Source of the DNA: a candidate division WOR-3 bacterium | GTDB lineage: Bacteria; Hydrothermota; Hydrothermia; LBFQ01; DSFT01 | Assembly (NCBI GenBank): GCA_015494735.1 | Contig: WGAQ01000159.1 | Location: forward strand, 1 to 46,450 | Reading direction: 5' to 3' | Length of the DNA stretch: 46,450 bases | Part shown: piece after piece, positions 1 to 46,450 of the stretch | Layout of the letters: each line of letters opens with the position of its first letter | Numbering within the stretch: the stretch's first letter is position 1 | The notes under the pieces: generated by a model | Told to the model about the DNA's origin: nothing | Databases searched by the model: none | Seen by the model: the letters and a program-made list of their open reading frames with translations, nothing else | Translations under genes and position numbers: made by a program

Positions 1-41
1 GGGCTTTCGCCCCTCCTGCTCTATAAAATTTCTGCCCGAAA

Positions 42-749
42 ATGGAGGCAATTCAGATGGTGTGGTTTATCCTTGCACAGGTGAATCTCATAGGTCAGAA
101 CGATTACCCGGGAGCCACCTGGGTGGGAATAACAGCCGATTTTTCCGGCGATGGGGTGCTGGACGCATACGTATTCTATGGAAACGATTCCGTGGTCATA
201 TACGATGGATTATCCTCCACCCCCATAGGTGGATACAGGGCCCCAGCCGGATACAACATAACGCTCTATAGAATCGGATACCGGACGGTCCTGCTTTACT
301 ACTACAACTACTCCGATGGACAGATGCAATTCCAAATATACGAGGACCTGAACAATCTGGTCTACACATCTGATGTGTTCAACTACAGCAACTACGGTTA
401 CATCTACCCCATCAATTACGATGGAGACCAGTACACGGATATACTGGTCAGGGTGGACAGTGCCCTCTACATATACGAGACCACCTATTCCCTGAATTCG
501 AAGGAAATGAAACCCAGCAATGGAGGCGTTATCGGACGGGTGGATATGGTATCAGGCAACGGGCAGTTGTACATTCCAGTCAGAATCACCGGAGATGCCA
601 CCCTCAGGGTATTCGATTCGAGAGGGAAACTCCTTCTCAGAAGGGAGATTTCCGGCAACCGTGTGGAGATGAACCTCCCGGCAGGGGTCTATACATACGA
701 GATTTCATCTCCAGAAGTCGGCATCTCGGGGAAACTCATCGTAAGGTAG
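42..749 (+). CDS. Secreted repeat protein with T9SS-type C-terminal sorting domain (FG-GAP/VCBS-like DxDGD motifs)
   Basis: Complete ORF, with an in-frame stop at 24-26 upstream. Alternative start ATG 57 is preceded by GGAGG at 45-49. Motifs DFSGDGVLD and NYDGDQYTD. The C-terminus (LRVFDSRGKLL...AGVYTYEI...GKLIVR) resembles a Por/T9SS CTD and matches the tails of the two C25 proteins in this window. Confidence 0.6.
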   Translation: MEAIQMVWFILAQVNLIGQNDYPGATWVGITADFSGDGVLDAYVFYGNDSVVIYDGLSSTPIGGYRAPAGYNITLYRIGYRTVLLYYYNYSDGQMQFQIYEDLNNLVYTSDVFNYSNYGYIYPINYDGDQYTDILVRVDSALYIYETTYSLNSKEMKPSNGGVIGRVDMVSGNGQLYIPVRITGDATLRVFDSRGKLLLRREISGNRVEMNLPAGVYTYEISSPEVGISGKLIVR

Positions 750-775
750 GCGGGGCAATTTCCCGCCTCTATTCT
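749..775 (+). terminator. Putative intrinsic terminator after the first CDS
   Basis: GGCGGG (749-754) pairs with CCCGCC (762-767) around a 7-nt loop, followed by T-rich tctattctat. Confidence 0.45.
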
Positions 776-813
776 ATCGAATTCCACGAATTGGTGGTAG
801 GGCTTCGCCCCTC

Positions 814-824
814 TTTAGACTTTT
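814..824 (+). promoter_or_regulatory. Promoter-like TTTAnAnTTT box, leaderless-type, upstream of the ygjP-like gene
   Basis: cTTTAGACTTTTgcgTTG. The box ends 3 nt before the TTG start at 828 and there is no SD. Confidence 0.4.
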
Positions 825-827
825 GCG

Positions 828-1493
828 TTGCACTTTCCAGCCAGGATTATAAGGAGCGTCAGGCGGACGTATTCCATAGAAATATCGGAGGATGGCATCG
901 TCATAGTCAGGGTGCCCGTGTGGATGAGTCAGGAGGATGTGGAGCGCATAATCCGAAAACACCTGCGATGGATAGAGAGGAAATTAGAAGAATGGAAGTC
1001 CAGAAGACCCATGCAAAAGCGCTTCGTCGAGGGGGAAAAGTTCCTCTATCTGGGGAAGGAGTACCCCCTGAAAATCGCCATCGGGCAGAGAAAGGGCGTT
1101 ATATTCGATGGGAACAGCATAATCGTGAAGCACGGGGATACCGGAAAGATAAGGGAGAGGCTCCTGAACTGGTATAAAGGGCAGGCGAAAACCCTGATTC
1201 CACCCCGCGTTCATCAACTGGCAAATATTCACCGATTCACCCACTCCCGGATACGCATCACCTCCGCCCGGAAGAGATGGGGCTCCTGCTCCCCCGATAA
1301 TGGACTGAACTTCTCCTACCGCCTCATCATGGCACCACCGGATGTGGTGGACTACGTGATAATCCACGAACTGGTACACACGAAGATAAAGAACCATGGC
1401 CCGCAGTTCTATCGCATGCTCCGGTCCATAATGCCCCAATACAGGGAAAAGGAAGAATGGCTCCACCGACACTGGCATCGAACAGTGTGGTAG
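828..1493 (+). CDS. YgjP-like M48/DUF45 family metal-dependent hydrolase
   Basis: 221 aa. HExxH motif in VIIHELVHTKIKNHGPQFY. N-terminal RRTYSIEISEDGIVIVRVP and WIERK pattern are typical of the YgjP/DUF45 family. Confidence 0.85.
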   Translation: MHFPARIIRSVRRTYSIEISEDGIVIVRVPVWMSQEDVERIIRKHLRWIERKLEEWKSRRPMQKRFVEGEKFLYLGKEYPLKIAIGQRKGVIFDGNSIIVKHGDTGKIRERLLNWYKGQAKTLIPPRVHQLANIHRFTHSRIRITSARKRWGSCSPDNGLNFSYRLIMAPPDVVDYVIIHELVHTKIKNHGPQFYRMLRSIMPQYREKEEWLHRHWHRTVW

Positions 1494-1561
1494 AAGATAA
1501 CCATGCAAATGCCAGCGGGAAATCTTCCTCACGGCAATCAGACGAAGGTAAGGAGGTAAAC

Positions 1562-1579
1562 GGGAGGGAGGACCCTCCC
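1562..1579. terminator. Hairpin between convergent genes (possible bidirectional terminator)
   Basis: GGGAGGG (1562-1568), loop agga, CCCTCCC (1573-1579). It lies immediately after the TonB-receptor stop (1581-1583) and 69 nt after the ygjP-like stop. The U-tract is weak. Confidence 0.4.
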
Positions 1580-1580
1580 A

Positions 1581-3683
1581 TCAGAAGATGGACTCGATTC
1601 CCACGAAGAAGTTGCGGGTAGCAGCGGGAATCAGATAGGGCTCCTCGTCCTTGACTCCGAAGGGCTCGTAAATTTCGTTGAAGATATTGTTGACCTGAAG
1701 GCGCAGGGTGATTCCGGGTCTGAGGGTGTAGTTCAGATAGAGGTTCACCACCTGATAGGGCGGGAGGGCATAAGTGTTCTCCGGGTCTATGTATCTGGAG
1801 CCCACGAAGATGCCCTCGGCATAGAGGTTCCACCTTCCGTGCCTGTACTCCACAGCACTATAACCCGTATAGAATGGGAAGTAGGCTATGAAGTTCCCTG
1901 AGTAATCGAAGGGACCATTCCAGTCTGTTCCGGAAAATCTCACGTATCGGTTGTCGGAAAGGGAGAGGGAGGTATGGAACCTGAAACCATTGAAGGAAGG
2001 CGTCCTGAGATAGAACTCCACTCCCCTGTGACGGGTCTGCCCCGCATTGGTCAGTATGGGCACCCCGTCCACCATCTCTCCACCATACACGAGGGCATTG
2101 GTGAAATCCATGTTATACAGATTCAAATCCAGGCGCCACTTTCCATCGTCTATCCTGTACCCCACCTCGATATCCCTTACATCCTCCGGAAGCTTGCGTG
2201 GGCTGGAGCAAATCAGGGCATCTCCCTGCGATTCGCATGTTTCGAAATCGTATGTAGGGTCATTCCAGTAGGGATACTGGGCATCGTAAATGTCCCTCGT
2301 ACCGGGCTCCCTGTGATTTATCGAATAGTTGACGAATACGTAGGAGGAGGGCGTGACTCTAAAGCTCATCCCTATACGGGGGGAGGGAAACACATAATCG
2401 GTACTCCAGCGCAGATTCCTGACTATATCATTGTAAAACCTGTATCCGGTCATCTGGACCTGAAGCCCCAGCATCAGGGTGAGGGATTCATTTATCTTGT
2501 GCTCCAGATGGGCGAATGGTGAAACTATGTACTTGTCGAGGGTGTACGAATAATACCTGTAATCGGAAGTGTCCAGCAGGATATCGGATGGCCAGTTGTC
2601 AGCCCATACCACAGCCCCCCAGTGGTTTCCCGTATGGAATCGGAATTCGGAACCCGCGGTGAGGGTAAAGTTTCCGGAAGTGTAAATCACCCTGGGCAGG
2701 TATCCGAAGTCTTTCTCGTCCACCCACCTCTCCCTTATAAGGTTGAAAGGCGTTTCACCCTCGGGCCTGTCCCAGTACTCCCTGAAGTACTCCCTCCACT
2801 CGCCGTCCCTCAGCTGCCTGAACCTTCCCCTTCCGATTATGGCGTAAAAAGTATTCTTCAAATACACATGCTCCCCGATGAAGTTCTCCTGATGCAGTTC
2901 GTAGTGGGGCCTGAAGAAGAGGTCCGTTTCTCCATCGTACTGGAGGGGATTGTACCTGCGATTCACTCTGAGCGTGGCGGTGTCGATTCCATAGTAGGCG
3001 AGATGCGTGTATTCGTTTCCACCGTGGAGGACGATGGTGGTCCTGGACGAGCTGCCATTTCTCTGAAGAGCTACGTAATAACTTCCCATATCGCTCCACG
3101 ACTTTTCCCTGTATCCATCGGTCTTCAATTTGGAGAGGCGGGTGTAGAAGTTCCACTCTCCCACCCATCCGGAGGAGTAATCGAAGGTCAACCTGTAGGT
3201 CCTGAAGCTGCCGTAACCGGCGTAAACTCTTATTCTCCTCTCGTCCCGGAAGGGAAATCCGATGAGGTTTATGGCACCGGCGATGGCCGAATACCCATAG
3301 GGGATGCTCCCCACCCCTCTCTGAAACTGGATGAAGGTGGTGGAGGACAGGATGTCCGGGTAATCTATCCAGTATATGTCGTGGCTCTCCACATCGTCCG
3401 TGGGGATATCGTTAATCAGAACGGATATATACTTCTGGGAAAAGCCCCTTATGGACATGTAATTGTAGTTGAGACCATTTCCGGCATCCGAATAGACGAA
3501 CACCCCGGGAATCTGCCTGAGCAATTCCGGAACATCCTGAAAGTTATAAATTTCCCTTATCTGAACCGTATCCAACTGCGTATATGAAACCGGTGTTTCC
3601 TTCTCCGCCTTCCCCACCACCACTTCCTCGGGCAACGTGTAATGGGGAAGCGTGTCTCCTGCAATGAGCATTATGGCTATCAT
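1581..3683 (-). CDS. TonB-dependent outer-membrane receptor, predicted thiamine or thiamine-precursor uptake
   Basis: Plug-domain-like NGLNYNYMSIRGFSQKYISVLINDIPTDD. Long beta-barrel region ending in aromatic ...FFVGIESIF. Start set at ATG 3683 (MIAIMLIAGD) with AAAGGAGG 6 nt upstream. The longer track ORF to 3863 would run through the riboswitch. Confidence 0.85.
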   Translation of the reverse strand: MIAIMLIAGDTLPHYTLPEEVVVGKAEKETPVSYTQLDTVQIREIYNFQDVPELLRQIPGVFVYSDAGNGLNYNYMSIRGFSQKYISVLINDIPTDDVESHDIYWIDYPDILSSTTFIQFQRGVGSIPYGYSAIAGAINLIGFPFRDERRIRVYAGYGSFRTYRLTFDYSSGWVGEWNFYTRLSKLKTDGYREKSWSDMGSYYVALQRNGSSSRTTIVLHGGNEYTHLAYYGIDTATLRVNRRYNPLQYDGETDLFFRPHYELHQENFIGEHVYLKNTFYAIIGRGRFRQLRDGEWREYFREYWDRPEGETPFNLIRERWVDEKDFGYLPRVIYTSGNFTLTAGSEFRFHTGNHWGAVVWADNWPSDILLDTSDYRYYSYTLDKYIVSPFAHLEHKINESLTLMLGLQVQMTGYRFYNDIVRNLRWSTDYVFPSPRIGMSFRVTPSSYVFVNYSINHREPGTRDIYDAQYPYWNDPTYDFETCESQGDALICSSPRKLPEDVRDIEVGYRIDDGKWRLDLNLYNMDFTNALVYGGEMVDGVPILTNAGQTRHRGVEFYLRTPSFNGFRFHTSLSLSDNRYVRFSGTDWNGPFDYSGNFIAYFPFYTGYSAVEYRHGRWNLYAEGIFVGSRYIDPENTYALPPYQVVNLYLNYTLRPGITLRLQVNNIFNEIYEPFGVKDEEPYLIPAATRNFFVGIESIF

Positions 3684-3753
3684 CGTCTTCCTCCTTTTTC
3701 TGCGCCGGGGGAACCAGCGGGTGGAACAGAGAGGGTGAGGAGAGAAGAATCTC

Positions 3754-3856
3754 CCACACCTTCCCTGCGCCGGTATTACCCGGATCAGGTTCGAGGGGTC
3801 TCCCGCGCACTCCAGCGGGACTCTCAGCCGGGTTGCCCCCAGCTCCCCCGGTGTGG
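3754..3856 (-). promoter_or_regulatory. TPP (THI-box) riboswitch aptamer in the leader of the TonB-dependent receptor
   Basis: Minus-strand read: CCACACC-GGGGGAGCUGGGGGCAACCCGG-CUGAGAG-...-GAGACCCCUC-GAACCUGAUCCGGGUAAUACCGGCG-CAGGGAAG-GUGUGG. It contains the conserved CUGAGA, ACCUGAUC..GGUAAUACC..GCG and AGGGAA elements. A perfect 7-bp P1 joins 3850-3856 with 3754-3760. Downstream UCUUCUCUCC could pair with the GGAGGAAGA SD region. Confidence 0.85.
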
Positions 3857-3873
3857 CAATCAAATGCTTTACA

Positions 3874-3903
3874 AGTATAAGGTTAGTGTAAGCCCGATGT
3901 CAA
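3874..3903 (-). promoter_or_regulatory. Promoter for the riboswitch/TonB-receptor transcript
   Basis: Minus strand TTGACA (3903-3898), 18 nt, TATACT(TG) (3879-3874), about 15 nt upstream of the P1 stem. Confidence 0.5.
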
Positions 3904-4301
3904 ATTTTCGGGATAAAGATGTCAGTTCCCGATGTTCATCTGTTAGAACTTCCTGCCCTGCTGGTAAAGGTCTGCGTCAACCATCCTGACATTCTTATAA
4001 TCCGGAAGGCTCTTCCCGGTTATCTCCGCCTTGATGGTAAGGGCAGCCTGATAAATAGGACCGGTGTTCTTCTGTATTCTCTGCTATCTCGTCGAGTCCG
4101 TCGAGTTTCTCATTCATTTCTCCAGGGGGTTTCCCTAATATCATTCAGAACTAAAAGGATGGGGTCGGGATTCTCCATGTTGAAATCATAAGACTCGTCG
4201 GGGTTGGGGAACAGGGGGACATGGCCGAAGCGGTAGGCAAGGGTCCGGTGTTCCCGGGCGAACTCTTCGGGAAACTGGCGGAGTTTAAACCGGATGGAGG
4301 T

Positions 4302-4312
4302 GTTTAAACTTT
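4302..4312 (+). promoter_or_regulatory. Promoter-like box upstream of pstS (leaderless-type)
   Basis: GTTTAAACTTTattATG. The box ends 3 nt before ATG 4316. A second GTTTAAAC palindrome lies at 4283-4290. Confidence 0.45.
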
Positions 4313-4315
4313 ATT

Positions 4316-5329
4316 ATGCCCTGGAAGAGATTATTCCCCCTCGCTCTCGGTATAGCCCTCGCGGGATGCGGGGGTGGGGAGGGACAGAAGATAATAAACG
4401 GTGCCGGCTCTTCGTTCGTATATCCCCTCCTGTCCAAGTGGACGAGTGATTACAGCAAGGCGACGGGAATCCGCATCAACTATCAGTCTATCGGCTCCGG
4501 AGGGGGTATAAGGCAGGTCTCTGCCAGAACCGTGGACTTTGGAGCCAGCGATGCACCCCTCACTCCCCGCGAACTGGACTCCCTGAATTTATACCAGTTC
4601 CCCATAATAGTGGGAGGAGTGGTTCCGGTCCTGAATGTGCCCGGAGTGGAAAAGGGACAGATGAAACTCTCGACCCGCGTGGTATGCGATATTTTCCTGG
4701 GGAAGATTACCAGATGGAATGACCCATCCCTCAAGGAATTGAATCCCGAGCTGAATCTGCCCGATATGGAGATAACCGTGGTCCACAGGTCCGACGGCTC
4801 AGGAACCACCTGGCTCTGGACCAACTACCTGAGCAAGGCCTGTCCCGAATGGAAGGAGAAGGTGGGGTACGGTAAGAGTGTGAAATGGCCCACCGGAATT
4901 GGAGCAAAGGGGAACGAGGGTGTGGCCAATTACGTGAAACAGAATGTGGGCTCCATAGGATACGTGGAATTTGCCTATGCCGTGCAGAGCAATCTCGTAT
5001 ATGCCCTTCTGGAGAACAAGGCGGGCAACTTCGTGGAGCCATCCATTAATTCCTTCAAGGCAGCCACCGCCAACGCCAGCTGGGACCCGGGCACCCACTT
5101 CTATCAGGTTCTGACCTGGCAGGACGGGAAGGATTCGTGGCCCGTGGTGGGAGCGGTCTTCATCCTCCTCCCCCGGGAGAAGAAGGAAGTCAACCGGATG
5201 ATTCTGGACTTCTTCGGATGGGCTTTCGACAACGGAGACGATGCGGCGGTCAGCCTCTACTACGTACCCCTCCCCATGTCCATAAAGGAACTCGTCAGGG
5301 GATACTGGAAGGAAGTGGTTCTCAGATAG
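4316..5329 (+). CDS. pstS: Phosphate ABC transporter substrate-binding lipoprotein PstS
   Basis: Lipobox LALGIALAGCGG. GAGSSFVYPLLSKWTSDYSKATGIRINYQSIGSGGGIRQ is a classic PstS N-terminal signature. No pstCAB follows. Confidence 0.9.
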   Translation: MPWKRLFPLALGIALAGCGGGEGQKIINGAGSSFVYPLLSKWTSDYSKATGIRINYQSIGSGGGIRQVSARTVDFGASDAPLTPRELDSLNLYQFPIIVGGVVPVLNVPGVEKGQMKLSTRVVCDIFLGKITRWNDPSLKELNPELNLPDMEITVVHRSDGSGTTWLWTNYLSKACPEWKEKVGYGKSVKWPTGIGAKGNEGVANYVKQNVGSIGYVEFAYAVQSNLVYALLENKAGNFVEPSINSFKAATANASWDPGTHFYQVLTWQDGKDSWPVVGAVFILLPREKKEVNRMILDFFGWAFDNGDDAAVSLYYVPLPMSIKELVRGYWKEVVLR

Positions 5330-5356
5330 GGGGACTTTCCCCCTGTCCATTCTTTT
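5329..5356. terminator. Bidirectional intrinsic terminator between convergent pstS and atpD
   Basis: GGGGG (5329-5333), loop acttt, CCCCC (5339-5343), then tgtccattctttt. Confidence 0.5.
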
Positions 5357-6002
5357 AGAAGGTTCCCTCCCCCTCTTTCTTCTTCTCAGCCTTCCTCTTC
5401 AGAATCTTCAGACGGAACTTATCCTCCCTCTCCCTGTCTTCCAGGACCTGACTGATGAATTTCACCTGCTCCTGAAGCTCCGGGATGAGCTTCTGCTCGA
5501 GGGCATTGACCCTCCTGTTGGTCTTGCGTATCTCCTCCCCGAATTTCTTGAGTTTGTATTCCAGAGGAATGACCTTCAGGACCGTGTCTATCGCCCTCTC
5601 GAAGCTGTCGGCCGTAAGGGTTATACGGGATGTAACGGACAGGGGTATGAATCCCTTCTCTGCAAGGCTCCTTATTATGCTACCATACTTGAACTCCGTC
5701 ACCCTCACGCCCCAGGCCCTTCTGGGGATGATTTCGATTTCCAGACGGCGACCAGAACTGAGAGCAGCCGATTCCAGAGCCTCCATGCCATCGATGCCGA
5801 TGGTTATCATGAGGATGTTGACGCTTCTCCTGATTTCCTCCTCCAGCTTCTTCCTCTCCCTTATGACATCTCCCAGGAGTTTCCGGAATTCGTTCATCAA
5901 CGCATCCCGCTTGTTCTTCAGAAGGCTGGCACCCTGAGTGGCCATCTTAATCTGGCGCTTGAGGTTCAGAAGGTTCATCCGGGTGGGGCTTACCTGCTGC
6001 AT
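5355..6002 (-). CDS. atpD: V-type ATP synthase subunit D
   Basis: MQQVSPTRMNLLNLKRQIKMATQGASLLKNKRDALMNEF matches the conserved V/A-ATPase D N-terminus. ATG 6002 is preferred over the TTG at 6011 given in the track. Confidence 0.9.
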   Translation of the reverse strand: MQQVSPTRMNLLNLKRQIKMATQGASLLKNKRDALMNEFRKLLGDVIRERKKLEEEIRRSVNILMITIGIDGMEALESAALSSGRRLEIEIIPRRAWGVRVTEFKYGSIIRSLAEKGFIPLSVTSRITLTADSFERAIDTVLKVIPLEYKLKKFGEEIRKTNRRVNALEQKLIPELQEQVKFISQVLEDREREDKFRLKILKRKAEKKKEGEGTF

Positions 6003-6014
6003 GGTCCTCAAATT

Positions 6015-7577
6015 TTAAAGGGAGCCGGCCACGTACTCCTCGAATGCCCTCACCAGTTCCCCGGCATCCACGCTGGAAATTACGGGCTTTCCGACATCCT
6101 CTATCAGAACCATCCTTATGCTGGACCTGTAGAAACTGTCCAGATATTCTATCTCCTCCCTCAGACGGGCCATGGGCAATTCCTCCAGGGTGGCATCGAT
6201 GGAGTAGAGTCTGTACAGGGCCTCCACCCTCTCCAGTATAGCGGGATTCTTCAATATCCCTTTCCTCCGGCTCATATCGAGGACGATTTTCAATCCTATG
6301 GCAAGGGCCTTCGAGTACGGGACACCGGTCACATCCTGGAGAATCGACGAGACTATCCATCCGAATTTTATGAATCTGCGCTCCCTCCACCCATAGGCAT
6401 CCCTGTGGATGAAGGCCACTTTGGCCAGAGCAGTCGCCCTTATGAGATGCTCGAGGGAGGGGAGGTACATGTCCTTTATGTTCCGGGTATCCTTTTCGAG
6501 AGTATCTATGATTTCGCCATCATGAAGCAGACCGAACTTTATTGCAGTCACCAGCGAGTTATAAAATTCCTGCTCCCTGAGCGAAAGGAGGAACACGGGG
6601 TCCATGAGGATGAATCTGGGATAATAGCTGGTTCCGAGCACATTCTTCATACCGTTGAGATTCAGCATATTGACCCCGCCGACCGCCACCTCAACCTGCG
6701 CTGTAAAGGTGGTGGGGATTAAGACCAGATGCATACCCCCCTGAAATGTGGACGCCGTAAACCCCGTCAGGTCCATGGAGCTCCCTCCTCCCAGCGCCAC
6801 AATGGGGGTGTACTTGGATATGCGCCTCTTTATCAGCTCCTTCCAGATTTCCCGTGCCCTCTCCAGATTCTTGACACTCTGATTGTCCGGAAGGTACAGG
6901 ACATCGTAGGGCATGTTGAAGTTACCCATCACATCCAGGGCCCACTTGAAGTGTATCAGAAAGAGCCGCTTAAACGTGATGAAGAAGGCGTCATCGAATC
7001 CCTCCATGCGCAGAATATCGGAGAACTCCTTGAAGGAGTTGATGCCGAGGTAAATCTTCTCACCGTTGCTGTAAATCAGGGCATAGTCCGAGCGCAGTAT
7101 CCGGGTTATCATGATGGCCACTTCCCTGTCGGTGAAACCCTCTGTGGGCACGTTGTACATATAGGGGAGAAGCTCCTCCACCTCTCTGTTCAGGTCCTGA
7201 AGGCTCTTCAACTTCAGTATGGGATGGGCGACGGGTTCCTCCTGTATGCTCTTCTCCAGAGTCTCTGTAGTGGAACTCAGGTAAACGGGTATTATGCCAT
7301 TCTCCCTGATTATGTGGAGTTCATTGATGGACGGCAGGAGGTCCGAACTGAGGAGTATGACCCCCGCTTCCGGATTCATGACCAGGTCCAGCTCCTGCCT
7401 GCGGAATTCGTCGAGGAGGTTGTTCTCTATAATCTCCAGCATACTCCTGTGCATCCGGGACTCCACTTCCTTCTGGAGGTCCAGAATCTTCCATCCGAGC
7501 CATCTGTTGAGATATTCAGCGATGCGGTACTTGTGGGAGCCCGGAAGTCCGCATATATACACACCCCTTACCTTCAT
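6015..7577 (-). CDS. Shikimate kinase-like / 3-dehydroquinate synthase-like fusion protein, apparently catalytically degenerate
   Basis: The N-terminus aligns by eye to AroK but the Walker A is GLPGSHKY rather than GxxxxGK[ST]. The C-terminal half aligns to AroB: GGGSSMDLTGF...IPTTFTAQVEVAVGGVNMLN...MKNVLGTSYYP. The start ATG overlaps the upstream stop as ATGA. Confidence 0.7.
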   Translation of the reverse strand: MKVRGVYICGLPGSHKYRIAEYLNRWLGWKILDLQKEVESRMHRSMLEIIENNLLDEFRRQELDLVMNPEAGVILLSSDLLPSINELHIIRENGIIPVYLSSTTETLEKSIQEEPVAHPILKLKSLQDLNREVEELLPYMYNVPTEGFTDREVAIMITRILRSDYALIYSNGEKIYLGINSFKEFSDILRMEGFDDAFFITFKRLFLIHFKWALDVMGNFNMPYDVLYLPDNQSVKNLERAREIWKELIKRRISKYTPIVALGGGSSMDLTGFTASTFQGGMHLVLIPTTFTAQVEVAVGGVNMLNLNGMKNVLGTSYYPRFILMDPVFLLSLREQEFYNSLVTAIKFGLLHDGEIIDTLEKDTRNIKDMYLPSLEHLIRATALAKVAFIHRDAYGWRERRFIKFGWIVSSILQDVTGVPYSKALAIGLKIVLDMSRRKGILKNPAILERVEALYRLYSIDATLEELPMARLREEIEYLDSFYRSSIRMVLIEDVGKPVISSVDAGELVRAFEEYVAGSL

Positions 7578-10500
7578 CTCACCACCACCAGTTTCTTTCG
7601 ATACACCTTCCTTATTCCGCTACTCTCAAGTTTAAGGACAGCAATGTAGAGACCGCTTCCCAGTCTGGCATCCTCCCACACCACGGAGTTGAATCCGGCA
7701 TTCACGGTGAAGAGGGGCGAGGAGTAAACCAGATTACCGCTCATGTCGTACAGGAGAACCCTTCCGGTGGCCGGAGCCGTGGACACGAAGGTGAAGTAGA
7801 GGTCCCCTCCCCTGAAGGGAACGGGATAGAGGAGGAAATCCGAGACCTCCAGTTGATTGCTGGCGAAGTAGAGCACGTAATCCCGGGTCGAGAGATTATC
7901 GTAATTGTCCCACGCCCGTATGGTAAGCCTGTGCCATCCCTGCTCCCGCGTCAAATCGTACTGGAGAAGGGCCTCTCCCTCCGTGTAGGAGTTCTCGTAG
8001 TAGGAGAAGGACTGGGTTAGGGTCCACCTGAGCTGGCCATCCACATAGACCTCTATGTCCCTCTCACCGGGGGAGAGGTATATGCCGTTCTCATCGGACA
8101 GAACGATGCGGAAAGTCCCGACGGGGGAGAAGGACATGCTATCCCTCACATCCCTTCCCCCTATCATCATGCGGATGGATGGTCCTATCGTATCCTGTGC
8201 AATTCTGGCAGGGTCAAATGCCACCGATATGGAATCCCTGCCCTTCACACCACCCCTGTACAGGGCCCTCACCTTCAGTTTTCTGGCGACCGGAGTATTC
8301 TTGGGGATTATCGCCCGCAGGGAATCGGAATAGAGGGGGGCCCGGAAGAAGGTCTTATCCTCGTCCATGTAAGTGTAGGTGTAGGAGCAGTTGGTGACCG
8401 TTATGGTGTCCGGGAGGAATCCTATGGTGGAGAAGTACTGCCCCTGCCCCCCGAGGTATGCCGAATAGAGGGCACCCACGTAAGCGGTATCCGGAGCCCA
8501 TATCACGCTGTCCGGAGGCTCGTACCCGATGGACACGGATGGGTCCCCGAAGAGGACATAGTACTTGTTGGTCTTTCCCTGAAGGGCAAGGAATCCCATC
8601 GGATACTTCCTGTAGTCCATAAGGGTGGAAAAGATGGTGTTGGCGTAAATCTGATTGCCCGTCACATAGGACAGGGCAGTGGCTCCCAGAAGGCCGATGG
8701 CCCCGCCGTCCTCGATGAACATCAACTCCCCCAGCCCCCTGGGACCGGCGAAACTGATTCTATCGAAGACGCTCACCTTACAACTGAGTATCATGACGAA
8801 GGGATTGTGGCCCGCGGTGTTGAGCAGGTGGACGTTGTCTAAAGTGATGAGCCTCTCCCCGGCTATGGTGGAGGGGTTCCCATGGGCGAAGACGTTGACG
8901 ATGAGGTTGCCCGAATTGTACTTACTGATGAAATCGGAGGTGGCCTGCGGTTTGGTGCCCCCAACGGTGGGATACTCGTGCATGTAGAGGGTCCAGACTT
9001 CCGCCTCAAGGGGGATGAGATTCCTCCTTATGTAATCCGATGGAACGAGATGCCAGGTGATTTCGCATGGACTGCTTCCCACGAAGTCATCCGCCACCAG
9101 CATCACCCGATTCCTCCAGAAGGAGAAGAATCTGGACGTTTCGTAGTCCATTACCCTCGAAATTATCCTGCCCGTTTCACCTGAGTTCCTCACAGGTATC
9201 CTTCCGATGTATATGTCCGCGTATCCGTTTCCATCGAAATCCGCATAGAAATCGTCCCAGGAGCCCACCCCCGTTATGTTTATATCGTACACCTCCTTCA
9301 CATCGTAATAGACGGGAAAGAGATTCCCCTCCGTCGTGATGTACCCCCGGTAATCGTACGTGGCATCTCCCACGAAGAGGGCATAGAGGAGGGAGGGGGT
9401 GGAATTGTACAGGGAATACAGGAAATTCCTTATGGCCACAGGGTCAGGAACACCGAGGGAGAACTGGTCGTAAATCTCCTCCAGAGACACGTATTCCACG
9501 TTCCCGGAGCCCGCGCAGAATATGGTGTCGCATTCGACGGGCATCCTGCTTCTTCTGAATTCCCGGTAAGAGTCGAAGACCCCCCTGAAAATCTCCTTTC
9601 CGATAATCACGTACGCCACATCCCCCAGATTCCTTATGTCCCTGCCGATGTTGACGTAATGGAGGGATGGGGAGAGAAAAGTGTCCGATTTGAAATAAAT
9701 GTCTCCCGGGGACACCTCATCCGCACCGGAGGAAAGGATTACGGGATGAGCAGGGTCGGTTATGCGCAGAATCAGGGGTGCATCCCCCAGATGGTACGTG
9801 CCCGTGACGGAAGAGAAGATCTTTCCGGAAGAAGGAAGGCTCCTGCTGTACCTGATTTCGAAGTAGTCCAGATACACCATCTGATTGGTGCCGTTGACTC
9901 TGAAGGTTATGCTCCCCTGAGGGGACAGGTTGGAAACGGGAACCGTAAGGGTGCTCTTCCTGGCATTGTACGTATTCACCGTTGCCACGAGATTCCCGTT
10001 GAGGAATACGTCCACCGTGCCGTATCCGGTGAAATCCCCCAGGTCCTCCGCCCCCACTATGGAGACGGAAAGGGTCCCGGATGGAGAGGTCAACCCCTCC
10101 AGGGTAAAATCGAAAGTGTGGCTTCCATAGGTCATCTCCTCCCCCACCCAGGCCGTTCCCTTCCTGCCCGGATTGAACCTCTGGATTTCGTGATGGTATA
10201 TCCCCAGCGCCGGAAGGGGCGAGGAGGAGGACACGGAAGATGTACCCATGCGAATTCCCGGAGATGGGGCTCCTATTCCGAGCCAGTAGGATGTGAAGTT
10301 GCTGTATGGATGGATGAAGTAAAAGATGGTGGAATCGGAACTGCGGAATCCATCCGGGCCCTCTGCGTAGAAGAAGATGTAGTCCTCCGCATCCATCATG
10401 CCATCCCCGTCGGCATCGTGAATGCCATAGGCGATTTCCACTGCCCCGCTGTCTGCCCATTCGATATCGCTCCTCAACGTGTCGAACAGTCCAAGGAGCA

Positions 10501-11050
10501 GAACTCCATCGAATCTCAGCTCCCCTGCAGGTATGCCCAGAGATGTAAGGTCCGAGCCATACACCCTGTAAACCCCGGAAGTGGTTATATTCATGCGTAC
10601 CCAGTACCGGGCTCCGTTTATGAATCCCAGCTTCCCGGGGGCGACCCTCCGCCCCCTTATCCACTCCCGCGGGAAGGGATAGTTGATGAATCGCCTGTAT
10701 ATGGGCCTCCATCTGCCATCCCCTTTCCCTCCCCCGGATAGGGAAATCCTGACCCTCCACCTCACGGGCACCTTTCCACCCCTCAGAACGGGGTTGAAGG
10801 TGAGAACCACGTGGTCCACCTCTCCCCTCACCACCCTGTAATTCAGTGGACTGTCATGGCTGGAATACAGATTCAACCCGAGGGGAGCACTCTTCCACTC
10901 CAGAACGGTATAGTCCACCCTGACCTTCGCGCCGGGAGGAATGGCCACCAGATGGGTCGTGGGGGCATTGATGAGATTTTCGTACTCTATGACTATACCC
11001 CTGTCGCTATTCTCCAGAATGCTCACCGATGAGAAAAGGAGGAAAATCAT
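7574..11050 (-). CDS. C25 family cysteine peptidase with T9SS C-terminal domain (PorU-like sortase candidate)
   Basis: 1158 aa. Gingipain-type dyad VNVFAHGNPS (His codon 8882-8884) and FVMILSCKVS (Cys codon 8780-8782), 34 residues apart. FVGDATYDY...FYADFDGNGYADIYIGRIPV is C25-typical. CTD is YPVPFRGGDLYF...LLYDMSGNLV...GLYIAVL...KLVVVR. Confidence 0.8.
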   Translation of the reverse strand: MIFLLFSSVSILENSDRGIVIEYENLINAPTTHLVAIPPGAKVRVDYTVLEWKSAPLGLNLYSSHDSPLNYRVVRGEVDHVVLTFNPVLRGGKVPVRWRVRISLSGGGKGDGRWRPIYRRFINYPFPREWIRGRRVAPGKLGFINGARYWVRMNITTSGVYRVYGSDLTSLGIPAGELRFDGVLLLGLFDTLRSDIEWADSGAVEIAYGIHDADGDGMMDAEDYIFFYAEGPDGFRSSDSTIFYFIHPYSNFTSYWLGIGAPSPGIRMGTSSVSSSSPLPALGIYHHEIQRFNPGRKGTAWVGEEMTYGSHTFDFTLEGLTSPSGTLSVSIVGAEDLGDFTGYGTVDVFLNGNLVATVNTYNARKSTLTVPVSNLSPQGSITFRVNGTNQMVYLDYFEIRYSRSLPSSGKIFSSVTGTYHLGDAPLILRITDPAHPVILSSGADEVSPGDIYFKSDTFLSPSLHYVNIGRDIRNLGDVAYVIIGKEIFRGVFDSYREFRRSRMPVECDTIFCAGSGNVEYVSLEEIYDQFSLGVPDPVAIRNFLYSLYNSTPSLLYALFVGDATYDYRGYITTEGNLFPVYYDVKEVYDINITGVGSWDDFYADFDGNGYADIYIGRIPVRNSGETGRIISRVMDYETSRFFSFWRNRVMLVADDFVGSSPCEITWHLVPSDYIRRNLIPLEAEVWTLYMHEYPTVGGTKPQATSDFISKYNSGNLIVNVFAHGNPSTIAGERLITLDNVHLLNTAGHNPFVMILSCKVSVFDRISFAGPRGLGELMFIEDGGAIGLLGATALSYVTGNQIYANTIFSTLMDYRKYPMGFLALQGKTNKYYVLFGDPSVSIGYEPPDSVIWAPDTAYVGALYSAYLGGQGQYFSTIGFLPDTITVTNCSYTYTYMDEDKTFFRAPLYSDSLRAIIPKNTPVARKLKVRALYRGGVKGRDSISVAFDPARIAQDTIGPSIRMMIGGRDVRDSMSFSPVGTFRIVLSDENGIYLSPGERDIEVYVDGQLRWTLTQSFSYYENSYTEGEALLQYDLTREQGWHRLTIRAWDNYDNLSTRDYVLYFASNQLEVSDFLLYPVPFRGGDLYFTFVSTAPATGRVLLYDMSGNLVYSSPLFTVNAGFNSVVWEDARLGSGLYIAVLKLESSGIRKVYRKKLVVVR

Positions 11051-11054
11051 GGAC

Positions 11055-11240
11055 TCAGAACTTCTCCGCTTCCTTCTCCAGCATTATGGGGATACCTTCC
11101 CGGACCGGATACTTCAGACGGCATCTGTGGCAGATGAGGACATTCTCTTCCTCCCTGTATTCCAGACGGCCCTTGCACTTGGGACAGACGAGTATTTCGA
11201 GCAGTTCATCGGGAACCCTGTTCTTCGAATCGCTCCGCAT
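11055..11240 (-). CDS. Trm112 family zinc-ribbon protein (UPF0434/YcaR-like)
   Basis: 61 aa. [42 protein letters not shown]. Confidence 0.85.
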
Positions 11241-11244
11241 AGGG

Positions 11245-11254
11245 AAAATTATAG
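11245..11254 (-). promoter_or_regulatory. Promoter-like box upstream of the trm112-like gene (leaderless-type)
   Basis: Minus strand cccTATAATTTTccctATG. It is preceded by the hairpin AGGGCG/CGCCCT (11261-11278), which spans the nuoB stop. Confidence 0.4.
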
Positions 11255-11276
11255 GGGATGAGGGCGAAAAATCGCC

Positions 11277-11843
11277 CTAAAGGTTGAACAGAGGTCCCCT
11301 CTCTTTCTCTATCTTCTTCTTCAACTGGAGGATTCCATAGAGGAGGCTTTCAGGCCTGGGGGGACATCCGGGAACGTACACATCCACGGGCACTATGTTA
11401 TCCACCCCGGGAACCACTGCATAGTTCCAGTACTTACCCCCGGTGTTGGCACACGTTCCCATGGATATGACGTACTTGGGCTCCGCCATCTGGTCGTATA
11501 TCTGGCGAAGGATGGGGGCCATCTTCCAGGTGACGGTGCCGGATACTATCATGAGGTCCGCCTGCCTGGGGGATGCCCTGAAGACCTCGTATCCAAGACG
11601 GGCCATATCGTATCGAGGCTGGGCAGTGGCCATCATCTCGATAGCACAGCACGCCAGACCGAAGGTGACGGGCCAGATGGAATGTCCCTTTCCCCAGTTG
11701 ACCGCCCAGCGAATCATGTCCTCCACCTTCGTGAGGAGCAGAGCCCTCTCCAGTTGCCTGCGGATTACCTTCTCCTCTTCCGGGTCCAGCTTGATATTCC
11801 TCCAGAGGAGTGCTTTCTCCTGCCCGTTGACCCCTACTGCCAT
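11277..11843 (-). CDS. nuoB: NADH-quinone oxidoreductase subunit B
   Basis: [25 protein letters not shown] and VPGCPPRPE Fe-S ligand motifs. Confidence 0.95.
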
Positions 11844-12190
11844 TCCAGACCTCCTTTTCTCCAGATATAGACGTAACCAATCAGGAGAATCAGGATGAAG
11901 ATGAGCATCTCGATGAAGGCGAAGAGTTTGAGGTCCATAACCTTGACGGCCCAGGGGTACATGAAGACCACCTCTATATCGAATATGAGGAAGGCAAGGG
12001 CCGTGAGATAGTACTGGATATTGGCCTTATACTCCCACCTGCCGGGCTTAACTCCGGATTCATACGGATTGAGTTTTTCCCTGTAGGGATTGCGCTTTCC
12101 AAGGAACATGGAGATGGCAAGAACACCGTAGGCTATTATCAGGCCTACGACCGTCATTAAGAGCACCACGAAATATGGATTTATCTTCAT
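11834..12190 (-). CDS. nuoA: NADH-quinone oxidoreductase subunit A
   Basis: NPYESGVKP...[26 protein letters not shown] 12190 is preferred; the track ORF starts at TTG 12202. It overlaps the nuoB start by 10 nt. Confidence 0.9.
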
Positions 12191-12199
12191 GGCTCTAAT

Positions 12200-12211
12200 C
12201 AAAAGGTTAAA
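12200..12211 (-). promoter_or_regulatory. Promoter-like box upstream of nuoA
   Basis: Minus strand gcCTTTAACCTTTTGattagagccATG. Confidence 0.4.
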
Positions 12212-12255
12212 GGCATAAGGGGGTGTAATTCAAAGCCTATCCGTACCATTTTCAT

Positions 12256-12441
12256 ATGGAATATTTCGACACCTTAAAATATATCCCCGTCATGAATCTG
12301 TTTTCCACCGCCCTTCTGGGACTGAGTGCGGGAATTATATCCGGACTCCTGTCCGTATTCCTGAACCTGAATCCCATCGTTTCGGGGTTGATTGGTGCGG
12401 GGATGGTGATTTCCATCTGGTTTATTATCCGCAGAAGATAG
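12256..12441 (+). CDS. Small two-TM membrane protein (hypothetical)
   Basis: 61 aa with two hydrophobic segments (LFSTALLGLSAGIISGLLSVFL and IVSGLIGAGMVISIWFII) and an RRR tail. An alternative in-frame start at ATG 12292 is preceded by cTTAAAATATAtccccgtc. Confidence 0.4.
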   Translation: MEYFDTLKYIPVMNLFSTALLGLSAGIISGLLSVFLNLNPIVSGLIGAGMVISIWFIIRRR

Positions 12442-12463
12442 GCACTCCTGCTTCTCTTCACAA

Positions 12464-12475
12464 CTTTATAATTTT
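12464..12475 (+). promoter_or_regulatory. Promoter-like box upstream of nuoH (leaderless-type)
   Basis: CTTTATAATTTTcgaactATG. Confidence 0.45.
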
Positions 12476-12481
12476 CGAACT

Positions 12482-13546
12482 ATGTTGATGATTTTCGTGA
12501 TTCTGCCATTAGTCTCCCTTCTCGTAGCCTTCTTAATAGCCTTCCTCATGGGGTTCCTCTTCGGCACATTTCCCGTCCTGGAGGCGGAGCCCCTGCGCAG
12601 CATCATAGTGGGAGCGGTGGTGGTTACGGCTTCCCTCCTGATATCCGTCCTCATGATATACACCGAGAGGAAGGTGGCCGCCAGACTCCACGGAAGGCTG
12701 GGACCCTATCTGGTTGGAAGACCCCACGGATGGCTCCAGCTCATCGCGGATGCCCTCAAGATGCTCCTGAAGGAGGACATAGTCCCTAAGAAGGCCGACA
12801 GATTCCTGTTCAATCTGGCCCCCATACTCTTCGTATTCTCCGCCATCCTTGCATTCGCCGTCGTTCCTGCCGATAACGGTGCGGTTCTCTTCGATTGGGA
12901 CCTCGGAATCCTCTTCATACTGGCGGTTGCAGGATTCCCCATAATCGGAAACATACTGGCCGGATTCGCCTCCAACTCCAAGTATCCCCTCATATCTGCG
13001 GTGAGGTCCGCGGGAGTCATGCTGGCATACGAGGTTCCCCTGGTCCTCACCATACTGGTTCCCGTGGTTCTGGCCGGGAGCTTCAACCTGACCGATATAG
13101 TGGAGGCGCAGAAGTCCCTGCCCTACATATTCGTTCCCGTCGTGGGGCAGGTGGCTTTCGTCATATTCCTCATCACATCCCTCGCGGAGACCAACAGGGC
13201 TCCATTTGACATAGCAGAGGCAGAGTCGGAACTGGTCTCCGGAGCCAACGTGGAATACTCGGGTATGAAGTTCGGCTTCTTCTATCTGGGTGAGTACATA
13301 TTCCACTTCATCAGCGCCATACTCATCGTCATCTTCTTCCTCGCGGGATGGCACGGACCTCTCCTTCCCGGATGGGCCTGGATGGTGATAAAGGTGTACT
13401 TCGTGTACGTATTCCTCCTCCTCATAAGATGGACCTACACCCGATACAGGCTGGACCAGTTCATAACTCTGGCGTGGAAGTGGCTCATACCCATATCCTT
13501 CGTCAACTTTATACTGGCCGTGCTGGTGAAGTACTACTTCATGTGA
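12482..13546 (+). CDS. nuoH: NADH-quinone oxidoreductase subunit H
   Basis: ERKVAARLHGRLGPYLVGRPHGWLQLIADALKMLLKED and LAETNRAPFDIAEAESELVSG are NuoH/ND1 signatures. Confidence 0.95.
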   Translation: MLMIFVILPLVSLLVAFLIAFLMGFLFGTFPVLEAEPLRSIIVGAVVVTASLLISVLMIYTERKVAARLHGRLGPYLVGRPHGWLQLIADALKMLLKEDIVPKKADRFLFNLAPILFVFSAILAFAVVPADNGAVLFDWDLGILFILAVAGFPIIGNILAGFASNSKYPLISAVRSAGVMLAYEVPLVLTILVPVVLAGSFNLTDIVEAQKSLPYIFVPVVGQVAFVIFLITSLAETNRAPFDIAEAESELVSGANVEYSGMKFGFFYLGEYIFHFISAILIVIFFLAGWHGPLLPGWAWMVIKVYFVYVFLLLIRWTYTRYRLDQFITLAWKWLIPISFVNFILAVLVKYYFM

Positions 13547-13547
13547 T

Positions 13548-14000
13548 ATGGTTTACGATGTCATACTGGGATTCATCCTGCTCGTTGGATTCGTAAACGG
13601 CTTCAAAAATGGGCTGGCCGCCGAGGTGGCCGGCCTCTTTTCTCTGTTAACTGCGGTCTTCGTGGCCTTCAGGTACTACACTCCACTCATGTCCTTTTTC
13701 GACAACGAAACCCTTGCTATAATGCTCACCTTCATAGTGGTTTACTTCGCCCTGTCGCTGCTCCTGGGGAAACTGGTGGAGGGGGCTCTGAATTTGCCCC
13801 ACAGCATAGGAAATCAACTGGTGGCCGGTCTGGTGGGGCTCGTGGAGATGGGTATCTTCCTGGGGGTGGTGATGTACGGAACTTATGACACATCCATCGT
13901 TCAGGCATTTCTGCAGAATAGCGGCATTGCGAAGTATATAGAGGCCTACACCTTTCCCCTGATAAAACTCCTGATTCCCATCGGGGGTGAAACCGTATGA
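13548..14000 (+). CDS. cvpA: CvpA family membrane protein
   Basis: DVILGFILLVGFVNGFKNGLAAEVAGLFSLL N-terminus, with four predicted TM segments. Confidence 0.75.
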   Translation: MVYDVILGFILLVGFVNGFKNGLAAEVAGLFSLLTAVFVAFRYYTPLMSFFDNETLAIMLTFIVVYFALSLLLGKLVEGALNLPHSIGNQLVAGLVGLVEMGIFLGVVMYGTYDTSIVQAFLQNSGIAKYIEAYTFPLIKLLIPIGGETV

Positions 14001-15076
14001 TTCACCTTCTGTCATCCTACCTGATGGTGGCATCATCCATAAACAAACCCCTGTGGGATTTGCTCCTGGGAAGCGGGCTGGACAGGCCCAGGGCCCACAA
14101 AATCATCTCTGCCCTTGAGGACCATGTGAACTTCCGCCACCTGAGTCCCCGGGATTCTGTTTACATAGAGGTAAAACCTGAGAGCCTGTACATATTTCAC
14201 CTGAAGAAGGGCTACAGGATATACGAGGTGGTCATAGAAGACACTCTCCTGCGCAAATTCGATATAAAGGAGAAATTCCTCTCCAGAAGACTGGAAATGG
14301 TGGAGGGTGTAGTCAGAGACAATCTCTACTGGAGCATGACCTCCATCGGGGAGAGCCCGGAACTGGTGGTAAAGTTCGCCGACATATTCGGATGGGATAT
14401 AGATTTCAGCGTGGAAACGGAAAACGGGGACAGTTTCAGGGTTCTGGTGGAAAAACTCTACAGGGGGGATAAATTTGCAGGATACGGAAGGATATACTAT
14501 GCGGAGTACAGGGGCAGGAGGACCGGGAGCAAGTATGCCGTTTACTGGAAGGGGGCCTACTACGACCTCAACGGCAACTCCCTCCAGAAGATGTTTCTGC
14601 GCTCCCCTCTCAAGGTATATCGAATAACCTCCCGATTCGGCAGGAGATTCCACCCCATCCTGAGGAAGTGGAGAATGCACCACGGCGTGGACTATGCTGC
14701 ACCGGTGGGAACACCGGTCTTTGCAGTGGGAGAGGGGGTGGTCAAATTCGCAGGCTGGAGGGGTGGATACGGGAAACTCATCATCATCAAACATCCCAAG
14801 GGATTCGAAACGAGGTATGGTCACCTGTCCTCCATAGCGGTCAAACCCGGACAGCACGTCAATCAGGGTCAGTTCATAGGCAGGGTGGGCTCCACCGGAT
14901 TATCCACGGGACCCCATCTGCACTTCGAGGTCAGACAGCACGGAAGACTCCTCAATCCCCTCACTCTGAAGCTCCAGCCCAAGGAGCCGGTCCCCGAAGA
15001 GGATATGCCCGAATTCCAGAAGTATGTTGAAAAATTGCGTGATTTTTCCATTAAAATTATAGAAACAAGGAGGTAA
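13997..15076 (+). CDS. M23 family metallopeptidase (LytM/OapA-type)
   Basis: HHGVDYAAPVGTPVFAVGEGVV and STGPHLHFEV motifs. ATGA overlap with cvpA. Confidence 0.9.
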   Translation: MIHLLSSYLMVASSINKPLWDLLLGSGLDRPRAHKIISALEDHVNFRHLSPRDSVYIEVKPESLYIFHLKKGYRIYEVVIEDTLLRKFDIKEKFLSRRLEMVEGVVRDNLYWSMTSIGESPELVVKFADIFGWDIDFSVETENGDSFRVLVEKLYRGDKFAGYGRIYYAEYRGRRTGSKYAVYWKGAYYDLNGNSLQKMFLRSPLKVYRITSRFGRRFHPILRKWRMHHGVDYAAPVGTPVFAVGEGVVKFAGWRGGYGKLIIIKHPKGFETRYGHLSSIAVKPGQHVNQGQFIGRVGSTGLSTGPHLHFEVRQHGRLLNPLTLKLQPKEPVPEEDMPEFQKYVEKLRDFSIKIIETRR

Positions 15077-15079
15077 TCC

Positions 15080-15370
15080 ATGAGACGCGGGGAACTTTCC
15101 CTCGGTATTCTTTTAGGCCTGCTGGTGGGGGCGGTACTCGGCATAATATTCGCTCCCGAATCAGGTGAAGAAACTCGAAAGAAACTCAGGAAAAGGGGCG
15201 AGGATGCGTACGATAAACTCCGCGATGTTCTTGCAGAATACCTGGAAATGGCAGAGGAAAAGGGGCGCGAATACTACGACAAAGCCAGGGATAAGGTGGA
15301 AGATTTGGTGGATGAATTGAAGAGAAAACTGGAAGAGAAGGCAGAAGAATCCATAGACGAGGAGGAATGA
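15080..15370 (+). CDS. YtxH domain-containing protein
   Basis: LGILLGLLVGAVLGIIFAPESGEETRKKLRK followed by a charged coiled-coil tail. AAGGAGGT SD at 15067-15074. Confidence 0.85.
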   Translation: MRRGELSLGILLGLLVGAVLGIIFAPESGEETRKKLRKRGEDAYDKLRDVLAEYLEMAEEKGREYYDKARDKVEDLVDELKRKLEEKAEESIDEEE

Positions 15371-15371
15371 G

Positions 15372-16514
15372 ATGAAAAGGGGCATACTTCTCTCCATTCT
15401 TGCACTGGGTTTATTTTCGTGTGGAGATAACACTCTTAAGGTGGCAGTCATAATGCCCATGGAGAACTTCGATCTCCCCTACGGAATGGATGCGAAGAAT
15501 GGCCTCAATCTGGCCATACTGGACATAGCCCCTGAGAATGTGGAATTCCAGTACTTCGACACCGAAGGAAAATCCGAGTTCTTTCTGAAATATTATGAGG
15601 AAGCGGCTAAAAATGGCGCGGAGCTGGTTATAGGACCCCTCCTCTCCAGCGAGGTCAAAATAGAGGATCTGGTCAATCTCATCGAGAAGTACAAGGTCCC
15701 CCTTCTTTCACCCGCAATAACCAACGACGATTACCTGCATGCAAGCGATTTATTCTTCTCCGTCGCGGCCCCCAATTCCGTTATAGCCGCCAACCTGGCA
15801 TTCCTCCTTTCGAAATTCAGGGATAAGAATGCGGGGATAGATGGGATAGAGGAGGTCATACTGGTTCAGAATCCGGACAATCCCTATTCGGTGAACATAA
15901 CCGAGCTGGAGAAGAAGGCTCTGAAAAGCTATGGTATAAAGGTGGTGGGAATATCCGAATTCAACGGCTCCAGACAGGATTTGATAGATGACCTGCGGGA
16001 GAAATTCTCCGGCACACTTCAGAACAGCAACAGCGCCATAATAATCAACCTCTATGCGGATAACCTGAACGACCTCCTTCTGGATATAAGGAACGAATTG
16101 AACTACAAAGGGGTACTGGCCGGACCCGATTCCTGGGATGTGGTGGAACCCACATCCACGAAGATACCCGGCATCAACATATACGTGGCTTTCTTCTTCC
16201 CCACGGAGAACGACTCCACCAAGGCGTTCACGAAGAGGTACATGGAGCATTATAAGAAGGTGCCCTCCTCCTTCTCCGCACTGGCATACGACGCCATAAA
16301 GGTCCTGAACGAAGCCCTGAAGAAATCCAAGGTGTACACGAGCGAGGAGATAGCCAGGAGGCTGAAGTTCGTTTCCACCATGGGACTCACTGGAGAGATA
16401 GACTTCGGCGGAGACAACATACTGGAGGATAAATCCGTCGTGAGCATCCTGTACACGGGCAGGGAAAAGAGATTCATCAGAAGAACGACGGTTTCGGCAG
16501 CAGTCATCAAATGA
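15372..16514 (+). CDS. Periplasmic-binding-protein type I fold lipoprotein (LivK/LpoA-like substrate-binding protein)
   Basis: Lipobox LGLFSCGD. VAVIMPM...GAELVIGPLLSSE...VPLLSPAIT pattern is typical of Peripla_BP_6-like proteins. Confidence 0.65.
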   Translation: MKRGILLSILALGLFSCGDNTLKVAVIMPMENFDLPYGMDAKNGLNLAILDIAPENVEFQYFDTEGKSEFFLKYYEEAAKNGAELVIGPLLSSEVKIEDLVNLIEKYKVPLLSPAITNDDYLHASDLFFSVAAPNSVIAANLAFLLSKFRDKNAGIDGIEEVILVQNPDNPYSVNITELEKKALKSYGIKVVGISEFNGSRQDLIDDLREKFSGTLQNSNSAIIINLYADNLNDLLLDIRNELNYKGVLAGPDSWDVVEPTSTKIPGINIYVAFFFPTENDSTKAFTKRYMEHYKKVPSSFSALAYDAIKVLNEALKKSKVYTSEEIARRLKFVSTMGLTGEIDFGGDNILEDKSVVSILYTGREKRFIRRTTVSAAVIK

Positions 16515-17317
16515 ATCCCGGGAGGGTTCTCCCTCCCCTCTTTCCCATGAAAATACTGGAGAGTCTCCAGGACGGCTCCGACAGGGTCTTCCACAGGGTG
16601 GAATGGGAAGGCAGGACAGCAATCCTCCTCAGGGATGAAAATCCGGATTCCCTGAGGAAGTACGTGGAAATAGATGAGATGCTCCGTCCGTATTCCCCCG
16701 AAATCTACAGATTCGATGGGAAAAGTATCCTGATGGAGGACCTGGGCAACGAATCCCTTTACGAATGGATGAGAAAGGGACGCCCCGCCGAGATATACTT
16801 TCAGGTTCTGGACGCGCTGAGGGAAATCCAGAGGATAGATTGCAGGGGACTTCCGGATTTCGGAAGGGATGCACTGGTGGGGGAGGTGGAATATTTCCTC
16901 CGGTGGAATCCCCACATGTCCCGCCTTAAGGACTTCCTGATGGACAATGCCCTCCTCCTGTCCGCCATGGAAGAGAGGGCCTTCATGCACAGGGATTTCC
17001 AGTCGCGAAACATCTTCATCAAAGGGGGAAGAATCCGCCTGATAGACTTCCAGTCAGCCCACTGCGGGCATCCGTACTACGACCTGGCCAGCCTTCTGTG
17101 GGACCCCTACGTGAATCTGCAGAGGGATTTCAGGAAGGAACTGGCGGAATACTACGGTGCGGACATCCATCTTTTGAAGAGGTTCGCCATTCAGAGGCTC
17201 GCACAGGCAACAGCTGCCTACAGGAAATTATCCAGAAGGAAACCCTTCTTCGAAAGATTCATCCCGATATCGACCAATACCCTGATGGAACTCATCGATG
17301 AAGTGAATTCGAATTAG
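16511..17317 (+). CDS. Aminoglycoside phosphotransferase (APH) family kinase, AmgK-like
   Basis: HRDFQSRNIFIKGGRIRLIDFQSA catalytic/Brenner-like motif. ATGA overlap with the upstream gene. Confidence 0.75.
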   Translation: MNPGRVLPPLFPMKILESLQDGSDRVFHRVEWEGRTAILLRDENPDSLRKYVEIDEMLRPYSPEIYRFDGKSILMEDLGNESLYEWMRKGRPAEIYFQVLDALREIQRIDCRGLPDFGRDALVGEVEYFLRWNPHMSRLKDFLMDNALLLSAMEERAFMHRDFQSRNIFIKGGRIRLIDFQSAHCGHPYYDLASLLWDPYVNLQRDFRKELAEYYGADIHLLKRFAIQRLAQATAAYRKLSRRKPFFERFIPISTNTLMELIDEVNSN

Positions 17318-17339
17318 AGGCCAGAGGATTCCGGCCCAA

Positions 17340-17705
17340 TCAGTCAGCAACTGGAATCACAGGCTCCACCCTGGGCAATACCTTCTCCGGTGTCAGCCTG
17401 TGGTCCACCTTCCACAGACCCCTCAGAATCTTGAGAGCATCTGCCCTCGCAACCGTGGCCTTATCCTGGGGCAACTTTGCCAGCTTGGGCTCTATATGCT
17501 CCTTCCAGATTTCCACTCCCCTGCGGTAGCCCCATGCCCTCACGTTGGTGGGGTGCTTCACGAGAAATTCCTGGGCCAGTTCCAGAGCCCTGTCCACCTC
17601 TCCAACGGACAGGAGTTCGGCTATCCTGGCTTCCACCTTGTAGGACTTCTTCTTAAGCTTCCTCTTCTGCTGCTTTCTTATCTGATACTGCTTCCACCTG
17701 CTCAT
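17340..17705 (-). CDS. Hypothetical basic protein
   Basis: Start set at ATG 17705 (MSRWKQYQIRKQQKRKLKKK) with AAGGAGG 5 nt upstream. A promoter-like GTAAAATTTGGGG lies at 17741-17727. No recognisable family. Confidence 0.5.
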   Translation of the reverse strand: MSRWKQYQIRKQQKRKLKKKSYKVEARIAELLSVGEVDRALELAQEFLVKHPTNVRAWGYRRGVEIWKEHIEPKLAKLPQDKATVARADALKILRGLWKVDHRLTPEKVLPRVEPVIPVAD

Positions 17706-17768
17706 CTGTCCCTCCTTTATGGATTGCCCCAAATTTTACAGCACCCGAAACGGTGTAAAATTACGGTG

Positions 17769-18950
17769 GTGCTTCTGTTAATCCTCGCCCAGAATCCCGG
17801 CGAAATAGGCTCCCTGATAGAAAGGGGAATGGTGGACTCGGTCTTCAGGATTCTGGAAAATTCCCCCTCACCCGCGGATTTCACCCTGGCATACAGTTTG
17901 ATGATGCGGAGCCCTTATTCCAACAGGATTCCCCGCCTCATAGAACTGGGAAGGAAGAAGTTCGGAAAGCGCTTCATGAATCAGCAGGCTTTCCAGTACT
18001 ATCTGGACAGGGGGGACCTGGACAGAGCTCTCGAAGAATTGAACTTCATGTATGGACTCCAGTCCGTGAAAGAGAAATTCCTGATGCTCGAGGAAAAATT
18101 CGGGGACAGGGTGTGGAAGAGTCTGAGGAAATTGAAGAATCCCTCCCCCACCCTGAGAAGGGTGGCAGCATCCCTGCTTATAGAAAGGGGGGACTACGAC
18201 AACGCCATATCCCTTGCCCGCTCCTTCGAGGATACGGTACGGATAGCCAGAGTCCTGATGAAGAGGGGGAAATACGACCTGGTGGTCCGCCTCCTGGAGA
18301 AGGACTACAGAAGGAGAAAGGAAACCATGAAACTCTACGGGCTTGCCCTGTACCACATGGGCCTGTACTCCGAAGCAGCCCGGATTCTGGAGAAGGTGGA
18401 CCCGAAAGCAGCCTCCAGAGCATACCTCAGGGCAGGTGATTTCGAGAGGGCTGAGCGCCTCTCTGCGGATACCATTACCCTGATTAAAACCAGCTTCGCA
18501 CGGGGGAACTATCCGAAGGTCATCGACCTGTGCAGCAGAATCCTGACCCCGGAGTGCATCGCGGCAGCCCTCTTTGCTTATCCAGACAGTGCAATGGAAG
18601 TCATAGCCCGGCTCTCCATAAGGGCCCGGAAGGTCTCACCCGCCACTGGAATACTGGTCCAGGTCTTTTCCAGTTATCCCCCCGGGACGGTGAGGATGTT
18701 CATGGAAAACGTATTCAGAGGGACGAATCACCGGATGGAAGAGGAGCTGTACCATCTGTCCATGGCCCTCAGGGGGGAAATGGAGGGGAGAGAGGGAATG
18801 GCGATAGAGCACTACAGCCGGATTAAGGGATGGGCCAGGCCATTCGCCCTGTACAGATTGTACGTCCTCACGGGAAAGGAAGAGTACAGGAAGGAATTGC
18901 TCGATGATTACCCCCAGAGCGCCTATTCCATGATGGTGGCGCGGGAGTGA
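17769..18950 (+). CDS. TPR/alpha-solenoid-like repeat protein (hypothetical)
   Basis: Helical repeat character (LDRGDLDRALEEL, LIERGDYDNAISLA, LRAGDFERAERL). The start is uncertain: GTG 17766/17769 just after the TAAAATTA box (17756-17763), or ATG 17829. The track ORF start at 17400 is antisense overlap. Confidence 0.5.
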   Translation: MLLLILAQNPGEIGSLIERGMVDSVFRILENSPSPADFTLAYSLMMRSPYSNRIPRLIELGRKKFGKRFMNQQAFQYYLDRGDLDRALEELNFMYGLQSVKEKFLMLEEKFGDRVWKSLRKLKNPSPTLRRVAASLLIERGDYDNAISLARSFEDTVRIARVLMKRGKYDLVVRLLEKDYRRRKETMKLYGLALYHMGLYSEAARILEKVDPKAASRAYLRAGDFERAERLSADTITLIKTSFARGNYPKVIDLCSRILTPECIAAALFAYPDSAMEVIARLSIRARKVSPATGILVQVFSSYPPGTVRMFMENVFRGTNHRMEEELYHLSMALRGEMEGREGMAIEHYSRIKGWARPFALYRLYVLTGKEEYRKELLDDYPQSAYSMMVARE

Positions 18951-18953
18951 GAA

Positions 18954-20603
18954 TCAGAACATGTTCCCCACGCCGAAGTAAATCCTGACATCCGCAGGGA
19001 AGACCCTGAACTTATCGTTCACAGCGAAATCGATGCGTATGGGGGCAAATCCCGCATAGAACCTCAATCCGAACCCATACCCGATGGCGGGTTTTTTAGA
19101 GAAGAGAAGGGAAAGGGTGTCCGAGGTCCACGCCCCATCCATGAAGAGGACGAATCCGAACCTGGAGGTCAGATGATTCCTGTACTCCAGATTGAAGTTC
19201 AGGTAATTGGTGGAAGCGGGATTCAGACTATCGCTGACCACGGTTCCTATGCTGTTGAAGTCGTATCCCCTCACGGAACCCTCCCCCCCAAGGAGGAATC
19301 TCTCGCTGTAGGGGACCTCCTCGCGGGAGAAAATCTGGCCTCCCCTGAGCCTGAGGGCCAGTGTGTGGATATCCAGACTCCGGTATATGGCATACACTTC
19401 CGTCAACTTCCAGAAACTGGCCCCCGAAAAGGCCCTCTGGGTGTAAAGGGACATGAGGACACCGAAGGTGGCATCCAGTATGTTGTTCCTGTCATCGTAA
19501 GTGGCCCTCTGGAAGATGCTGTTTATGTTCATGTAGGGCTGATAGGTGAAGGCCTCCGTCTTCTTCCAGGAGAGGCCCAGGTGAACGTAGAAGTACCTCG
19601 AGAATTCCTTTATGGTCTCCGCGTTGAGGCCGTACTCGTTTACATCCTTCGTCCTGTAGTGGAAGGCATTCATGTTAAACCGTAGATTCTTCCTGTCCAG
19701 GAAGTACCTCTCCCTGTAATATATGTCCAGCCTCCTCTCGTATATGCTGACCCCATCGGAAAAGGAGAAGAGAAGGACCGGGGCAACTTCCAGATTCTGC
19801 ATGTTTCCAAAAATGTTGTAGTGTCCGAGACGAAAACTCAGGTACAGATATGATGGATAGGTGAAACCCAAGTTGTTCTCCAGATATCTCAACTTACTCT
19901 CCTTCACCACGAAGACCAGAATGCTGTCGTCCCTTATCCTGTAATTGACGGCGTCGAATACCTGAAGCGAATACAGTCTCCTGACCGACTCCATAACCCT
20001 GGAATACCGGAACACCTCCGGAGGATGAATCACTATCTCCTTGAAGAAGATGGCGGAGCGTATGTGATGATTGCCCTCGATGACGATTTTCTTTATCGTA
20101 ACGGGAGGACCGGATGAAATCTTCTCCTTAAGAACCACGGCGGTATCGTTCAGGAATGTGGTATCGCGGGTCATCTGGAAGTGGGGGTAGCCGTTTTCGT
20201 AGTAGAAGTAGTAGATATCGGTCTCCAGCGAGGATATGAAGTCCTCATCGTAGGGTACCGGACGGAAATTCCTCTCCAGGCGGGCAACGTACGGCAGGAT
20301 GGTGTCCCCCTCGAACACCAGGTCCACTATCCACGCCCTCCTCCCCTCCTGTATCTTAAGGAAGATGTCCACGGTGGCATCCGGATTTATCCTGTAGGAG
20401 CTCTCTATCCTGGCGGAGAAGAAGCCCTTGCTCGCATAGAGTATCTGAAGCCTGGCCACTCCCGAGCGAAGCCTCACCCGGCTGAAGGCTCCCCCCTCCT
20501 TCAATCTGAGGGCTTCCACAATCCTGTGGGTGGGGAAGAAGTGATTCCCCTCGACATTTATGGAGCGAATTTTGAGATAAGAAAGGAGAAAGAAGGGGAG
20601 CAA
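18954..20603 (-). CDS. Omp85/BamA family outer-membrane protein
   Basis: POTRA-like INVEGNHFFPTHRIVEALRLKEG...LQILYASKGFFSARIE. C-terminal barrel GYGFGLRFYAGFAPIRIDFAV...YFGVGNMF. TTG start 10 nt after the atpA stop, with GGGGGG as a possible SD. Confidence 0.85.
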   Translation of the reverse strand: MLPFFLLSYLKIRSINVEGNHFFPTHRIVEALRLKEGGAFSRVRLRSGVARLQILYASKGFFSARIESSYRINPDATVDIFLKIQEGRRAWIVDLVFEGDTILPYVARLERNFRPVPYDEDFISSLETDIYYFYYENGYPHFQMTRDTTFLNDTAVVLKEKISSGPPVTIKKIVIEGNHHIRSAIFFKEIVIHPPEVFRYSRVMESVRRLYSLQVFDAVNYRIRDDSILVFVVKESKLRYLENNLGFTYPSYLYLSFRLGHYNIFGNMQNLEVAPVLLFSFSDGVSIYERRLDIYYRERYFLDRKNLRFNMNAFHYRTKDVNEYGLNAETIKEFSRYFYVHLGLSWKKTEAFTYQPYMNINSIFQRATYDDRNNILDATFGVLMSLYTQRAFSGASFWKLTEVYAIYRSLDIHTLALRLRGGQIFSREEVPYSERFLLGGEGSVRGYDFNSIGTVVSDSLNPASTNYLNFNLEYRNHLTSRFGFVLFMDGAWTSDTLSLLFSKKPAIGYGFGLRFYAGFAPIRIDFAVNDKFRVFPADVRIYFGVGNMF

Positions 20604-20613
20604 GGCACCCCCC

Positions 20614-22413
20614 TTATACTGCTTCCCTTCTCTTGGAAAGTTCCTGCTTCAGAGAGTTGAGTATATCCTGAGCCACGGCATCCACCTTATCCTCGGGCTC
20701 CTCCTTCAGACGCATAATCCGCTCCACCTGCGGAAGGGTCGGAATCTCGTCCGCTTCCAGAATCTCCTCCTCCACTGCCCTGCGGATTTCCTCGTAGAAC
20801 TTATAAATGGTGTCCATCATGACGAACTGCTTGTGGAGGGAGCAGTCAGCATCCACGGGATGGAATGCATTCTGCTGTAGATAACCGATTCGGATAATCC
20901 TTCCGATTTCCAGCATGACCCTCTCCATCTCCTGAAGGGCATCGGGACCGATGAGTTGCACGATTTCCTCGAGTTCGGCCTCCTTCTGAAGCACCTCGGA
21001 AATCCAGGTGCGCCTCTCGCTCCAGAGCTCGTTGACATTCTCTTTATACCACTTCTCTATGAGGGGATAGTAAAGGGTATAACTCTTGAGCCAGTTGATG
21101 GCCGGATAGTGCCTCCTCCTGGCCAGGTTGGAATCCAGAGCCCAGAAGGCACCCACCACCCTGAGGGTGGCCTGAGTAACGGGCTCGGAGTAATCACCTC
21201 CCTGAGGGGACACCGCACCAACCGCCGTAACGGAACCCTCCTGATTGGACAGGGTCCTGACGCGGCCGGTCCTCTCGTAGAAGGCTGCGAGCCTGGAGGA
21301 CAGATAGGTGGGATAACCCTCTTCACCGGGCATCTCCTCGAGACGAGAGGACAACTCCCTCAGGGCCTCCGCCCATCTGGAAGTGGAGTCCGCCAGAAGG
21401 AGCACATTGTAGCCCATATCCCTGTAGTACTCCGCAAGGGTAATACCGGTGTAGATGGACGCTTCACGGGCGGCAACGGGCATGTTGGAGGTGTTCACCA
21501 CCAGTATGGTCCTGTTCATGAGGGGCTCTCCGGGTCTTGTGGGGTCCTCCAGCTCGGGGAATTCGGTCAGAACTTCTGTCATCTCGTTTCCACGCTCACC
21601 GCATCCGATGTAAACCACCACGTCCACCCTCGCATACTTGGCCAGGGTCTGCTCCGTAACCGTCTTACCGGTGCCGAATCCACCGGGCAGACCTGCGTTT
21701 CCGCCCAGCGCTATGGGGAATAGGGTATCCAGAATCCTCTGACCCGTCTGGAGGGGGATGGTGGGAAGCTCCTTCCGGAGGACAGGCCTGGGAACACGGA
21801 CGGGCCACTTGTGGGCCATCCTGATTTCGTACTCCTTACCGGTCTCGTCGTCCTTTATAACCGCAATGGTATCGTGAACCGTATAGGAACCTTCCTTTAT
21901 ATCCACGACCGTAAAGGTCTTCTCGAAGTCTTCCTTATCGAACTCCGTCTTACCGATGATGTTGGGAGGTACCATCACCCTGTGGGGAATGGAGGGGGTT
22001 TCCTGCACCTCCCCTATCACGCTTCCCAGCTTAACCTTATCGCCCACCTTTACTGTGGGCCTGAATTCCCACTTCTTTTCCGGGTCGAGGGCCGGAATAT
22101 CCACGCCCCTGGTAATGAAGGGACCAACCCTGTCCCTGATAACGTCGAGGGGACGCTGAATTCCGTCGAATGCCTGTCCGAGAAGTCCGGGGCCCAGTTC
22201 CACAACCAGCGATTCTCCAGTCCTCTCTATGGGCTCTCCCACGAAGAGTCCGGAAGTGTCCTCGTAAACCTGTATGAATGCTGTATCTCCCTTAAGCCTG
22301 ATTATCTCTCCCACCAGTTTTTCCTTACCCACCTTCACGATTTCGTTCATTCGGGCCCCTCTGAGACCCTTTCCAACGACCAGTACGCCCGCTATCCTCG
22401 AAATCTCAGCCAT
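20614..22413 (-). CDS. atpA: V-type ATP synthase catalytic subunit A
   Basis: [16 protein letters not shown] and Walker [10 protein letters not shown]. 599 aa with no intein-sized insertion. Confidence 0.95.
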
Positions 22414-22417
22414 GGGC

Positions 22418-22428
22418 TAATTTTAAAG
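22418..22428 (-). promoter_or_regulatory. Promoter-like box upstream of atpA (leaderless-type)
   Basis: Minus strand gaCTTTAAAATTAgcccATG. Confidence 0.45.
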
Positions 22429-22498
22429 TCTCAAATTGTCATGGAGCGGGCAGGTGCGATATTGGAAGAACCGTTTTCACAAAGGGGATGAGTTGAAT

Positions 22499-23575
22499 TC
22501 AGGCACTCTCCCCGGAGGTGATTCTCAGGAAAGAGGGGTCTATCTTCTCTATGAGGGCCAGTTGTCCGCATGCGGCCATGACATCCCTTCCCCTAGACCA
22601 GCGCACGGTCATGGGAACATCCAGCATCCTCTTCTTGAGCCTCCAGTAGAAGTCCTCCACCTCCTCCTCCGTGGGGCTCTTCCAGTCGAATTCCGGCACC
22701 GGGTTGTACGGAATGAGGTTTATCTTCACCACCAGACCCCTCGTGAATTCGTACAGGGCCTCCACATCCTCATCCGTGTCGTTGAAACCCGCAAGATGTA
22801 TATACTCCAGGGTTATCCTGCGGCGCTTCTTCTGGTAGTAGTACTTCAGAGCCTCCTTCAACTCGTCCAGTTTGTACTTCCGGGCTATGGGCATTATCTT
22901 CTCCCTCTTCTCCTGAATGGCAGCATGCAGGGACAGGGCCAGTTTCACCCTCCTGTCGAAGTCCGCCAGTTCGTATATGCCCGGGACTATGCCGCTGGTG
23001 GACACGGTTATGTGCCTCACCCCTATCCCCAGACCTATATGGGATGTCATTATGCGTATGGCCTGCTTCACGTTGGGGAGGTTCAGAAGGGGCTCCCCCA
23101 TTCCCATGAAGACCACGTTGGTTATCTTCTGACCCACGGCCTTCTGGATATACAGGACCTGGTCCGCAATCTCCCAGAAGTGGAGGTTCCTCTTAAATCC
23201 GAGGAGCCCCGTGGCACAGAATCTGCATCCGAGGGAACATCCCGACTGGGAAGAGACGCACACGGTCCTGCGATTTTCCGAAGGCATATAGACCGATTCG
23301 AAGTCGGAGAAGAGGAACTTTATGGTGCCATCCACGCTGGAAACCAGTCTCTTCCTCTCCTCTATGGAGCCCACGTAATAACCCTCTTCGATGAGTTTCT
23401 GCCTGAAAACTTTGGGCAAATCGGAGAAGTTTTCTATCCTATCCTCCCCCCTCTTCCATATCCATCGATAGAGCTGAACCCCCCGGTATCTCTTCTCACC
23501 GAGGGCAGACAGTTGCTTCAGGGTAAGGGCCTTGAGGTTCTTAGTGATGGTGTTCATGTCCATCATCGTGGACAT
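22499..23575 (-). CDS. rlmN: 23S rRNA/tRNA adenine-C2 methyltransferase RlmN (radical SAM)
   Basis: CSLGCRFCATG radical-SAM CxxxCxxC motif and GEKRYRGVQLYRWIW N-terminus. Several in-frame ATGs lie at 23557-23575 and overlap the slyD 3' end. Confidence 0.9.
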   Translation of the reverse strand: MSTMMDMNTITKNLKALTLKQLSALGEKRYRGVQLYRWIWKRGEDRIENFSDLPKVFRQKLIEEGYYVGSIEERKRLVSSVDGTIKFLFSDFESVYMPSENRRTVCVSSQSGCSLGCRFCATGLLGFKRNLHFWEIADQVLYIQKAVGQKITNVVFMGMGEPLLNLPNVKQAIRIMTSHIGLGIGVRHITVSTSGIVPGIYELADFDRRVKLALSLHAAIQEKREKIMPIARKYKLDELKEALKYYYQKKRRRITLEYIHLAGFNDTDEDVEALYEFTRGLVVKINLIPYNPVPEFDWKSPTEEEVEDFYWRLKKRMLDVPMTVRWSRGRDVMAACGQLALIEKIDPSFLRITSGESA

Positions 23576-24029
23576 GTCCGTGCTCCAGTTCCTCCGGTGT
23601 TGCATCCCTCACTTCCACCACCTTCACCCTGAACTTCAAATCCTTCCCCGCCAGCGGATGGTTGAAATCCACCACCACCTCCTTTCCCTGGATATCCTTC
23701 ACCGTGAAGGGCAGCACCTCTCCCTCGGGGGTCTGGGCGTAGTACACCATCCCCTTCTGAGGAGTCTGGCCCCCGAATGCCTCCAGGGGCACCCTGTCTA
23801 TTAAATCCTGCCTGTAAAGACCGTAAGCGTCCTTCGCTTCGAGTTCCACTTCCTTCTCATCCCCCACCTTCAACCCCTCCAGAGCCTTCTCCAGACCGGG
23901 GAGCATCGCACCTGTACCATGGATGTACGAGTATTCCGATTCCTCCAACTTCTCTCCAGTCTGAATATCGTACAACTCGTATTGTATCTTCACCACCTTA
24001 TTCTTTTCCACTTTCTGCTGCTCACTCAT
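23541..24029 (-). CDS. slyD: FKBP-type peptidyl-prolyl isomerase SlyD with His-rich tail
   Basis: KNKVVKIQYELYD...HGTGAMLPGLEKALEGLKVGDEKEVELEAKDAYG...DFNHPLAGKDLKF, and a tail HGHVHDDGHEHHH. ATG 24029 is preferred over the TTG at 24035. Confidence 0.9.
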   Translation of the reverse strand: MSEQQKVEKNKVVKIQYELYDIQTGEKLEESEYSYIHGTGAMLPGLEKALEGLKVGDEKEVELEAKDAYGLYRQDLIDRVPLEAFGGQTPQKGMVYYAQTPEGEVLPFTVKDIQGKEVVVDFNHPLAGKDLKFRVKVVEVRDATPEELEHGHVHDDGHEHHH

Positions 24030-24032
24030 TTG

Positions 24033-24042
24033 CAAAGTTTAC
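24033..24042 (-). promoter_or_regulatory. Promoter-like box upstream of slyD (leaderless-type)
   Basis: Minus strand ctGTAAACTTTGcaaATG. Confidence 0.45.
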
Positions 24043-24254
24043 AGTAAAGTTTTACGCTTTTTTAAAACTCAACGGGGCACCTTCGGACATGAAGACATGG
24101 TGGGAAAAGTTGAAGGATACGAGGTTCTGGAATAAGGATGAAACATCATCAAGAAGGACCTGCTGTTTATCCGGAAGAGCCCAACGAGAGAGTCTGGAGA
24201 AGATAAAGACTTCGCTATTTCAAAGCCCGTGGGTCTGTGATTTAAAGAGTTCCA

Positions 24255-24608
24255 CTATTTGCCGTATAGTTGCATTTCCCGGCTGGCCGGATAATCGGGA
24301 ACGACATGGATACCGTCAACATAGATTTTTAAATGAGCCACTATCATACCCTTGTAAGCAAGGGGAACGACCCAAACACTTTCGGGCTCCCCGTATTCAG
24401 CACCATTGAGAACTTCAAGGTCACGGACGATTGCAGGTAAATTATTTCTAATGCTTTCTACTGGCACCGCTGTTATGCCTGCAATAATATGGAGTCCAGG
24501 ATGCAGAAGAGAACCATCTGCCGGATTGAAGTGCAAAACAGCTACCGCTGTTCCTTCGTAAAGCAAGCCTGTTAAAAACCAGAATTTGGTTGTTTTGCAT
24601 TTCTTCAT
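24255..24608 (-). CDS. Small hypothetical secreted/membrane-anchored protein in a lower-GC pocket
   Basis: 117 aa from ATG 24608 (MKKCKTTKFWFLTGLLYEGTAVAVL, a signal/TM-like N-terminus). The open frame persists in an AT-richer stretch. Codon usage differs from neighbours (aaa, tta, gtt, ggt). No SD or promoter box is seen. Confidence 0.4.
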   Translation of the reverse strand: MKKCKTTKFWFLTGLLYEGTAVAVLHFNPADGSLLHPGLHIIAGITAVPVESIRNNLPAIVRDLEVLNGAEYGEPESVWVVPLAYKGMIVAHLKIYVDGIHVVPDYPASREMQLYGK

Positions 24609-24787
24609 TAAGGGACGCTGGAGTCCGGAAGAAGGGCCTGAATCATGGTCCTGTGAAGATAGAACCTGCCCCGGTCCCTGAAACCATATTCGACATCCCC
24701 CGGAATTATTCTCCGCTTCCCAACTACTGTGGAAGTTCCATGCTTTAACCTGACTCAACGGAGCCCGCATCGATTTCCCCGATTCGG

Positions 24788-24800
24788 GTTAAACTTTTTG
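24788..24800 (+). promoter_or_regulatory. Promoter-like box upstream of the khtT-like gene (leaderless-type)
   Basis: GTTAAACTTTTTGaactATG. Confidence 0.45.
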
Positions 24801-24804
24801 AACT

Positions 24805-25287
24805 ATGCGTATCGATTCCTTCGAAATTCCCGGTGTGGGAAAGAGGTACGAATTCCACACGAAGCACGGGGATGTCTTCGTTCTGATAGAGAAGCTGGAT
24901 GGGAAGAGGGAACTCTCCATCCTGAAGGACGATGAGGTGGTGGCAACGGTGGAACTCAGTCCGGAGGAGGCCAACCAGCTGGCCCTCATTCTGGCCCCAT
25001 CCTTCATAACCGATTTCCTGGACAAGAAAATCGACATAATATTCAGGAATGTGGCCATCGATTCCTTCGAGATAAGGGAGGGCTTCTTCGCATCGGGGAA
25101 GACCCTGAGGGAATTGCAACTCAGGAACAGGACAGGCGCATCGATAATATCCATAATGCGGGGCAACGAGATAATCACCAATCCTTCCCCGGATACGGTT
25201 CTGAAACCGGGGGACGTGGTGGTCATGATAGGTAAAAAGGAAGAGGTGGAGAGGGCCCAGAAGTATCTGGCAAAGGGTGATTTCTGA
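24805..25287 (+). CDS. Cation:proton antiporter regulatory subunit (KhtT-like, TrkA-C domain)
   Basis: MRIDSFEIPGVGKRYEF N-terminus resembles B. subtilis KhtT. C-terminal TrkA-C: GKTLRELQLRNRTGASIISIMRGNEIITNPSPDTVLKPGDVVVMIG. Confidence 0.8.
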   Translation: MRIDSFEIPGVGKRYEFHTKHGDVFVLIEKLDGKRELSILKDDEVVATVELSPEEANQLALILAPSFITDFLDKKIDIIFRNVAIDSFEIREGFFASGKTLRELQLRNRTGASIISIMRGNEIITNPSPDTVLKPGDVVVMIGKKEEVERAQKYLAKGDF

Positions 25288-26432
25288 TGGAGCCCATAAT
25301 CGCATTTTCCATAATCTTCCTCCTGATGGTGGGAGCCGTTTTTCTATCGAATGCCCTGAGGACCTCCTACGTTCTGGGATACATTCTGGCGGGATTCCTG
25401 TACGGCCACTTCTTCCACTTCCACAGGGGGGCCATCGACTTCATATTCGAAACGGCGGTGCTCCTCCTGTTCTTCTTCCTGGGTCTGGAGTTCTCCCTGC
25501 GCAAGCTCAGGCCCATCTTCTCCAGCATAATGAAGGTCTCCATAACGGACTTCGTCCTCAACTTCTCCATCGGATTTGCGGCGGGATATCTGATGACGGG
25601 AAACCTGTACCACGCCATCCTGATAGGGGCCATATTCTATCCCAGCAGTTCCATAATAATCGTCAAACTCCTGGAATTGAGGCACCGCTTTTCCAACATA
25701 GAGGCACCTGTCATAGTGGGAACGCTCATCTTCGAGGACATCATGATGATTCTCCTCATAGGGGTAATCGTGGCATTCGGTCCCCAGATTCTGCTCAAAC
25801 TGGCCATAATCCTGACGGCAATCGTCCTCGCATTCATCGCAAACCTGAAACTCAGGCCATATCTCGAAAGTCTCATAAGGAAAATCGAATCCTACACAGT
25901 GGAGGTGAAGACCATCTCCTTCCTCTTCTTCATCTTCTCCCTGTCTGCCCTCTTCAAGAAGATGGACATAACCGCTTCCCTCGGGGCCTTCCTGGTGGGA
26001 GTCATCTTTTCCGACATATCCGAAAGGAGTTTCGAGGAGTCCCTGGGCAACCTGAAGGACATATTCCTGGCCCTGTTCTTCTTCTTCTTCGGATACGAAT
26101 TGTCCCACATCCACTTCACCACCTCCGTACTGGCACCGGCGGTGATACTCTTCCTCCTGTCCATAGCATCCAAAGTGAGCGTATTCTACCTCAGCGGATT
26201 CAGAAGGAAGACCAGATTGAGGGCGGGATTCACGATGGTGCCCAGGGGTGAATTCTCCATACTCCTATCCCATTACGTGCAGGTGGAGGAGGTGAAGGGC
26301 GCCCTGCTTCTCTTCGTTGTCATGAACATATTCTTCGGGACGTTCATGGCGGATAATGCATCCCGCCTCGCATCTCTGGTGGACAGACTTCTGTCCGGAC
26401 TATCGGGAATGTGGAAGAGGACTTCCGCCTGA
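25287..26432 (+). CDS. CPA2 family cation:proton antiporter (KhtU/Kef-like)
   Basis: 381 aa polytopic membrane protein: LGYILAGFLYG, FFFLGLEFSL, VIVGTLIFEDIMMILLIGV. Its start overlaps the khtT-like stop. Confidence 0.85.
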   Translation: MEPIIAFSIIFLLMVGAVFLSNALRTSYVLGYILAGFLYGHFFHFHRGAIDFIFETAVLLLFFFLGLEFSLRKLRPIFSSIMKVSITDFVLNFSIGFAAGYLMTGNLYHAILIGAIFYPSSSIIIVKLLELRHRFSNIEAPVIVGTLIFEDIMMILLIGVIVAFGPQILLKLAIILTAIVLAFIANLKLRPYLESLIRKIESYTVEVKTISFLFFIFSLSALFKKMDITASLGAFLVGVIFSDISERSFEESLGNLKDIFLALFFFFFGYELSHIHFTTSVLAPAVILFLLSIASKVSVFYLSGFRRKTRLRAGFTMVPRGEFSILLSHYVQVEEVKGALLLFVVMNIFFGTFMADNASRLASLVDRLLSGLSGMWKRTSA

Positions 26433-26437
26433 CACCA

Positions 26438-26447
26438 TTTAAACTTT
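26438..26447 (+). promoter_or_regulatory. Promoter-like box upstream of ndk (leaderless-type)
   Basis: TTTAAACTTTcgggcATG, placed directly after the antiporter stop (26430-26432). Confidence 0.45.
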
Positions 26448-26452
26448 CGGGC

Positions 26453-26854
26453 ATGAGGACGCTTCTCATGATTAAACCCGATGCTGTGGAAAAGAAAGTG
26501 GTGGGGAAGATTATCTCCATGGTTGAGGAAAGGGGCTTCGATATCAGGGATATGCGCATGAAGAGATTCACAAGGGATGAGGCGGAGAAGTTCTACGAGG
26601 TGCACAGAGGAAAGCCCTTCTTCGAGGAGCTGGTTCAGTTCATCACGAGCGGCCCGGTCGTGGGCCTGTGCCTGGAAGGAGAGGACATAGTGAACAAGGT
26701 GAGGAATTTCATAGGCGCCACGGACCCCTCGAAAGCAGACCCCTGCACGGTAAGGGCCCTCTATGGAACCGATATATCCCGCAACGCAGTGCATGCCTCT
26801 GACTCCCCCGAGAATGCAGAGAGAGAACTGAAATTCTTCTTCGAAAATTGCTGA
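26453..26854 (+). CDS. ndk: Nucleoside-diphosphate kinase
   Basis: MRTLLMIKPDAV...GPVVGLCLEGEDIV...NAVHASDS, which includes the active-site His. The start is set at the conserved N-terminus, not the track's 26411. Confidence 0.95.
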   Translation: MRTLLMIKPDAVEKKVVGKIISMVEERGFDIRDMRMKRFTRDEAEKFYEVHRGKPFFEELVQFITSGPVVGLCLEGEDIVNKVRNFIGATDPSKADPCTVRALYGTDISRNAVHASDSPENAERELKFFFENC

Positions 26855-27630
26855 AGAGAACCGTATGGGGCATCACCGCCGCCTTCGTATTCGCGGCGGT
26901 TCTCTTTAAAGGTGGAATCCTGTTCCACCTGTCGGTCATGGCCATAGCCATCCTGGGGCTCGTGGAATACTTCAATATGGTGGAGCGTCTGGGCAGGAAG
27001 CCCTATGAGGGGCTGACCATAGGTGCCACCCTCCTCTTCCTTGCCTCCCTTTACTTCTTCGAATTCAGGCCCCTGGTCCTTGTGACCTTCATCGGTCTCT
27101 TCCTCCTCTTCATCATGGCCATCCCCATATACTACTCGAGGGGCCGCTCCTTCGTGGATGGGGCAGTCTCCATATTCGGATTCATGTACGTGAGTATTCC
27201 CTCGGGCATATTCATCACCCTCCGCCAGATGGACCTGATTCACGCCCTTCTCATAGTGGGCTATACATGGGTGAACGACTCCTTCGCCTTCTTCACGGGC
27301 AAACTCTTCGGGAGGCACAAACTCTCCCCCTCCATCAGTCCGGGGAAGACGTGGGAGGGATTCCTTGGAGGAGCTCTGTTCAGTATGCTATTCGGTTATA
27401 TAATGGGCATATCGGCGGGTCTGCCCCCATGGAAACTGGCCCTCTACGGCCTCATCATGGCCATATTCGGAACCTTCGGGGACCTGGCGGAATCCGTCAT
27501 AAAGAGGGAGGCCGGATTCAAGGATTCCGGGAACTTCATACCGGGCCACGGAGGGGTTCTGGACAGGGTGGATGCCCTCATAATCAACATAATGGCATAT
27601 TACGTCCTGATGACCGTGCTGGGAATCTGA
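26848..27630 (+). CDS. cdsA: Phosphatidate cytidylyltransferase
   Basis: SVIKREAGFKDSGNFIPGHGGVLDRVDAL signature. TTG start overlaps the ndk end. Confidence 0.9.
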   Translation: MLKRTVWGITAAFVFAAVLFKGGILFHLSVMAIAILGLVEYFNMVERLGRKPYEGLTIGATLLFLASLYFFEFRPLVLVTFIGLFLLFIMAIPIYYSRGRSFVDGAVSIFGFMYVSIPSGIFITLRQMDLIHALLIVGYTWVNDSFAFFTGKLFGRHKLSPSISPGKTWEGFLGGALFSMLFGYIMGISAGLPPWKLALYGLIMAIFGTFGDLAESVIKREAGFKDSGNFIPGHGGVLDRVDALIINIMAYYVLMTVLGI

Positions 27631-27710
27631 GCATCGCAACTTCTCAAATCCATCCACAGGACATCGGTCCGGAAGCCAGATGAGTAGAGGTTGCCAGCGC
27701 TTTTCGTCGG

Positions 27711-27720
27711 TTTAAAATTA
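27711..27720 (+). promoter_or_regulatory. Promoter-like box upstream of the large C25 gene (leaderless-type)
   Basis: TTTAAAATTAgtggcATG. Confidence 0.45.
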
Positions 27721-27725
27721 GTGGC

Positions 27726-30700
27726 ATGTTCGCTCTGCTGGTGATGGCTGTGGGAGGTGGTGTGCATATTCGATACGACGAAAGTATTCTCCGCTCCCTC
27801 CCCACCAATCCCTATCCCGGGGAGCCGGCTCTGCCGGTCGATATAAGGAGATTTACCCTCCCGGGGAATGCCGGGAATGTGAGGGTGGTGGTGGATGACA
27901 TTCGCATGGAGAGAATCGATATCGATTCCGTGGATTTCAACGATACCATAGTAATCGCAATGGAGAGAAGGGATTCCATAATCCCCCTCCCCGCAAAAGC
28001 CCACCTCTCTCCTGTGGTGCTGGAGGGGTACGGGAGGAAAAGGGATTCCACCATAGCAGTGGTGAGAATAAATCCCGTTTACTTCGACGGAAAGAGGGCA
28101 TACAGGATTCGAAGCATCTCCTTTCATCTGGAGTGGGAGGAATTGACCGATAACACGCAGAATCCACTGCCCGACAGTCTCGACTACCTGATACTGACAG
28201 TATCCTGGCTCCATCCATACGTGGATTCGATTGCATATCTCGCGAAGATAAGGGGATTCAGGACCCTGGTCATAGATGTGGACGATATAGCCACGAATCC
28301 AGGACGCATAAGGGACACGATAAAGTACTACTACAGGAACTTCGGCATCAGATACGCATCCATAGTGGCCCACGCCAGCATAGTACATCCATATCTCCTG
28401 AGATTCCACCCGGACAGCGTCCTCTACTGGTACTATCCAACGGGCCCGCTGGTGTACACGGACTTTCCCTATATGGCTCTGGATGGTGATTACTTCACGA
28501 GTCAGGACGAATTCATAGGGGATGGGGATGACAACACGGACATGGTGGCGGACATAGGATTCTCCAGAATACCCGTATCCACCCTGCCGGAGTTGAAGGA
28601 CTACTACACCAAATTCAAGTCCCATGTAATGGGAGAGAATAACACCACACCGGCATCTGTCACGTGTCTGGAGAGCCGCCTCGATGTGGACACCACATCC
28701 TTTTCATGGCTCTGCGAAACAGCCACGTACGGACTGGGAATTCCCCGGATACAGAGGATGTACGAGCCCTACTTCGACTATTTCCTGACACCGCAGGAGT
28801 TCTTCGATTCCCTCAACACCCTGAAGCCCCAGTTCTTCATTTACATCGGGCATTCCAACATAGACAGAATACTGACCACCTACTACCCCCGTCAGGATAT
28901 ATTCACCTCCACATACTACTCCCTCATGGAAAACTACGCCATACCCTTCTCCTACATAGGGGGATGCTGGCCCGGCGACCCCATGAGCGCTTCCATGGCG
29001 GTGAACCTCCCCAGGATAGACGGCAGGGGAAGTCTGTTTTCTATGGGGGCATCCAAACTCGATTACGCCACCAACGAAGCCATAAAGGCCAGGGGAATCC
29101 TCGAGGCCTTCTTCGTATTGAACAGGTCCTTTGCAGGGGATGTGATGAACTATGTCAGGGAGGACTACGTGGGGAGGAGGTACTTCCTTTACGAAATCAT
29201 GACCTATGGGGACCCCACCCTCACCATATACAAATCGAGCCCATCGCCTCCGCCGGCCGAAATCCTGCTTTCGAACAGCGAGGTGGGTGTGGTTGCTTAC
29301 GAGGACTCTCTGATGCTCTCCATAGTGGGAAGACATCTGTACGAAAGGCACATCCTGAATGAAGGGGGCAATTCCATACCCCTGCACGTGAATGCACCGG
29401 AAACTTTGACGGTGTCCATATGGAAACCCGGATACACTCCCATGCTCAGGAAAGTGTTCGTGCTTCCCGATGGGGTGGTCTTCGGGGAGCCCACCATGGG
29501 TGGTATAGCCCTTCCCGGAGACACCATCGCCATTCTGCTCGTCGCGCACAATTACACGGATGAAACCCTTCCCTATTCCCTGCATCTGGAAACCGAGAAT
29601 GCCTATCTGCTGCAGGATAATCTGAGCGGCACCCTTCCACCCCGCTCCGCGGACACCCTGACGGTGAGCCTCATTCCATCCAATGCGGAAACCTTCACCC
29701 TGAGGTTGATTCACGATGGAAGGGTGCAGAGTTACAGGTTTCCCATAGCCGCCCTCTCCCCCCACATAGCAGGTGTGAGGTGGCTCGACGACAGTGCAGA
29801 AGTGGACATATACAATCCCTCCTCCAGGCCCATGAGCCTAAACCTGACGACAGAATTCGAGAGGAAAGTACTGGAAGTGCCCCCTTCGGGAACGGGAAGC
29901 ATAATGCTCTATGCTCCGGATTCATCCCTCACCCTGAGGCTCGAACTTCCGGAGTTCCAGACGAAGGTTACCCTGGTAAGGGCAGAGGGCCCCAATCCTC
30001 CCAAATCCGTAAGGGCATACAGCATACCATCGGGGATACAACTTTACATGGTGAACCTGCCCCCGTCGGCCCATGCGTTCCGAATATACAGGAAGAGGCA
30101 GGGGGACATAAGGGGATATGTGCATGCGGGCATCACCTCTCCGGGTTCCATGGTATTCGTGGATTACCCGGGGGATTATGGAAATTACTGCTACAGGGTC
30201 TCGGCGCTGGACCAGTATATGAACGAAGGGGAGCTGTCGGATGAGGTGTGTGCCAGTCCCGGACCCGATTACGGATTCATGAAACCCATATCGTACGCAG
30301 AGCAAATATATTCTCAACCCGTCGTGGGGCAGTTCGACAGGACCACCCCCTCTTTCGAACTCTTCCTGGTGGGCAATGTGCACATGTCCTTCTACGACTC
30401 CCACGGGTCCCCATACGATGGTTATCCCATAACGACCATGCTGGAGGTGCGGACCAAGCCCGTGGTGGCGGACTACGATGGGGATGGATTCGAGGAGGTA
30501 ATCCTCTCCGGAAAGAGCACGACGGATAACCGCTCCTATATACTGGCGGTGGAACTGGATGGAAGAGTGGATACCCTGTTCACATCGGAGCACCCCTACG
30601 ACTTCGCCCTCTCAGGAGGCCTGCTGGCCGCAGACATGACGGGGGATGGCACTCCGGAAATCGTGTTCAAGAACTACTACGGCAACGACCCCTATGCCCC

Positions 30701-31817
30701 GAGGTTCATCTTCCTCAGCGGGGATTCCCTCATGTTCCAGTTCCGGCTCAACGGCGATGCATTCAACTACATAATCCCCGCCGCCGCCGACATCGACTCC
30801 GACGGAAAATTCGAACTCGTGTTTCTGGATGAGGACAAGCAATTGTACGCTCTCAACGGAGACAGTTCCTTCGTGGATGGTTATCCGGTGGACCTCTCGG
30901 GGGACATACCCGGAACCATAAACTATACGGAGGTTCTGGGAATCGATTCCCTGATAATAGCCATAAGCAGGACATCCGAGGGAGACATATACCTCAGCAA
31001 AATCCAGGTGGATGGAACCCCCATCGGGACCATTCAGGTGGCATCGGGGGCTGTTCACTATTACTGGCAGCACTCCGCTCTCGGGTATATCGATGGGGAC
31101 CGGATACCAGACCTGGCCATCCCCACGAGGGACAGCCTGATTCTGGTGAACGTGGAAGGGGAGCGAATAGCACCATCCCTGTACCAGTACCTGCTGGGCC
31201 CATACACTATGTCCTCCCCGATACTGGCGGACGCCGGACTGGATGGGAAGATCGACATCGTCTTCTCCAATGCATCCATGATACAGGTTTACGAATACGA
31301 TGGTGGACAGTTGAGGGAGTACGCTGGATTTCCCCTGATAATGGCCGATGACTCCACCATGGACAGCGAAGGTTTATTCCCTCCATTCGTGGAGGATGTG
31401 GATGGAAACGGATTCGGGGAGTTATACGTTGCGATGAACAGGCTGGGATACGTGTACCAGATAGAATCGCCTTCATTCCGCGTACTGCCGTGGTCTCAGG
31501 AGTTCTCCAACAGATGGAACACCAGCTGGTACGGATTCGAGCCCCCATCGGTGCCGGTATCGGACGGCGAAGACATCCGTATAAAGCAGCCGGACATCTC
31601 GGTGCATCCGGGATACATAATGCTGCAGGGGCAGGCCGGGATGCCCTACAGTGTGGACATATACAGCATTTCCGGCAGGAGGGTCATGGGTGTCTCCGGG
31701 CAGATACCTGCATCCGGAAGAAGGAGGGTGGACATCGCCCTTCCCGATGGAATTTACGTGGTCAGAGGAAGGGTGGGTGCGCTGTCCATCACCCGGAAGG
31801 TGGTGAACGTAAGATGA
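27726..31817 (+). CDS. Multidomain C25 peptidase / FN3-like / FG-GAP(VCBS) beta-propeller protein with T9SS C-terminal domain
   Basis: 1363 aa. C25 core LDYLILTV...MALDGDYF...ADIGFSRIPV. Dyad FIYIGHSN (His codon 28851-28853) and YIGGCWPG (Cys codon 28965-28967). FN3-like YRIYRKRQ...YCYRVSALDQYMNEGELSDEV. At least six D-x-D/T-G-D-G repeats (ADYDGDGFEE, ADMTGDGTPE, ADIDSDGKFE, YIDGDRIPD, DAGLDGKID, EDVDGNGFGE). CTD is YSVDIYSISGRRV...DGIYVVRG...KVVNVR. Confidence 0.8.
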   Translation: MFALLVMAVGGGVHIRYDESILRSLPTNPYPGEPALPVDIRRFTLPGNAGNVRVVVDDIRMERIDIDSVDFNDTIVIAMERRDSIIPLPAKAHLSPVVLEGYGRKRDSTIAVVRINPVYFDGKRAYRIRSISFHLEWEELTDNTQNPLPDSLDYLILTVSWLHPYVDSIAYLAKIRGFRTLVIDVDDIATNPGRIRDTIKYYYRNFGIRYASIVAHASIVHPYLLRFHPDSVLYWYYPTGPLVYTDFPYMALDGDYFTSQDEFIGDGDDNTDMVADIGFSRIPVSTLPELKDYYTKFKSHVMGENNTTPASVTCLESRLDVDTTSFSWLCETATYGLGIPRIQRMYEPYFDYFLTPQEFFDSLNTLKPQFFIYIGHSNIDRILTTYYPRQDIFTSTYYSLMENYAIPFSYIGGCWPGDPMSASMAVNLPRIDGRGSLFSMGASKLDYATNEAIKARGILEAFFVLNRSFAGDVMNYVREDYVGRRYFLYEIMTYGDPTLTIYKSSPSPPPAEILLSNSEVGVVAYEDSLMLSIVGRHLYERHILNEGGNSIPLHVNAPETLTVSIWKPGYTPMLRKVFVLPDGVVFGEPTMGGIALPGDTIAILLVAHNYTDETLPYSLHLETENAYLLQDNLSGTLPPRSADTLTVSLIPSNAETFTLRLIHDGRVQSYRFPIAALSPHIAGVRWLDDSAEVDIYNPSSRPMSLNLTTEFERKVLEVPPSGTGSIMLYAPDSSLTLRLELPEFQTKVTLVRAEGPNPPKSVRAYSIPSGIQLYMVNLPPSAHAFRIYRKRQGDIRGYVHAGITSPGSMVFVDYPGDYGNYCYRVSALDQYMNEGELSDEVCASPGPDYGFMKPISYAEQIYSQPVVGQFDRTTPSFELFLVGNVHMSFYDSHGSPYDGYPITTMLEVRTKPVVADYDGDGFEEVILSGKSTTDNRSYILAVELDGRVDTLFTSEHPYDFALSGGLLAADMTGDGTPEIVFKNYYGNDPYAPRFIFLSGDSLMFQFRLNGDAFNYIIPAAADIDSDGKFELVFLDEDKQLYALNGDSSFVDGYPVDLSGDIPGTINYTEVLGIDSLIIAISRTSEGDIYLSKIQVDGTPIGTIQVASGAVHYYWQHSALGYIDGDRIPDLAIPTRDSLILVNVEGERIAPSLYQYLLGPYTMSSPILADAGLDGKIDIVFSNASMIQVYEYDGGQLREYAGFPLIMADDSTMDSEGLFPPFVEDVDGNGFGELYVAMNRLGYVYQIESPSFRVLPWSQEFSNRWNTSWYGFEPPSVPVSDGEDIRIKQPDISVHPGYIMLQGQAGMPYSVDIYSISGRRVMGVSGQIPASGRRRVDIALPDGIYVVRGRVGALSITRKVVNVR

Positions 31818-32419
31818 TCTGGCTCATAGCAGGGTTCCAGATTGCCCGTCTCCAGTACGAGGGGGGAGGTGACTGGTACAACGACCCGGAGGTCATACCC
31901 AATCTGGTCAGATTCATAAAGCAGCACGTGAATATCGAACTGGAAGATAGTCAGGCGGTGGTGCACGTCTCCAGCCCGGAAATCTTCAACTATCCGGTGG
32001 TCTATCTGACGGGGCACGGGAACCTCTTCTTCAGGGATGTGGATGCGGAGAATCTGAGGAAATATCTGATTTCAGGCGGATTCCTTTACGTGGACGACGA
32101 CTACGGTCTGGATAAGTACTTCCGGAGGGAAATCAGAAAGGTATTCCCGGACAGGGAACTGGTGGAACTCCCGCTGGACCATCCCCTCTTTAGCATATAC
32201 TGGAAGTTCCCCCGCGGACTTCCGAAGATACACGAGCACTATCCGGGACCGCCCAGAGCCTACGGAATATTCTACGGGGGGAGGCTCGTGGTCCTGTACA
32301 CGTACAACTCCAACATATCGGACGGATGGACCGACAGACACGGGGACCCGCCGCAGAAGAGGGAGGAGGCCCTGAAGTTTGGCATGAACATCATCCTCTT
32401 CGCAACTATGTATCAATGA
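31814..32419 (+). CDS. DUF4159 domain-containing protein
   Basis: FQIARLQYEGGGDWYNDPEVIPNLVRFIKQH...PVVYLTGHGNLFF...GGFLYVDDDYG...GLPKIHEH...SDGWTD matches my recollection of the DUF4159 family. ATG 31814 overlaps the upstream stop (ATGA). The track ORF start at 31490 is an out-of-gene extension. Confidence 0.8.
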   Translation: MIWLIAGFQIARLQYEGGGDWYNDPEVIPNLVRFIKQHVNIELEDSQAVVHVSSPEIFNYPVVYLTGHGNLFFRDVDAENLRKYLISGGFLYVDDDYGLDKYFRREIRKVFPDRELVELPLDHPLFSIYWKFPRGLPKIHEHYPGPPRAYGIFYGGRLVVLYTYNSNISDGWTDRHGDPPQKREEALKFGMNIILFATMYQ

Positions 32420-32477
32420 GATGGCAGGGTATGGAAACGGAGGTGAGTCATCGTTCCACCCTGATGTAAACCCGTCA

Positions 32478-32490
32478 CTTTAAACTTTTT
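32478..32490 (+). promoter_or_regulatory. Promoter-like box upstream of pckA (leaderless-type)
   Basis: CTTTAAACTTTTTcattATG. Confidence 0.45.
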
Positions 32491-32494
32491 CATT

Positions 32495-34039
32495 ATGGTT
32501 ATCAAGCGCAATCTCCCGGTAGCAGAACTCTATGAACTATCGCTTAAAAATGGATTGGGGGTCCTTGCCGCACAGGGGCAACTGGTGGTGGATACCCGCC
32601 CCTACACGGGCCGCTCCCCAAGGGACAAGTTCGTGGTGAGGGACGAGTTTACGGAGGACAAAATCTGGTGGGGCGATGTGAACCAGCCCTTCGAGAGGGA
32701 AAAATTCGAGCAGATTCTCCGGGAAGTGAAGGAGTATCTCGAAAAGAAGGATGTCGTTTACGTTCAGGACGGCTTTGCGGGAGCAGACCCGAGGCACAGG
32801 ATTGGGGTACGGGTTATGACAGAGAGCCCTTGGCATGCCATATTCGCCTACAACATGTTCATCAGGCCCACGAAGGAGGAACTGGAGAGATTCGAACCCC
32901 ATCTGACCATATACCACGCACCCTCCTTCAAGGCAGTGCCGGAAAAGCACGGAACCAGGAGCGAGGCGTTCATCGGGATGGACCTGAAGAATCGCATAAT
33001 CGTCATCGTGGGGACATCCTACGGTGGAGAGATAAAGAAGTCCGTCTTCTCCTACCTCAACTACTACTATCCATACGAGAAGGGCATCCTGTCCATGCAC
33101 TGCGGTGCCAACATCGGAAAAGCCGGAGACACCGCCCTCTTCTTCGGCCTATCGGGGACGGGAAAGACCTCCCTCTCCACCGATTCCACCAGGCCCCTCA
33201 TCGGGGACGACGAGCACGGGTGGTCGGATGAAGGTATATTCAACTTCGAGGGGGGCTGCTACGCCAAGGTCATAAAGATTTCCAGGGAGAAGGAGCCGGA
33301 GATTTATCGCGCATCCACCAGATTCGGAACCATACTGGAAAACGTGGTTCTGGATGAGAATCGCATGCCCGACTTCGATGATGGTAGCAAGACCGAAAAT
33401 ACGCGTTCCAGCTATCCCATATACTTCCTCGAGAATGTGAAGGAGGACGGGATGGGCGGACACCCCAGGAATATATTCTTCCTCTCCGCAGACGCCTTCG
33501 GAGTCCTGCCTCCCATAGCCAAGCTCACGAGGGAGCAGGCCATGTACTATTTCCTCTCCGGGTACACCGCCAAGGTGGCGGGAACGGAAAGGGGAATAAC
33601 GGAGCCCGTTGCCACCTTCTCCGCATGCTTCGGAGAGCCCTTCCTTCCGCTTCATCCATTCGAATACGCGAAGATGCTGGGCGAAAAGATAGACAGGTAC
33701 AGCCCCAATATATGGCTGGTGAACACGGGATGGACCGGCGGTCCCTACGGTGTGGGGCACAGGATAGACATAAACTACACCCGCCGGATGATAAGGGCTG
33801 CGCTCAACGGGGAATTGGACAACGTGGAGTACTTCACCATGCCCATATTCGAGCTGAGGGTTCCAAAGCACATAAGGGGCATCCCCGACGAGGTGCTCAA
33901 TCCCCGCGAGACATGGGCAGATAAGGAAGCCTACGACGAGCAGGCGAAGAAACTGGCCAGGATGTTCATAGAGAACTTCAGGAAGTACGAGGACAAAGTC
34001 ACGGAAGACGTGAAGAAAGCAGGACCATGGATGGTTTGA
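32495..34039 (+). CDS. pckA: Phosphoenolpyruvate carboxykinase (ATP)
   Basis: [22 protein letters not shown] kinase-1a motif, LIGDDEHGW. Confidence 0.95.
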
Positions 34040-34920
34040 ATATTTTGACGGCCTTCTTCGCAGGGGTGATTTCCTTCCTCTCCCCCTGCGTCTTTCCACT
34101 GATACCTTCGTATATTGCATACGTAGGTGGTGTTTCGGTACTCTCCGGCGAGAGAAGGGGCGTATCCCTCAGCACCATAATCAACCTCCTCCTCTTCATA
34201 CTGGGCTTCTCCCTGGTATTCATAGCATTCGGAGCCGGAGCCACCTTCATCGGACAGTTCATGGCGAAGAACAAGATGCTCCTGGCGAAGGTGGCGGGAA
34301 CGGTCATAGTCCTGTTCGGACTGAGTTTCATGGGCGTCTTCAACAAACGCATGAAAAGGGAATATCCCCTGCGGGTCAAAGTCCTCGGATGGCTCTCCCT
34401 CGTGGCATTCGCAGTGGCCCTGTACATATTCTTCTTCTCCCGGTACGATTCCCTCATCATGGGCCTCATATACCTGACACTGGTCTCCGCTTTCGCCTAC
34501 CTGCTGAACTACCTGTCCATCATCACTTTCGAATTCCTGAATTACGAGGCCAAATTCCAGTATCAGGCCAAGAAGTCCACCTACATGACCTCCTTCATCC
34601 TGGGTCTGTCATTCGCTTTCGGATGGACCCCATGCATCGGTCCCATACTGGCCGCCATCATTGCCATGGCTGCGGTCCAGGAGACGGTGATGCAGGGTAT
34701 CATCCTCCTGGCATTCTACTCTCTGGGTCTCGGACTCCCCTTCTTCATATCCGGGATACTGGTGGACCTGCTCCTCAAGAGCCTGAAGGCCATCCGGAAG
34801 TACTTCCGCCTCATAGAAATCATCGCGGGGGTCATGCTCATCGTCATAGGAGTTCTCATATACACGGACCTCCTGCAGCAACTGGCATACCTCCTTCCGG
34901 ACCTGGGGCTGGAGTACTGA
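34027..34920 (+). CDS. ccdA: Cytochrome c biogenesis / thiol-disulfide transporter CcdA (DsbD family)
   Basis: [21 protein letters not shown] and [11 protein letters not shown], the two conserved Cys motifs. Overlaps the pckA end by 13 nt. Confidence 0.85.
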
Positions 34921-36254
34921 TGTTCCAGGAAATCATTCTCCCCTTTGCCACGGTGCTCTCGGCTTTCGGAGGAAACTTCGAGATATTCATCGGAACAGAA
35001 GGAGCAGTGGCCATATACAGCACATCGATGGACAGGGTGGAGTGGTCCCATCCGGTCAGCGGAAGGGTGGAGCATGTCGTGTACTCCAATGGAAGCATTT
35101 ACTTTTACAGCAACGGGAAGCTCTATTCCATATCGAGGGGTTCCGGTCCCCTCGACCCGCCCCTGTCCCTGCGGGACGTTTCCCCTCCCCTGCGAATGGG
35201 CGTTTCCTCAGATGGCCTCGTGGTTCTGGACTATGGCTCCCGGAAGATGTACATAGACCCGGCCGGATTCGAGAAGGACAGGCACTCCGGGGAAATAGAG
35301 TGGGGAGGCTCGTACAGGGATGGGAGCATATACCGGTACCCCCAGATAGAGAACCTTTACCTGTATCGACCATCCATAGGAAAGGTGAAGCCCCTATTCC
35401 TCCTGCCATACAGGGATAGGTGGCTGGTGGGGACGGATGGACTGGGTCTCCTGGTGTTCAACTCCGGCAGTTTATTTCCCTTCGATACAGTCCTGGCTGG
35501 CACCTTCAACGGCAGGTACAACACCTTACGATTTATGGACGGAAAGCTCTTCATCGGAGGGGACAGGGGAATAGATATATACGAATCGGGGAGATTCAAT
35601 TCCATGGCCCTTTCCGGATGCAACGGTCAGGTGGACGAGATATTTCCCATGGGAGGAGAGTACTATGCGGCCGCATGCGGCAGGATATACAGGTTCACCC
35701 CGGATGGCAGGAGTGTGGACCTGACGGGAAATATCGGCTACGAGCGCATAATTCCTCTCAGGGGAAGGGTCTTCATCCTCTACAGGGGAGAATTGTACGA
35801 ATTCACCGGCAGAAGAATAACACGCATCATGAACAGGTGGGTTTACGACGTGGCTTACTGGAGGGGCAGATTCTACGCCATAACGGACAGGGGCATCATC
35901 TCCCTGAAGGACTCATCCACCATAGAACTGGACAGGAAGAGCTGGATAGACAGGAATATAAGGGCATACTCCGACGGCGATACGATTGCGATATGCAGCC
36001 GATTCGGCATAATGCTGTTCGATGGGAAATGGACATTCTTCGAGCAGGGTATGGGTAACATTTACCAGTGCGAGAAGGTGAAGGGGAAGATATTCTCCAT
36101 ATCGTCTTCCGGAGTGTGGACCCTGGACCCGAAGGATGGAAGATGGGACAGGATTCTCCCGAGGCTGGAGAATGTGCGGAGGATGGCATACGGAAACGGC
36201 ATCTACTACTTCATGACTCCAGAAGCCATCTTCGGAGGAATGGATTTCCGATAA
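34920..36254 (+). CDS. Hypothetical beta-propeller-like repeat protein
   Basis: ATG 34920 overlaps the ccdA stop (TGATG). Repetitive G-x-hydrophobic-Y/F strands (GSIYFYSNGKLYSI, GRIYRFTPDG, GELYEFTG, GRFYAITDRGII, GKIFSISSSGVWTL). Hydrophobic N-terminus. The track ORF start at 34389 is out-of-frame overlap with ccdA. Confidence 0.5.
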   Translation: MFQEIILPFATVLSAFGGNFEIFIGTEGAVAIYSTSMDRVEWSHPVSGRVEHVVYSNGSIYFYSNGKLYSISRGSGPLDPPLSLRDVSPPLRMGVSSDGLVVLDYGSRKMYIDPAGFEKDRHSGEIEWGGSYRDGSIYRYPQIENLYLYRPSIGKVKPLFLLPYRDRWLVGTDGLGLLVFNSGSLFPFDTVLAGTFNGRYNTLRFMDGKLFIGGDRGIDIYESGRFNSMALSGCNGQVDEIFPMGGEYYAAACGRIYRFTPDGRSVDLTGNIGYERIIPLRGRVFILYRGELYEFTGRRITRIMNRWVYDVAYWRGRFYAITDRGIISLKDSSTIELDRKSWIDRNIRAYSDGDTIAICSRFGIMLFDGKWTFFEQGMGNIYQCEKVKGKIFSISSSGVWTLDPKDGRWDRILPRLENVRRMAYGNGIYYFMTPEAIFGGMDFR

Positions 36255-36260
36255 AATCAC

Positions 36261-36271
36261 TGTATAATTTG
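36261..36271 (+). promoter_or_regulatory. Promoter-like box upstream of the DUF59 gene (leaderless-type)
   Basis: TGTATAATTTGagcATG. Confidence 0.45.
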
Positions 36272-36274
36272 AGC

Positions 36275-36616
36275 ATGGCAGAGGACAGGAAGGACAACTC
36301 CAGAGTGAAAAGAGAGGACATCATCGAGGTTTTAAAGACCGTTTACGACCCGGAAATACCCCTCAACATTTACGACCTGGGGTTGATATATGGCATAGAG
36401 ATTTCGGATGATGGAAAGGTCCACATACTCATGACCCTCACGGCGCCCGGATGCCCCATAGCCGACAGCCTGATTTACGAAATCAGGGACAAACTCATGC
36501 AACTGGAAGGGGTGAAGAATGTGGATGTGGAACTCACCTTCGACCCCCCATGGTCCCTCGAAAGGATAACGGATGAGGGGAAAGAGATACTCAGAACATT
36601 CGGCTTCAACATCTGA
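36275..36616 (+). CDS. DUF59/MIP18 family Fe-S assembly protein (SufT/PaaD-like)
   Basis: VLKTVYDPEIPLNIYDLGLIYGIE...LTAPGCPIAD. Confidence 0.85.
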   Translation: MAEDRKDNSRVKREDIIEVLKTVYDPEIPLNIYDLGLIYGIEISDDGKVHILMTLTAPGCPIADSLIYEIRDKLMQLEGVKNVDVELTFDPPWSLERITDEGKEILRTFGFNI

Positions 36617-36619
36617 TAC

Positions 36620-37834
36620 TCAGAGGAAGAAGTACAATCCGATTGCAGCAAGGATTATCAGAAGGAGCACAACGAACAGTCCCACGAGCAACTTCTTCCA
36701 CCCTCCGCTCGATGCCTCCACCTCCTCGAATTCGAATTCGGCCTCTTCCTCCTCTTCATCTATGGGTATGAACTGGGTAATCTTCATTCCGGCCACCTCT
36801 TCCTCCGACACCACACCGCCCCTCGTCGCATATCCACCTTCGGGAACCTCTATCTCCTCCACCCTGTAGCTGTCGTCCTTAACTATACCGGTGTCCAGAA
36901 TGGCCTTTATGAATTCCGCCGCACTCTGATACCTCTCCGATGGAACCTTGTCTATGGCCTTCATCACTATCCTGTCCACCTCCGGAGGCACTTCCGGATT
37001 CAGGCGGGATGGGGGAGGCGCCTCTCCGGAGAAAACCTTTCTCTGCAGGACCCAGATACTCTCGTTCTTCTCCTGCTTCTGGTCCCTGGACTTCTTCTTT
37101 ATGTATGCCAGGTCCTTCTCATCGAGATAGTATGGTGTCTTACCTGTGAGCATCTCGTAAAGGATGACTCCGACGGAGTATATATCGCTCCTGTGGTCCC
37201 ACCTTCCCTTGAACTGCTCCGGAGCCATGTACTCGGGGGTTCCTGGAATCCTCTTCTCCCTCCTGGCGGAGCCCATAACTATATCGGCGATGCCGAAATC
37301 CAGCAGATAAACCCTCCCATCCGTCGAGAGCATCACGTTGCTGGGCTTGATGTCCCTGTGTATGATGCGCTTTTTGTGAGCATAATCCAGGGCCTTCAGA
37401 ATCTCCACCGTAATCCTGAGGGCTTCCTGTACGGGCAGCTTCCCCCTCTCCCTGATGTAGGTGTCGAGGGTTATGCCATTCACATAGTACATCACGATGT
37501 AGAATCGGCCCTTGTGCTCTCCGAAATCGTAAACCTTGACGATGTTGGGATGGTCCAGTTCCTGAGCCACCATCTGGGCCTCTTTGTAGAACATGGTCCG
37601 GGCCTCTTCATCCAGAGTCATGTCTCCCTTGAGAATCTTGAGAGCCACCTTCCTCCTGAGGGTTATCTGCTCTGCTTCGTAAACGTCCGCCATCCCCCCC
37701 GATGCTATCTTCTTCCTTATCCTGTACTTGCCCCCTACGATTTCCCCGATGTTTATCTCCGGAAGTTTTACTTCCTTCTTCTCACCCTTTTTCACTTCCT
37801 TCCTGACCGCGTCCTTCTCCTTCTCTTTCATCAT
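36620..37834 (-). CDS. Hanks-type Ser/Thr protein kinase, C-terminally tail-anchored
   Basis: VALKIL (Lys), HRDIKPSNVML, DFGIAD, GTPEYMAPE. Acidic stretch DEEEEEAEFEFEE, then a terminal TM WKKLLVGLFVVLLLIILAAIGLYFFL. ATGA overlap with the PP2C gene. Confidence 0.9.
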   Translation of the reverse strand: MMKEKEKDAVRKEVKKGEKKEVKLPEINIGEIVGGKYRIRKKIASGGMADVYEAEQITLRRKVALKILKGDMTLDEEARTMFYKEAQMVAQELDHPNIVKVYDFGEHKGRFYIVMYYVNGITLDTYIRERGKLPVQEALRITVEILKALDYAHKKRIIHRDIKPSNVMLSTDGRVYLLDFGIADIVMGSARREKRIPGTPEYMAPEQFKGRWDHRSDIYSVGVILYEMLTGKTPYYLDEKDLAYIKKKSRDQKQEKNESIWVLQRKVFSGEAPPPSRLNPEVPPEVDRIVMKAIDKVPSERYQSAAEFIKAILDTGIVKDDSYRVEEIEVPEGGYATRGGVVSEEEVAGMKITQFIPIDEEEEEAEFEFEEVEASSGGWKKLLVGLFVVLLLIILAAIGLYFFL

Positions 37835-38613
37835 AAAACCTCCAGAAGAGCCTTCACCCTGTCTATAAGACCGGCTTCGCTCTTCAAAATTTCCACCACC
37901 ACCACGGTTATGTTATCCTCTCCACCCCTGCTGTTGGCCAGTTCTATTATCAGGTCCACAGCATCCTTTGGACTGTACTTCCTGAGGATTTCCTTCAATT
38001 CGTCGTTCGTGAAGTATATGTAGGCCCCATCGCTCGCCAGGAGGAACTTGTCTCCATCCACCACGAGCCCGGTATATAGTTTGGGAATCACAATTTCCTT
38101 GTACCCCAGGGCCTTGGTCAGAACGTGCTTGGACGGATGGGTCTCCGCATCCTCCGGGGACAGGGCACCCCTCTTGACCAAAGCCATGGCCTGGGTGTCG
38201 TCTTCCGTAATCTGTCTGAAGAATCTCCCGTACCTGAGCAGGTAAGCCCTGGTATCTCCCACGTGGACTATGTAGTACCGCTTCCCATAGATGAAGAGGG
38301 CCGTAAAGGTGGTCATGGCCCCGTAGTATTCCTCGCTCGTGCTGACCCTGTAGGTGCTCTTGCTGGCTTCTATAAACGCCTTCTGGAGGAGTTCCACCGG
38401 GTCCCTGATCTTGCCGTAGTACTCCTTCACAGTCTCCACGAAGGTCTGGGTGGCCTCATAACTGGCCTTATCCCCGGACATTCGACCCCCCAGCCCGTCC
38501 GCCACCACGAACAGACCTATGCTGGGGTCTATGGCGAAGAAATCCTCGTTCTTTGGACGCTTGCGCCCTATATCCGTATTGCCGAATGCCCTTCCCCGTC
38601 CCTTCGTCTTCAC
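37831..38613 (-). CDS. PP2C family Ser/Thr phosphatase
   Basis: GNTDIGRKRPKNEDFF, VADGLGG, LLASDGAY, GGEDNITVVVVE. GTG start. Confidence 0.9.
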   Translation of the reverse strand: MKTKGRGRAFGNTDIGRKRPKNEDFFAIDPSIGLFVVADGLGGRMSGDKASYEATQTFVETVKEYYGKIRDPVELLQKAFIEASKSTYRVSTSEEYYGAMTTFTALFIYGKRYYIVHVGDTRAYLLRYGRFFRQITEDDTQAMALVKRGALSPEDAETHPSKHVLTKALGYKEIVIPKLYTGLVVDGDKFLLASDGAYIYFTNDELKEILRKYSPKDAVDLIIELANSRGGEDNITVVVVEILKSEAGLIDRVKALLEVL

Positions 38614-38627
38614 CTATGACCTTCCCT

Positions 38628-39014
38628 TCAGGAAGCGAACCAGCCCTTCATCGCCTCCTCGAAGAGGGATGCATAGCGGGAGAGGATGGCTGTAACTATT
38701 CCGAGAGTGGCTTTCTCTCTGGAAACTATCAGATGCAGGTAGAATTCCCCGTTGCTGACGGGCTTGGTCAGCACTATGTGGTTCTCGCTTATCCCAATGA
38801 GGGTCGAAAGGGATGCAGAGGACAGAGCCTCCAGAGCCCGCATCTGGTACCTGGTGGCCTCCATGCTGTACGCAGCCGAAACCTGCAGGTCTATATCCTC
38901 AGCAGACTTGGTCTCCACTACCGTCAATCCCTCCTTACCCTCCACGATGGCTCCCCCGAGAAATCCGGGCACCTCATCCTTCAGATTTTCCAGGAGTTCC
39001 TTCAGTTTCTCCAT
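38628..39014 (-). CDS. Roadblock/LC7 domain protein (second MglB/MglC-like paralogue)
   Basis: 128 aa. VPGFLGGAIVEGKEGLTVVETKS...HIVLTKPVSNGEFYLHLIVSREKATLGIV follows the Roadblock pattern. Its start overlaps the RR stop (TAATG), with AAGGAGGT SD. Confidence 0.7.
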   Translation of the reverse strand: MEKLKELLENLKDEVPGFLGGAIVEGKEGLTVVETKSAEDIDLQVSAAYSMEATRYQMRALEALSSASLSTLIGISENHIVLTKPVSNGEFYLHLIVSREKATLGIVTAILSRYASLFEEAMKGWFAS

Positions 39015-40153
39015 TATTCCACCTCCTTGGATAGTAATTCAAAGATTCTCTTCAAAACCCTCGAATACTCGACTCGGGCGAGTGAGATAGAAACATTAAC
39101 GAGGGCCATAAGGACAAGGAAACCTCCCTTAAACTCCACGTAAAGCAATCTATTATCCTCCAGTTCTATATATCCAGACACTATCTTCCCCACGGAAAGC
39201 AGCCCGTTGACCAGGGGATAGTAAAGCCCCAGACCATAGAGGAGATTGGCATCTGCATCGTATATCTCCAGAACCTCCATCCTGTCGTCGGAGGCCAGTA
39301 TCTCCCCTATTATGTCCGCTATGGGCTCCGGAAGGGGTTTTACCCGGGGGCCTTCCGCCTTCTCTGCTACGAATTTTCCTATGGATTCCCCCTCCGAATC
39401 GGTTTCCTCCTCTTCCTGAATTATGCCCTCGAATATGGAGCCAGTGAATTCGTACGATTCTTCTCCTCCCCCTTCCATGCTCAAACCGGAGGATTCCTCG
39501 TCTATCTGGGCGAAAATCTCGAGCATCAGATTACTGAAGGGGATATCTATGGTCTTCTTGGGTGGCTTCACCCCCTTTTCCACCGAGAACGTACCTCCCT
39601 CGAGGGAGAATATGACCTTCAGTGCATCGAGCCCCTCTATATCACCGAATCGGGCATGCACTATCTCCCCATCCTGCATGTATATCCTTCCAATTCCGGC
39701 AGCGGAGGAAATGTTTATCACCGCATTGGCCTTTTCCACATTGAGTATGTTCAGCATGTCCGTGATGCTCAGCTCCTTCACCACCCCCCTGAATCCACCC
39801 TTCTCGAGTTTGCGCAGGAGCTGAAGCAGATAATCTATGTCGAAGGGTTTCTCTATGTATTCGACCGCCCCCTTCTCTATGGCGAGCCTCTCCAGTTCAT
39901 CCGAACCCCTGGCGGTCATCACTATGACCCGTATATCCTTATTCCTCTTCTTCGCCTCCTCTATGAGGTCCAGACCCGAAAGCTCGTCCATCTTGATGTC
40001 CGTTATCAATATATCGGCAGGCTCCGTTGAAAGGACTTCTATTGCCCTCCTGGGACTGGTCTCGGTAATCACATCGTAGCCATGTCTCTTGAGGTATCTC
40101 GAAAGCCCCAGGAGGATGTCCTCCTCATCGTCCACTATAAGAACCCTCTTCAT
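39014..40153 (-). CDS. Response regulator: REC + DUF4388/PATAN-like + C-terminal Roadblock-like region
   Basis: REC: VLIVDDEEDI, ILITDIKMDE, VIVMTA, YIEKPF. Middle: FRGVVKELSITDMLNILNVEKANAVINISSAAGIGRIYMQDGEIVHARFGDIEGLDALKVIFSLEGGTFSV, the DUF4388 pattern. C-terminus: MEVLEIYDADANLLYGL...YIELEDNRLLYVEFKGGFLVLMALVNVSISLARV. Confidence 0.85.
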   Translation of the reverse strand: MKRVLIVDDEEDILLGLSRYLKRHGYDVITETSPRRAIEVLSTEPADILITDIKMDELSGLDLIEEAKKRNKDIRVIVMTARGSDELERLAIEKGAVEYIEKPFDIDYLLQLLRKLEKGGFRGVVKELSITDMLNILNVEKANAVINISSAAGIGRIYMQDGEIVHARFGDIEGLDALKVIFSLEGGTFSVEKGVKPPKKTIDIPFSNLMLEIFAQIDEESSGLSMEGGGEESYEFTGSIFEGIIQEEEETDSEGESIGKFVAEKAEGPRVKPLPEPIADIIGEILASDDRMEVLEIYDADANLLYGLGLYYPLVNGLLSVGKIVSGYIELEDNRLLYVEFKGGFLVLMALVNVSISLARVEYSRVLKRIFELLSKEVE

Positions 40154-41454
40154 TCGTAAGGCCTCCCTTTGAAATAGAGAGTGAAGGTCGTGCCTTTGCC
40201 GGGCTCACTATCCACCTCCACTATGCCCTCGTTATCCTTTACAAGTTTATGGACAACGTAGAGTCCCAGACCGGTTCCCTCCTCCTTGGTGGTGTAAAAT
40301 GGGTAAAAAATCTTATCCTGCCTGTCCTTAGGGATTCCCACTCCGAAGTCCCTGACCTTTATATAGGCGTATTTCTTCGTTGCATCTGCGAATACGCTGG
40401 ACATTCCCGTTTCGATTTGAATTTTACACCCATCTATCCCCCTGCATGCATCTATGGCATTGAGGACCAAATTAATCAGTATCTGCTGGAGGTCCTTCGG
40501 GTCCACAAAGACCTCCACGTCCTCCTTCTCCACGTACTCTATCTCCACCCCCTCCCTGCTGGCCTGCGCCTCCAGTATATTGATGACCTCCTCTATGACC
40601 CCCTTTGCCCGGATATACCGGGGCCTGGAGGTGGAAGGCTTACTGTAAAACAGAAGCTTGGAAATCAAATCGTTGACCCTGTCCACCTGCTTCGAAATTC
40701 TCTGCGCCATTATGCGCTTTTCACCCTCCAGGTCCTGCGCCAGGGTCTGGGCCAGTATCTTGACGCTCGTAAGGGGGTTCTTTATCTCATGGGCGAGGGC
40801 CGCCGCCATTATGCCCACGGAAGTAAGCCTGTCCACCAGGGACATCAAATCCTGCATGCGCTTCTCGTTGGTTATATCCCGGAAGAGCACTATGTAGCCC
40901 TCCACGTTGCGGGAAAAGGGCTTCAAATGAACCAGAAAGTACCTATCCCCCACCTGAACCTCTATGGGCTCCCTGTAACCCCTCGTTTCGTCTGCCTTCG
41001 AGAGGGCCTCCTTTATGAGTTTCTCCACCCCCTCCACTTCCTGAGCATACCTGTTCCTGTAGATTATGGAGCCACCCCTCGAATCGTACAGGACCACTCC
41101 ATAATCTATGGAATTGATGATTTCCTCAGCAAGACCGCTTTTCCTCTCCGGCTTCAGGGAAACATAGAACCCCTTCTCCACGGGTATGACCCTCATGTAG
41201 TAGGTCCTGGACTCCCCATCCGGAGTCCTTATGGGCACCCTCAGGCTCAGGGGCTGCAGACTCCTCCTGCTGTTCTCCAGAAGGCTCCTGACCACCCGCG
41301 CATACCCCGATGGAAAGATGGACAGGAAGTCCTCCTCCTTCCCCAGATGCATCTGCGCCTTCGTATTCCTGTCCACTATGCGAAACTGATTGTCCACTTC
41401 CAGAAGCAGATCGCTGCTCAGGTCCAGAAGCCTCCCTATCGAAACGACGCTCAT
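40150..41454 (-). CDS. Cytoplasmic PAS-domain sensor histidine kinase
   Basis: H-box ALAHEIKNPLTSV, N-box LINLVLNAIDA, G1 VRDFGVGI, G2 GTGLGLYVVHKLV. No TM segments. ATGA overlaps at both ends. Confidence 0.9.
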   Translation of the reverse strand: MSVVSIGRLLDLSSDLLLEVDNQFRIVDRNTKAQMHLGKEEDFLSIFPSGYARVVRSLLENSRRSLQPLSLRVPIRTPDGESRTYYMRVIPVEKGFYVSLKPERKSGLAEEIINSIDYGVVLYDSRGGSIIYRNRYAQEVEGVEKLIKEALSKADETRGYREPIEVQVGDRYFLVHLKPFSRNVEGYIVLFRDITNEKRMQDLMSLVDRLTSVGIMAAALAHEIKNPLTSVKILAQTLAQDLEGEKRIMAQRISKQVDRVNDLISKLLFYSKPSTSRPRYIRAKGVIEEVINILEAQASREGVEIEYVEKEDVEVFVDPKDLQQILINLVLNAIDACRGIDGCKIQIETGMSSVFADATKKYAYIKVRDFGVGIPKDRQDKIFYPFYTTKEEGTGLGLYVVHKLVKDNEGIVEVDSEPGKGTTFTLYFKGRPYE

Positions 41455-42044
41455 CCCACCTGTGCCTTCTTCACTATCTTGGTCATAACCTGTTTAACAA
41501 CTCCATCGAGGGTCTGGAAGACTCCCTTACCCTCCTTGGCGATGGCTTCGAAGTACGGAACATCCCAGTGGTTGAGGTCTGACTGGAGGGTGGGGATATC
41601 CAGAACGCTGGGCAAATCCCTCTTGTTGTACTGAATGACGAAAGCCAGGGTCTCGATAGGGGTCTTGAACTCCTTCAGGGTCTCCACCATCTCGTTCATA
41701 ATCTTGATGTTGGCCTCCCTCCTGTCCACGGCAGAATCCGCCACGAATACCACACCGTCCGTTCCCTTCAGCACCAGTTTTCGGGATACGCGATAGAATT
41801 CCTGGCCCGGAACCGTGTACAGGTGGAATTTGACCCTGAATCCACTCGGTGTCTTGACCTCCACGGGAAGGAAATCGAAGTACATGGTTCTCTCGCCCTT
41901 GGTGTCCACCGTGACCATCTCGCCCCTGAATTGAGGATTCAACTTCCTGTAGATGTACTTCAGATTCGTGGTCTTTCCACTCAGAGCCGGGCCGTAATAT
42001 ACGATTTTAACATGTATCTCCTTCTTCCTGTGGTCTATCAGCAT
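41451..42044 (-). CDS. mglA: MglA-type Ras-like small GTPase
   Basis: KIVYYGPALSGKTTNL, ERTMYFDFLP, FHLYTVPGQEFY (the MglA-specific PGQ switch II), GTDGVVFVADS, QYNKRDLP. Close to my recollection of Myxococcus MglA. Confidence 0.9.
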   Translation of the reverse strand: MLIDHRKKEIHVKIVYYGPALSGKTTNLKYIYRKLNPQFRGEMVTVDTKGERTMYFDFLPVEVKTPSGFRVKFHLYTVPGQEFYRVSRKLVLKGTDGVVFVADSAVDRREANIKIMNEMVETLKEFKTPIETLAFVIQYNKRDLPSVLDIPTLQSDLNHWDVPYFEAIAKEGKGVFQTLDGVVKQVMTKIVKKAQVG

Positions 42045-42064
42045 GGATTCGACCCCCTCTCTGC

Positions 42065-42532
42065 TTATTCCTCATCGAGCAAATCGGTGAAGGACAGTCC
42101 CTCCAGGAAAGAGGTATCTCCACCGAACAATTCCTGCACGTCGGAGTCGGAAGCGGATGCAGCCTGCTCCAGTTCCTCGATGTTCTTCTTTATGAGTCTC
42201 GCAGCCTTCCTCACCTCCACCAGCAGAAGACCCAGAGAGGCATCGGTGGTTATGGAGAGAGCCAGCAGGTAATCCTTGGATATCCTGTACAGGAGGAGCA
42301 TCCTCTCCTTCCCCTTCACGTACACCTCGGAAAGGGAGCCCCCCTTCAGTTCGGAGAGAACCGTGTCTCCCAGCCCCACCAGGGCTGCCGATATGGCCCC
42401 GAAGTTCTCCTCGTTTATTTCCCCTCCCAGTTCCGAGGCCATCACGATTCCCTCCATATTGGCCACAGCGGCCGCCCTTATCTGAGGGACCTTCTTTATC
42501 AGGTCCTGCAGTATCGCTTCTATCTTTTCCAT
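42065..42532 (-). CDS. mglB: Roadblock/LC7 protein MglB (GTPase-activating partner) with acidic C-terminal extension
   Basis: VPQIRAAAVANMEGIVMASE...EVYVKGKERMLLLYRISKDYLLALSITTDASLGLL, immediately upstream of mglA. Tail is DSDVQELFGGDTSFLEGLSFTDLLDEE. Confidence 0.8.
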   Translation of the reverse strand: MEKIEAILQDLIKKVPQIRAAAVANMEGIVMASELGGEINEENFGAISAALVGLGDTVLSELKGGSLSEVYVKGKERMLLLYRISKDYLLALSITTDASLGLLLVEVRKAARLIKKNIEELEQAASASDSDVQELFGGDTSFLEGLSFTDLLDEE

Positions 42533-42555
42533 AATAACCCCCTTACTTGCTTAAC

Positions 42556-43779
42556 TCAGAAGAATATCCCCGCAATAGAGCCCATGTGGGCGCCGGGATA
42601 GAGATTTTCTGCAATTACCACCTCTTCCACCGTCTCCACCAGGAGATAGGGAGCCTTGAGGTTATCGCCAATCCTCCTCTGCTCCTCCACGTAATCCTCG
42701 AGGGAAAGGACCCTCCTCCTGACGAAACTCTCGAACATGAGGGCCCCGTTTATCTTGTCCAGACGTCCCATGGCTCTGCCCATCATCTTATCCACCGCCT
42801 CGTGCATCTCCTCCGTACTGGATTCCATGAGCCATATGGAGTCCCCCTCGCTCAGGAATGCATTGAGCCTGATTCCCCTCTCCGATATATTCATGGGAAG
42901 GACAGCCCTGAAGATGCCCGGCTTGTTCTTATCTGCCACAGCGAACTGGAACCTGTTCAGTATGCGGCTGGCCTTCACGGGGTCCCTTATATCCTCCTCG
43001 CTGTATCCCTTTCTGGAAAGCACATCGAGCAGGATGTAGAATGCGGGGTCGTCATCCAGGGATATAATCATGTCGCCCCTTATACCCGTAATCTTGAAGG
43101 GTCTAACGGGATGAAATCCGTGGGCCTGGTCCACGTAAAATCTTACATCGGACTCCAGTTTGATGAATATGGCATGGTCCGTATAGGTCTTTCCGTTTAA
43201 CAGGAACGTCTGGTACTCCATCTTCTCAGGGTCCCCCACGATTCCCCCGATTATACCATCGAAACTGTCCGCAAATTCCACCAGGGCATTGTAGGTATTC
43301 TCCCCGGCGAGCGGAATGGAATTGGGGGCGAAGAACACAAGGTAATTATATTCCCTGTTGCTCGAACTTTCAATAAGTTTACCAACTGCTTCATGTATCG
43401 CCCTCTTGGAGCCGAGGGAGAACCCCTTCGCTATCTCCACGCGGGCTCTCACCTTCCTGGAGAATATTCCTACGGCAACCCCGCTCTCGGAGCCAGCCGA
43501 ATGGGCCGCCGCGAAGTTGTTCACGAGGATTGCCACCGGAACATCTCCCACCACGCTCCTTATACCGTCGTACACCTTCCGATAATCGTAGTCGGGGGTA
43601 ACGATTCCTATAGCGAGAGAGTACTCGTTGTCCTGAAGAAGAGAGGCAGCCTCCCTTGCAGCATCGACACCGGCACCGAAATTCTTCTCGGAGTTGGAGA
43701 ATCCGGCTCCGAAATACATGAACGTACCAGCCATCAACTGTTTTTTCGAAAAATCTACCCTGTCCTTAAACTTATCCAT
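42556..43779 (-). CDS. FIST (N+C) domain signal-sensor protein
   Basis: 407 aa. GAGFSNSEKNFGAGVDAAREAA...VPVAILVNNFAAAHS...GFHPVRPFKITGIRGDMIISLDDDPAFYILLDVL...FAVADKNKPGIFRAVLPMNISERGIRLNAFLSEGDSIWLM follows the FIST_N/FIST_C layout. Confidence 0.7.
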   Translation of the reverse strand: MDKFKDRVDFSKKQLMAGTFMYFGAGFSNSEKNFGAGVDAAREAASLLQDNEYSLAIGIVTPDYDYRKVYDGIRSVVGDVPVAILVNNFAAAHSAGSESGVAVGIFSRKVRARVEIAKGFSLGSKRAIHEAVGKLIESSSNREYNYLVFFAPNSIPLAGENTYNALVEFADSFDGIIGGIVGDPEKMEYQTFLLNGKTYTDHAIFIKLESDVRFYVDQAHGFHPVRPFKITGIRGDMIISLDDDPAFYILLDVLSRKGYSEEDIRDPVKASRILNRFQFAVADKNKPGIFRAVLPMNISERGIRLNAFLSEGDSIWLMESSTEEMHEAVDKMMGRAMGRLDKINGALMFESFVRRRVLSLEDYVEEQRRIGDNLKAPYLLVETVEEVVIAENLYPGAHMGSIAGIFF

Positions 43780-43789
43780 AACGGCTTCA

Positions 43790-43800
43790 CAATTATAAAG
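43790..43800 (-). promoter_or_regulatory. Promoter-like box upstream of the FIST-mglBA signalling operon
   Basis: Minus strand CTTTATAATTGtgaagccgttATG, in a 41-nt divergent intergenic region shared with cca. Confidence 0.45.
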
Positions 43801-43820
43801 GATTGAGGAGGGGCAAGGTC

Positions 43821-44822
43821 TTGAAAGACATCTACTACGTGGGAGGTGTTGTAAGGGACAGGCTGTTAGGTGTTCCCACGGAAGATGTGGACATGGTCTT
43901 CGTGCCCGATGAGGACGTGGAGAAGAGCATAAGGGAAGTCATCGCATTCATGGAATCCCGGGGCTTCACCCTCAGGATGCGCACTCCCTTCAACACGCTC
44001 AAGTTCGAGAAGGGGGAGAAGGTGGTGGATGTGGCGATGGCGAGGAGGGAAAAGTATCCCCGTCCCGCGTCTCTCCCGAAAGTGGAGCCCGTATTCGACA
44101 TAGTGGAGGACCTGGCCCGGAGGGACTTCACCATAAATGCCATGGCGATGGATATGCATGGGAGGATAATCGACCCCTTCGGAGGAAGGGAGCACCTGAG
44201 GAAGAAAATCCTGATTCCCATATCCAGTTTCATCGACGACCCCACCAGAATCTTCAGGGGAATCCGATATGCGAGGAGGCTCGATCTCAGGTACTCCAGA
44301 AACTTCATGCGGCAGACCGCCAGGGGAAAGCGATACATTCCTGTGCTGTCCTTCGCCCGCATAAAGAACGAACTGGAGCGCATAAGCGTGGAGAGGAAGA
44401 GGTTGCACATGTGGGAGGATATAGTCCACTGGAGGCTTCTGGGAGAGGGCATGATTCCTTCCCTTCTTTCCGAGGTGGAACCGCATATCCCCCACGAGAA
44501 GGGCATGTGGATATTCTTCTTCACCTCCATGGGACTGACCTTCCACAAACTGGAGCACATTACACGGAGGGAGAGGCAATACCTCGAATCCCTTCCGCTG
44601 GCCGGTGAGGATGACCCCATGCGGATTCACAAACTCCTGTATAACCGGGACAGGTACATCGCCCTCATGCTCTACGTGAGAACCGGACGGGATTTCTTCC
44701 TCAGATACTTCGAAAGGAGGGACTCATGCAGGAAGAGGATAAAGGGACTGAAAGGGGAGAAATTCCACAGGGCGTGGCTGGAATGTATATATGGAAGATG
44801 GGATGATTCGGGAAACGGTTAA
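43821..44822 (+). CDS. cca: tRNA nucleotidyltransferase (CCA-adding enzyme/poly(A) polymerase family, short form)
   Basis: IYYVGGVVRDRLLGVPTEDVDMVF, RRDFTINAMAMD, DDPTRIFRGIRYARRL. TTG 43821 with GGAGG at 43807-43811 is preferred over the track's TTG at 43803. Confidence 0.8.
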   Translation: MKDIYYVGGVVRDRLLGVPTEDVDMVFVPDEDVEKSIREVIAFMESRGFTLRMRTPFNTLKFEKGEKVVDVAMARREKYPRPASLPKVEPVFDIVEDLARRDFTINAMAMDMHGRIIDPFGGREHLRKKILIPISSFIDDPTRIFRGIRYARRLDLRYSRNFMRQTARGKRYIPVLSFARIKNELERISVERKRLHMWEDIVHWRLLGEGMIPSLLSEVEPHIPHEKGMWIFFFTSMGLTFHKLEHITRRERQYLESLPLAGEDDPMRIHKLLYNRDRYIALMLYVRTGRDFFLRYFERRDSCRKRIKGLKGEKFHRAWLECIYGRWDDSGNG

Positions 44823-44828
44823 TCCTTC

Positions 44829-44840
44829 TGTAAATTTTTG
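44829..44840 (+). promoter_or_regulatory. Promoter-like box upstream of the SDR gene (leaderless-type)
   Basis: TGTAAATTTTTGaaaccATG. Confidence 0.45.
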
Positions 44841-44845
44841 AAACC

Positions 44846-45508
44846 ATGAAAACAGCAGTCATAAGCGGAGTGAGTTCGGGAATCGGTCTGGAAGTTGCAA
44901 GGAGACTTCTGGCCGAAAAGTACATGGTTATAGGATGCTCCCGCAACAGGCCCCCTATAGATGACATCGTATTCTTCAAATGCGACATACGGAACACGGA
45001 TGAGGTGGAATCTTTCGCCCGATTCGTGAAGGAGAAGGTCAGCCACATAGACGTCCTGCTCAACAACGCGGGGATGACCTACGTGAAGAAGTTCGAGGAC
45101 TTCATACCGGAAGAGATCGACGAAATCATTGAGACCAATACCATCGGCATCATGAAGAAGACCCTCCTGCTCCTTCCCCTTCTGAAAGAGGGCTCCATAA
45201 TAATCAACCTGGGCTCGGTGGCCGCCGTCATGCACTTCCCCGAGTGGTCCGTGTATAATGCCAGCAAATTCGCCCTCAGGGGGTGGAGCAAGGCCCTCAG
45301 GAAGGAGCTGTCGGAGAGGGGAATAAGGGTCACCCTGATAAATCCGGGAGCGGTCTGGACCCCCTTCTGGGAGAAGATAGGCTTCGAGAGGGCGTACAAT
45401 ATGCTGAGTGCAGAGGATGTGGCCCAGGTGATTATGGATGTGATACACCTTCCGCCCCACGTGGATGTGGAGGAACTGCTCATAACCCATGTCAGGAGAG
45501 CCCATTGA
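44846..45508 (+). CDS. Short-chain dehydrogenase/reductase (SDR) family oxidoreductase
   Basis: AVISGVSSGIGLEVA (TGxxxGxG-like), NNAG, YNASKFAL (YxxxK). Confidence 0.9.
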   Translation: MKTAVISGVSSGIGLEVARRLLAEKYMVIGCSRNRPPIDDIVFFKCDIRNTDEVESFARFVKEKVSHIDVLLNNAGMTYVKKFEDFIPEEIDEIIETNTIGIMKKTLLLLPLLKEGSIIINLGSVAAVMHFPEWSVYNASKFALRGWSKALRKELSERGIRVTLINPGAVWTPFWEKIGFERAYNMLSAEDVAQVIMDVIHLPPHVDVEELLITHVRRAH

Positions 45509-46191
45509 AAATCCATATAAGGGAAGGGCGGTTCGTAAGGAGGGTTTCGAGGGTTTCCGCCACCGTGGTGTACGAAGGAAGGGAAGAACTGGTTCACCTC
45601 AACAACACGGGCAAACTGCTGGACATCCTCAGGCCGGGGACCACGGTGGCCCTCATGCCCATAAATGGAAAGAAGACCAGATTTCGCATCGTGGGAACCC
45701 GCGTGGATGAGGAGTGGTACACTCTGATAGACACCAATCTGCAGGAAAAGGTCGTGGTCCGGTGGATAGAGGAGAGGCGAATAGGATGGCTCAGAGGTTA
45801 TCGGGTGGAAGGGAGGCACGTGAAGGTGGGCAATTCGAGGATAGACCTCCTTCTGAAGGATGAAAGGGATGAGGAGCTCCTTCTGGAGATAAAGAGCGCT
45901 GTATTCTACTTTCCGGAGGACTCCAGCGCCCGATATCCGGACACCATAACGGAAAGGGGTCAGAAACACATAAGGGAGCTGTCCGGTCTTCCCGGAAAAA
46001 GGGGCATCCTGTTCATTGCAGCCCATCCCCACGCCCGCCTCTTCCGGCCCTGCTCCCTGGACCCGGAGATACCCCGACTACTGAAAGATGCCAGAGATAG
46101 GGGAGTGATACTGAAGGGTATATCCATGGCCCTGCGAAGGGATGGGCGTATAGAACTCCTGAGCGACGATTTGCCCGTTATACTTCCCTGA
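45505..46191 (+). CDS. sfsA: Sugar fermentation stimulation protein SfsA (DNA-binding/nuclease-fold)
   Basis: GRFVRRVSRVSATV...VHLNNTGKLLDILRPG...VGNSRIDLLL...EIKSAV...ARYPDTITERGQKHIREL. TTG 45505 with AGGAG 6 nt upstream, forming a TTGA overlap with the SDR stop. Confidence 0.85.
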   Translation: MKIHIREGRFVRRVSRVSATVVYEGREELVHLNNTGKLLDILRPGTTVALMPINGKKTRFRIVGTRVDEEWYTLIDTNLQEKVVVRWIEERRIGWLRGYRVEGRHVKVGNSRIDLLLKDERDEELLLEIKSAVFYFPEDSSARYPDTITERGQKHIRELSGLPGKRGILFIAAHPHARLFRPCSLDPEIPRLLKDARDRGVILKGISMALRRDGRIELLSDDLPVILP

Positions 46192-46450
46192 CCCCCACGA
46201 AGGCCGAGCCGCTCCCGCTCATGAAGACAAGAGGATACCTGCGTCGTAATGCCTCCCTGAACTTCCTCAAACGGGGTTCCACCTCCAAAGCCACCTCCTC
46301 GAAGACATTTTCTATGGAGGCGGAGAGGTCCCGCAGGCTCTTTTCCCTGAGGGCATCTATCACCCGGGAAATCCTCTCTTCCGCATACCCCCCGGAGACG
46401 AACAGTTTCCTCCTTCCCACCTCCCCATACATCCGCGCTGTGCTCAGATG
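46178..46450 (-). CDS. ispE: GHMP kinase C-terminal part, probably 4-diphosphocytidyl-2-C-methyl-D-erythritol kinase (partial, runs off the window)
   Basis: The frame stays open to position 46450. ENVFEEVALEVEPRL...PLVFMSGSGSAFVG resembles GHMP motif III as found in IspE. It overlaps the sfsA 3' end by 14 nt. Confidence 0.55.
   Translation of the reverse strand, partial: HLSTARMYGEVGRRKLFVSGGYAEERISRVIDALREKSLRDLSASIENVFEEVALEVEPRLRKFREALRRRYPLVFMSGSGSAFVGVREV

Follow-up and report, generated by a model that had tools for sequence, protein, structure and literature searches.

A -10 promoter element next to the start codons of first genes points to leaderless or near-leaderless expression in a WOR-3/Hydrothermia bacterium

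About a third of the genes of an uncultured hot-environment bacterium of the candidate phylum WOR-3 (WOR-3/Caldifarciminota), class Hydrothermia, have a -10 box 6-10 bases ahead of the start codon. This box is very probably the -10 element of an RpoD-type housekeeping promoter, with first-gene mRNAs that are leaderless or near-leaderless. Leaderless expression is an established mode in Deinococcus and mycobacteria; the present case lies in WOR-3/Hydrothermia, and no literature report of leaderless expression in this lineage was found. The window, the whole 46,450-nt stretch that was analyzed, is positions 1-46,450 of contig WGAQ01000159.1 (GCA_015494735.1), forward strand.

The box and its distance to start codons

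The original prediction of a recurrent A/T box upstream of operon-first genes is borne out by unbiased motif discovery. EM with random seeds and start-codon information withheld recovered cCTTTAAA(A/C)TTT from 482 of the 569 regions upstream of operon-first genes (85%). The consensus, c-C-T-T-[T-A-A-A-A/C-T]-T-T, has about 11 informative positions, and the hexamer is flanked by CTT upstream and TT downstream. In the EM model, the hexamer columns are T 0.98, A 0.99, A 0.81, A 0.93, A/C 0.72/0.26 and T 0.99. The hexamer can be written TA(A/T)A(A/C)T, the standard -10 pattern, in which T-12, A-11 and T-7 are near-invariant. The G once proposed to end the box as TTT(G) drops out, as the EM column following the T-run (A.20, C.28, G.19, T.34) shows no enrichment of G.

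The box does lie close to start codons, as proposed, although the spacing of 3-10 nt first given is better counted from the end of the TAAAMT hexamer to the start codon. Counted in this way, the mode is 6-7 nt with a second peak at 9 nt. An in-frame start is found 6-12 nt past TAAAMT in 310 of the 482 sites (~64%), with 100, 63, 40, 52, 27, 13 and 15 sites at 6, 7, 8, 9, 10, 11 and 12 nt, respectively. The placement is frame-specific: frames +1 and +2 contain 0-3 starts each at 6-9 nt past the hexamer. A genome-wide, start-agnostic count of TA.A.T motifs ahead of an ATG with an ORF of 100 aa or longer gives 21 cases at spacing 5 and 204, 142, 83, 115 and 86 at spacings 6-10, over a background of ~38. 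With gene calls from a home-made ORF scorer rather than a validated gene finder, a box abuts 31% (strict) to 41% of genes, or 416-622 genes. An SD-like match (at least 5 nt) also stands before another candidate start in 204 box genes; such matches are common by chance in GGAGG-rich coding sequence, and the box-gene count is best kept at 416-622.

Intergenic DNA is richer in A/T than coding DNA, and a chance or composition effect might be thought to yield such a pattern. This reading has next to no probability and is refuted by four observations. The most over-represented intergenic 8-mers (TTAAACTT, TAAACTTT and TTAAAATT) occur at 15-21x the expectation of a second-order Markov model of intergenic DNA, an enrichment over A/T-rich background that the original prediction had also called for; the count is 21 at spacing 5 and 204 at spacing 6; the box is specific for reading frame; and a box at the same distance is seen at just 0.05% of interior ATGs taken as a control.

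The box as a promoter element

The box is found upstream of 37 of 45 tRNA/tmRNA genes, most often 11-12 nt from the mature 5' end, and the 16S rRNA gene is preceded by three tandem units of TTGACA/TTGAAA-N17-TAAACTTT. In the window, TTGACA (3903-3898), an 18-nt spacer and TATACT (3879-3874) form a leadered promoter (3744-3903, minus strand, from sequence) 14 nt before a TPP riboswitch aptamer (3859-3744, minus strand; Rfam RF00059, 75.5 bits), which lies upstream of a TonB-dependent receptor gene (Pfam). Thus, a box that precedes tRNA, rRNA and riboswitch genes is a promoter element and not an mRNA or translation signal. A TTGACA-like -35 match at 4 or more of 6 positions occurs in 40% of tRNA promoters vs 12% of random sequence. 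In leaderless-class promoters the share is not above random (18% vs 12-15%); with no -35 element seen, these promoters appear to be '-10-only'. The genome encodes a full-length RpoD of 549 aa (Pfam regions 1.2, 2, 3 and 4). In its DNA-reading regions (2.3/2.4, 3.0 and 4.2) it is nearly identical to E. coli sigma-70, with which a 31-residue segment and TRERVRQIEAKA give almost identical alignments.

An alternative holds that the box is an mRNA element in the 5' UTR, a non-SD ribosome- or S1-binding enhancer of the Bacteroidota 'group B' kind. The box does lie roughly at the RBS position, A/U-rich enhancers are known, and, in the GeneMarkS-2 survey, ~90% of sampled FCB-group bacteria have non-SD motifs at a like distance (PMC6028130). 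Such an element is very unlikely, however, given boxes at promoter distance before tRNA, tmRNA, rRNA and riboswitch genes, a motif strictly of TAnAnT type that is joined at stable-RNA genes by TTGACA 17-18 nt away, and a box in only 2.5% of internal overlapping genes, which likewise need translation signals. Group B motifs precede first and internal genes alike (PMC6028130).

The motif, with its 11 informative positions, is long and unusually uniform for a -10 element, and could instead be bound by a nucleoid protein or a global transcription factor. This is highly improbable for a box that stands at ~85% of transcription units, rRNA and tRNA genes included, with the geometry to TTGACA and to starts of a -10 hexamer. 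EM found no second -10-like motif in the operon-first upstream regions, and the genome encodes just three sigma-70-family proteins.

An archaeal TATA box (TTTAWA ~26 nt before the TSS) was also considered and rejected; the 16S rRNA is bacterial, sigma-70-family proteins are encoded, and the box lies 6-10 nt from starts.

RNA polymerase usually initiates 6-9 nt downstream of a -10 hexamer. The hexamer ends 6-10 nt ahead of the start codon at most protein-coding transcription units, and transcription should therefore start on the A of the ATG or 1-4 nt upstream, giving a leaderless or near-leaderless mRNA on which ribosomes would initiate without Shine-Dalgarno (SD) contact. Stable-RNA promoters and some leadered promoters carry an extra TTGACA 17-18 nt upstream. 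A canonical SD or a start/stop overlap serves the downstream cistrons, as well as the minority of first genes whose leaders measure 20-50 nt. Box-adjacent mRNAs are probably without a leader, and spacings of 8-12 nt (~40% of sites) may give leaders of 1-6 nt that are not strictly leaderless; the exact transcription start and leaderless translation are what we infer from the layout of the sequence. All sequence-level tests run (among them the 6-nt onset, frame specificity, stable-RNA boxes and start signatures) support leaderless or near-leaderless first cistrons with SD-led or overlapping internal cistrons, as originally proposed.

Operon position and Shine-Dalgarno sites

A division between operon-first and internal genes, the dual mode suggested earlier, is demonstrated by operon position: the box abuts the start of 69% of divergently oriented genes vs 2.5% of genes that overlap a same-strand upstream neighbor, and the overlapping genes mostly have SD sites. 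The 596 SD-class genes are concentrated at close or overlapping same-strand junctions, and GGAGG peaks 6-7 nt before long-ORF ATGs. The suggested comparison with the 16S rRNA gave a canonical anti-SD, as the molecule ends in CCTCCTTT and its 3' end reads GGATCACCTCCTTT.

The box could also be a promoter while the adjacent genes are mainly expressed as leadered mRNAs from upstream promoters, the boxes being secondary or internal promoters brought near to starts by a compact genome. Some boxes lie within the 3' end of a same-strand upstream gene (V-ATPase subunit D, 6020-6010; ytxH, 15049; ndk, 26437), where transcripts could thus read through from upstream; across the genome, the gap measures 0-25 nt for 65 box genes. 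This arrangement is nevertheless unlikely as the general rule. The 69% of divergently oriented genes abutted by a box have no second upstream motif, EM assigns a single site to each of 85% of the regions, and compaction alone would not predict the 6-nt onset or the frame specificity. In addition, box and spacer length are kept at eight orthologous sites in a same-genus genome (G088), where similarity to the window stops ~35 nt upstream of the ATG and no other conserved block follows.

Sites in the window

A scan of the window with a PWM learned from the whole genome gives 27 matches scoring 9 bits or more. For fifteen of them a gene start follows at 5-13 nt, four further matches are promoters with a leader (riboswitch or SD), and about seven are intragenic or without an assigned gene, ~6 being expected by chance from the extrapolated control rate. 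All 14 box sites quoted in the original prediction are present as quoted and abut the starts assigned to them.

Boxes conserved in G088 and matched by the PWM precede CTTTAAAATTA V/A-ATPase subunit A (6 nt to ATG 22413; 22411-22428, minus strand; Pfam), CTGTAAACTTT an FKBP/SlyD-like gene (6 nt to ATG 24029; 24027-24044, minus strand; Pfam), GGTTAAACTTT a TrkA_C protein gene (9 nt to ATG 24805; 24787-24807, plus strand; Pfam), and ATTTAAACTTT ndk (7 nt to ATG 26453; 26437-26455, plus strand; Pfam NDK at residues 2-132), each box being given before its gene. The C25/FG-GAP protein gene has GTTTAAAATTA 7 nt from ATG 27726 (27710-27728, plus strand), and here G088 keeps the length of the spacer with changed letters. 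Three more sites are also conserved in G088: ATP-dependent PEP carboxykinase has CTTTAAACTTT 8 nt from ATG 32495 (32478-32497, plus strand; Pfam residues 3-466), the DUF59/FeS_assembly_P gene has CTGTATAATTT 6 nt from ATG 36275 (36260-36277, plus strand; Pfam), and the first gene of the FIST operon has CTTTATAATTG 12 nt from ATG 43779 (43777-43800, minus strand; Pfam).

Further sites are identified by PWM and Pfam. On the plus strand, GTTTAAACTTT lies 5 nt from ATG 4316 of a PBP_like_2 (PstS-like) gene (4302-4318), CTTTATAATTT 9 nt from ATG 12482 of nuoH (12464-12484), and CTGTAAATTTT 9 nt from ATG 44846 of a short-chain dehydrogenase gene (44828-44848; Pfam adh_short from residue 2). On the minus strand, CCTATAATTTT (8.3 bits) lies 7 nt from ATG 11240 of a Trm112-like gene (11238-11256), and CTTTAACCTTT lies 13 nt from ATG 12190 of nuoA (12188-12212), where TTGAAT is found 18 nt upstream of the hexamer. 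A hypothetical 235-aa gene has CTATAAAATTT (21-31; PWM 15.4 bits) 12 nt from ATG 42 (21-44, plus strand). Two sites were absent from the original prediction: CTTTAAAATTT (6020-6010; 18.0 bits), which overlaps the end of the upstream gene 9 nt from ATG 6002 of V-ATPase subunit D (6000-6020, minus strand; Pfam ATP-synt_D), and GTGTAAAATTA, 7 nt from the in-frame GTG 17769 of a TPR protein gene (17753-17771, plus strand), back to back with the box at 17741.

Among the internal genes proposed to use strong SDs, the Roadblock-type cistron stands, with AAGGAGGT 6 nt before ATG 39014 and no box (39012-39035, minus strand, from sequence), an SD-led mode. The other two have their own box upstream of the SD and therefore may be promoter-proximal genes with a leader. 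At YtxH, CATTAAAATTA and then AAGGAGGT precede ATG 15080 (15049-15082, plus strand; PWM, Pfam); this is a candidate for an internal promoter whose short leader carries the SD. The 17705 gene may be a leadered, SD-led first gene, with CTGTAAAATTT (17741-17731) 27 nt from ATG 17705 (17703-17741, minus strand; PWM, sequence); the SD 5 nt before its ATG is AAGGAGGG and had been misquoted as AAGGAGGT. The gene at TTG 43821, a PolyA_pol-head/CCA-adding-type enzyme (Pfam), is likewise leadered and SD-led, with a divergent box CCTTAAACTTA (43764-43774; PWM), a leader of ~40 nt and AGGAGGGG (43764-43823, plus strand).

Start-codon signatures and start correction

Box genes have C at -1 in 65% of cases vs 26% of SD genes, and start with ATG in 90% vs 75%. 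Together, C at -1 and ATG give C-A-T, a Y-R-Y 'start element' of the kind described in PMC12641261. No enrichment of TTG after boxes was found genome-wide, and the YgjP-like gene, with CTTTAGACTTT 6 nt from TTG 828 (813-830, plus strand; PWM, Pfam), is therefore the weakest case. In 445 of 622 box genes, no start codon of the ORF comes earlier than the one next to the box, and 293 of these genes have an in-frame stop no more than 18 nt upstream. In the other 177, the longest ORF reaches too far upstream (median 9 codons), and the earlier suggestion that the box helps to fix such starts holds. For instance, the longest ORFs of ndk (GTG 26411) and of the DUF59 gene (GTG 36068) are too long by 14 and 69 codons, respectively. 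Pfam domains start at residues 2-4 of the proposed proteins.

Comparison with known systems

Expression from a '-10-motif adjacent to ORFs' was reportedly described in Deinococcus-Thermus by de Groot and colleagues in 2014. In that group it has been experimentally validated, with a TANNNT-type -10 motif 6-7 bp before the ORF of ~30% of genes, sufficient without a clear -35, and a GGAG RBS motif for the remaining genes (Zhong et al. 2025, PMC12340547). The WOR-3 layout shares the -10 next to the ORF, the proportion of about a third of genes, the SD for the rest and the correction of starts. It differs in lineage, in consensus (TACACT there vs TAAA(A/C)T with CTT...TT flanks here) and in being known from sequence, whereas Deinococcus-Thermus was validated by experiment.

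The genome is of the GeneMarkS-2 'group C' type, predicted to be leaderless-rich. In the GeneMarkS-2 survey, group C has a Pribnow box 6-8 nt from first-gene starts and SD RBSs for internal or leadered genes, is exemplified by Mycobacterium tuberculosis (TSS map in PMC3898074), and is concentrated in Actinobacteria and Deinococcus-Thermus, with 25-50% of operons reported as leaderless (PMC6028130). The dual model, with a box for operon-first genes and SD for internal or leadered genes, is the same here, although a larger share of operon-first sites has its start at 6-12 nt (~64%). No WOR-3 genome is mentioned in the consulted passages of the survey (PMC6028130).

The likeness to the Bacteroidetes -7 element TAnnTTTG, drawn in the original prediction, is not supported. 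The primary-sigma promoter of Bacteroidota is -33 TTTG / -7 TAnnTTTG (general knowledge and PMC12641261). Both boxes are A/T-rich, opening with T-A and closing with a T-run. However, the register is TA-nn-TTTG there vs TA-AAM-TTT here, with the hexamer TA(A/T)A(A/C)T, and the upstream element is TTTG there vs TTGACA/TTGAAA at 17-18 nt here. SD is weak or absent in Bacteroidota vs common SD sites and a canonical anti-SD here. Set against the Bacteroidota primary sigma, RpoD here is full-length and sigma-70-like, and because it is canonical, the comparison is unsupported.

The layout, the classic one for leaderless genes, is strong across the order as sampled by three genomes from two families; in the rest of the class it is weaker. 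Like the extended -10 (TGn) of E. coli and Gram-positives, the box has conserved bases directly upstream and a weak or absent -35, but these bases are T-G-n there vs C-T-T (C at -15) here. The C at -15 is common to the family and order relatives G116 and G078.

A Promoter-Like Box Abuts Start Codons Genome-Wide

The cCTTTAAA(A/C)TTT box, which has the hexamer TAAA(A/C)T as its core, abuts start codons throughout the candidate division WOR-3 genome. It was first noticed in the window, where all 14 strings quoted in the original prediction are present at the positions assigned to them, each ending in the proposed start codon. At the genome level, every TA.A.T was located and the downstream ATGs opening an ORF of at least 100 aa were tallied per distance (spacing, counted from the end of the hexamer to the start codon), an approach that requires no gene or start calls. 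Such pairs numbered 21 at spacing 5 and 204, 142, 83, 115, and 86 at spacings 6–10, and then fell to a background of ~38. The generic hexamer TA...T was dropped and replaced by TA.A.T or TAWAHT because codon periodicity made it too noisy. The top intergenic 8-mers, TTAAACTT, TAAACTTT, and TTAAAATT, occur at 15–21 times the expectation from a second-order Markov model of the intergenic DNA itself, and ~80% of their genome copies lie in the ~14% of the DNA that is non-coding.

EM motif discovery, run from random seeds and without start information on 170-nt regions around the 5′ ends of 569 operon-first ORFs, converged on cCTTTAAA(A/C)TTT in 85% of the regions. An in-frame start follows the hexamer by 6–12 nt at 310 of 482 EM sites, and the other two frames have 0–3 sites per distance at 6–9 nt. 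As a control, the box stands at a start-like distance before only 0.05% of interior ATGs. A second set of strongly over-represented intergenic words, GTTCACACTCCACT-like and GGTCAGAT/CTGACCTGAGT-like (~60–85 copies), indicates one or more repeat families at other places in the genome, perhaps CRISPR repeats or MITEs.

The Box as a Promoter −10 Element

The hexamer learned by EM is a TATAAT pattern, with frequencies of T.98, A.99, A.81, A.93, A/C.72/.26, and T.99, preceded by C (.69), T, T and followed by T (.97) and T (.65). The box lies within 60 nt of 37 of the 45 tRNA/tmRNA genes, the hexamer typically ending 11–12 nt from the mature 5′ end, and most of the genes without it are closely downstream of another tRNA gene. 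Three tandem units stand before the 16S rRNA: two read TTGACA-N17-TAAACTTT and the third reads TTGAAA-N17-TAAACTTT. The TPP riboswitch of the window is preceded by TTGACA-N18-TATACT, ending 14 nt before the aptamer. Its presence at these RNA loci argues that the box is a promoter element and not an mRNA signal. The riboswitch (RF00059, 75.5 bits, positions 3744–3859, minus strand) is located upstream of a gene encoding a TonB-dependent receptor (~1581–3740, Plug and beta-barrel), which suggests thiamine-regulated outer-membrane uptake. A −35 element is not found above random at the leaderless-class promoters, whereas the tRNA promoters do show one above random.

Three sigma-70-family genes were found in the genome (contigs C167, C107, and C66): a 549-aa RpoD with regions 1.2, 2, 3, and 4, a 277-aa group-2/3-like protein, and a 154-aa ECF-like protein. 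Regions 2.3/2.4, 3.0, and 4.2 of RpoD align almost identically with those of E. coli sigma-70, which fits a specificity of the TTGACA/TATAAT type. The rpoD gene itself is Shine–Dalgarno (SD)-led, with AAGGAGGAAGAAGTA before its ATG. The resemblance to the Bacteroidetes −7 element TAnnTTTG, part of the original prediction, breaks down on the motif register, the absent G, the −35 sequence, the use of SDs, and the sigma factor RpoD, and this reading was rejected. An archaeal TATA box was also rejected, as the rRNA and sigma factors are bacterial and the distance is wrong.

Two Modes of Gene Starts

Our own ORF scorer yielded 1648 genes, 1511 of them with complete 5′ ends. In 416–622 genes (28–41%), a box scoring 8 bits or more precedes an in-frame start by 5–12 nt, and the strict count (at least 10 bits, 6–10 nt, ATG) is 471 genes (31%). 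The box abuts the start of 69% of divergently oriented genes and of 2.5% of genes overlapping an upstream same-strand gene; the latter have SD matches, or nothing, in its place. The 16S rRNA 3′ end reads CCTCCTTT, and GGAGG peaks 6–7 nt before long-ORF ATGs.

An SD-bearing leader precedes a minority of first genes. The window has such leaders at the 17705 gene (SD AAGGAGGG, hexamer 27 nt from the ATG) and at the 43821 gene, and probably at ytxH. Divergent boxes occur back to back at 43764–43800, where those of the FIST operon and of a gene for a CCA-adding-type enzyme overlap, and at 17731–17763, where those of the 17705 gene and a TPR gene are 11 nt apart. At the gene for V-ATPase subunit D, a strong box of 18 bits (6010–6020, minus strand) overlaps the upstream AroK-AroB-like gene at its stop codon; the V-ATPase gene may, as a consequence, be transcribed separately from it.

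Evidence for the Proposed Leaderless Starts

The original prediction held that first cistrons are leaderless and internal ones SD-led. Spacing, start codons, and the division between box and SD genes support this core reading, as far as sequence alone allows. Spacings set in sharply at 6 nt, which is the canonical gap between a −10 hexamer and +1. At spacings 6–7, 65% of box genes have C immediately before the ATG; among SD genes the share is 26%. The resulting C-A-T is a Y-R-Y "start element", a term based on transcription start site maps of 49 bacteria (PMC12641261). ATG makes up 90% of the starts after boxes versus 75% of those in SD genes; GTG is weakly enriched after boxes and TTG shows no enrichment there, as expected for SD-independent initiation on a 5′-terminal AUG.

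The position of the starts points in the same direction. For 445 of the 622 box genes, the ORF contains no start codon ahead of the one next to the box, and 293 of these 445 have an in-frame stop at most 18 nt upstream, so that a start further upstream is impossible. With the proposed starts, the Pfam domains of PEPCK, NDK, FKBP, the ATPase A subunit, and SDR begin at residues 2–4. A genome of the same genus (G088, ~85% coding-DNA identity) retains the box and the length of the spacer at pckA, ndk, khtT, slyD, atpA, C25, DUF59, and FIST; two of these spacers, those of C25 and DUF59, differ in sequence but not in length. At sites with an alignable upstream flank, similarity between the two genomes runs out ~35 nt before the ATG, which matches the expected footprint of a promoter starting transcription at the ATG.

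Comparison with Known Systems and Use in Annotation

This architecture is already known elsewhere, and no new mechanism is revealed. The GeneMarkS-2 study describes a "group C" with the same dual architecture: a Pribnow box lies 6–8 nt ahead of the starts of first genes, and the other genes follow an SD model. For this group, found mainly in Actinobacteria and Deinococcus-Thermus, 25–50% of operons are predicted to be leaderless (PMC6028130). The "−10-motif adjacent to ORFs" of Deinococcus and Thermus is likewise similar; it was demonstrated by experiment in these bacteria and occurs at ~30% of ORFs (PMC12340547), whereas the counterpart described here is read from the sequence. Among the papers searched, none links "leaderless" with "WOR-3". 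Bacteria with mainly leaderless first cistrons and a fully canonical SD/anti-SD, best known from Actinobacteria and Deinococcus-Thermus, would extend to WOR-3/Hydrothermia.

The main uses are in start-codon annotation and promoter definition in this lineage. The longest ORF is too long in 177 of the 622 box genes (median 9 codons), so the box does help to correct over-extended starts, as anticipated. Standard gene callers tuned to SDs likely misplace starts in this lineage, and the box offers a simple correction rule. It could also serve as a compact and well-defined promoter (~11 nt, with no need of a −35) for future genetics in recently cultured WOR-3 isolates.

Distribution among Relatives

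The genome comprises 1.76 Mb in 182 contigs (the window is contig C159), with 52–53% GC and ~95% completeness. By the V/A-ATPase A subunit, its closest relatives are MAGs labelled Candidatus Hydrothermia, candidate division WOR-3, or Hydrothermales; Caldifarciminota is the current NCBI name of the WOR-3 phylum. Both genomes of the genus show strong enrichment of the exact ATG-adjacent motif, and the sister genus a weaker one. The reversed-pattern control of this search was too low (34 versus a true baseline of ~70 in the WOR-3 genome) and the enrichment ratios are therefore overstated, so spacing profiles of long-ORF ATGs were used, drawn from ~30–200 kb of DNA from each of seven relatives.

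The excess of box–ATG pairs is 271 per Mb in the WOR-3 genome itself (53% GC), 189 in G116 of the same family (28% GC), and 395 in G078 of the same order (57% GC). Three genomes from other families of the class (G032, G058, and G006; 39–61% GC) have 69–108 per Mb, and G007, of the same phylum (31% GC), has 36, which is not clearly above noise. The nominal 124 per Mb of G088 comes from 28 kb, too little for a rate. Within the one family, the WOR-3 genome and G088 (52% GC) and the sister-genus genomes G112 and G116 (28% GC) are ~24 points apart and keep the same CTTTAAAATTT box.

The promoters of G116 keep CTT-TAAAAT-TTT. In G078, from a sister family (loci L122–L131), they read C-n-n-C-n-n-TA(G/A)AAT, and 8 nt is the commonest spacing. 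These two genomes and the WOR-3 genome share a C at −15, three positions ahead of the hexamer, and the other flanks are lineage-specific. In loci L122–L131 of G078, long-ORF ATGs lack a visible GGAGG peak; SD use in this genome may therefore be low or involve a different core. In the promoters of the WOR-3 genome's family, T at −6 is invariant and T at −5 is frequent. One tentative and rather doubtful proposal is that leaderless "−10-only" expression is the default across the order and that the diverged region 1.2 of RpoD, a protein otherwise canonical, reads the T at −6/−5 in this family. If true, this would amount to a separate mode of extended −10/discriminator recognition, perhaps tied to promoter melting at high temperature.

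In many box promoters of G116 (loci L112–L121), an additional 8-mer, ACACAGCA or ACAAGGCA, is conserved; it starts exactly 30 nt before the hexamer, leaving a gap of 22 nt. This 8-mer could be a regulator site or an upstream promoter element of an unusual kind. The WOR-3 genome has no comparable conserved position ahead of its hexamer. In G032 (loci L082–L091), an ATG stands 0 or 4 nt after TA...T in ~260 cases per spacing within 200 kb, which indicates that this genome contains a short repeat in high copy number.

Follow-up and report, generated by a model that had tools for sequence, protein, structure and literature searches.

Shikimate kinase (SK) and 3-dehydroquinate synthase (DHQS) occur fused in one polypeptide, the AroK-AroB fusion (NF010556/PRK13951; canonical WOR-3 loci L024-L028). 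The binding and catalytic residues of SK, in M. tuberculosis numbering, are the DxD motif, the GGG loop, and Arg58, Arg117, and Arg136 (PMC7144000). DHQS requires a divalent metal, and mutants lacking a metal-ligand His are inactive (PMC7144000, PMC9074039). The solved sugar phosphate cyclases (DHQS 3okf, 6lla, and 1dqs; DOIS 2gru; the EEVS ValA 4p53; and DDGS 5tpr) are described with Zn2+, Co2+, or Mg2+, usually together with NAD.

The protein described here has the same domain order and length (about 500 to 520 aa) as the AroK-AroB fusion and aligns with it from end to end at 25 to 30% identity. However, its kinase half has replacements in the P-loop and at the DxD, GGG, and Arg residues, with the Arg58 equivalent mostly kept, and its synthase half has replacements at Glu/His/His, Lys152, Asn268, His275, and DKK. 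Its host genome also differs in lacking the other shikimate pathway genes. It has the same predicted fold as the sugar phosphate cyclases and shares their glycine-rich and PTT motifs of the NAD domain, but non-coordinating Thr, Trp, and Tyr stand at the metal sites and the substrate-phosphate residues are gone. The gene is probably that of a conserved pseudoenzyme, a relic of an ancestral AroK-AroB fusion kept for a non-catalytic role.

The gene lies in a 46,450-nt stretch (positions 1 to 46,450) of contig WGAQ01000159.1, referred to as the window. The host is an uncultured hydrothermal WOR-3 bacterium. The gene and its two halves are as follows.

6015..7577, minus strand: putative AroK-AroB-like pseudoenzyme gene, 520 aa (ORF, Pfam, NCBIfam, AF2)
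7083..7577, minus strand: SK-like half, residues 1 to 165, apparently catalytically degenerate (Pfam SKI, PDB match, motif losses)
6018..7082, minus strand: DHQS-like half, residues 166 to 520 (Pfam, NCBIfam, HMMER, Foldseek)

The product is homologous to the SKI family (PF01202, EC 2.7.1.71) and to both DHQS domains. Pfam places SKI at residues 13 to 133 (34.9 bits, gathering score 22.1; 30.1 bits in the genome-wide scan), the N-terminal DHQ_synthase domain (PF01761) at residues 228 to 339 (96.5 bits), and DHQS_C (PF24621) at residues 345 to 474 (40.8 bits). The score against the aroB model TIGR01357 (EC 4.2.3.4) is 179 bits (180.5 bits genome-wide), below the equivalog cut-off of 305, and that against the bifunctional AroK/AroB model NF010556 is 149.5 bits, below the curated cut-off of 560. 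SK precedes DHQS in a single polypeptide, and residues 6 to 509 align with NF010556 positions 3 to 488 of 492. The kinase-like half matches M. tuberculosis SK in the PDB (E = 6e-4). The AF2 model of the 520-aa protein has a pLDDT of 93.6 and a pTM of 0.92, and its best PDB matches in Foldseek are the DHQS structures 3okf, 6lla, and 3qbe, with a target-normalised TM-score of about 0.85 (DHQS matches at E = 4e-24 score 0.86); for the sugar phosphate cyclases as a group, the score reaches about 0.87 over about 360 residues. The model thus predicts a DHQS-like fold with confidence.

To place the former active sites, we took the register from HMMER alignment with solved DHQS structures and from MAFFT alignment with canonical fusions. 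A preliminary description of this DNA, aligned by eye, had held that catalytic residues are substituted in both halves, and all the motifs that it listed were reproduced in the same register. The formal profile alignment revealed no register shift, and three independent alignments agree, ruling out that a shifted register would restore the catalytic residues. Because the register is unshifted, the Lys, Glu, and His residues are truly replaced. The relevant sites of the synthase-like half, all read from the alignments, are listed below.

6759..6791, minus strand: GGGSSMDLTGF (residues 263 to 273), the glycine-rich NAD-domain motif, retained
6672..6695, minus strand: VEVAVGGV (residues 295 to 302), Glu at the Asp146 equivalent and Val at the Lys152 equivalent
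6537..6548, minus strand: TAIK (residues 344 to 347), Thr in place of the metal-ligand Glu
6336..6371, minus strand: IKFGWIVSSILQ (residues 403 to 414), Lys in place of Asn, Trp in place of the metal-ligand His, and Ser in place of the catalytic His
6294..6317, minus strand: YSKALAIG (residues 421 to 428), Tyr in place of the third metal-ligand His

The DHQS metal triad (Glu194, His271, and His287 in A. nidulans) corresponds to T344, W407, and Y421. The catalytic and substrate-phosphate residues Lys152, Asn268, and His275 have become V302, K404, and S411, and the DKK motif (Lys356 region) reads LDS. These assignments bear out the preliminary readings of VDSSVGGK as VEVAVGGV with loss of the Lys (V302), of AEVIK as TAIK with loss of the metal-ligand Glu (T344), of LNxGHTFGHAIE as the 403-to-414 segment with loss of both His (W407 and S411), and of HGEAVAxG as YSKALAIG with loss of its His (Y421). 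The glycine motifs said to define the fold are indeed kept, GGGSSMDLTGF at 263 to 273 and PTT at 288 to 290. Among the relatives that share these losses, hereafter the dead clade, at least the two His metal ligands are replaced in every member. Residue 421 is Tyr in the host's own genus, in a 71%-identity group, and in the sister genus, and Phe in a further lineage, P0104. The other substitutes vary by lineage: V, S, or R at 302; T or D at 344, where P0104 keeps the Glu; W, N, or R at 407; and S, Y, or D at 411.

We then counted conservation over 93 canonical homologues, which share 54 DHQS-domain positions at 85% conservation or more. In the dead clade, 20 of the 54 are fully kept, 20 are fully lost, and 14 are partly kept. 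Nearly all the kept positions belong to the NAD domain at the N-terminus (K236, G263-265, D269, G272, F273, G281, P288-T290, G300-301, N312, G315, and P320, and also K347, K386, D393, and G406). The lost ones are mostly metal or substrate positions and include K302, E344 (though Glu in P0104), N404, H407, H411, E414, H421, G422, and D479. Judged from the alignments, this pattern is beyond chance. The NAD-binding motifs K236, G263-265, D269, PTT 288-290, and N312 are kept, and E233 is Gln in the host's genus; we take these to be the NAD contacts on the basis of Carpenter et al. 1998 and of motif conservation. An NAD(H)-type pocket therefore probably persists in the Rossmann-like N-domain. Against it, the Glu81 equivalent is Gln in the host's genus and Lys152 is gone.

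The kinase-like half has been altered at both of its binding sites.

7527..7550, minus strand: GLPGSHKY (residues 10 to 17), a remodelled P-loop replacing GxxGxGK[ST] (alignments)
7341..7349, minus strand: SSD (residues 77 to 79), replacing the GGG shikimate-binding loop (invariant in three dead lineages)

As first described, the Walker A motif is GLPGSHKY and not GxxxxGK[ST], with His for the Gly before the Lys and Tyr for Ser/Thr, and the GGG loop is SSD, in all three dead lineages alike. GLPGSH is invariant in the host's genus, the 71%-identity group, and the sister genus, and the third lineage, P0104, has GLPGTPK. Across the dead clade, His or Pro stands where a Gly would precede the Lys, and the Mg-binding Ser/Thr has given way to Tyr, His, Lys, Arg, or Leu. 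DxD has become DLQ, RPLL has become HPIL, and a Glu occupies the Arg136 position; among DxD, GGG, and the three Arg residues, the Arg58 equivalent is the only one mostly kept. Six motifs are new and invariant or nearly so (GLPGSH, DLQxEVE, SSD, VPTEGFxDxE, YYPRFIL, and YLPxxE), and they could reflect a newly acquired ligand site or, conceivably, new chemistry. We infer that the protein neither phosphorylates shikimate nor cyclises DAHP, the latter because DHQS depends on its divalent metal and its metal-ligand His mutants are inactive.

The host genome, which is 95% complete, contains no aroB or aroK homologue other than the 520-aa protein by profile scans, and no bona fide aroK or aroB was found elsewhere in it. 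The preliminary description had regarded a sole copy in a genome with an otherwise complete shikimate pathway as fatal to its reading; the copy is the sole one, yet the remaining pathway is absent. Profile scans of the same genome did not find chorismate synthase (aroC, PF01264) or any match to the EPSP-synthase family (PF00275), and a tblastn search of it with the aroC, aroA, tyrA, trpA, trpB, and aroE of a relative found no match. We dismiss the absence of the MurA/EPSP family as a finding, since MurA is present in 60 of 60 relatives and the PF00275 gap is therefore an assembly gap. Gene absence thus suggests that the host lineage has lost aromatic amino-acid synthesis.

The same combination extends through the host's GTDB family, in which the dead protein is present in 7 of 7 genomes and aroC in none of the 7; six of these genomes have a PF00275 match, one copy each. 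No homologue of any kind was found in the 12 genomes of the sister family. Wherever a full-length canonical fusion occurs among the class relatives, aroC and a second PF00275 gene accompany it, and in two sequenced canonical families (f5 and f11) every catalytic residue is present. In the tree, the dead clade is monophyletic (100/100), with a stem of about 1.6 to 1.7 substitutions per site and short internal branches. The canonical fusion is the evident ancestor, because the canonical relatives of the class group outside the dead clade. Among 1.84 billion representatives searched by profile, only three dead clusters at 50% identity were found.

The dead clade is under strong purifying selection in both halves. 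The dN/dS ratio is 0.04 to 0.15 in each (0.125 for a canonical pair), which rejects decay to a pseudogene, and the reading frames are intact in 10 of 10 aligned sequences from three dead sublineages. Lost catalytic residues are thus found together with purifying selection and intact ORFs, the combination by which we operationally recognise a pseudoenzyme. Purifying selection, the confident fold, and clade-wide retention support the earlier proposal of a pseudoenzyme or neofunctionalised scaffold.

We suggest the following scenario. The ancestral state in the WOR-3 (Hydrothermia) class would have been a bifunctional SK-DHQS fusion. The ancestor of one family-level lineage may then have lost the shikimate and aromatic amino-acid pathway. 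In a burst of change, the kinase half would have lost its ATP/Mg site and its shikimate site, and the synthase half its metal site and its substrate-phosphate site, and the fusion would thereafter have come under strong purifying selection. The surviving product may be a cytoplasmic, non-catalytic ligand-binding or scaffolding protein, whose moonlighting side role would have outlived the enzymatic one. Scaffold or ligand sensor names a class of mechanism and a candidate role.

Possible clues to partners come from the neighbouring genes.

11055..11240, minus strand: ORF for a small Trm112p-like zinc ribbon, 61 aa, directly upstream of the C25 gene (ORF; PF03966 in orthologous ORFs)
7574..11050, minus strand: C25 (gingipain-type) peptidase gene, 1158 aa, upstream of the pseudoenzyme gene (Pfam Peptidase_C25, 1.7e-55)
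5355..6011, minus strand: atpD, V/A-type ATPase subunit D, central stalk (Pfam ATP-synt_D 3e-47; NCBIfam V-type ATP synthase subunit D 1.7e-50)
5325..5347, no strand assigned: GC-rich hairpin in the gap where atpD and a pstS-like gene converge (pattern match)

The C25 stop TGA overlaps the pseudoenzyme ATG as ATGA at 7574-7577, and the spacing of 3 to 12 nt to atpD is also as first described: the pseudoenzyme TAA is at 6015-6017, and atpD starts 12 nt away if at ATG 6002 or 3 nt away if at TTG 6011. ATG 6002 is the likely start; a GAGGA Shine-Dalgarno-like site lies between the pseudoenzyme stop and this ATG. Promoter and terminator scans gave counts no higher than shuffled controls, and only the hairpin after atpD was sensibly placed. 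This hairpin, a pattern match from a site total not above those controls, is the probable end of the transcription unit. The 12-nt gap, the Shine-Dalgarno-like site, and the sole well-placed hairpin fit co-transcription with atpD. Further upstream of the Trm112p-like ORF, nuoA-nuoB lie on the same strand.

The Trm112p-like/C25/dead AroK-AroB order with the ATGA overlap recurs at four loci (L007, L009, L015, and L042), whose orthologous ORFs provide the Trm112p identity (PF03966). The coupling to C25 is found in two of the three dead lineages, including the most divergent one, and the sister genus has no C25 gene beside the dead gene. Linkage of the fusion to V-ATPase genes differs among relatives. 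A position 12 to 36 nt upstream of atpD is confined to the host's genus and the 71%-identity group, the nearest relatives at 71% identity or more; in the sister genus the dead gene adjoins another stalk gene, and in P0104 it has none of the V-ATPase genes beside it. The dead gene lies directly downstream of a gene for 115 to 118 aa in 5 of 5 sister-genus genomes, and three junctions read in detail are an 8-nt overlap, a direct abutment, and a 25-nt gap. In each of these genomes, the 115-118-aa gene scores best against archaeal ATPase subunit H (TIGR02926, E = 6e-11 to 1e-7), and it matches PRK08404 over its full length; the AhaH score falls short of the curated threshold, and coiled coils draw spurious matches. 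Linkage to atpD as an ancestral rule was rejected, because in the sister genus and four other families the genes beside atpD are unrelated and vary, among them OmpA-type, M9/PD40 peptidase-like, SurA-like, PTPS, and Cas-like genes. Gene order thus points weakly to the V/A-ATPase stalk and the C25 peptidase as partners.

A possible role, although we consider it unlikely, is that of an accessory or regulator of the V/A-type ATPase peculiar to this lineage. The dead AroK-AroB protein would then bind the stalk D and H/G-like subunits and might make assembly or activity respond to nucleotide or NAD(H) status. The atpD and AhaH-like adjacencies involve different subunits on different sides of the gene. 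V-ATPase genes are scattered singly in the WOR-3 class, and we therefore estimate the chance that a random gene flanks one at about 1% (about 9 genes in about 1,700). However, the locus in P0104, the atpH-like gene of the host genome on another contig, the variable atpD neighbours, and the weak AhaH match speak against this role, and the sister family has the same V-ATPase without the dead protein. The more specific proposal is a shade more doubtful; here the protein would dock on stalk D and H/G, and its dinucleotide pocket, perhaps with the P-loop, would tie the ATPase to the NAD(H) or nucleotide state. We know of no pseudoenzyme regulator of a prokaryotic rotary ATPase, and a literature search found none.

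We think it improbable that the protein is a neofunctionalised enzyme that has kept NAD(H) binding and gained a metal-independent reaction, or whose P-loop half transfers another phosphoryl or acyl ligand. The retained NAD-domain motifs, the selection on both halves, and the new motifs in the kinase-like half would suit such an enzyme. However, the residues replacing the old DHQS site differ among lineages, which speaks against a new conserved catalytic centre there. The P-loop has lost the Gly before the Lys, now His or Pro, and the Mg-binding Ser/Thr; the metal-bound sugar phosphate cyclases among the fold matches carry Zn or Co, according to their structure titles; and no metabolic partner genes are conserved beside the dead gene.

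It is very unlikely that the protein works together with the upstream C25 peptidase, for instance by helping it mature or by regulating it. The conserved order and overlap in two of three dead lineages favour such a partnership, but the sister genus breaks the linkage and the two products are probably in different places. The dead protein opens directly with the initial strand of the kinase fold and its P-loop and has no apparent signal peptide, which by our own reading, not a predictor's, makes it likely cytoplasmic, whereas the C25 orthologues are probably exported given their weak type IX secretion (Por_Secre_tail) signal. To our knowledge, no C25 system uses a partner of this kind. Last, we give almost no credence to a working AroK/AroB enzyme or a decaying pseudogene: database names of relatives and significant Pfam and NCBIfam homology fit the former, but no member retains the His metal ligands, Lys152, His275, or the P-loop and the substrate supplier and product consumers are absent from the genome, and intact frames and low dN/dS oppose the latter.

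The conserved pseudoenzyme that we favour would be a natural example of a whole pathway lost with one protein surviving as a doubly dead, strongly conserved fusion. Such survival implies a second role that predated or replaced catalysis. A full-text literature search found no paper on a dead DHQS of this kind. Public annotation labels the dead proteins "shikimate kinase / 3-dehydroquinate synthase," "shikimate kinase," or "iron-containing alcohol dehydrogenase," and metabolic reconstructions of WOR-3/Hydrothermia genomes will therefore overcount shikimate steps. The V/A-ATPase is the main ATP synthase in this phylum (PMC12285271), and if the link to it were true, the dead protein would reveal a way of regulating a prokaryotic rotary ATPase that was not known before.

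The closest parallels include other shikimate-pathway domains and homologues without their original activity. The DHQase domain of Candida albicans Aro1 (PMC9074039) is likewise inactivated by active-site substitutions and retained in a multidomain protein. However, only one of the five Aro1 domains is dead and the pathway persists via Dqd1, whereas in the protein described here both domains appear dead and the pathway is gone. The plant proteins SKL1 and SKL2 (PMC2593004, PMC12203367) and the effector-binding domain of BzdR (PMC3602430) are SK homologues that no longer act as kinases and have taken on non-catalytic or ligand-sensing roles. They arose by duplication beside a working kinase, and none is fused to a dead DHQS; the present protein, in contrast, would be a relic left after the loss of its pathway.

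The preliminary description had read 6015-7577 as a fusion of shikimate kinase (AroK) and 3-dehydroquinate synthase (DHQS; AroB) with substituted catalytic residues. We found that this ORF is real and lies on the minus strand, and that it encodes a 520-aa protein, here called dead AroKB. Residues 13 to 133 form a shikimate-kinase domain (34.9 bits), and the two DHQS halves span residues 228 to 339 (96.5 bits) and 345 to 474 (40.8 bits; all Pfam). The bifunctional AroK/AroB model NF010556 aligned end to end with the protein but scored 149.5 bits where its cut-off is 560, and the aroB model TIGR01357 scored 179 bits, under its cut-off of 305 (both NCBIfam). AlphaFold2 modeled the protein with a pLDDT of 93.6 and a pTM of 0.92, and the closest PDB folds to the model are DHQS structures (target-normalized TM-score of about 0.85).

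The motif register proposed earlier was reproduced by an HMMER alignment with solved DHQS structures and by MAFFT alignments with canonical AroK-AroB fusions. The substitutions are as follows.

Kinase half: P-loop GxxGxGK[ST] to GLPGSHKY
Kinase half: DxD to DLQ
Kinase half: GGG to SSD
Kinase half: RPLL to HPIL
Synthase half: VDSSVGGK to VEVAVGGV (Lys to Val)
Synthase half: AEVIK to TAIK (metal-ligand Glu to Thr)
Synthase half: LNxGHTxGHAxE to IKFGWIVSSILQ (Asn to Lys, metal-ligand His to Trp, catalytic His to Ser)
Synthase half: HGEA to YSKA (metal-ligand His to Tyr)
Synthase half: DKK to LDS (motif gone)

We then scored 54 positions with at least 85% conservation among 93 canonical homologues. 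Throughout the dead group, that is, the fusions lacking catalytic residues, 20 of the 54 are intact (K236, GGG263-265, D269, G272, F273, G281, PTT, GG300-301, N312, G315, P320, K347, K386, D393, and G406), nearly all in the N-terminal NAD domain. Another 20 are wholly missing and cluster on metal and substrate residues. DHQS depends on a divalent metal and loses its activity with EDTA (PMC7144000), and replacing His by Lys in its metal site also yields inactive enzyme (PMC9074039). Shikimate kinase needs Arg58, Arg117, and Arg136 (PMC7144000). Taken with the residue losses, these dependences suggest that both ancestral activities should be gone from the 520-aa protein.

The own genome (assembly G000, 1.76 Mb, 95% complete) was searched for a bona fide aroK or aroB elsewhere, and none was found; the ORF at 6015-7577 is the sole homologue. 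Chorismate synthase was not found there either. A relative's aromatic gene cluster, used as tblastn query, gave no match for aroC, aroA, tyrA, trpA, or trpB; the search with a relative's aroE was likewise negative. The only match to the cluster was a KdsA/DAHPS-like paralogue (C11:2201-2962; 33% identity to DAHP synthase), which in all likelihood encodes KDO8P synthase (KdsA) rather than an enzyme of the shikimate pathway. PF00275, the EPSP/MurA (AroA) family, had no match in this assembly, which is partly an assembly gap, because MurA is present in 60/60 relatives. On the same count, the missing MurA is almost certainly such a gap and does not reflect loss of peptidoglycan synthesis.

Among 61 relatives compared, dead AroKB occurs in all seven genomes of the same GTDB family (87% identity within the genus, 42 to 45% in the sister genus). 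In all seven, aroC is missing, and PF00275, where matched, is present as a single copy (MurA). The sister family has no homologue of dead AroKB in 12 genomes. Every one of the eight class relatives with a full-length AroK-AroB fusion (25 to 30% identity) also carries aroC, along with a second PF00275 gene. In two further aroC genomes of the class, the fusion is a fragment only in one and has no match in the other. The fusions of the two canonical families sequenced (f5 and f11) have all catalytic residues.

A dead-group profile was searched against 1.84 billion representatives. At 50% identity there are only three dead clusters: the window's, P0103 from the sister genus, and P0104 from a third lineage. 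Below these, the score falls from 472 bits to at most 242 bits for the remaining matches; the top ones, which were aligned, are canonical, save P0107. This metagenome representative keeps the P-loop and is otherwise a canonical fusion, but it has Glu for Lys152 and Tyr for His275 (literature DHQS numbering); possibly it reflects partial degeneration in another lineage. Maximum-likelihood analysis placed the dead forms in a single clade (100/100) with a stem of about 1.6 to 1.7 substitutions per site and short internal branches.

Pairwise dN/dS within this clade is 0.04 to 0.15, alike in the kinase-like and synthase-like halves (0.125 for a canonical pair), and reading frames are intact in 10/10 sequences aligned. 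The earlier suggestion of a pseudoenzyme or neofunctionalized scaffold is thus supported by residue losses, constraint, and a confident predicted fold. We consider it likely that dead AroKB is a conserved pseudoenzyme that descends from an ancestral AroK-AroB fusion. This relic would have outlived the shikimate pathway in the dead lineage by serving a noncatalytic role, either as a scaffold or in binding a ligand; the retained motifs make an NAD(H)-type pocket plausible.

A more specific form of this reading comes from the gene neighborhood.

5325-5347: GC-rich hairpin after atpD
5355-6011, minus: V/A-ATPase subunit D gene, atpD, ATG at 6002 (Pfam, NCBIfam)
6015-7577, minus: dead AroKB, 520 aa (ORF read)
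Upstream of dead AroKB, minus: C25 peptidase gene, 1158 aa (Pfam)
11055-11240, minus: Trm112p-like ORF, 61 aa, preceding the C25 gene

As described before, the C25 TGA stop overlaps the dead AroKB start (ATGA, 7574-7577), and atpD follows closely: 12 nt, including a GAGGA site, separate the TAA stop (6015-6017) from the ATG at 6002. Directly upstream of this block, on the same strand, lie nuoA and nuoB (11055-12202, minus, with the Trm112p-like ORF), whereas nuoH is divergent (12482-13546, plus); the Complex I genes therefore appear split too. The gene orders in the dead group are as follows.

Window's genus and 71%-identity group: Trm112p-like / C25 / dead AroKB / atpD
P0104: Trm112p-like / C25 / dead AroKB (ATGA overlap), then convergent infB; atpD absent there
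Sister genus (three genomes read fully): Fe/Mn-SOD-like gene / 115- to 118-aa coiled-coil gene / dead AroKB; downstream genes differ

The superoxide-dismutase-like gene (L030 7664-8377, L031 7037-7750, and L032 9801-10520 in the three sister-genus loci) has an N-terminal extension and is conserved directly 5' of the coiled-coil / dead AroKB pair. The coiled-coil gene is immediately upstream of dead AroKB in 5/5 sister-genus genomes; in the three read fully, the two genes overlap by 8 nt, abut directly, or are 25 nt apart. In every genome of the GTDB family, no other gene matches archaeal ATPase subunit H (AhaH) better (TIGR02926, E = 6e-11 to 1e-7; PRK08404 matched full length), although the scores are under the curated cut-offs.

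V-ATPase genes in the class are scattered singly, with no operon. For example, atpA (20614-22413, minus) lies beside an Omp85 gene, and atpD, atpB (G000 C15:1-1500), and the H/G-like orthologue of the coiled-coil gene (on a different contig, C164:10420-10776) are all apart from it; atpD neighbors are different in each WOR-3 family examined. A random gene would therefore flank one with a chance of about 1%, by our estimate, which takes about 9 V-ATPase genes in a total of about 1,700. That dead AroKB adjoins a stalk-subunit gene in two sublineages, a different one in each, is therefore suggestive of linkage, not proof. Conservation beside V-ATPase genes, raised in the preliminary description, held for the window's genus and 71%-identity group (atpD) and the sister genus (AhaH-like) but not for P0104, which has neither adjacency. 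The same ATPase also operates in the sister family without dead AroKB, and we regard an accessory role in the V/A-ATPase as doubtful.

A new enzymatic activity seems less probable still. Motifs newly conserved or invariant in the kinase-like half (GLPGSH, DLQxEVE, SSD, and VPTEGFxDxE) would fit it. However, replacements at the old DHQS center vary among lineages (302 is V/S/R, 407 is W/N/R, 411 is S/Y/D, and 344 is T/D, with Glu still present in P0104), which speaks against conservation of a new catalytic site at that center. Partnership with the C25 peptidase, whose gene precedes dead AroKB in the window's genus, the 71%-identity group, and P0104, is very unlikely. A still-working enzyme or else a decaying pseudogene is hardly credible, and decay was rejected because the protein is predicted to be folded and is constrained, with intact frames.

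A full-text search with both terms together returned no relevant description of 3-dehydroquinate synthase as a pseudoenzyme. Noncatalytic shikimate-pathway folds do have precedents: the dead DHQase domain of Candida albicans Aro1 (PMC9074039), plant SKL1 and SKL2 (PMC2593004, PMC12203367), and the shikimate-kinase-like effector domain of BzdR (PMC3602430).

What the first reader, a model, noticed from the sequence alone, without database searches (positions are those of the whole stretch)
27726..32419. Giant C25 / FN3 / FG-GAP propeller / CTD protein translationally coupled to a DUF4159 gene
A 1363-aa ORF combines a C25 peptidase core with an intact dyad (His 28851-28853, Cys 28965-28967), Ig/FN3-like modules, at least six calcium-binding-type D-x-D-G-D-G FG-GAP/VCBS repeats and a T9SS tail. 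Its stop overlaps (ATGA at 31814-31817) the start of a 201-aa DUF4159 protein. That family has no assigned function, and I recall it mostly from Bacteroidetes and Planctomycetes-type genomes. The overlap suggests stoichiometric co-production, so DUF4159 may be a chaperone, inhibitor or anchoring partner of the protease-adhesin. The pairing of a protease domain with an integrin-like propeller in a T9SS cargo is also unusual.
Basis: partly seen in the sequence, partly recalled or inferred. Interest (0 to 1): 0.6.

Follow-up and report, generated by a model that had tools for sequence, protein, structure and literature searches.

The report
Gingipain-like surface protease beside DUF4159
An uncultured WOR-3 bacterium encodes a large gingipain-type surface protease whose stop overlaps the start of a small conserved gene of unknown function, but the two genes sit together in only one bacterial family, so the pairing looks like ordinary gene packing in a small genome.

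Summary
ORF 27726-31817 encodes 1363 aa with a C25 domain, the His376/Cys414 dyad, Ig/FN3 modules, an FG-GAP propeller and a T9SS C-terminal domain (CTD). Its TGA overlaps the ATG of a 201-aa DUF4159 gene (ATGA at 31814-31817).

The large protein belongs to a widespread WOR-3 family of gingipain-like T9SS cargo. The dyad is invariant in 28 homologues. The family profile matches RgpB better than PorU, and also matches the Kgp prodomain and solved CTDs. The genome's PorU-like sortase is a separate gene in the same window.

The proposed functional coupling to DUF4159 is not supported.
- DUF4159 is single-copy in 57 of 61 WOR-3 genomes, but adjoins this protease only in part of one family (f1).
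- In the sister genus of f1, and in every other family, both genes persist apart.
- Among 80 loci across FCB phyla, DUF4159's recurrent neighbour is DUF4175 (41 of 80). A C25 gene is adjacent only in the window's own genus.
- About 10% of this genome's genes end in the same kind of 4-nt overlap. Examples are PorU/aroKB here and orthologous protease/prfA elsewhere.

Co-transcription is likely but a partnership is unlikely. This is a new member of a known kind, of low to moderate interest.

The parts
27726..31817 (+). Gene for the 1363-aa gingipain-like (C25) T9SS cargo protein
   Evidence: The ORF is intact. Pfam finds C25 and FG-GAP. Full-length orthologues occur in most WOR-3 families.
27771..28121 (+). 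N-terminal prodomain-like region (about residues 16-132)
   Evidence: The family profile A1 matches the Kgp prodomain structure 5mun_A with E 5e-6. Pfam Propeptide_C25 hits 1 of 19 members.
28185..29225 (+). C25 catalytic domain (residues 154-500), with His376 at 28851-28853 and Cys414 at 28965-28967
   Evidence: The family profile hits RgpB structures 4ief and 1cvr (E 4e-22) and PorU structure 6za2 (E 4e-15).
29253..30329 (+). Ig-like and FN3-like spacer modules (about residues 510-868)
   Evidence: CarboxypepD_reg and Big_1 hit several family members. FN3-like structures 3mpc and 7jgt match profile positions 776-868.
30363..31505 (+). FG-GAP beta-propeller (about residues 880-1260) with five canonical Ca-type DxDxDG loops
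   Evidence: Pfam FG-GAP_3 and FG-GAP match. The loops are at residues 916, 970, 1022, 1169 and 1224. PDB hits include integrin alpha-V and CRTAC1 propellers.
31644..31814 (+). T9SS type-A C-terminal sorting domain (residues 1307-1363)
   Evidence: TIGR04183 scores 20.2 bits, below its cut-off of 23. 15 of 19 homologues match it. The family profile hits solved CTDs 8glk and 8glj.
31814..31817 (+). ATGA start/stop overlap
   Evidence: The sequence shows it. The same 4-nt overlap occurs in L011, L012, L013 and L014.
31814..32419 (+). DUF4159 gene (201 aa)
   Evidence: PF13709 scores 207.9 bits. The AF2 model has pLDDT 91.5 and matches PDB 4i66 with TM 0.81. The gene is single-copy in 57 of 61 relatives.
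7574..11050 (-). Context: PorU-like T9SS sortase, the only other C25 gene in the genome
   Evidence: NF033707 scores 360.8 bits (below its cut-off of 420) and the CTD scores 24.6 bits. One search finds only these two C25 genes. Its stop overlaps aroK/aroB (6015-7577) by 4 nt.

Best explanation
The 1363-aa gene encodes a gingipain-type (MEROPS C25, clan CD) cysteine peptidase built as a T9SS cargo. Its parts, in order, are a short hydrophobic N-terminus, a gingipain-like prodomain, a catalytic domain with the His376/Cys414 dyad, Ig/FN3 spacers, a Ca-binding FG-GAP beta-propeller (probably a binding or adhesion module) and a C-terminal sorting domain.

Inferred route: Sec export, then passage through the SprA-type T9SS translocon, then CTD removal and surface attachment by the PorU-like sortase encoded 17 kb upstream, then activation by prodomain removal.

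The DUF4159 gene is a separate, slowly evolving, single-copy gene for a probable envelope protein, found across the FCB group. Elsewhere it usually sits in front of a DUF4175 membrane/coiled-coil protein. In one WOR-3 family a rearrangement placed it directly behind the protease gene.

The two genes are very probably co-transcribed, and possibly translationally coupled. That reflects gene packing in a 1.76-Mb genome, not a chaperone, inhibitor or anchor relationship.
For: Protease identity:
- The C25 domain scores above the Pfam cut-off.
- The dyad is invariant in 28 homologues.
- The family profile hits RgpB (E 4e-22), more strongly than PorU (E 4e-15). It also hits the Kgp prodomain, FN3 modules, propellers and solved CTDs.

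T9SS context:
- A PorU-like gene lies in the window.
- An ORF with a SprA_N match is present in the genome.
- About 40 ORFs in the genome match the CTD profile built here.

Against a partnership with DUF4159:
- DUF4159 is present once in 57 of 61 WOR-3 genomes, whereas C25 genes number 2 to 17 per genome.
- The two genes are adjacent only in G000, G001 and close metagenomic relatives.
- The sister genus keeps a full-length orthologue and DUF4159 on different contigs. There DUF4159 overlaps sbcD by 4 nt.
- In more distant WOR-3 families the protease sits in tpiA-secG-rplU-protease-prfA, and overlaps prfA by 4 nt in two loci.
- Among 80 FCB loci, 41 carry DUF4175 and 1 carries an adjacent C25 gene, which is in the window's own genus.
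- 127 of 1258 long ORFs in this genome end in a 4-nt overlap with a downstream ORF.
- The protease family carries its own prodomain-like region.
- The DUF4159 fold matches only the uncharacterised 4i66 structure. It resembles no known inhibitor or chaperone.
Against: - The pair survives inside family f1 across protease divergence down to 30% identity, and with three different sets of flanking genes. That is more persistence than its neighbours show.
- DUF4159 homologues in other phyla have clear signal peptides. The protein could therefore meet the cargo in the periplasm.
- Peptidase activity, secretion and surface attachment are all inferred and not shown.
- The protein's own CTD score is below the curated cut-off.
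Confidence: 0.72

Rival explanations
1. This is a true functional pair in WOR-3 family f1. DUF4159 is co-produced with the C25 protein and acts on it in the envelope as a periplasmic holdase, latency factor or anchoring partner.
For: - The 4-nt overlap and the adjacency are kept in L011, L012, L013, L014 and G001, despite different flanks and protease identity as low as 30%.
- The DUF4159 family is exported in other phyla.
- In f1 this protease is the only C25 gene other than PorU.
Against: - The pair is split in the sister genus, and both genes are retained there.
- It is absent in the other 11 sampled WOR-3 families and in 78 of the 80 FCB loci.
- DUF4159 is 74-95% conserved while its supposed client has dropped to 30%, so there is no sign of co-evolution.
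- DUF4159 overlaps sbcD in the sister lineage.
- T9SS-CTD genes are not enriched near DUF4159: 16 of 345 neighbours against 9 of 361 other genes, p = 0.15.
- The window's DUF4159 keeps only about 7 hydrophobic residues ahead of the fold.
Confidence: 0.1
2. The large protein is not a degradative protease. It is a second T9SS processing enzyme, a PorU2- or PorZ-like attachment-complex component, in which the C25 domain acts as a transpeptidase and the propeller binds the surface glycolipid anchor.
For: - 12 of 19 family members give weak PorU (NF033707) hits and 8 of 19 give PorU2 N-terminal hits.
- The family is vertically conserved in most WOR-3 families, often in housekeeping surroundings such as tpiA-secG-rplU-X-prfA.
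- PorZ is a propeller-plus-CTD protein (from my own knowledge, not tested here).
Against: - P0001 itself gives no PorU or PorU2 hit at E < 0.1 and shows no significant BLASTP similarity to the genome's PorU-like protein.
- The family profile matches RgpB better than PorU, and matches a gingipain prodomain.
- One search found no match, or only weak ones, to this protein in several WOR-3 families, which still carry C25 genes and DUF4159.
Confidence: 0.12
3. DUF4159 is expressed independently from an internal promoter within the 3' end of the protease gene. The overlap then has no consequence for expression.
For: - Nothing measured here shows co-transcription.
- WOR-3 promoter motifs are unknown, so an internal promoter cannot be excluded.
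Against: - No sigma-70-like site lies on the + strand between 29816 and 32816, and no terminator-like site lies on the + strand between the genes. The scan is at chance level overall and may not apply to this phylum.
- A Shine-Dalgarno-like AAGGTGGTGA lies about 9 nt upstream of the ATG.
- The start position is conserved in all linked orthologues.
Confidence: 0.06

Closest known systems
Gingipains RgpB and Kgp of Porphyromonas gingivalis (MEROPS C25; PDB 1cvr, 4ief, 4rbm; prodomain 5mun)
   Same: - N-terminal prodomain-like region.
- C25 catalytic domain with a His/Cys dyad, followed by an Ig-like domain.
- Extra binding modules.
- A T9SS C-terminal domain.
- RgpB (4ief, 1cvr) is the best solved-structure match of the family profile (E 4e-22).
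   Different: - Overall identity is very low: P0001 alone finds nothing in the PDB by phmmer.
- The binding module is an FG-GAP propeller plus FN3, not haemagglutinin/adhesin domains.
- The motif after the catalytic His is H-S, not H-G.
- The host is a small-genome environmental WOR-3 bacterium.
- Substrate specificity is unknown.
PorU, the T9SS C-terminal signal peptidase/sortase (NF033707; PDB 6za2)
   Same: It is a C25-fold domain with the dyad, has a similar size, keeps its own CTD and is T9SS-dependent.
   Different: - P0001 gives no NF033707 hit.
- It has no significant similarity to the window's own PorU-like protein at 7574-11050.
- PorU has no FG-GAP propeller.
DUF4159 (PF13709; PDB 4i66, Hoch_4089 of Haliangium ochraceum), and the DUF4159-DUF4175(-TPR) envelope gene module of FCB phyla
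   Same: - Full-length PF13709 match.
- Same fold as 4i66 (TM 0.81).
- The own genome also has a DUF4175-like gene.
   Different: - Here DUF4159 is detached from DUF4175, which lies on contig C168, and sits behind a C25 gene.
- Its N-terminal signal peptide is reduced to about 7 residues.
- The GGGDWYNDP, TGHG, DDDY and PKxHEH motifs of the FCB subfamily are not conserved in 4i66.
- No member of the family has a known function.
T9SS-dependent M6-like inactivated metalloprotease (NCBIfam NF052323)
   Same: It has a protease-type N-terminal domain, an FG-GAP-like region and a T9SS CTD. 15 of 19 homologues match its FG-GAP region.
   Different: The protease class is different (metallo, inactivated, against cysteine with an intact dyad). 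The match covers the propeller region only and is far below the cut-off (37.6 bits against 600).

Membership tests
Peptidase family C25 (gingipain family, clan CD) | Match to PF01364 above the gathering score | tested here: met
   60.6 bits against a cut-off of 23, covering residues 154-500 and profile positions 1-373 of 374.
Peptidase family C25 (gingipain family, clan CD) | Catalytic His and Cys at the conserved positions | tested here: met
   His376 and Cys414 are invariant in 28 homologues. They fall inside the region that aligns to RgpB and PorU.
Peptidase family C25 (gingipain family, clan CD) | Peptidase activity | not testable with these tools
   This needs a recombinant enzyme and a C414A control.
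T9SS cargo with a type-A CTD | C-terminal sorting domain (TIGR04183 / PF18962) | tested here: inconclusive
   The protein's own score is 20.2 bits, below the cut-off of 23. At family level 15 of 19 homologues match, and the profile hits solved CTDs 8glk and 8glj with E about 2e-5.
T9SS cargo with a type-A CTD | T9SS machinery encoded in the same genome | tested here: met
   A PorU-like gene scores 360.8 bits (below the equivalog cut-off of 420). A 1748-aa ORF matches SprA_N at 55.6 bits. About 40 ORFs match the CTD profile.
T9SS cargo with a type-A CTD | N-terminal Sec signal peptide | tested here: inconclusive
   The N-terminus MFALLVMAVGGG is short, hydrophobic and uncharged. The PorU-like protein of this genome has the same kind of N-terminus, whereas PstS has a classical lipoprotein signal. 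No signal-peptide predictor was available.
PorU sortase / PorU2 | Match to NF033707 or NF052324 | tested here: not met
   P0001 gives no hit at E < 0.1. Weak sub-threshold hits appear only in more distant family members.
DUF4159 (PF13709) | Full-length profile match and the 4i66 fold | tested here: met
   207.9 bits over profile positions 1-201 of 202. The AF2 model (pLDDT 91.5) matches 4i66 with TM 0.81 and E 1.6e-13.
   The genes are adjacent only in part of WOR-3 family f1. They are unlinked in the sister genus, in the other 11 sampled families, and in 78 of 80 FCB loci.
DUF4159-DUF4175 envelope module | DUF4175 gene directly downstream of DUF4159 | tested here: not met
   In this window the downstream gene is PEPCK. 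The genome's DUF4175-like ORF is at C168:377-3265. Elsewhere, 30 of 62 analysed loci have DUF4175 at position +1.

The most novel reading that the evidence does not exclude
In WOR-3 family f1, DUF4159 has been taken out of its usual DUF4159-DUF4175 envelope module and placed under translational coupling with the genome's only non-PorU C25 protein. That would mean the still-unknown activity of DUF4159 acts on T9SS surface proteins, for example as a periplasmic holdase or modifier of cargo before attachment. It would give a first functional handle on a protein that is more than 55% identical across FCB phyla.
Probability: 0.08. Interest if true: 0.55.

Novelty: new member of a known kind. Interest (0 to 1): 0.25.

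Why it matters
As it stands, the result is mainly a corrected annotation. WOR-3 bacteria carry a conserved gingipain-like T9SS cargo with an FG-GAP propeller, separate from their PorU-like sortase. That fits a protein-degrading or surface-adhesive lifestyle for this uncultured phylum.

It is also a caution. In small, tightly packed genomes an ATGA overlap occurs at roughly one gene in ten, and it joins unrelated genes (PorU/aroKB here, protease/prfA and DUF4159/sbcD elsewhere). It should not be read as evidence of partnership.

The more interesting open question lies outside the finding. The small DUF4159 protein is remarkably conserved across the FCB group, and its real recurrent partner is DUF4175. 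Neither has a known function.

Tried and rejected
- Single-sequence AlphaFold of DUF4159 gave an unusable model (pLDDT 47.5). It was redone with an alignment.
- Foldseek against the PDB found only 4i66, so the fold gave no functional lead.
- phmmer of P0001 against the PDB found nothing. The family profile was needed.
- The sigma-70 promoter and terminator scan is at chance level and probably does not apply to this phylum.
- The literature search found no functional paper on DUF4159 (only a Pfam clan remark), nothing useful on DUF4175, and nothing on WOR-3 plus gingipain.
- I considered that the large protein is PorU or PorU2. I rejected this for membership.
- I considered that DUF4159 is cytoplasmic, which would exclude any contact. 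I rejected this as a firm argument, because homologues in other phyla have clear signal peptides.
- I tested whether T9SS-CTD genes are enriched near DUF4159. They are not significantly enriched (p = 0.15).
- My crude greedy gene caller missed the DUF4159 gene in 18 of the 80 loci. HMM scans were therefore repeated over all called genes of all 80 loci.
Full report
**What is there.**
The window is contig C159 of a 1.76-Mb, 182-contig metagenome-assembled genome. DUF4159 homologues from close relatives are labelled candidate division WOR-3.

ORF 27726..31817 (+) is open for 1363 codons. Pfam finds Peptidase_C25 at residues 154-500 (60.6 bits, cut-off 23), plus FG-GAP_3 and FG-GAP. NCBIfam gives only a sub-threshold T9SS sorting-domain hit (20.2 bits against 23) and a partial match to the FG-GAP region of a T9SS-dependent M6-like family.

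The stop codon overlaps the ATG of ORF 31814..32419 within ATGA. That ORF is a full-length DUF4159 (207.9 bits).

**What the large protein is.**
I collected 27 homologues: metagenomic proteins and long ORFs from related genomes. Overall identity is 18-30% for most of them. His376 and Cys414 are nonetheless invariant and sit in clan-CD-type motifs.

A profile of 19 members matched the following solved structures:

| Match | PDB entry | E-value | Profile region |
|---|---|---|---|
| Gingipain R | 4ief, 1cvr | 4e-22 | C25 domain and the Ig-like domain after it |
| PorU | 6za2 | 4e-15 | C25 domain |
| Kgp prodomain | 5mun | 5e-6 | residues about 16-132 |
| FN3-like modules | 3mpc, 7jgt | 2e-6, 2e-4 | about 776-868 |
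| Integrin and CRTAC1-type propellers | several | - | about 880-1260 |
| T9SS C-terminal domains | 8glk, 8glj | about 2e-5 | C-terminus |

Fifteen of the 19 members match TIGR04183. The architecture is therefore gingipain-like from end to end: prodomain, catalytic domain, Ig/FN3 spacers, a binding module (here a Ca-type FG-GAP propeller with five canonical DxDxDG loops) and a CTD.

The protein is not PorU. P0001 gives no PorU or PorU2 hit. It has no significant similarity to the PorU-like protein encoded at 7574..11050 (-) in the same window.

The genome has the machinery such a cargo needs: that PorU-like gene, a 1748-aa ORF matching SprA_N, and about 40 ORFs matching the CTD profile.

C25 genes are numerous in WOR-3, at 2 to 17 per genome. 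The window's family (f1) has exactly two, PorU and this one.

**What DUF4159 is.**
It is single-copy in 57 of 61 related genomes. It is 53-60% identical across WOR-3, Hydrothermia, Ignavibacteria, Kapaibacteria, Bacteroidota, KSB1, Latescibacteria, Zixibacteria, Cloacimonadota and Gemmatimonadota. Invariant motifs include GGGDWYNDP, TGHG, DDDY, PKxHxH and DGW.

An alignment-based AlphaFold model is confident (pLDDT 91.5). It matches only the uncharacterised DUF4159 crystal structure 4i66 (TM 0.81). The next hits are not significant, so the fold gives no function.

Homologues in other phyla have clear signal peptides, so the family is probably extracytoplasmic. The window's protein keeps only MIWLIAG ahead of the first conserved strand, so its own location is uncertain.

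**Testing the proposed coupling.**

1. Distribution of the pair within WOR-3.
   - The same-genus genome G001 has the same adjacency.
   - Metagenomic contigs L011, L013 and L014 (DUF4159 85-86% identical, protease 51%) and L012 (DUF4159 74%, protease only 30%) also keep the pair with a 4-nt overlap. Their flanking genes partly or wholly differ.
   - In the sister genus (G002-G006) a full-length orthologue (about 30% identity, 1372-1406 aa) and DUF4159 lie on different contigs.
   - There DUF4159 sits in front of sbcD-sbcC and overlaps sbcD by 4 nt.
   - A maximum-likelihood tree of the proteases puts all of these in one fully supported family clade. L012 joins the unlinked genus weakly (80/82).
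   - The simplest history is one gain in the family ancestor and one loss.
   - In every other sampled WOR-3 family the two genes are on different contigs or more than 90 kb apart.

2. Surroundings of the protease elsewhere.
   - In more distant families its orthologue lies in tpiA-secG-rplU-protease-prfA.
   - In two loci its stop overlaps the prfA start by 4 nt.

3. Surroundings of DUF4159 elsewhere.
   - I surveyed 80 genome loci of the small DUF4159 across FCB phyla, each with 6 kb of flank where the contig allowed.
   - 30 of the 62 loci my gene caller could analyse have a protein of about 1120 aa directly downstream. It has transmembrane and coiled-coil regions and is DUF4175 by Pfam.
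   - An HMM scan finds DUF4175-like genes in 41 of the 80 loci. C25-like genes appear in only two: the window's own genus (adjacent) and one other WOR-3 contig (three genes upstream).
   - Genes bearing a T9SS CTD are not significantly enriched near DUF4159 (p = 0.15).
   - The window's genome does carry a DUF4175-like ORF, but on another contig.

4. Base rate of the overlap.
   - 127 of 1258 ORFs of at least 150 aa in this genome end in a 4-nt overlap with a downstream ORF of at least 100 aa. 88 of these are ATGA.
   - In this very window the PorU-like gene overlaps an aroK/aroB fusion in the same way.

**Conclusion on mechanism.**
These steps are shown:
- the domain architecture;
- the conserved dyad;
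- T9SS genes present in the genome;
- the overlap itself;
- the restricted phylogenetic range of the adjacency;
- DUF4175 as the usual neighbour of DUF4159.

These steps are inferred:
- Sec export and T9SS passage;
- PorU-mediated attachment;
- zymogen activation by prodomain removal;
- a binding role for the propeller;
- co-transcription of the two genes.

The gene pair is best read as a lineage-specific operon fusion in a compact genome. The overlap itself may help keep the two genes together.

**Earlier notes from this scan.**
Other agents described DUF4159-DUF4175-TPR modules in FCB phyla, and DUF4159 heads on TonB-like anchors. These are AI notes and are mostly unchecked. My own neighbour survey found the DUF4175 adjacency independently, before I read the DUF4175 notes. 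I did not test the TonB-type fusions.

**Limits.**
- No signal-peptide predictor and no complex prediction were available.
- The neighbour analysis used a crude longest-ORF gene caller.
- The 61 relatives are a sample of the class, not all WOR-3 genomes.

Noticed in passing
window 7574-11050 (-) and 6015-7577 (-): A PorU-like T9SS sortase gene (1158 aa; NF033707 at 361 bits, below its cut-off; CTD 24.6 bits) ends in a 4-nt overlap with a fused shikimate kinase / 3-dehydroquinate synthase gene. This is an in-window example of start/stop overlap between unrelated genes.
   Followed up: partly
window 27726, 11050 (-), 31814; compare 4316: The C25 cargo, the PorU-like protein and DUF4159 all start with very short, uncharged hydrophobic N-termini (MFALLVMAVGGG, MIFLLFSSVSIL, MIWLIAGF). 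PstS has a classical lipoprotein signal (MPWKRLFPLALGIALAGC). This may be an unusual minimal export signal in this WOR-3 family.
   Followed up: no
80 loci L035-L114 from other genomes; own genome C168:377-3265 (-): The small, highly conserved DUF4159 of FCB phyla is followed directly by a DUF4175 protein of about 1120 aa (transmembrane plus coiled-coil) in 30 of 62 analysed loci, often with a TPR protein after that. Both are of unknown function. In this genome the DUF4175-like gene is unlinked.
   Followed up: partly
relatives G000-G060: The C25 peptidase family is strongly expanded in WOR-3, at 2 to 17 genes per genome of 1.2-2.4 Mb. Most are ORFs of 650-1600 aa.
   Followed up: no
loci L027-L030, L032, L034: In several distant WOR-3 families the orthologous C25-propeller gene is embedded in a housekeeping string, tpiA-secG-rplU-C25-prfA. 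That is an odd place for a secreted protease and suggests long vertical inheritance.
   Followed up: partly
window 34027-34920 (+) and 34389-36254 (+): A 297-aa ORF whose first 113 residues match DsbD_TM overlaps, by about 530 nt in another frame, a 621-aa ORF with no family match. One of the two may be spurious, or there may be a frameshift.
   Followed up: no
window 5355-6011 (-), 18954-22413 (-): V-type ATPase subunit genes are present (D at 5355-6011, A at 20614-22413; the 549-aa ORF between them was not scanned). A V/A-type ATPase is encoded next to NuoB (11277-11843) in this small genome.
   Followed up: no

Follow-up and report, generated by a model that had tools for sequence, protein, structure and literature searches.

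The polarity module of Myxococcus xanthus comprises MglA, MglB, MglC, RomR/RomX and RomY, with Frz response regulators as its input; RomR itself consists of a REC domain, a Pro-rich region and a Glu-rich tail. Group 1 MglA proteins, which are recognized by an Arg finger and the TVPGQ motif (PMC4316618), are in a subset of cases coupled to two MglB homologues (Wuichet & Sogaard-Andersen 2014, PMC4316618), and their gene neighbourhoods 'vary widely', with a PATAN gene only occasionally present (PMC4316618). The association of MglA/MglB with PATAN is prior knowledge, attributed to Makarova et al. 2006 in PMC4316618. In the cyanobacterial PatA-type regulators (PixG, PixE and PatA), PATAN is the output domain, and it binds PilB1 and PilC in Synechocystis. 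In the actinobacterial conservons (CvnA-D, Mfp), a Roadblock protein and a Group 2 GTPase are joined by a CvnC/DUF742 protein and a membrane kinase that has a HAMP domain and an LPxR tail; there is no response regulator, and conservon interactions need kinase and GTPase activity (PMC4316618).

Here we analysed a window of 46,450 nucleotides (the whole stretch of DNA presented above). Eight ORFs occupy positions 36620-43779 of the minus strand, in the order FIST, Robl1, MglA, HK, RR, ORF6, PP2C and STK. The host of this cassette is an uncultured heat-loving bacterium. We consider it rather probable that the cassette specifies, in one transcription unit, a cytoplasmic signalling module around a Group 1 MglA that works by the mechanism proposed below. 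The identified features are as follows.

43791..43801, minus strand: -10-type promoter box (cCTTTATAATT), conserved, 12 nt 5' of the FIST ATG
42556..43779, minus strand: FIST sensor protein, 407 aa (Pfam FIST, 50.2 bits; FIST_C, 32.2 bits)
42065..42532, minus strand: Robl1, MglB-like Roadblock protein, 155 aa (Pfam Robl_LC7, 47 bits)
41451..42044, minus strand: MglA, Group 1 small GTPase, 197 aa (Pfam Arf/Ras; structure matches)
40150..41454, minus strand: HK, PAS-HisKA-HATPase_c histidine kinase, NtrB/AtoS-like, 434 aa (Pfam)
39815..40144, minus strand: REC domain of RR (Pfam Response_reg, 88.7 bits)
39494..39787, minus strand: PATAN (DUF4388) domain of RR (Pfam PF14332, 54.7 bits)
39023..39328, minus strand: C-terminal Roadblock-fold domain of RR (AF2, Foldseek and hhalign)
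38628..39014, minus strand: ORF6, stand-alone Roadblock-fold protein, 128 aa (AF2, Foldseek and hhalign)
37831..38613, minus strand: PP2C-type Ser/Thr phosphatase, Stp1-like, 260 aa (Pfam PP2C_2, 48.5 bits)
36620..37834, minus strand: STK, Hanks-type Ser/Thr kinase, 404 aa (Pfam Pkinase, 179 bits)

All Pfam calls exceed the gathering scores. The initial annotation, made from the letters alone, had described eight same-strand genes with almost no spacing, and all eight ORFs were found with exactly its coordinates. The junctions are, in gene order, +23, +20, -4, -4, -1, +14 and -4 nt, so that the described coupling is borne out in every detail: ATGA overlaps at 41451-41454, 40150-40153 and 37831-37834, a TAATG overlap at 39012-39016, and gaps of 23, 20 and 14 nt at FIST/Robl1, Robl1/MglA and ORF6/PP2C, respectively. 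Shine-Dalgarno-like sequences of the GGAGG/GGGGG type precede seven of the eight starts, the exception being FIST, and a signal scan detected no internal promoter or terminator signals above chance inside the cassette. The eight genes are therefore best explained, as far as sequence can tell, as one transcription unit.

The single promoter-like box described upstream of FIST was also recovered. Its TATAAT lies at 43792-43797, and with the box 12 nt from the FIST ATG the implied leader is very short and lacks a Shine-Dalgarno sequence. A generic promoter scan missed the box for want of a good -35. A gCTTTATAATT box is found 10-15 nt ahead of the FIST start codon in six related loci (L092, L094, L008, L106, L107 and L098), and in L007 a variant is paired with TTGACA at 17-nt spacing. 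The box is thus kept among divergent relatives although their upstream genes are unrelated, and the conserved CTTTATAATT is found ahead of FIST also where the neighbouring upstream gene runs in the same direction. Two matches to the box are present in the window, both just 5' of gene starts, compared with 0.33 expected by chance.

Profile and structure searches upheld every domain assignment of the initial annotation, including its two speculative Roadblock calls, and yielded none of the outcomes that it had named as evidence against its reading; the catalytic motifs that it had regarded as intact were confirmed in MglA, HK, REC, PP2C and STK. MglA matches the M. xanthus and T. thermophilus MglA structures with E 1e-59, shares 48.4% identity with M. 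xanthus MglA over 190 ungapped positions, and contains GPALSGKT (P-loop), R52-T53, TVPGQ and NKRD. These motifs, which include an intrinsic RT arginine finger, place it in Group 1. The label 'MglB' for Robl1 holds by the operational definition (a single Robl_LC7 domain, 129-179 aa, four or fewer genes from mglA and an acidic C-terminal tail), all parts of which Robl1 possesses, but in sequence Robl1 is nearer to generic/archaeal Roadblocks (7f8m; E 2e-14 to 1e-18 in PDB) than to crystallised MglB, to which its similarity is marginal and not significant (E 0.15-0.25). It shares 26% identity with the Roadblock at the mglB position of another locus, L128 (E 6e-7). The Robl1 tail (34 residues, 10 acidic, 0 basic) is conserved across orthologues, and this tail together with the lysines of MglA alpha5 agrees with the co-evolution pattern defined in PMC6785124. 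Robl1 would presumably function as a GAP.

The fold proposed for the FIST protein was supported by both FIST_N (residues 55-243) and FIST_C (residues 274-374). The protein is cytoplasmic and lacks a TM segment, as does HK, which is soluble. In HK, PAS_4/PAS_8 barely exceed the Pfam cut-off; HisKA and HATPase_c were also called, the boxes (HEIKNP, N, G1, F and G2) are intact, and the best partial NCBIfam matches are AtoS and ZraS. The REC domain of RR, whose gene overlaps that of HK by ATGA, shows the same family affinity, its best NCBIfam matches being NtrC/AtoC-type; of its residues D8/D9, D52, T80 and K102, the last three are invariant in 18 RR orthologues. Pfam misses the C-terminal Roadblock domain of RR, the first of the speculative calls. 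However, residues 268-379 were modelled by AF2 with pLDDT 92.5, all 50 matches listed by Foldseek in PDB are of the Roadblock/LC7 type (TM about 0.5-0.7), including MglB, LAMTOR/MP1-p14 and dynein light chains, and the family profile matches that of Robl1 (hhalign 97.6%, E 3.6e-12). The central helix is shortened (a deletion of about 13 residues in alignment A2), the linker leading into the domain (residues 221-275) is acidic, with 14 acidic against 4 basic residues, and more distant homologues contain an explicit PF03259 domain. RR has no DNA-binding output. Databases already contain the REC-PATAN-Roadblock fusion, with about a thousand homologues.

ORF6, the second speculative call, had no match in Pfam, but structure prediction (pLDDT 95.3) and Foldseek confirmed its Roadblock fold: the best match is T. 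thermophilus MglB (1j3w, TM 0.84), other top matches are MglC, Asgard Roadblocks, M. xanthus MglB and LAMTOR, and the ORF6 family matches the Robl1 family at 94.8% in hhalign. The loop E28-G29-L30-T31 is invariant. PP2C, which starts with GTG, scores 195.9 bits against NCBIfam Stp1/IreP (cut-off 230) and contains the metal-binding motifs RPKNED, DGLGG and SDG, plus ...EDNIT, which was read by eye. STK contains VALK, HRDIKPSN, DFG and APE and scores 329 bits against PknB/Stk1, also under the equivalog cut-off. A single C-terminal TM segment (nt 36623-36709), next to an acidic juxtamembrane stretch, anchors STK; because this hydrophobic segment (residues 376-404) is the very end of the protein, there is no extracellular domain, PASTA or otherwise.

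The cassette recurs in relatives from candidate division WOR-3/Hydrothermia, with RR identities of 56%, 47% and about 38%. This lineage is now called Caldifarciminota. The initial annotation had asked whether the eight-gene order recurs, and it does, in differing flanking contexts: the order is shared by L007, L008, L009, L010, L092, L094, L106 and L107, whose flanks are unrelated. Judged from this synteny, the cassette is a real, conserved arrangement beyond chance. It is not, however, an indivisible unit. FIST is present in most cassettes but missing from some, STK is missing in one clade, and another clade contains an inserted FHA-TPR gene and a second kinase; in four loci, the FHA protein separates ORF6 from PP2C. 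Wherever downstream sequence is available, ORF6 precedes PP2C, or FHA and then PP2C. Likewise, 'a single MglA' is true of the locus, but relatives have additional MglA paralogues, one of them in a plain Roadblock-mglA pair beside pilB/pilT-like genes.

This modularity raises the possibility, which we regard as unlikely though worth serious attention, that two or three independent systems simply lie side by side, namely an mglBA pair, an orphan HK/REC-PATAN-Roadblock system and a separate ORF6-PP2C-STK triad controlling an MglA-unrelated process, for example growth or envelope biogenesis in the manner of Stk1/Stp1 pairs, their fusion into one operon reflecting genome compaction in thermophiles. 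The triad indeed occurs alone, 3' of lptC-lptB, in seven loci without MglA nearby, and its STK and PP2C are closest to the Stk1/Stp1 families; ORF6 therefore has its tightest link with PP2C and STK rather than with MglA, and the target of the triad need not be the GTPase. Plain Roadblock-mglA pairs in the lineage, REC-PATAN-Roadblock proteins without MglA in Desulfobulbaceae and cassettes that dispense with FIST and STK point the same way. Against this, the Robl1-MglA-HK-RR-ORF6-PP2C block retains its order and tight junctions in genomes of 27-58% GC with unrelated flanks, which is hard to explain without functional coupling. Moreover, every RR orthologue of the clade that was checked sits in a cassette, the RR/ORF6 junction is 0-3 nt everywhere, and the only outputs of RR are PATAN and a GTPase-regulator fold.

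The combination of histidine kinase, Roadblock and MglA-family GTPase in one operon, together with the activity requirements of conservon interactions and the appearance of CvnB5 among the weak PDB matches of Robl1, could also indicate a transcription or development switch in which GTPase and Roadblock modulate HK as in Streptomyces CvnA-D, rather than a polarity or motility system. We consider this improbable, because the GTPase is Group 1 (RT, TVPGQ) and not Group 2 (GTPGQ, no Arg finger), HK is soluble and has neither a HAMP domain nor a C-terminal LPxR motif, CvnC/DUF742 is absent and a cognate RR is present. An anti-phage defence island built on the kinase, PD-T4-6 or MADS-like, is very improbable: among PADLOC models, STK reaches at most 291 bits for PD-T4-6 and 249 bits for mad6, with a partial MAD6 match in NCBIfam, but these models match every domain of the Hanks kinase type, and the score against PknB/Stk1 is higher (329 bits). 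No defence model matches five of the eight proteins, the matches outside STK are weak and single-domain (RR REC, 21.7 bits; PP2C, 40 bits), the core is an MglA/Roadblock/two-component system, and the flanks are housekeeping, differ between relatives and bear no mobile-element signature.

Under the preferred reading, a signalling module around MglA, MglA would alternate between GTP and GDP states, with a Robl1 dimer as its MglB-type GAP, the acidic tail of which would dock on the Lys-rich alpha5 helix as in M. xanthus. The soluble HK, perhaps with input from the FIST protein, would phosphorylate D52 of RR and thereby alter binding by the PATAN and Roadblock domains, so that His-Asp signalling would be coupled directly to a GTPase-regulator fold. 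ORF6 may form a second Roadblock dimer, either with itself or, more conjecturally, with the single Roadblock domain of RR, that would serve as adaptor or competitor for MglA or Robl1, like MglC between RomR and MglB; the RomR/MglC/MglB complex of M. xanthus is a precedent. The membrane-anchored STK and PP2C could reversibly phosphorylate the Roadblock layer, the invariant T31 of ORF6 being a conjectural phosphosite; the pThr-reading FHA-TPR protein of some relatives is inserted exactly at the ORF6/PP2C point, and the kinase gene masK in the operon adjoining mgl (PMC3546991) is a further precedent. That two phosphorylation systems set the GTPase state, as initially proposed, is a reasonable reading of the synteny, but such control cannot be obligatory, because one clade lacks STK and FIST is dispensable.

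The net output would be MglA-GTP localisation or activity, most likely on type IV pili or cell polarity, and type IV pili are our best guess. Pili, but no motility, were observed in the only cultured WOR-3 isolate, and the plain mglBA pair beside pilB/pilT-like genes lies in a Hydrothermales MAG. Since one of the other MglA paralogues of relatives lies beside pilus ATPases, the cassette MglA may serve a process other than pili. Within the window, the genes adjoining the cassette are housekeeping genes, with no pilus or gliding genes adjacent, and nothing favours the T9SS link that had been listed among the possible outputs. In the literature searched, we found no description of the full eight-gene wiring, in agreement with the initial annotation, or of the Roadblock-PP2C-kinase triad. 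The cassette is best explained as a lineage-specific (WOR-3/Hydrothermia) elaboration of the bacterial MglA/MglB polarity switch.

The comparison drawn at the outset with Myxococcus MglA/MglB/MglC/RomR and with conservons is apt as an analogy. Both the M. xanthus module and the cassette have a Group 1 MglA whose Arg finger is intrinsic, a Roadblock encoded next to it on the upstream side whose C-terminal tail is acidic, another Roadblock protein that stands alone, and a REC protein containing an acidic region; both are also linked to phosphorylation signalling. In contrast to M. xanthus, the cassette has everything in one operon, into which an HK of its own, PP2C with a Hanks kinase, and a FIST protein are hard-wired. 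Its REC protein is REC-PATAN-Roadblock instead of RomR-like, Robl1 lacks significant sequence similarity to M. xanthus MglB, ORF6 has neither the FDI motif of MglC nor a sequence-level match to it, and neither RomX nor RomY was identified.

The mglBA loci that lie near PATAN genes (Makarova et al. 2006, cited by PMC4316618) share with the cassette a Group 1 MglA, MglB-family Roadblocks and a nearby PATAN, whereas the cassette has a fixed order of six to ten genes with three Roadblock modules, HK, PP2C, kinase and FIST. PatA-type regulators, like RR, combine REC and PATAN and lack a DNA-binding domain, but their order is PATAN-REC; in RR, REC is N-terminal and a C-terminal Roadblock is added, and the partner kinase is PAS-HisKA rather than a CheA-type chemosensory system. 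Conservons likewise join a histidine kinase, a Roadblock and an MglA-family GTPase in an operon, although none of their distinguishing features is present in the cassette. In Stk1/Stp1 (PknB/PstP-type) pairs, as in the cassette, the phosphatase and kinase genes are adjacent and overlapping and the kinase is anchored by one TM helix, and MasK of M. xanthus shows that a genetic link between a Hanks-type kinase and mglA has a precedent. Unlike those pairs, however, the cassette kinase lacks PASTA, both proteins are under the NCBIfam equivalog cut-offs, and a Roadblock gene always comes before the phosphatase and kinase genes.

The eight-gene cassette is a real, conserved feature. The ORF list agreed exactly with the initial annotation in placing eight minus-strand genes as follows.

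Genes of the cassette
42556-43779, minus strand, FIST protein, 407 aa
42065-42532, minus strand, MglB-like Roadblock protein (Robl1), 155 aa
41451-42044, minus strand, MglA GTPase, 197 aa
40150-41454, minus strand, PAS histidine kinase (HK), 434 aa
39014-40153, minus strand, REC-PATAN-Roadblock response regulator (RR), 379 aa
38628-39014, minus strand, stand-alone Roadblock-fold protein (ORF6), 128 aa
37831-38613, minus strand, PP2C phosphatase, 260 aa, GTG start
36620-37834, minus strand, Hanks-type Ser/Thr kinase (STK), 404 aa

Base-level inspection verified the annotated junctions, namely 23-, 20- and 14-nt gaps along with three overlaps of the ATGA type and one of the TAATG type. Shine-Dalgarno-like purine runs lie 5' of seven of the eight starts, with FIST as the exception. 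Long plus-strand ORFs in the region (e.g. 40249-41634) are shadows of the purine-rich coding strand, and the GC skew over the region is -0.13 to -0.17.

A generic scan for promoters and terminators returned matches at chance-level counts only. The sequence cCTTTATAATT is located at 43791-43801, 12 nt 5' of the FIST ATG, and gCTTTATAATT is found at an equal distance from FIST in the relatives' loci L092, L094, L008, L106, L107 and L098; in L007, the variant is TTGACA-17-TATACT. The box is kept despite differing upstream genes, which are co-directional in L007 and L008. This conserved -10 box supports a transcription unit beginning at FIST, and from the gene overlaps we infer read-through from FIST to the kinase. 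The kinase gene converges with an FeS-assembly gene, and their stops, at 36620 and 36616, respectively, are 3 nt apart, too close to accommodate an intergenic terminator hairpin. The sole second copy of the CTTTATAATT box in the window is at 12463-12473 (+), 9 nt before the start of a nuoH-like gene at 12482. The box appears to be the ordinary -10 element of this organism, the leaders being very short or near-leaderless.

Seven Pfam assignments scored above the gathering scores: FIST (50.2 bits, gathering score 23.2) with FIST_C (32.2 bits, gathering score 28.5), Robl_LC7, Arf/Ras, PAS_4/PAS_8 plus HisKA plus HATPase_c, Response_reg plus DUF4388 (PATAN), PP2C_2 and Pkinase. The domains initially assigned to FIST, MglA, HK, the REC-DUF4388 part of RR, PP2C and the Hanks kinase were confirmed, as were the intact catalytic motifs in all of the enzymes; the PAS_4 and PAS_8 matches of HK are marginal. 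FIST, HK and RR contain no transmembrane segments. In NCBIfam, HK is nearest to AtoS/ZraS/NtrB and the RR receiver to NtrC/AtoC, as expected for a cognate pair. RR is composed of REC (residues 4-113; PF00072, 88.7 bits), PATAN (123-220; PF14332, 54.7 bits) and Roadblock (276-377) domains in this order, and its residues D52, T80 and K102 are invariant. PP2C and STK have Stp1 and Stk1, respectively, as their nearest NCBIfam families but fall below equivalog level against NF033484 (Stp1; 195.9 bits, cut-off 230) and NF033483 (Stk1; 329 bits, cut-off 450), respectively. The STK chain terminates with one hydrophobic helix that follows a very acidic stretch, and it lacks an ectodomain.

In size and motifs, Group 1 MglAs are single-domain small GTPases that have <240 aa, a P-loop (G1) and an NKxD motif (G4), and the 197-aa cassette MglA has the P-loop GPALSGKT and the motif NKRD. 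An R-T arginine finger and a TVPGQ G3 motif further define this group (Wuichet & Sogaard-Andersen 2014, PMC4316618). In an ungapped alignment, R52-T53 of the cassette MglA, in which the arginine finger adjoins the G2 threonine and which is kept in the cassette orthologues, is aligned with the RT of Myxococcus xanthus MglA (48.4% identity over 190 ungapped positions), and the G3 motif at residue 77 is TVPGQ rather than GTPGQ or DxxGQ. Judged by these sequence features, the cassette protein is a Group 1 MglA. It also matches the M. xanthus and Thermus thermophilus MglA crystal structures at E values of about 1e-59. Cassette-type MglAs form a cluster with identities of at least 59%, below which lie the generic Group 1 MglAs.

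The naming of Robl1 as MglB stood in part. In the reference survey, MglB is operationally defined as a single Robl_LC7 protein of 129-179 aa encoded within four genes of mglA; Robl1 is 155 aa long, shows PF03259 at 47 bits and occupies the canonical mglB position, ending 20 nt upstream of mglA. The Roadblock domain of RR and ORF6 are encoded two and three genes downstream of mglA, respectively. An MglB homologue no more than four genes away is also a mark of Group 1 MglAs, and the cassette MglA agrees with this. The 34-residue tail of Robl1, which is strongly conserved among orthologues, contains 10 acidic and no basic residues, and the alpha5 helix of MglA is Lys-rich (four Lys in the last 20 residues). 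This is the pairing of a D/E-rich C-terminal extension of >15 residues with Lys/Arg in alpha5 given by Baranwal et al. (2019, PMC6785124), who described co-evolution of the MglB Ct-helix and MglA alpha5 features. However, the Robl1 family profile reached the crystallised MglB proteins (6h5b, 6izw and 6hjm) at E values of 0.15-0.25 only. It matched the Thorarchaeota Roadblock 7f8m at 1e-18, and Robl1 is 26% identical (E 6e-7) to the Roadblock in the mglB position of a Hydrothermales MAG. Robl1 is best described as MglB-like, with a predicted GAP function.

The other two Roadblock modules were recognised by structure and profile comparison. ORF6 showed no match in Pfam, NCBIfam or the PDB sequence search, and a word-based search found five close, near-identical homologues. 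An exhaustive profile search yielded 68 remote relatives; among the 40 examined, three have weak Robl_LC7 matches and 10 carry the ORF6-like module directly after a PATAN domain. The second-best profile match, the 2242-aa DUF5801 repeat protein P0127 (E 4.4e-20), was set aside as irrelevant; its match consists of eight short partial stretches (profile positions 20-90), and the protein has eight such repeats. The AlphaFold2 model of ORF6 (pLDDT 95.3) has the topology alpha-beta-beta-alpha-beta-beta-beta-alpha, and in the PDB it most closely resembles T. thermophilus MglB (TM 0.84), MglC, Asgard Roadblocks, M. xanthus MglB and LAMTOR subunits. In hhalign comparisons, the broader ORF6-family alignment (A3) matched the Robl1 family with 94.8% probability (E 4.9e-8), and the narrow orthologue alignment (A7) gave only 42-53% against the other two Roadblock families. 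For residues 268-379 of RR, the model has a pLDDT of 92.5, all 50 PDB matches listed are of the Roadblock/LC7 type (MglB, LAMTOR/MP1-p14 and dynein light chains), and the family matches that of Robl1 with 97.6% probability (E 3.6e-12). The central helix of this domain is approximately 13 residues shorter in the clade of the window, and an explicit PF03259 domain is present in many more distant RR homologues. These structure and profile matches, together with the Pfam assignment of Robl1, indicate that three Roadblock modules are present, as initially proposed.

MglC is a Roadblock adaptor between RomR and MglB with a conserved surface patch, F25-D26-x-I28 (PMC10329633). The ORF6 model shares the Roadblock fold with MglC 7ct3 (E 3e-8, TM 0.64-0.68), but the FDxI motif was not found in ORF6 and the sequence-level PDB search gave no match to 7ct3; orthology was ruled out by the lack of this motif. 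In ORF6, the loop E28-G29-L30-T31 is at least 95% conserved among 33 distinct orthologues.

The exact RR sequence is confined to contigs of the same species. RR homologues at 56, 47 and approximately 38% identity share the gene order and have unrelated flanks, and an ORF6-anchored metagenome search added 36 loci. The named relatives belong to candidate division WOR-3 and 'Candidatus Hydrothermia', now the phylum Caldifarciminota, and through them the window is provisionally placed in this lineage. In a contig scan with the RR alignment, the cassette was absent from L012-L091, and the matches listed there were mostly generic REC proteins.

Architectures among loci with enough flanking sequence
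Full eight-gene cassette: 5 loci
FIST through PP2C, without the kinase: 5 loci
FHA-TPR gene between ORF6 and PP2C, plus a second kinase: 3 loci
FHA-TPR insertion and second kinase, without FIST: 1 locus
ORF6-PP2C-STK alone: 7 loci

Wherever a locus reaches far enough, the gene after ORF6 is PP2C, or FHA with PP2C next. The stand-alone ORF6-PP2C-STK triads lie between lptC-lptB and a methyltransferase gene, with MglA, HK and RR absent nearby; the order lptC-lptB-Roadblock-PP2C-STK-methyltransferase is seen in L114-L124 (e.g. L115 7783-11959), in genomes of approximately 42% GC. Cassettes were found in loci of 27 to 58% GC; the loci with only the triad come from different genomes. Use of a stand-alone triad of the same genome by the cassettes lacking STK was ruled out by GC content (approximately 28% versus 42%) and the tetranucleotide profile. 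Upstream of an FHA-variant cassette, L009 221-3674 encodes a CheC/CheX-like product and two TPR proteins, one of 780 aa and one of the PATAN-TPR type, so that a gene resembling chemotaxis phosphatases and a further PATAN gene lie near the cassette.

No second MglA or Roadblock is encoded in the window outside the cassette. In the relatives, a 'Candidatus Hydrothermales' MAG (L128 6506-13591) contains a plain Roadblock-mglA pair; after it come cinA and genes for two PilB-like (MshEN plus T2SSE) ATPases and a single PilT-like one, and a prepilin peptidase gene lies upstream. This represents a direct linkage of mglBA and pilus motor genes within the lineage. Another WOR-3 MAG and an Edwardsbacteria MAG likewise contain plain pairs, and an orphan mglA lies between pntB and a MacB/FtsX-type permease gene in L098 (12229-12813, minus strand) and L129 (7001-7585). 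The L098 orphan is approximately 2 kb downstream of an STK-less cassette; its product did not match the TVPGQ pattern, and its G3 motif may deviate. These plain pairs and orphan genes suggest that the cassette MglA may be one of several paralogues. The plain mglBA-pilBT locus and the cassette were not found in one assembly; the assemblies differed though their composition was similar.

Within the window, no pilus, gliding or T9SS components are encoded next to the cassette. The T9SS-linked output considered in the initial annotation found no support, and the rest of the window is of housekeeping and envelope nature: a TonB receptor, BamA, V/A-ATPase subunits, complex I subunits, C25 peptidases and PEPCK. 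A TPP riboswitch (RF00059; 3744-3859, minus strand; 75.5 bits versus a gathering score of 54.3) is located directly 5' of the TonB-dependent receptor gene and suggests thiamine-regulated outer-membrane uptake; the called ORF (1581-3863) overlaps the aptamer, and the true receptor start is therefore further downstream. Two very large gingipain-like Peptidase_C25 proteins are encoded at 7574-11050 (minus strand, 1158 aa) and 27726-31817 (plus strand, 1363 aa), the latter with faint FG-GAP matches and a DUF4159 gene after it. A protein of approximately 444 aa without a Pfam match, encoded at 34920-36254 (plus strand) between DsbD_TM and FeS-assembly genes, is kept in same-species contigs; the called ORF (34389-36254) overextends into the DsbD gene.

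The function and output assigned to the cassette are predictions. Among the strongest, MglA and Robl1 would form a GTPase/GAP pair, HK and RR would be a cognate pair in which the output of RR is protein-protein interaction through PATAN and Roadblock, and the function of ORF6 would be linked to the PP2C/kinase pair. An FHA gene inserted between ORF6 and PP2C suggests pThr-dependent interactions, and from the recurrence of the triad it seems that in bacteria Roadblock proteins may be phosphorylated at Ser/Thr or may regulate kinases. As PATAN binds PilB/PilC in Synechocystis, a plain mglBA-pilBT locus exists in the lineage and the only cultured WOR-3 strain bears pili, type IV pili are our best guess for the output, albeit on weak evidence. 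It is possible, if somewhat doubtful, that the triad, with its tail-anchored kinase, is an autonomous 'phospho-Roadblock' module, in which the partners of a Roadblock dimer are switched when it is phosphorylated at Ser/Thr (candidate site T31), and that this module has been fused in WOR-3/Hydrothermia to mglBA and a Roadblock-output RR. If true, both types of phosphorylation, His-Asp and Ser/Thr, would act on the Roadblock regulators to gate a bacterial small-GTPase cycle directly. Such gating would be a prokaryotic equivalent of the regulated Ragulator/LAMTOR-type platforms and would explain directly, at the molecular level, how MglA receives phosphorelay signals.

A receiver domain is here fused to a Roadblock (GTPase-regulator) fold in a protein whose gene presumably shares a transcript with those of its kinase, the Group 1 MglA, an MglB-like protein and another Roadblock. 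This REC-Roadblock fusion within the cassette makes the idea that phosphorylation controls a Roadblock platform controlling MglA directly testable by biochemistry, and the cassette, whose proteins are small and probably thermostable, offers a compact system for testing how phosphorylation reaches the MglA switch. The lineage is largely uncultured, and the parts of the cassette all belong to known families. The association of MglA/MglB with PATAN, noted in an earlier paper (PMC4316618), and the REC-PATAN-Roadblock fusion, an abundant architecture, were already visible in databases. Our literature search, which covered a portion of the journals, found no paper on MglA with FIST, on Roadblock/PP2C/MglA/DUF4388 or on MglA in WOR-3, and no description of the triad as a three-gene module.

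Among known systems, the actinobacterial conservons (CvnA-D) combine a GTPase with a kinase, but theirs is a Group 2 GTPase with GTPGQ and no Arg finger, in contrast to the TVPGQ and RT of the cassette MglA, and their kinase is a membrane HAMP protein with a C-terminal LPxR, whereas HK lacks transmembrane segments, HAMP and LPxR. Conservons also encode CvnC and no response regulator, whereas the cassette contains a cognate RR and no DUF742-like protein; the Group 1 GTPase, the lack of CvnC and LPxR and the response regulator ruled out a conservon. RR shares PATAN and a phospho-acceptor REC with PatA-type regulators, but the hallmark order of the latter, N-terminal PATAN and C-terminal REC, is reversed, which excluded this assignment. 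A reading of the cassette as an anti-phage defence system was also rejected. Unlike Stk1/PknB kinases, which have extracellular PASTA repeats, STK ends at its transmembrane helix. In Myxococcus, the route from phosphorylated Frz response regulators to MglA/MglB/MglC/RomR has been described as unknown (PMC10329633). The RomR/MglC/MglB complex of M. xanthus (PMC10329633) and masK next to the mgl operon (PMC3546991) provide functional precedents for the cassette.
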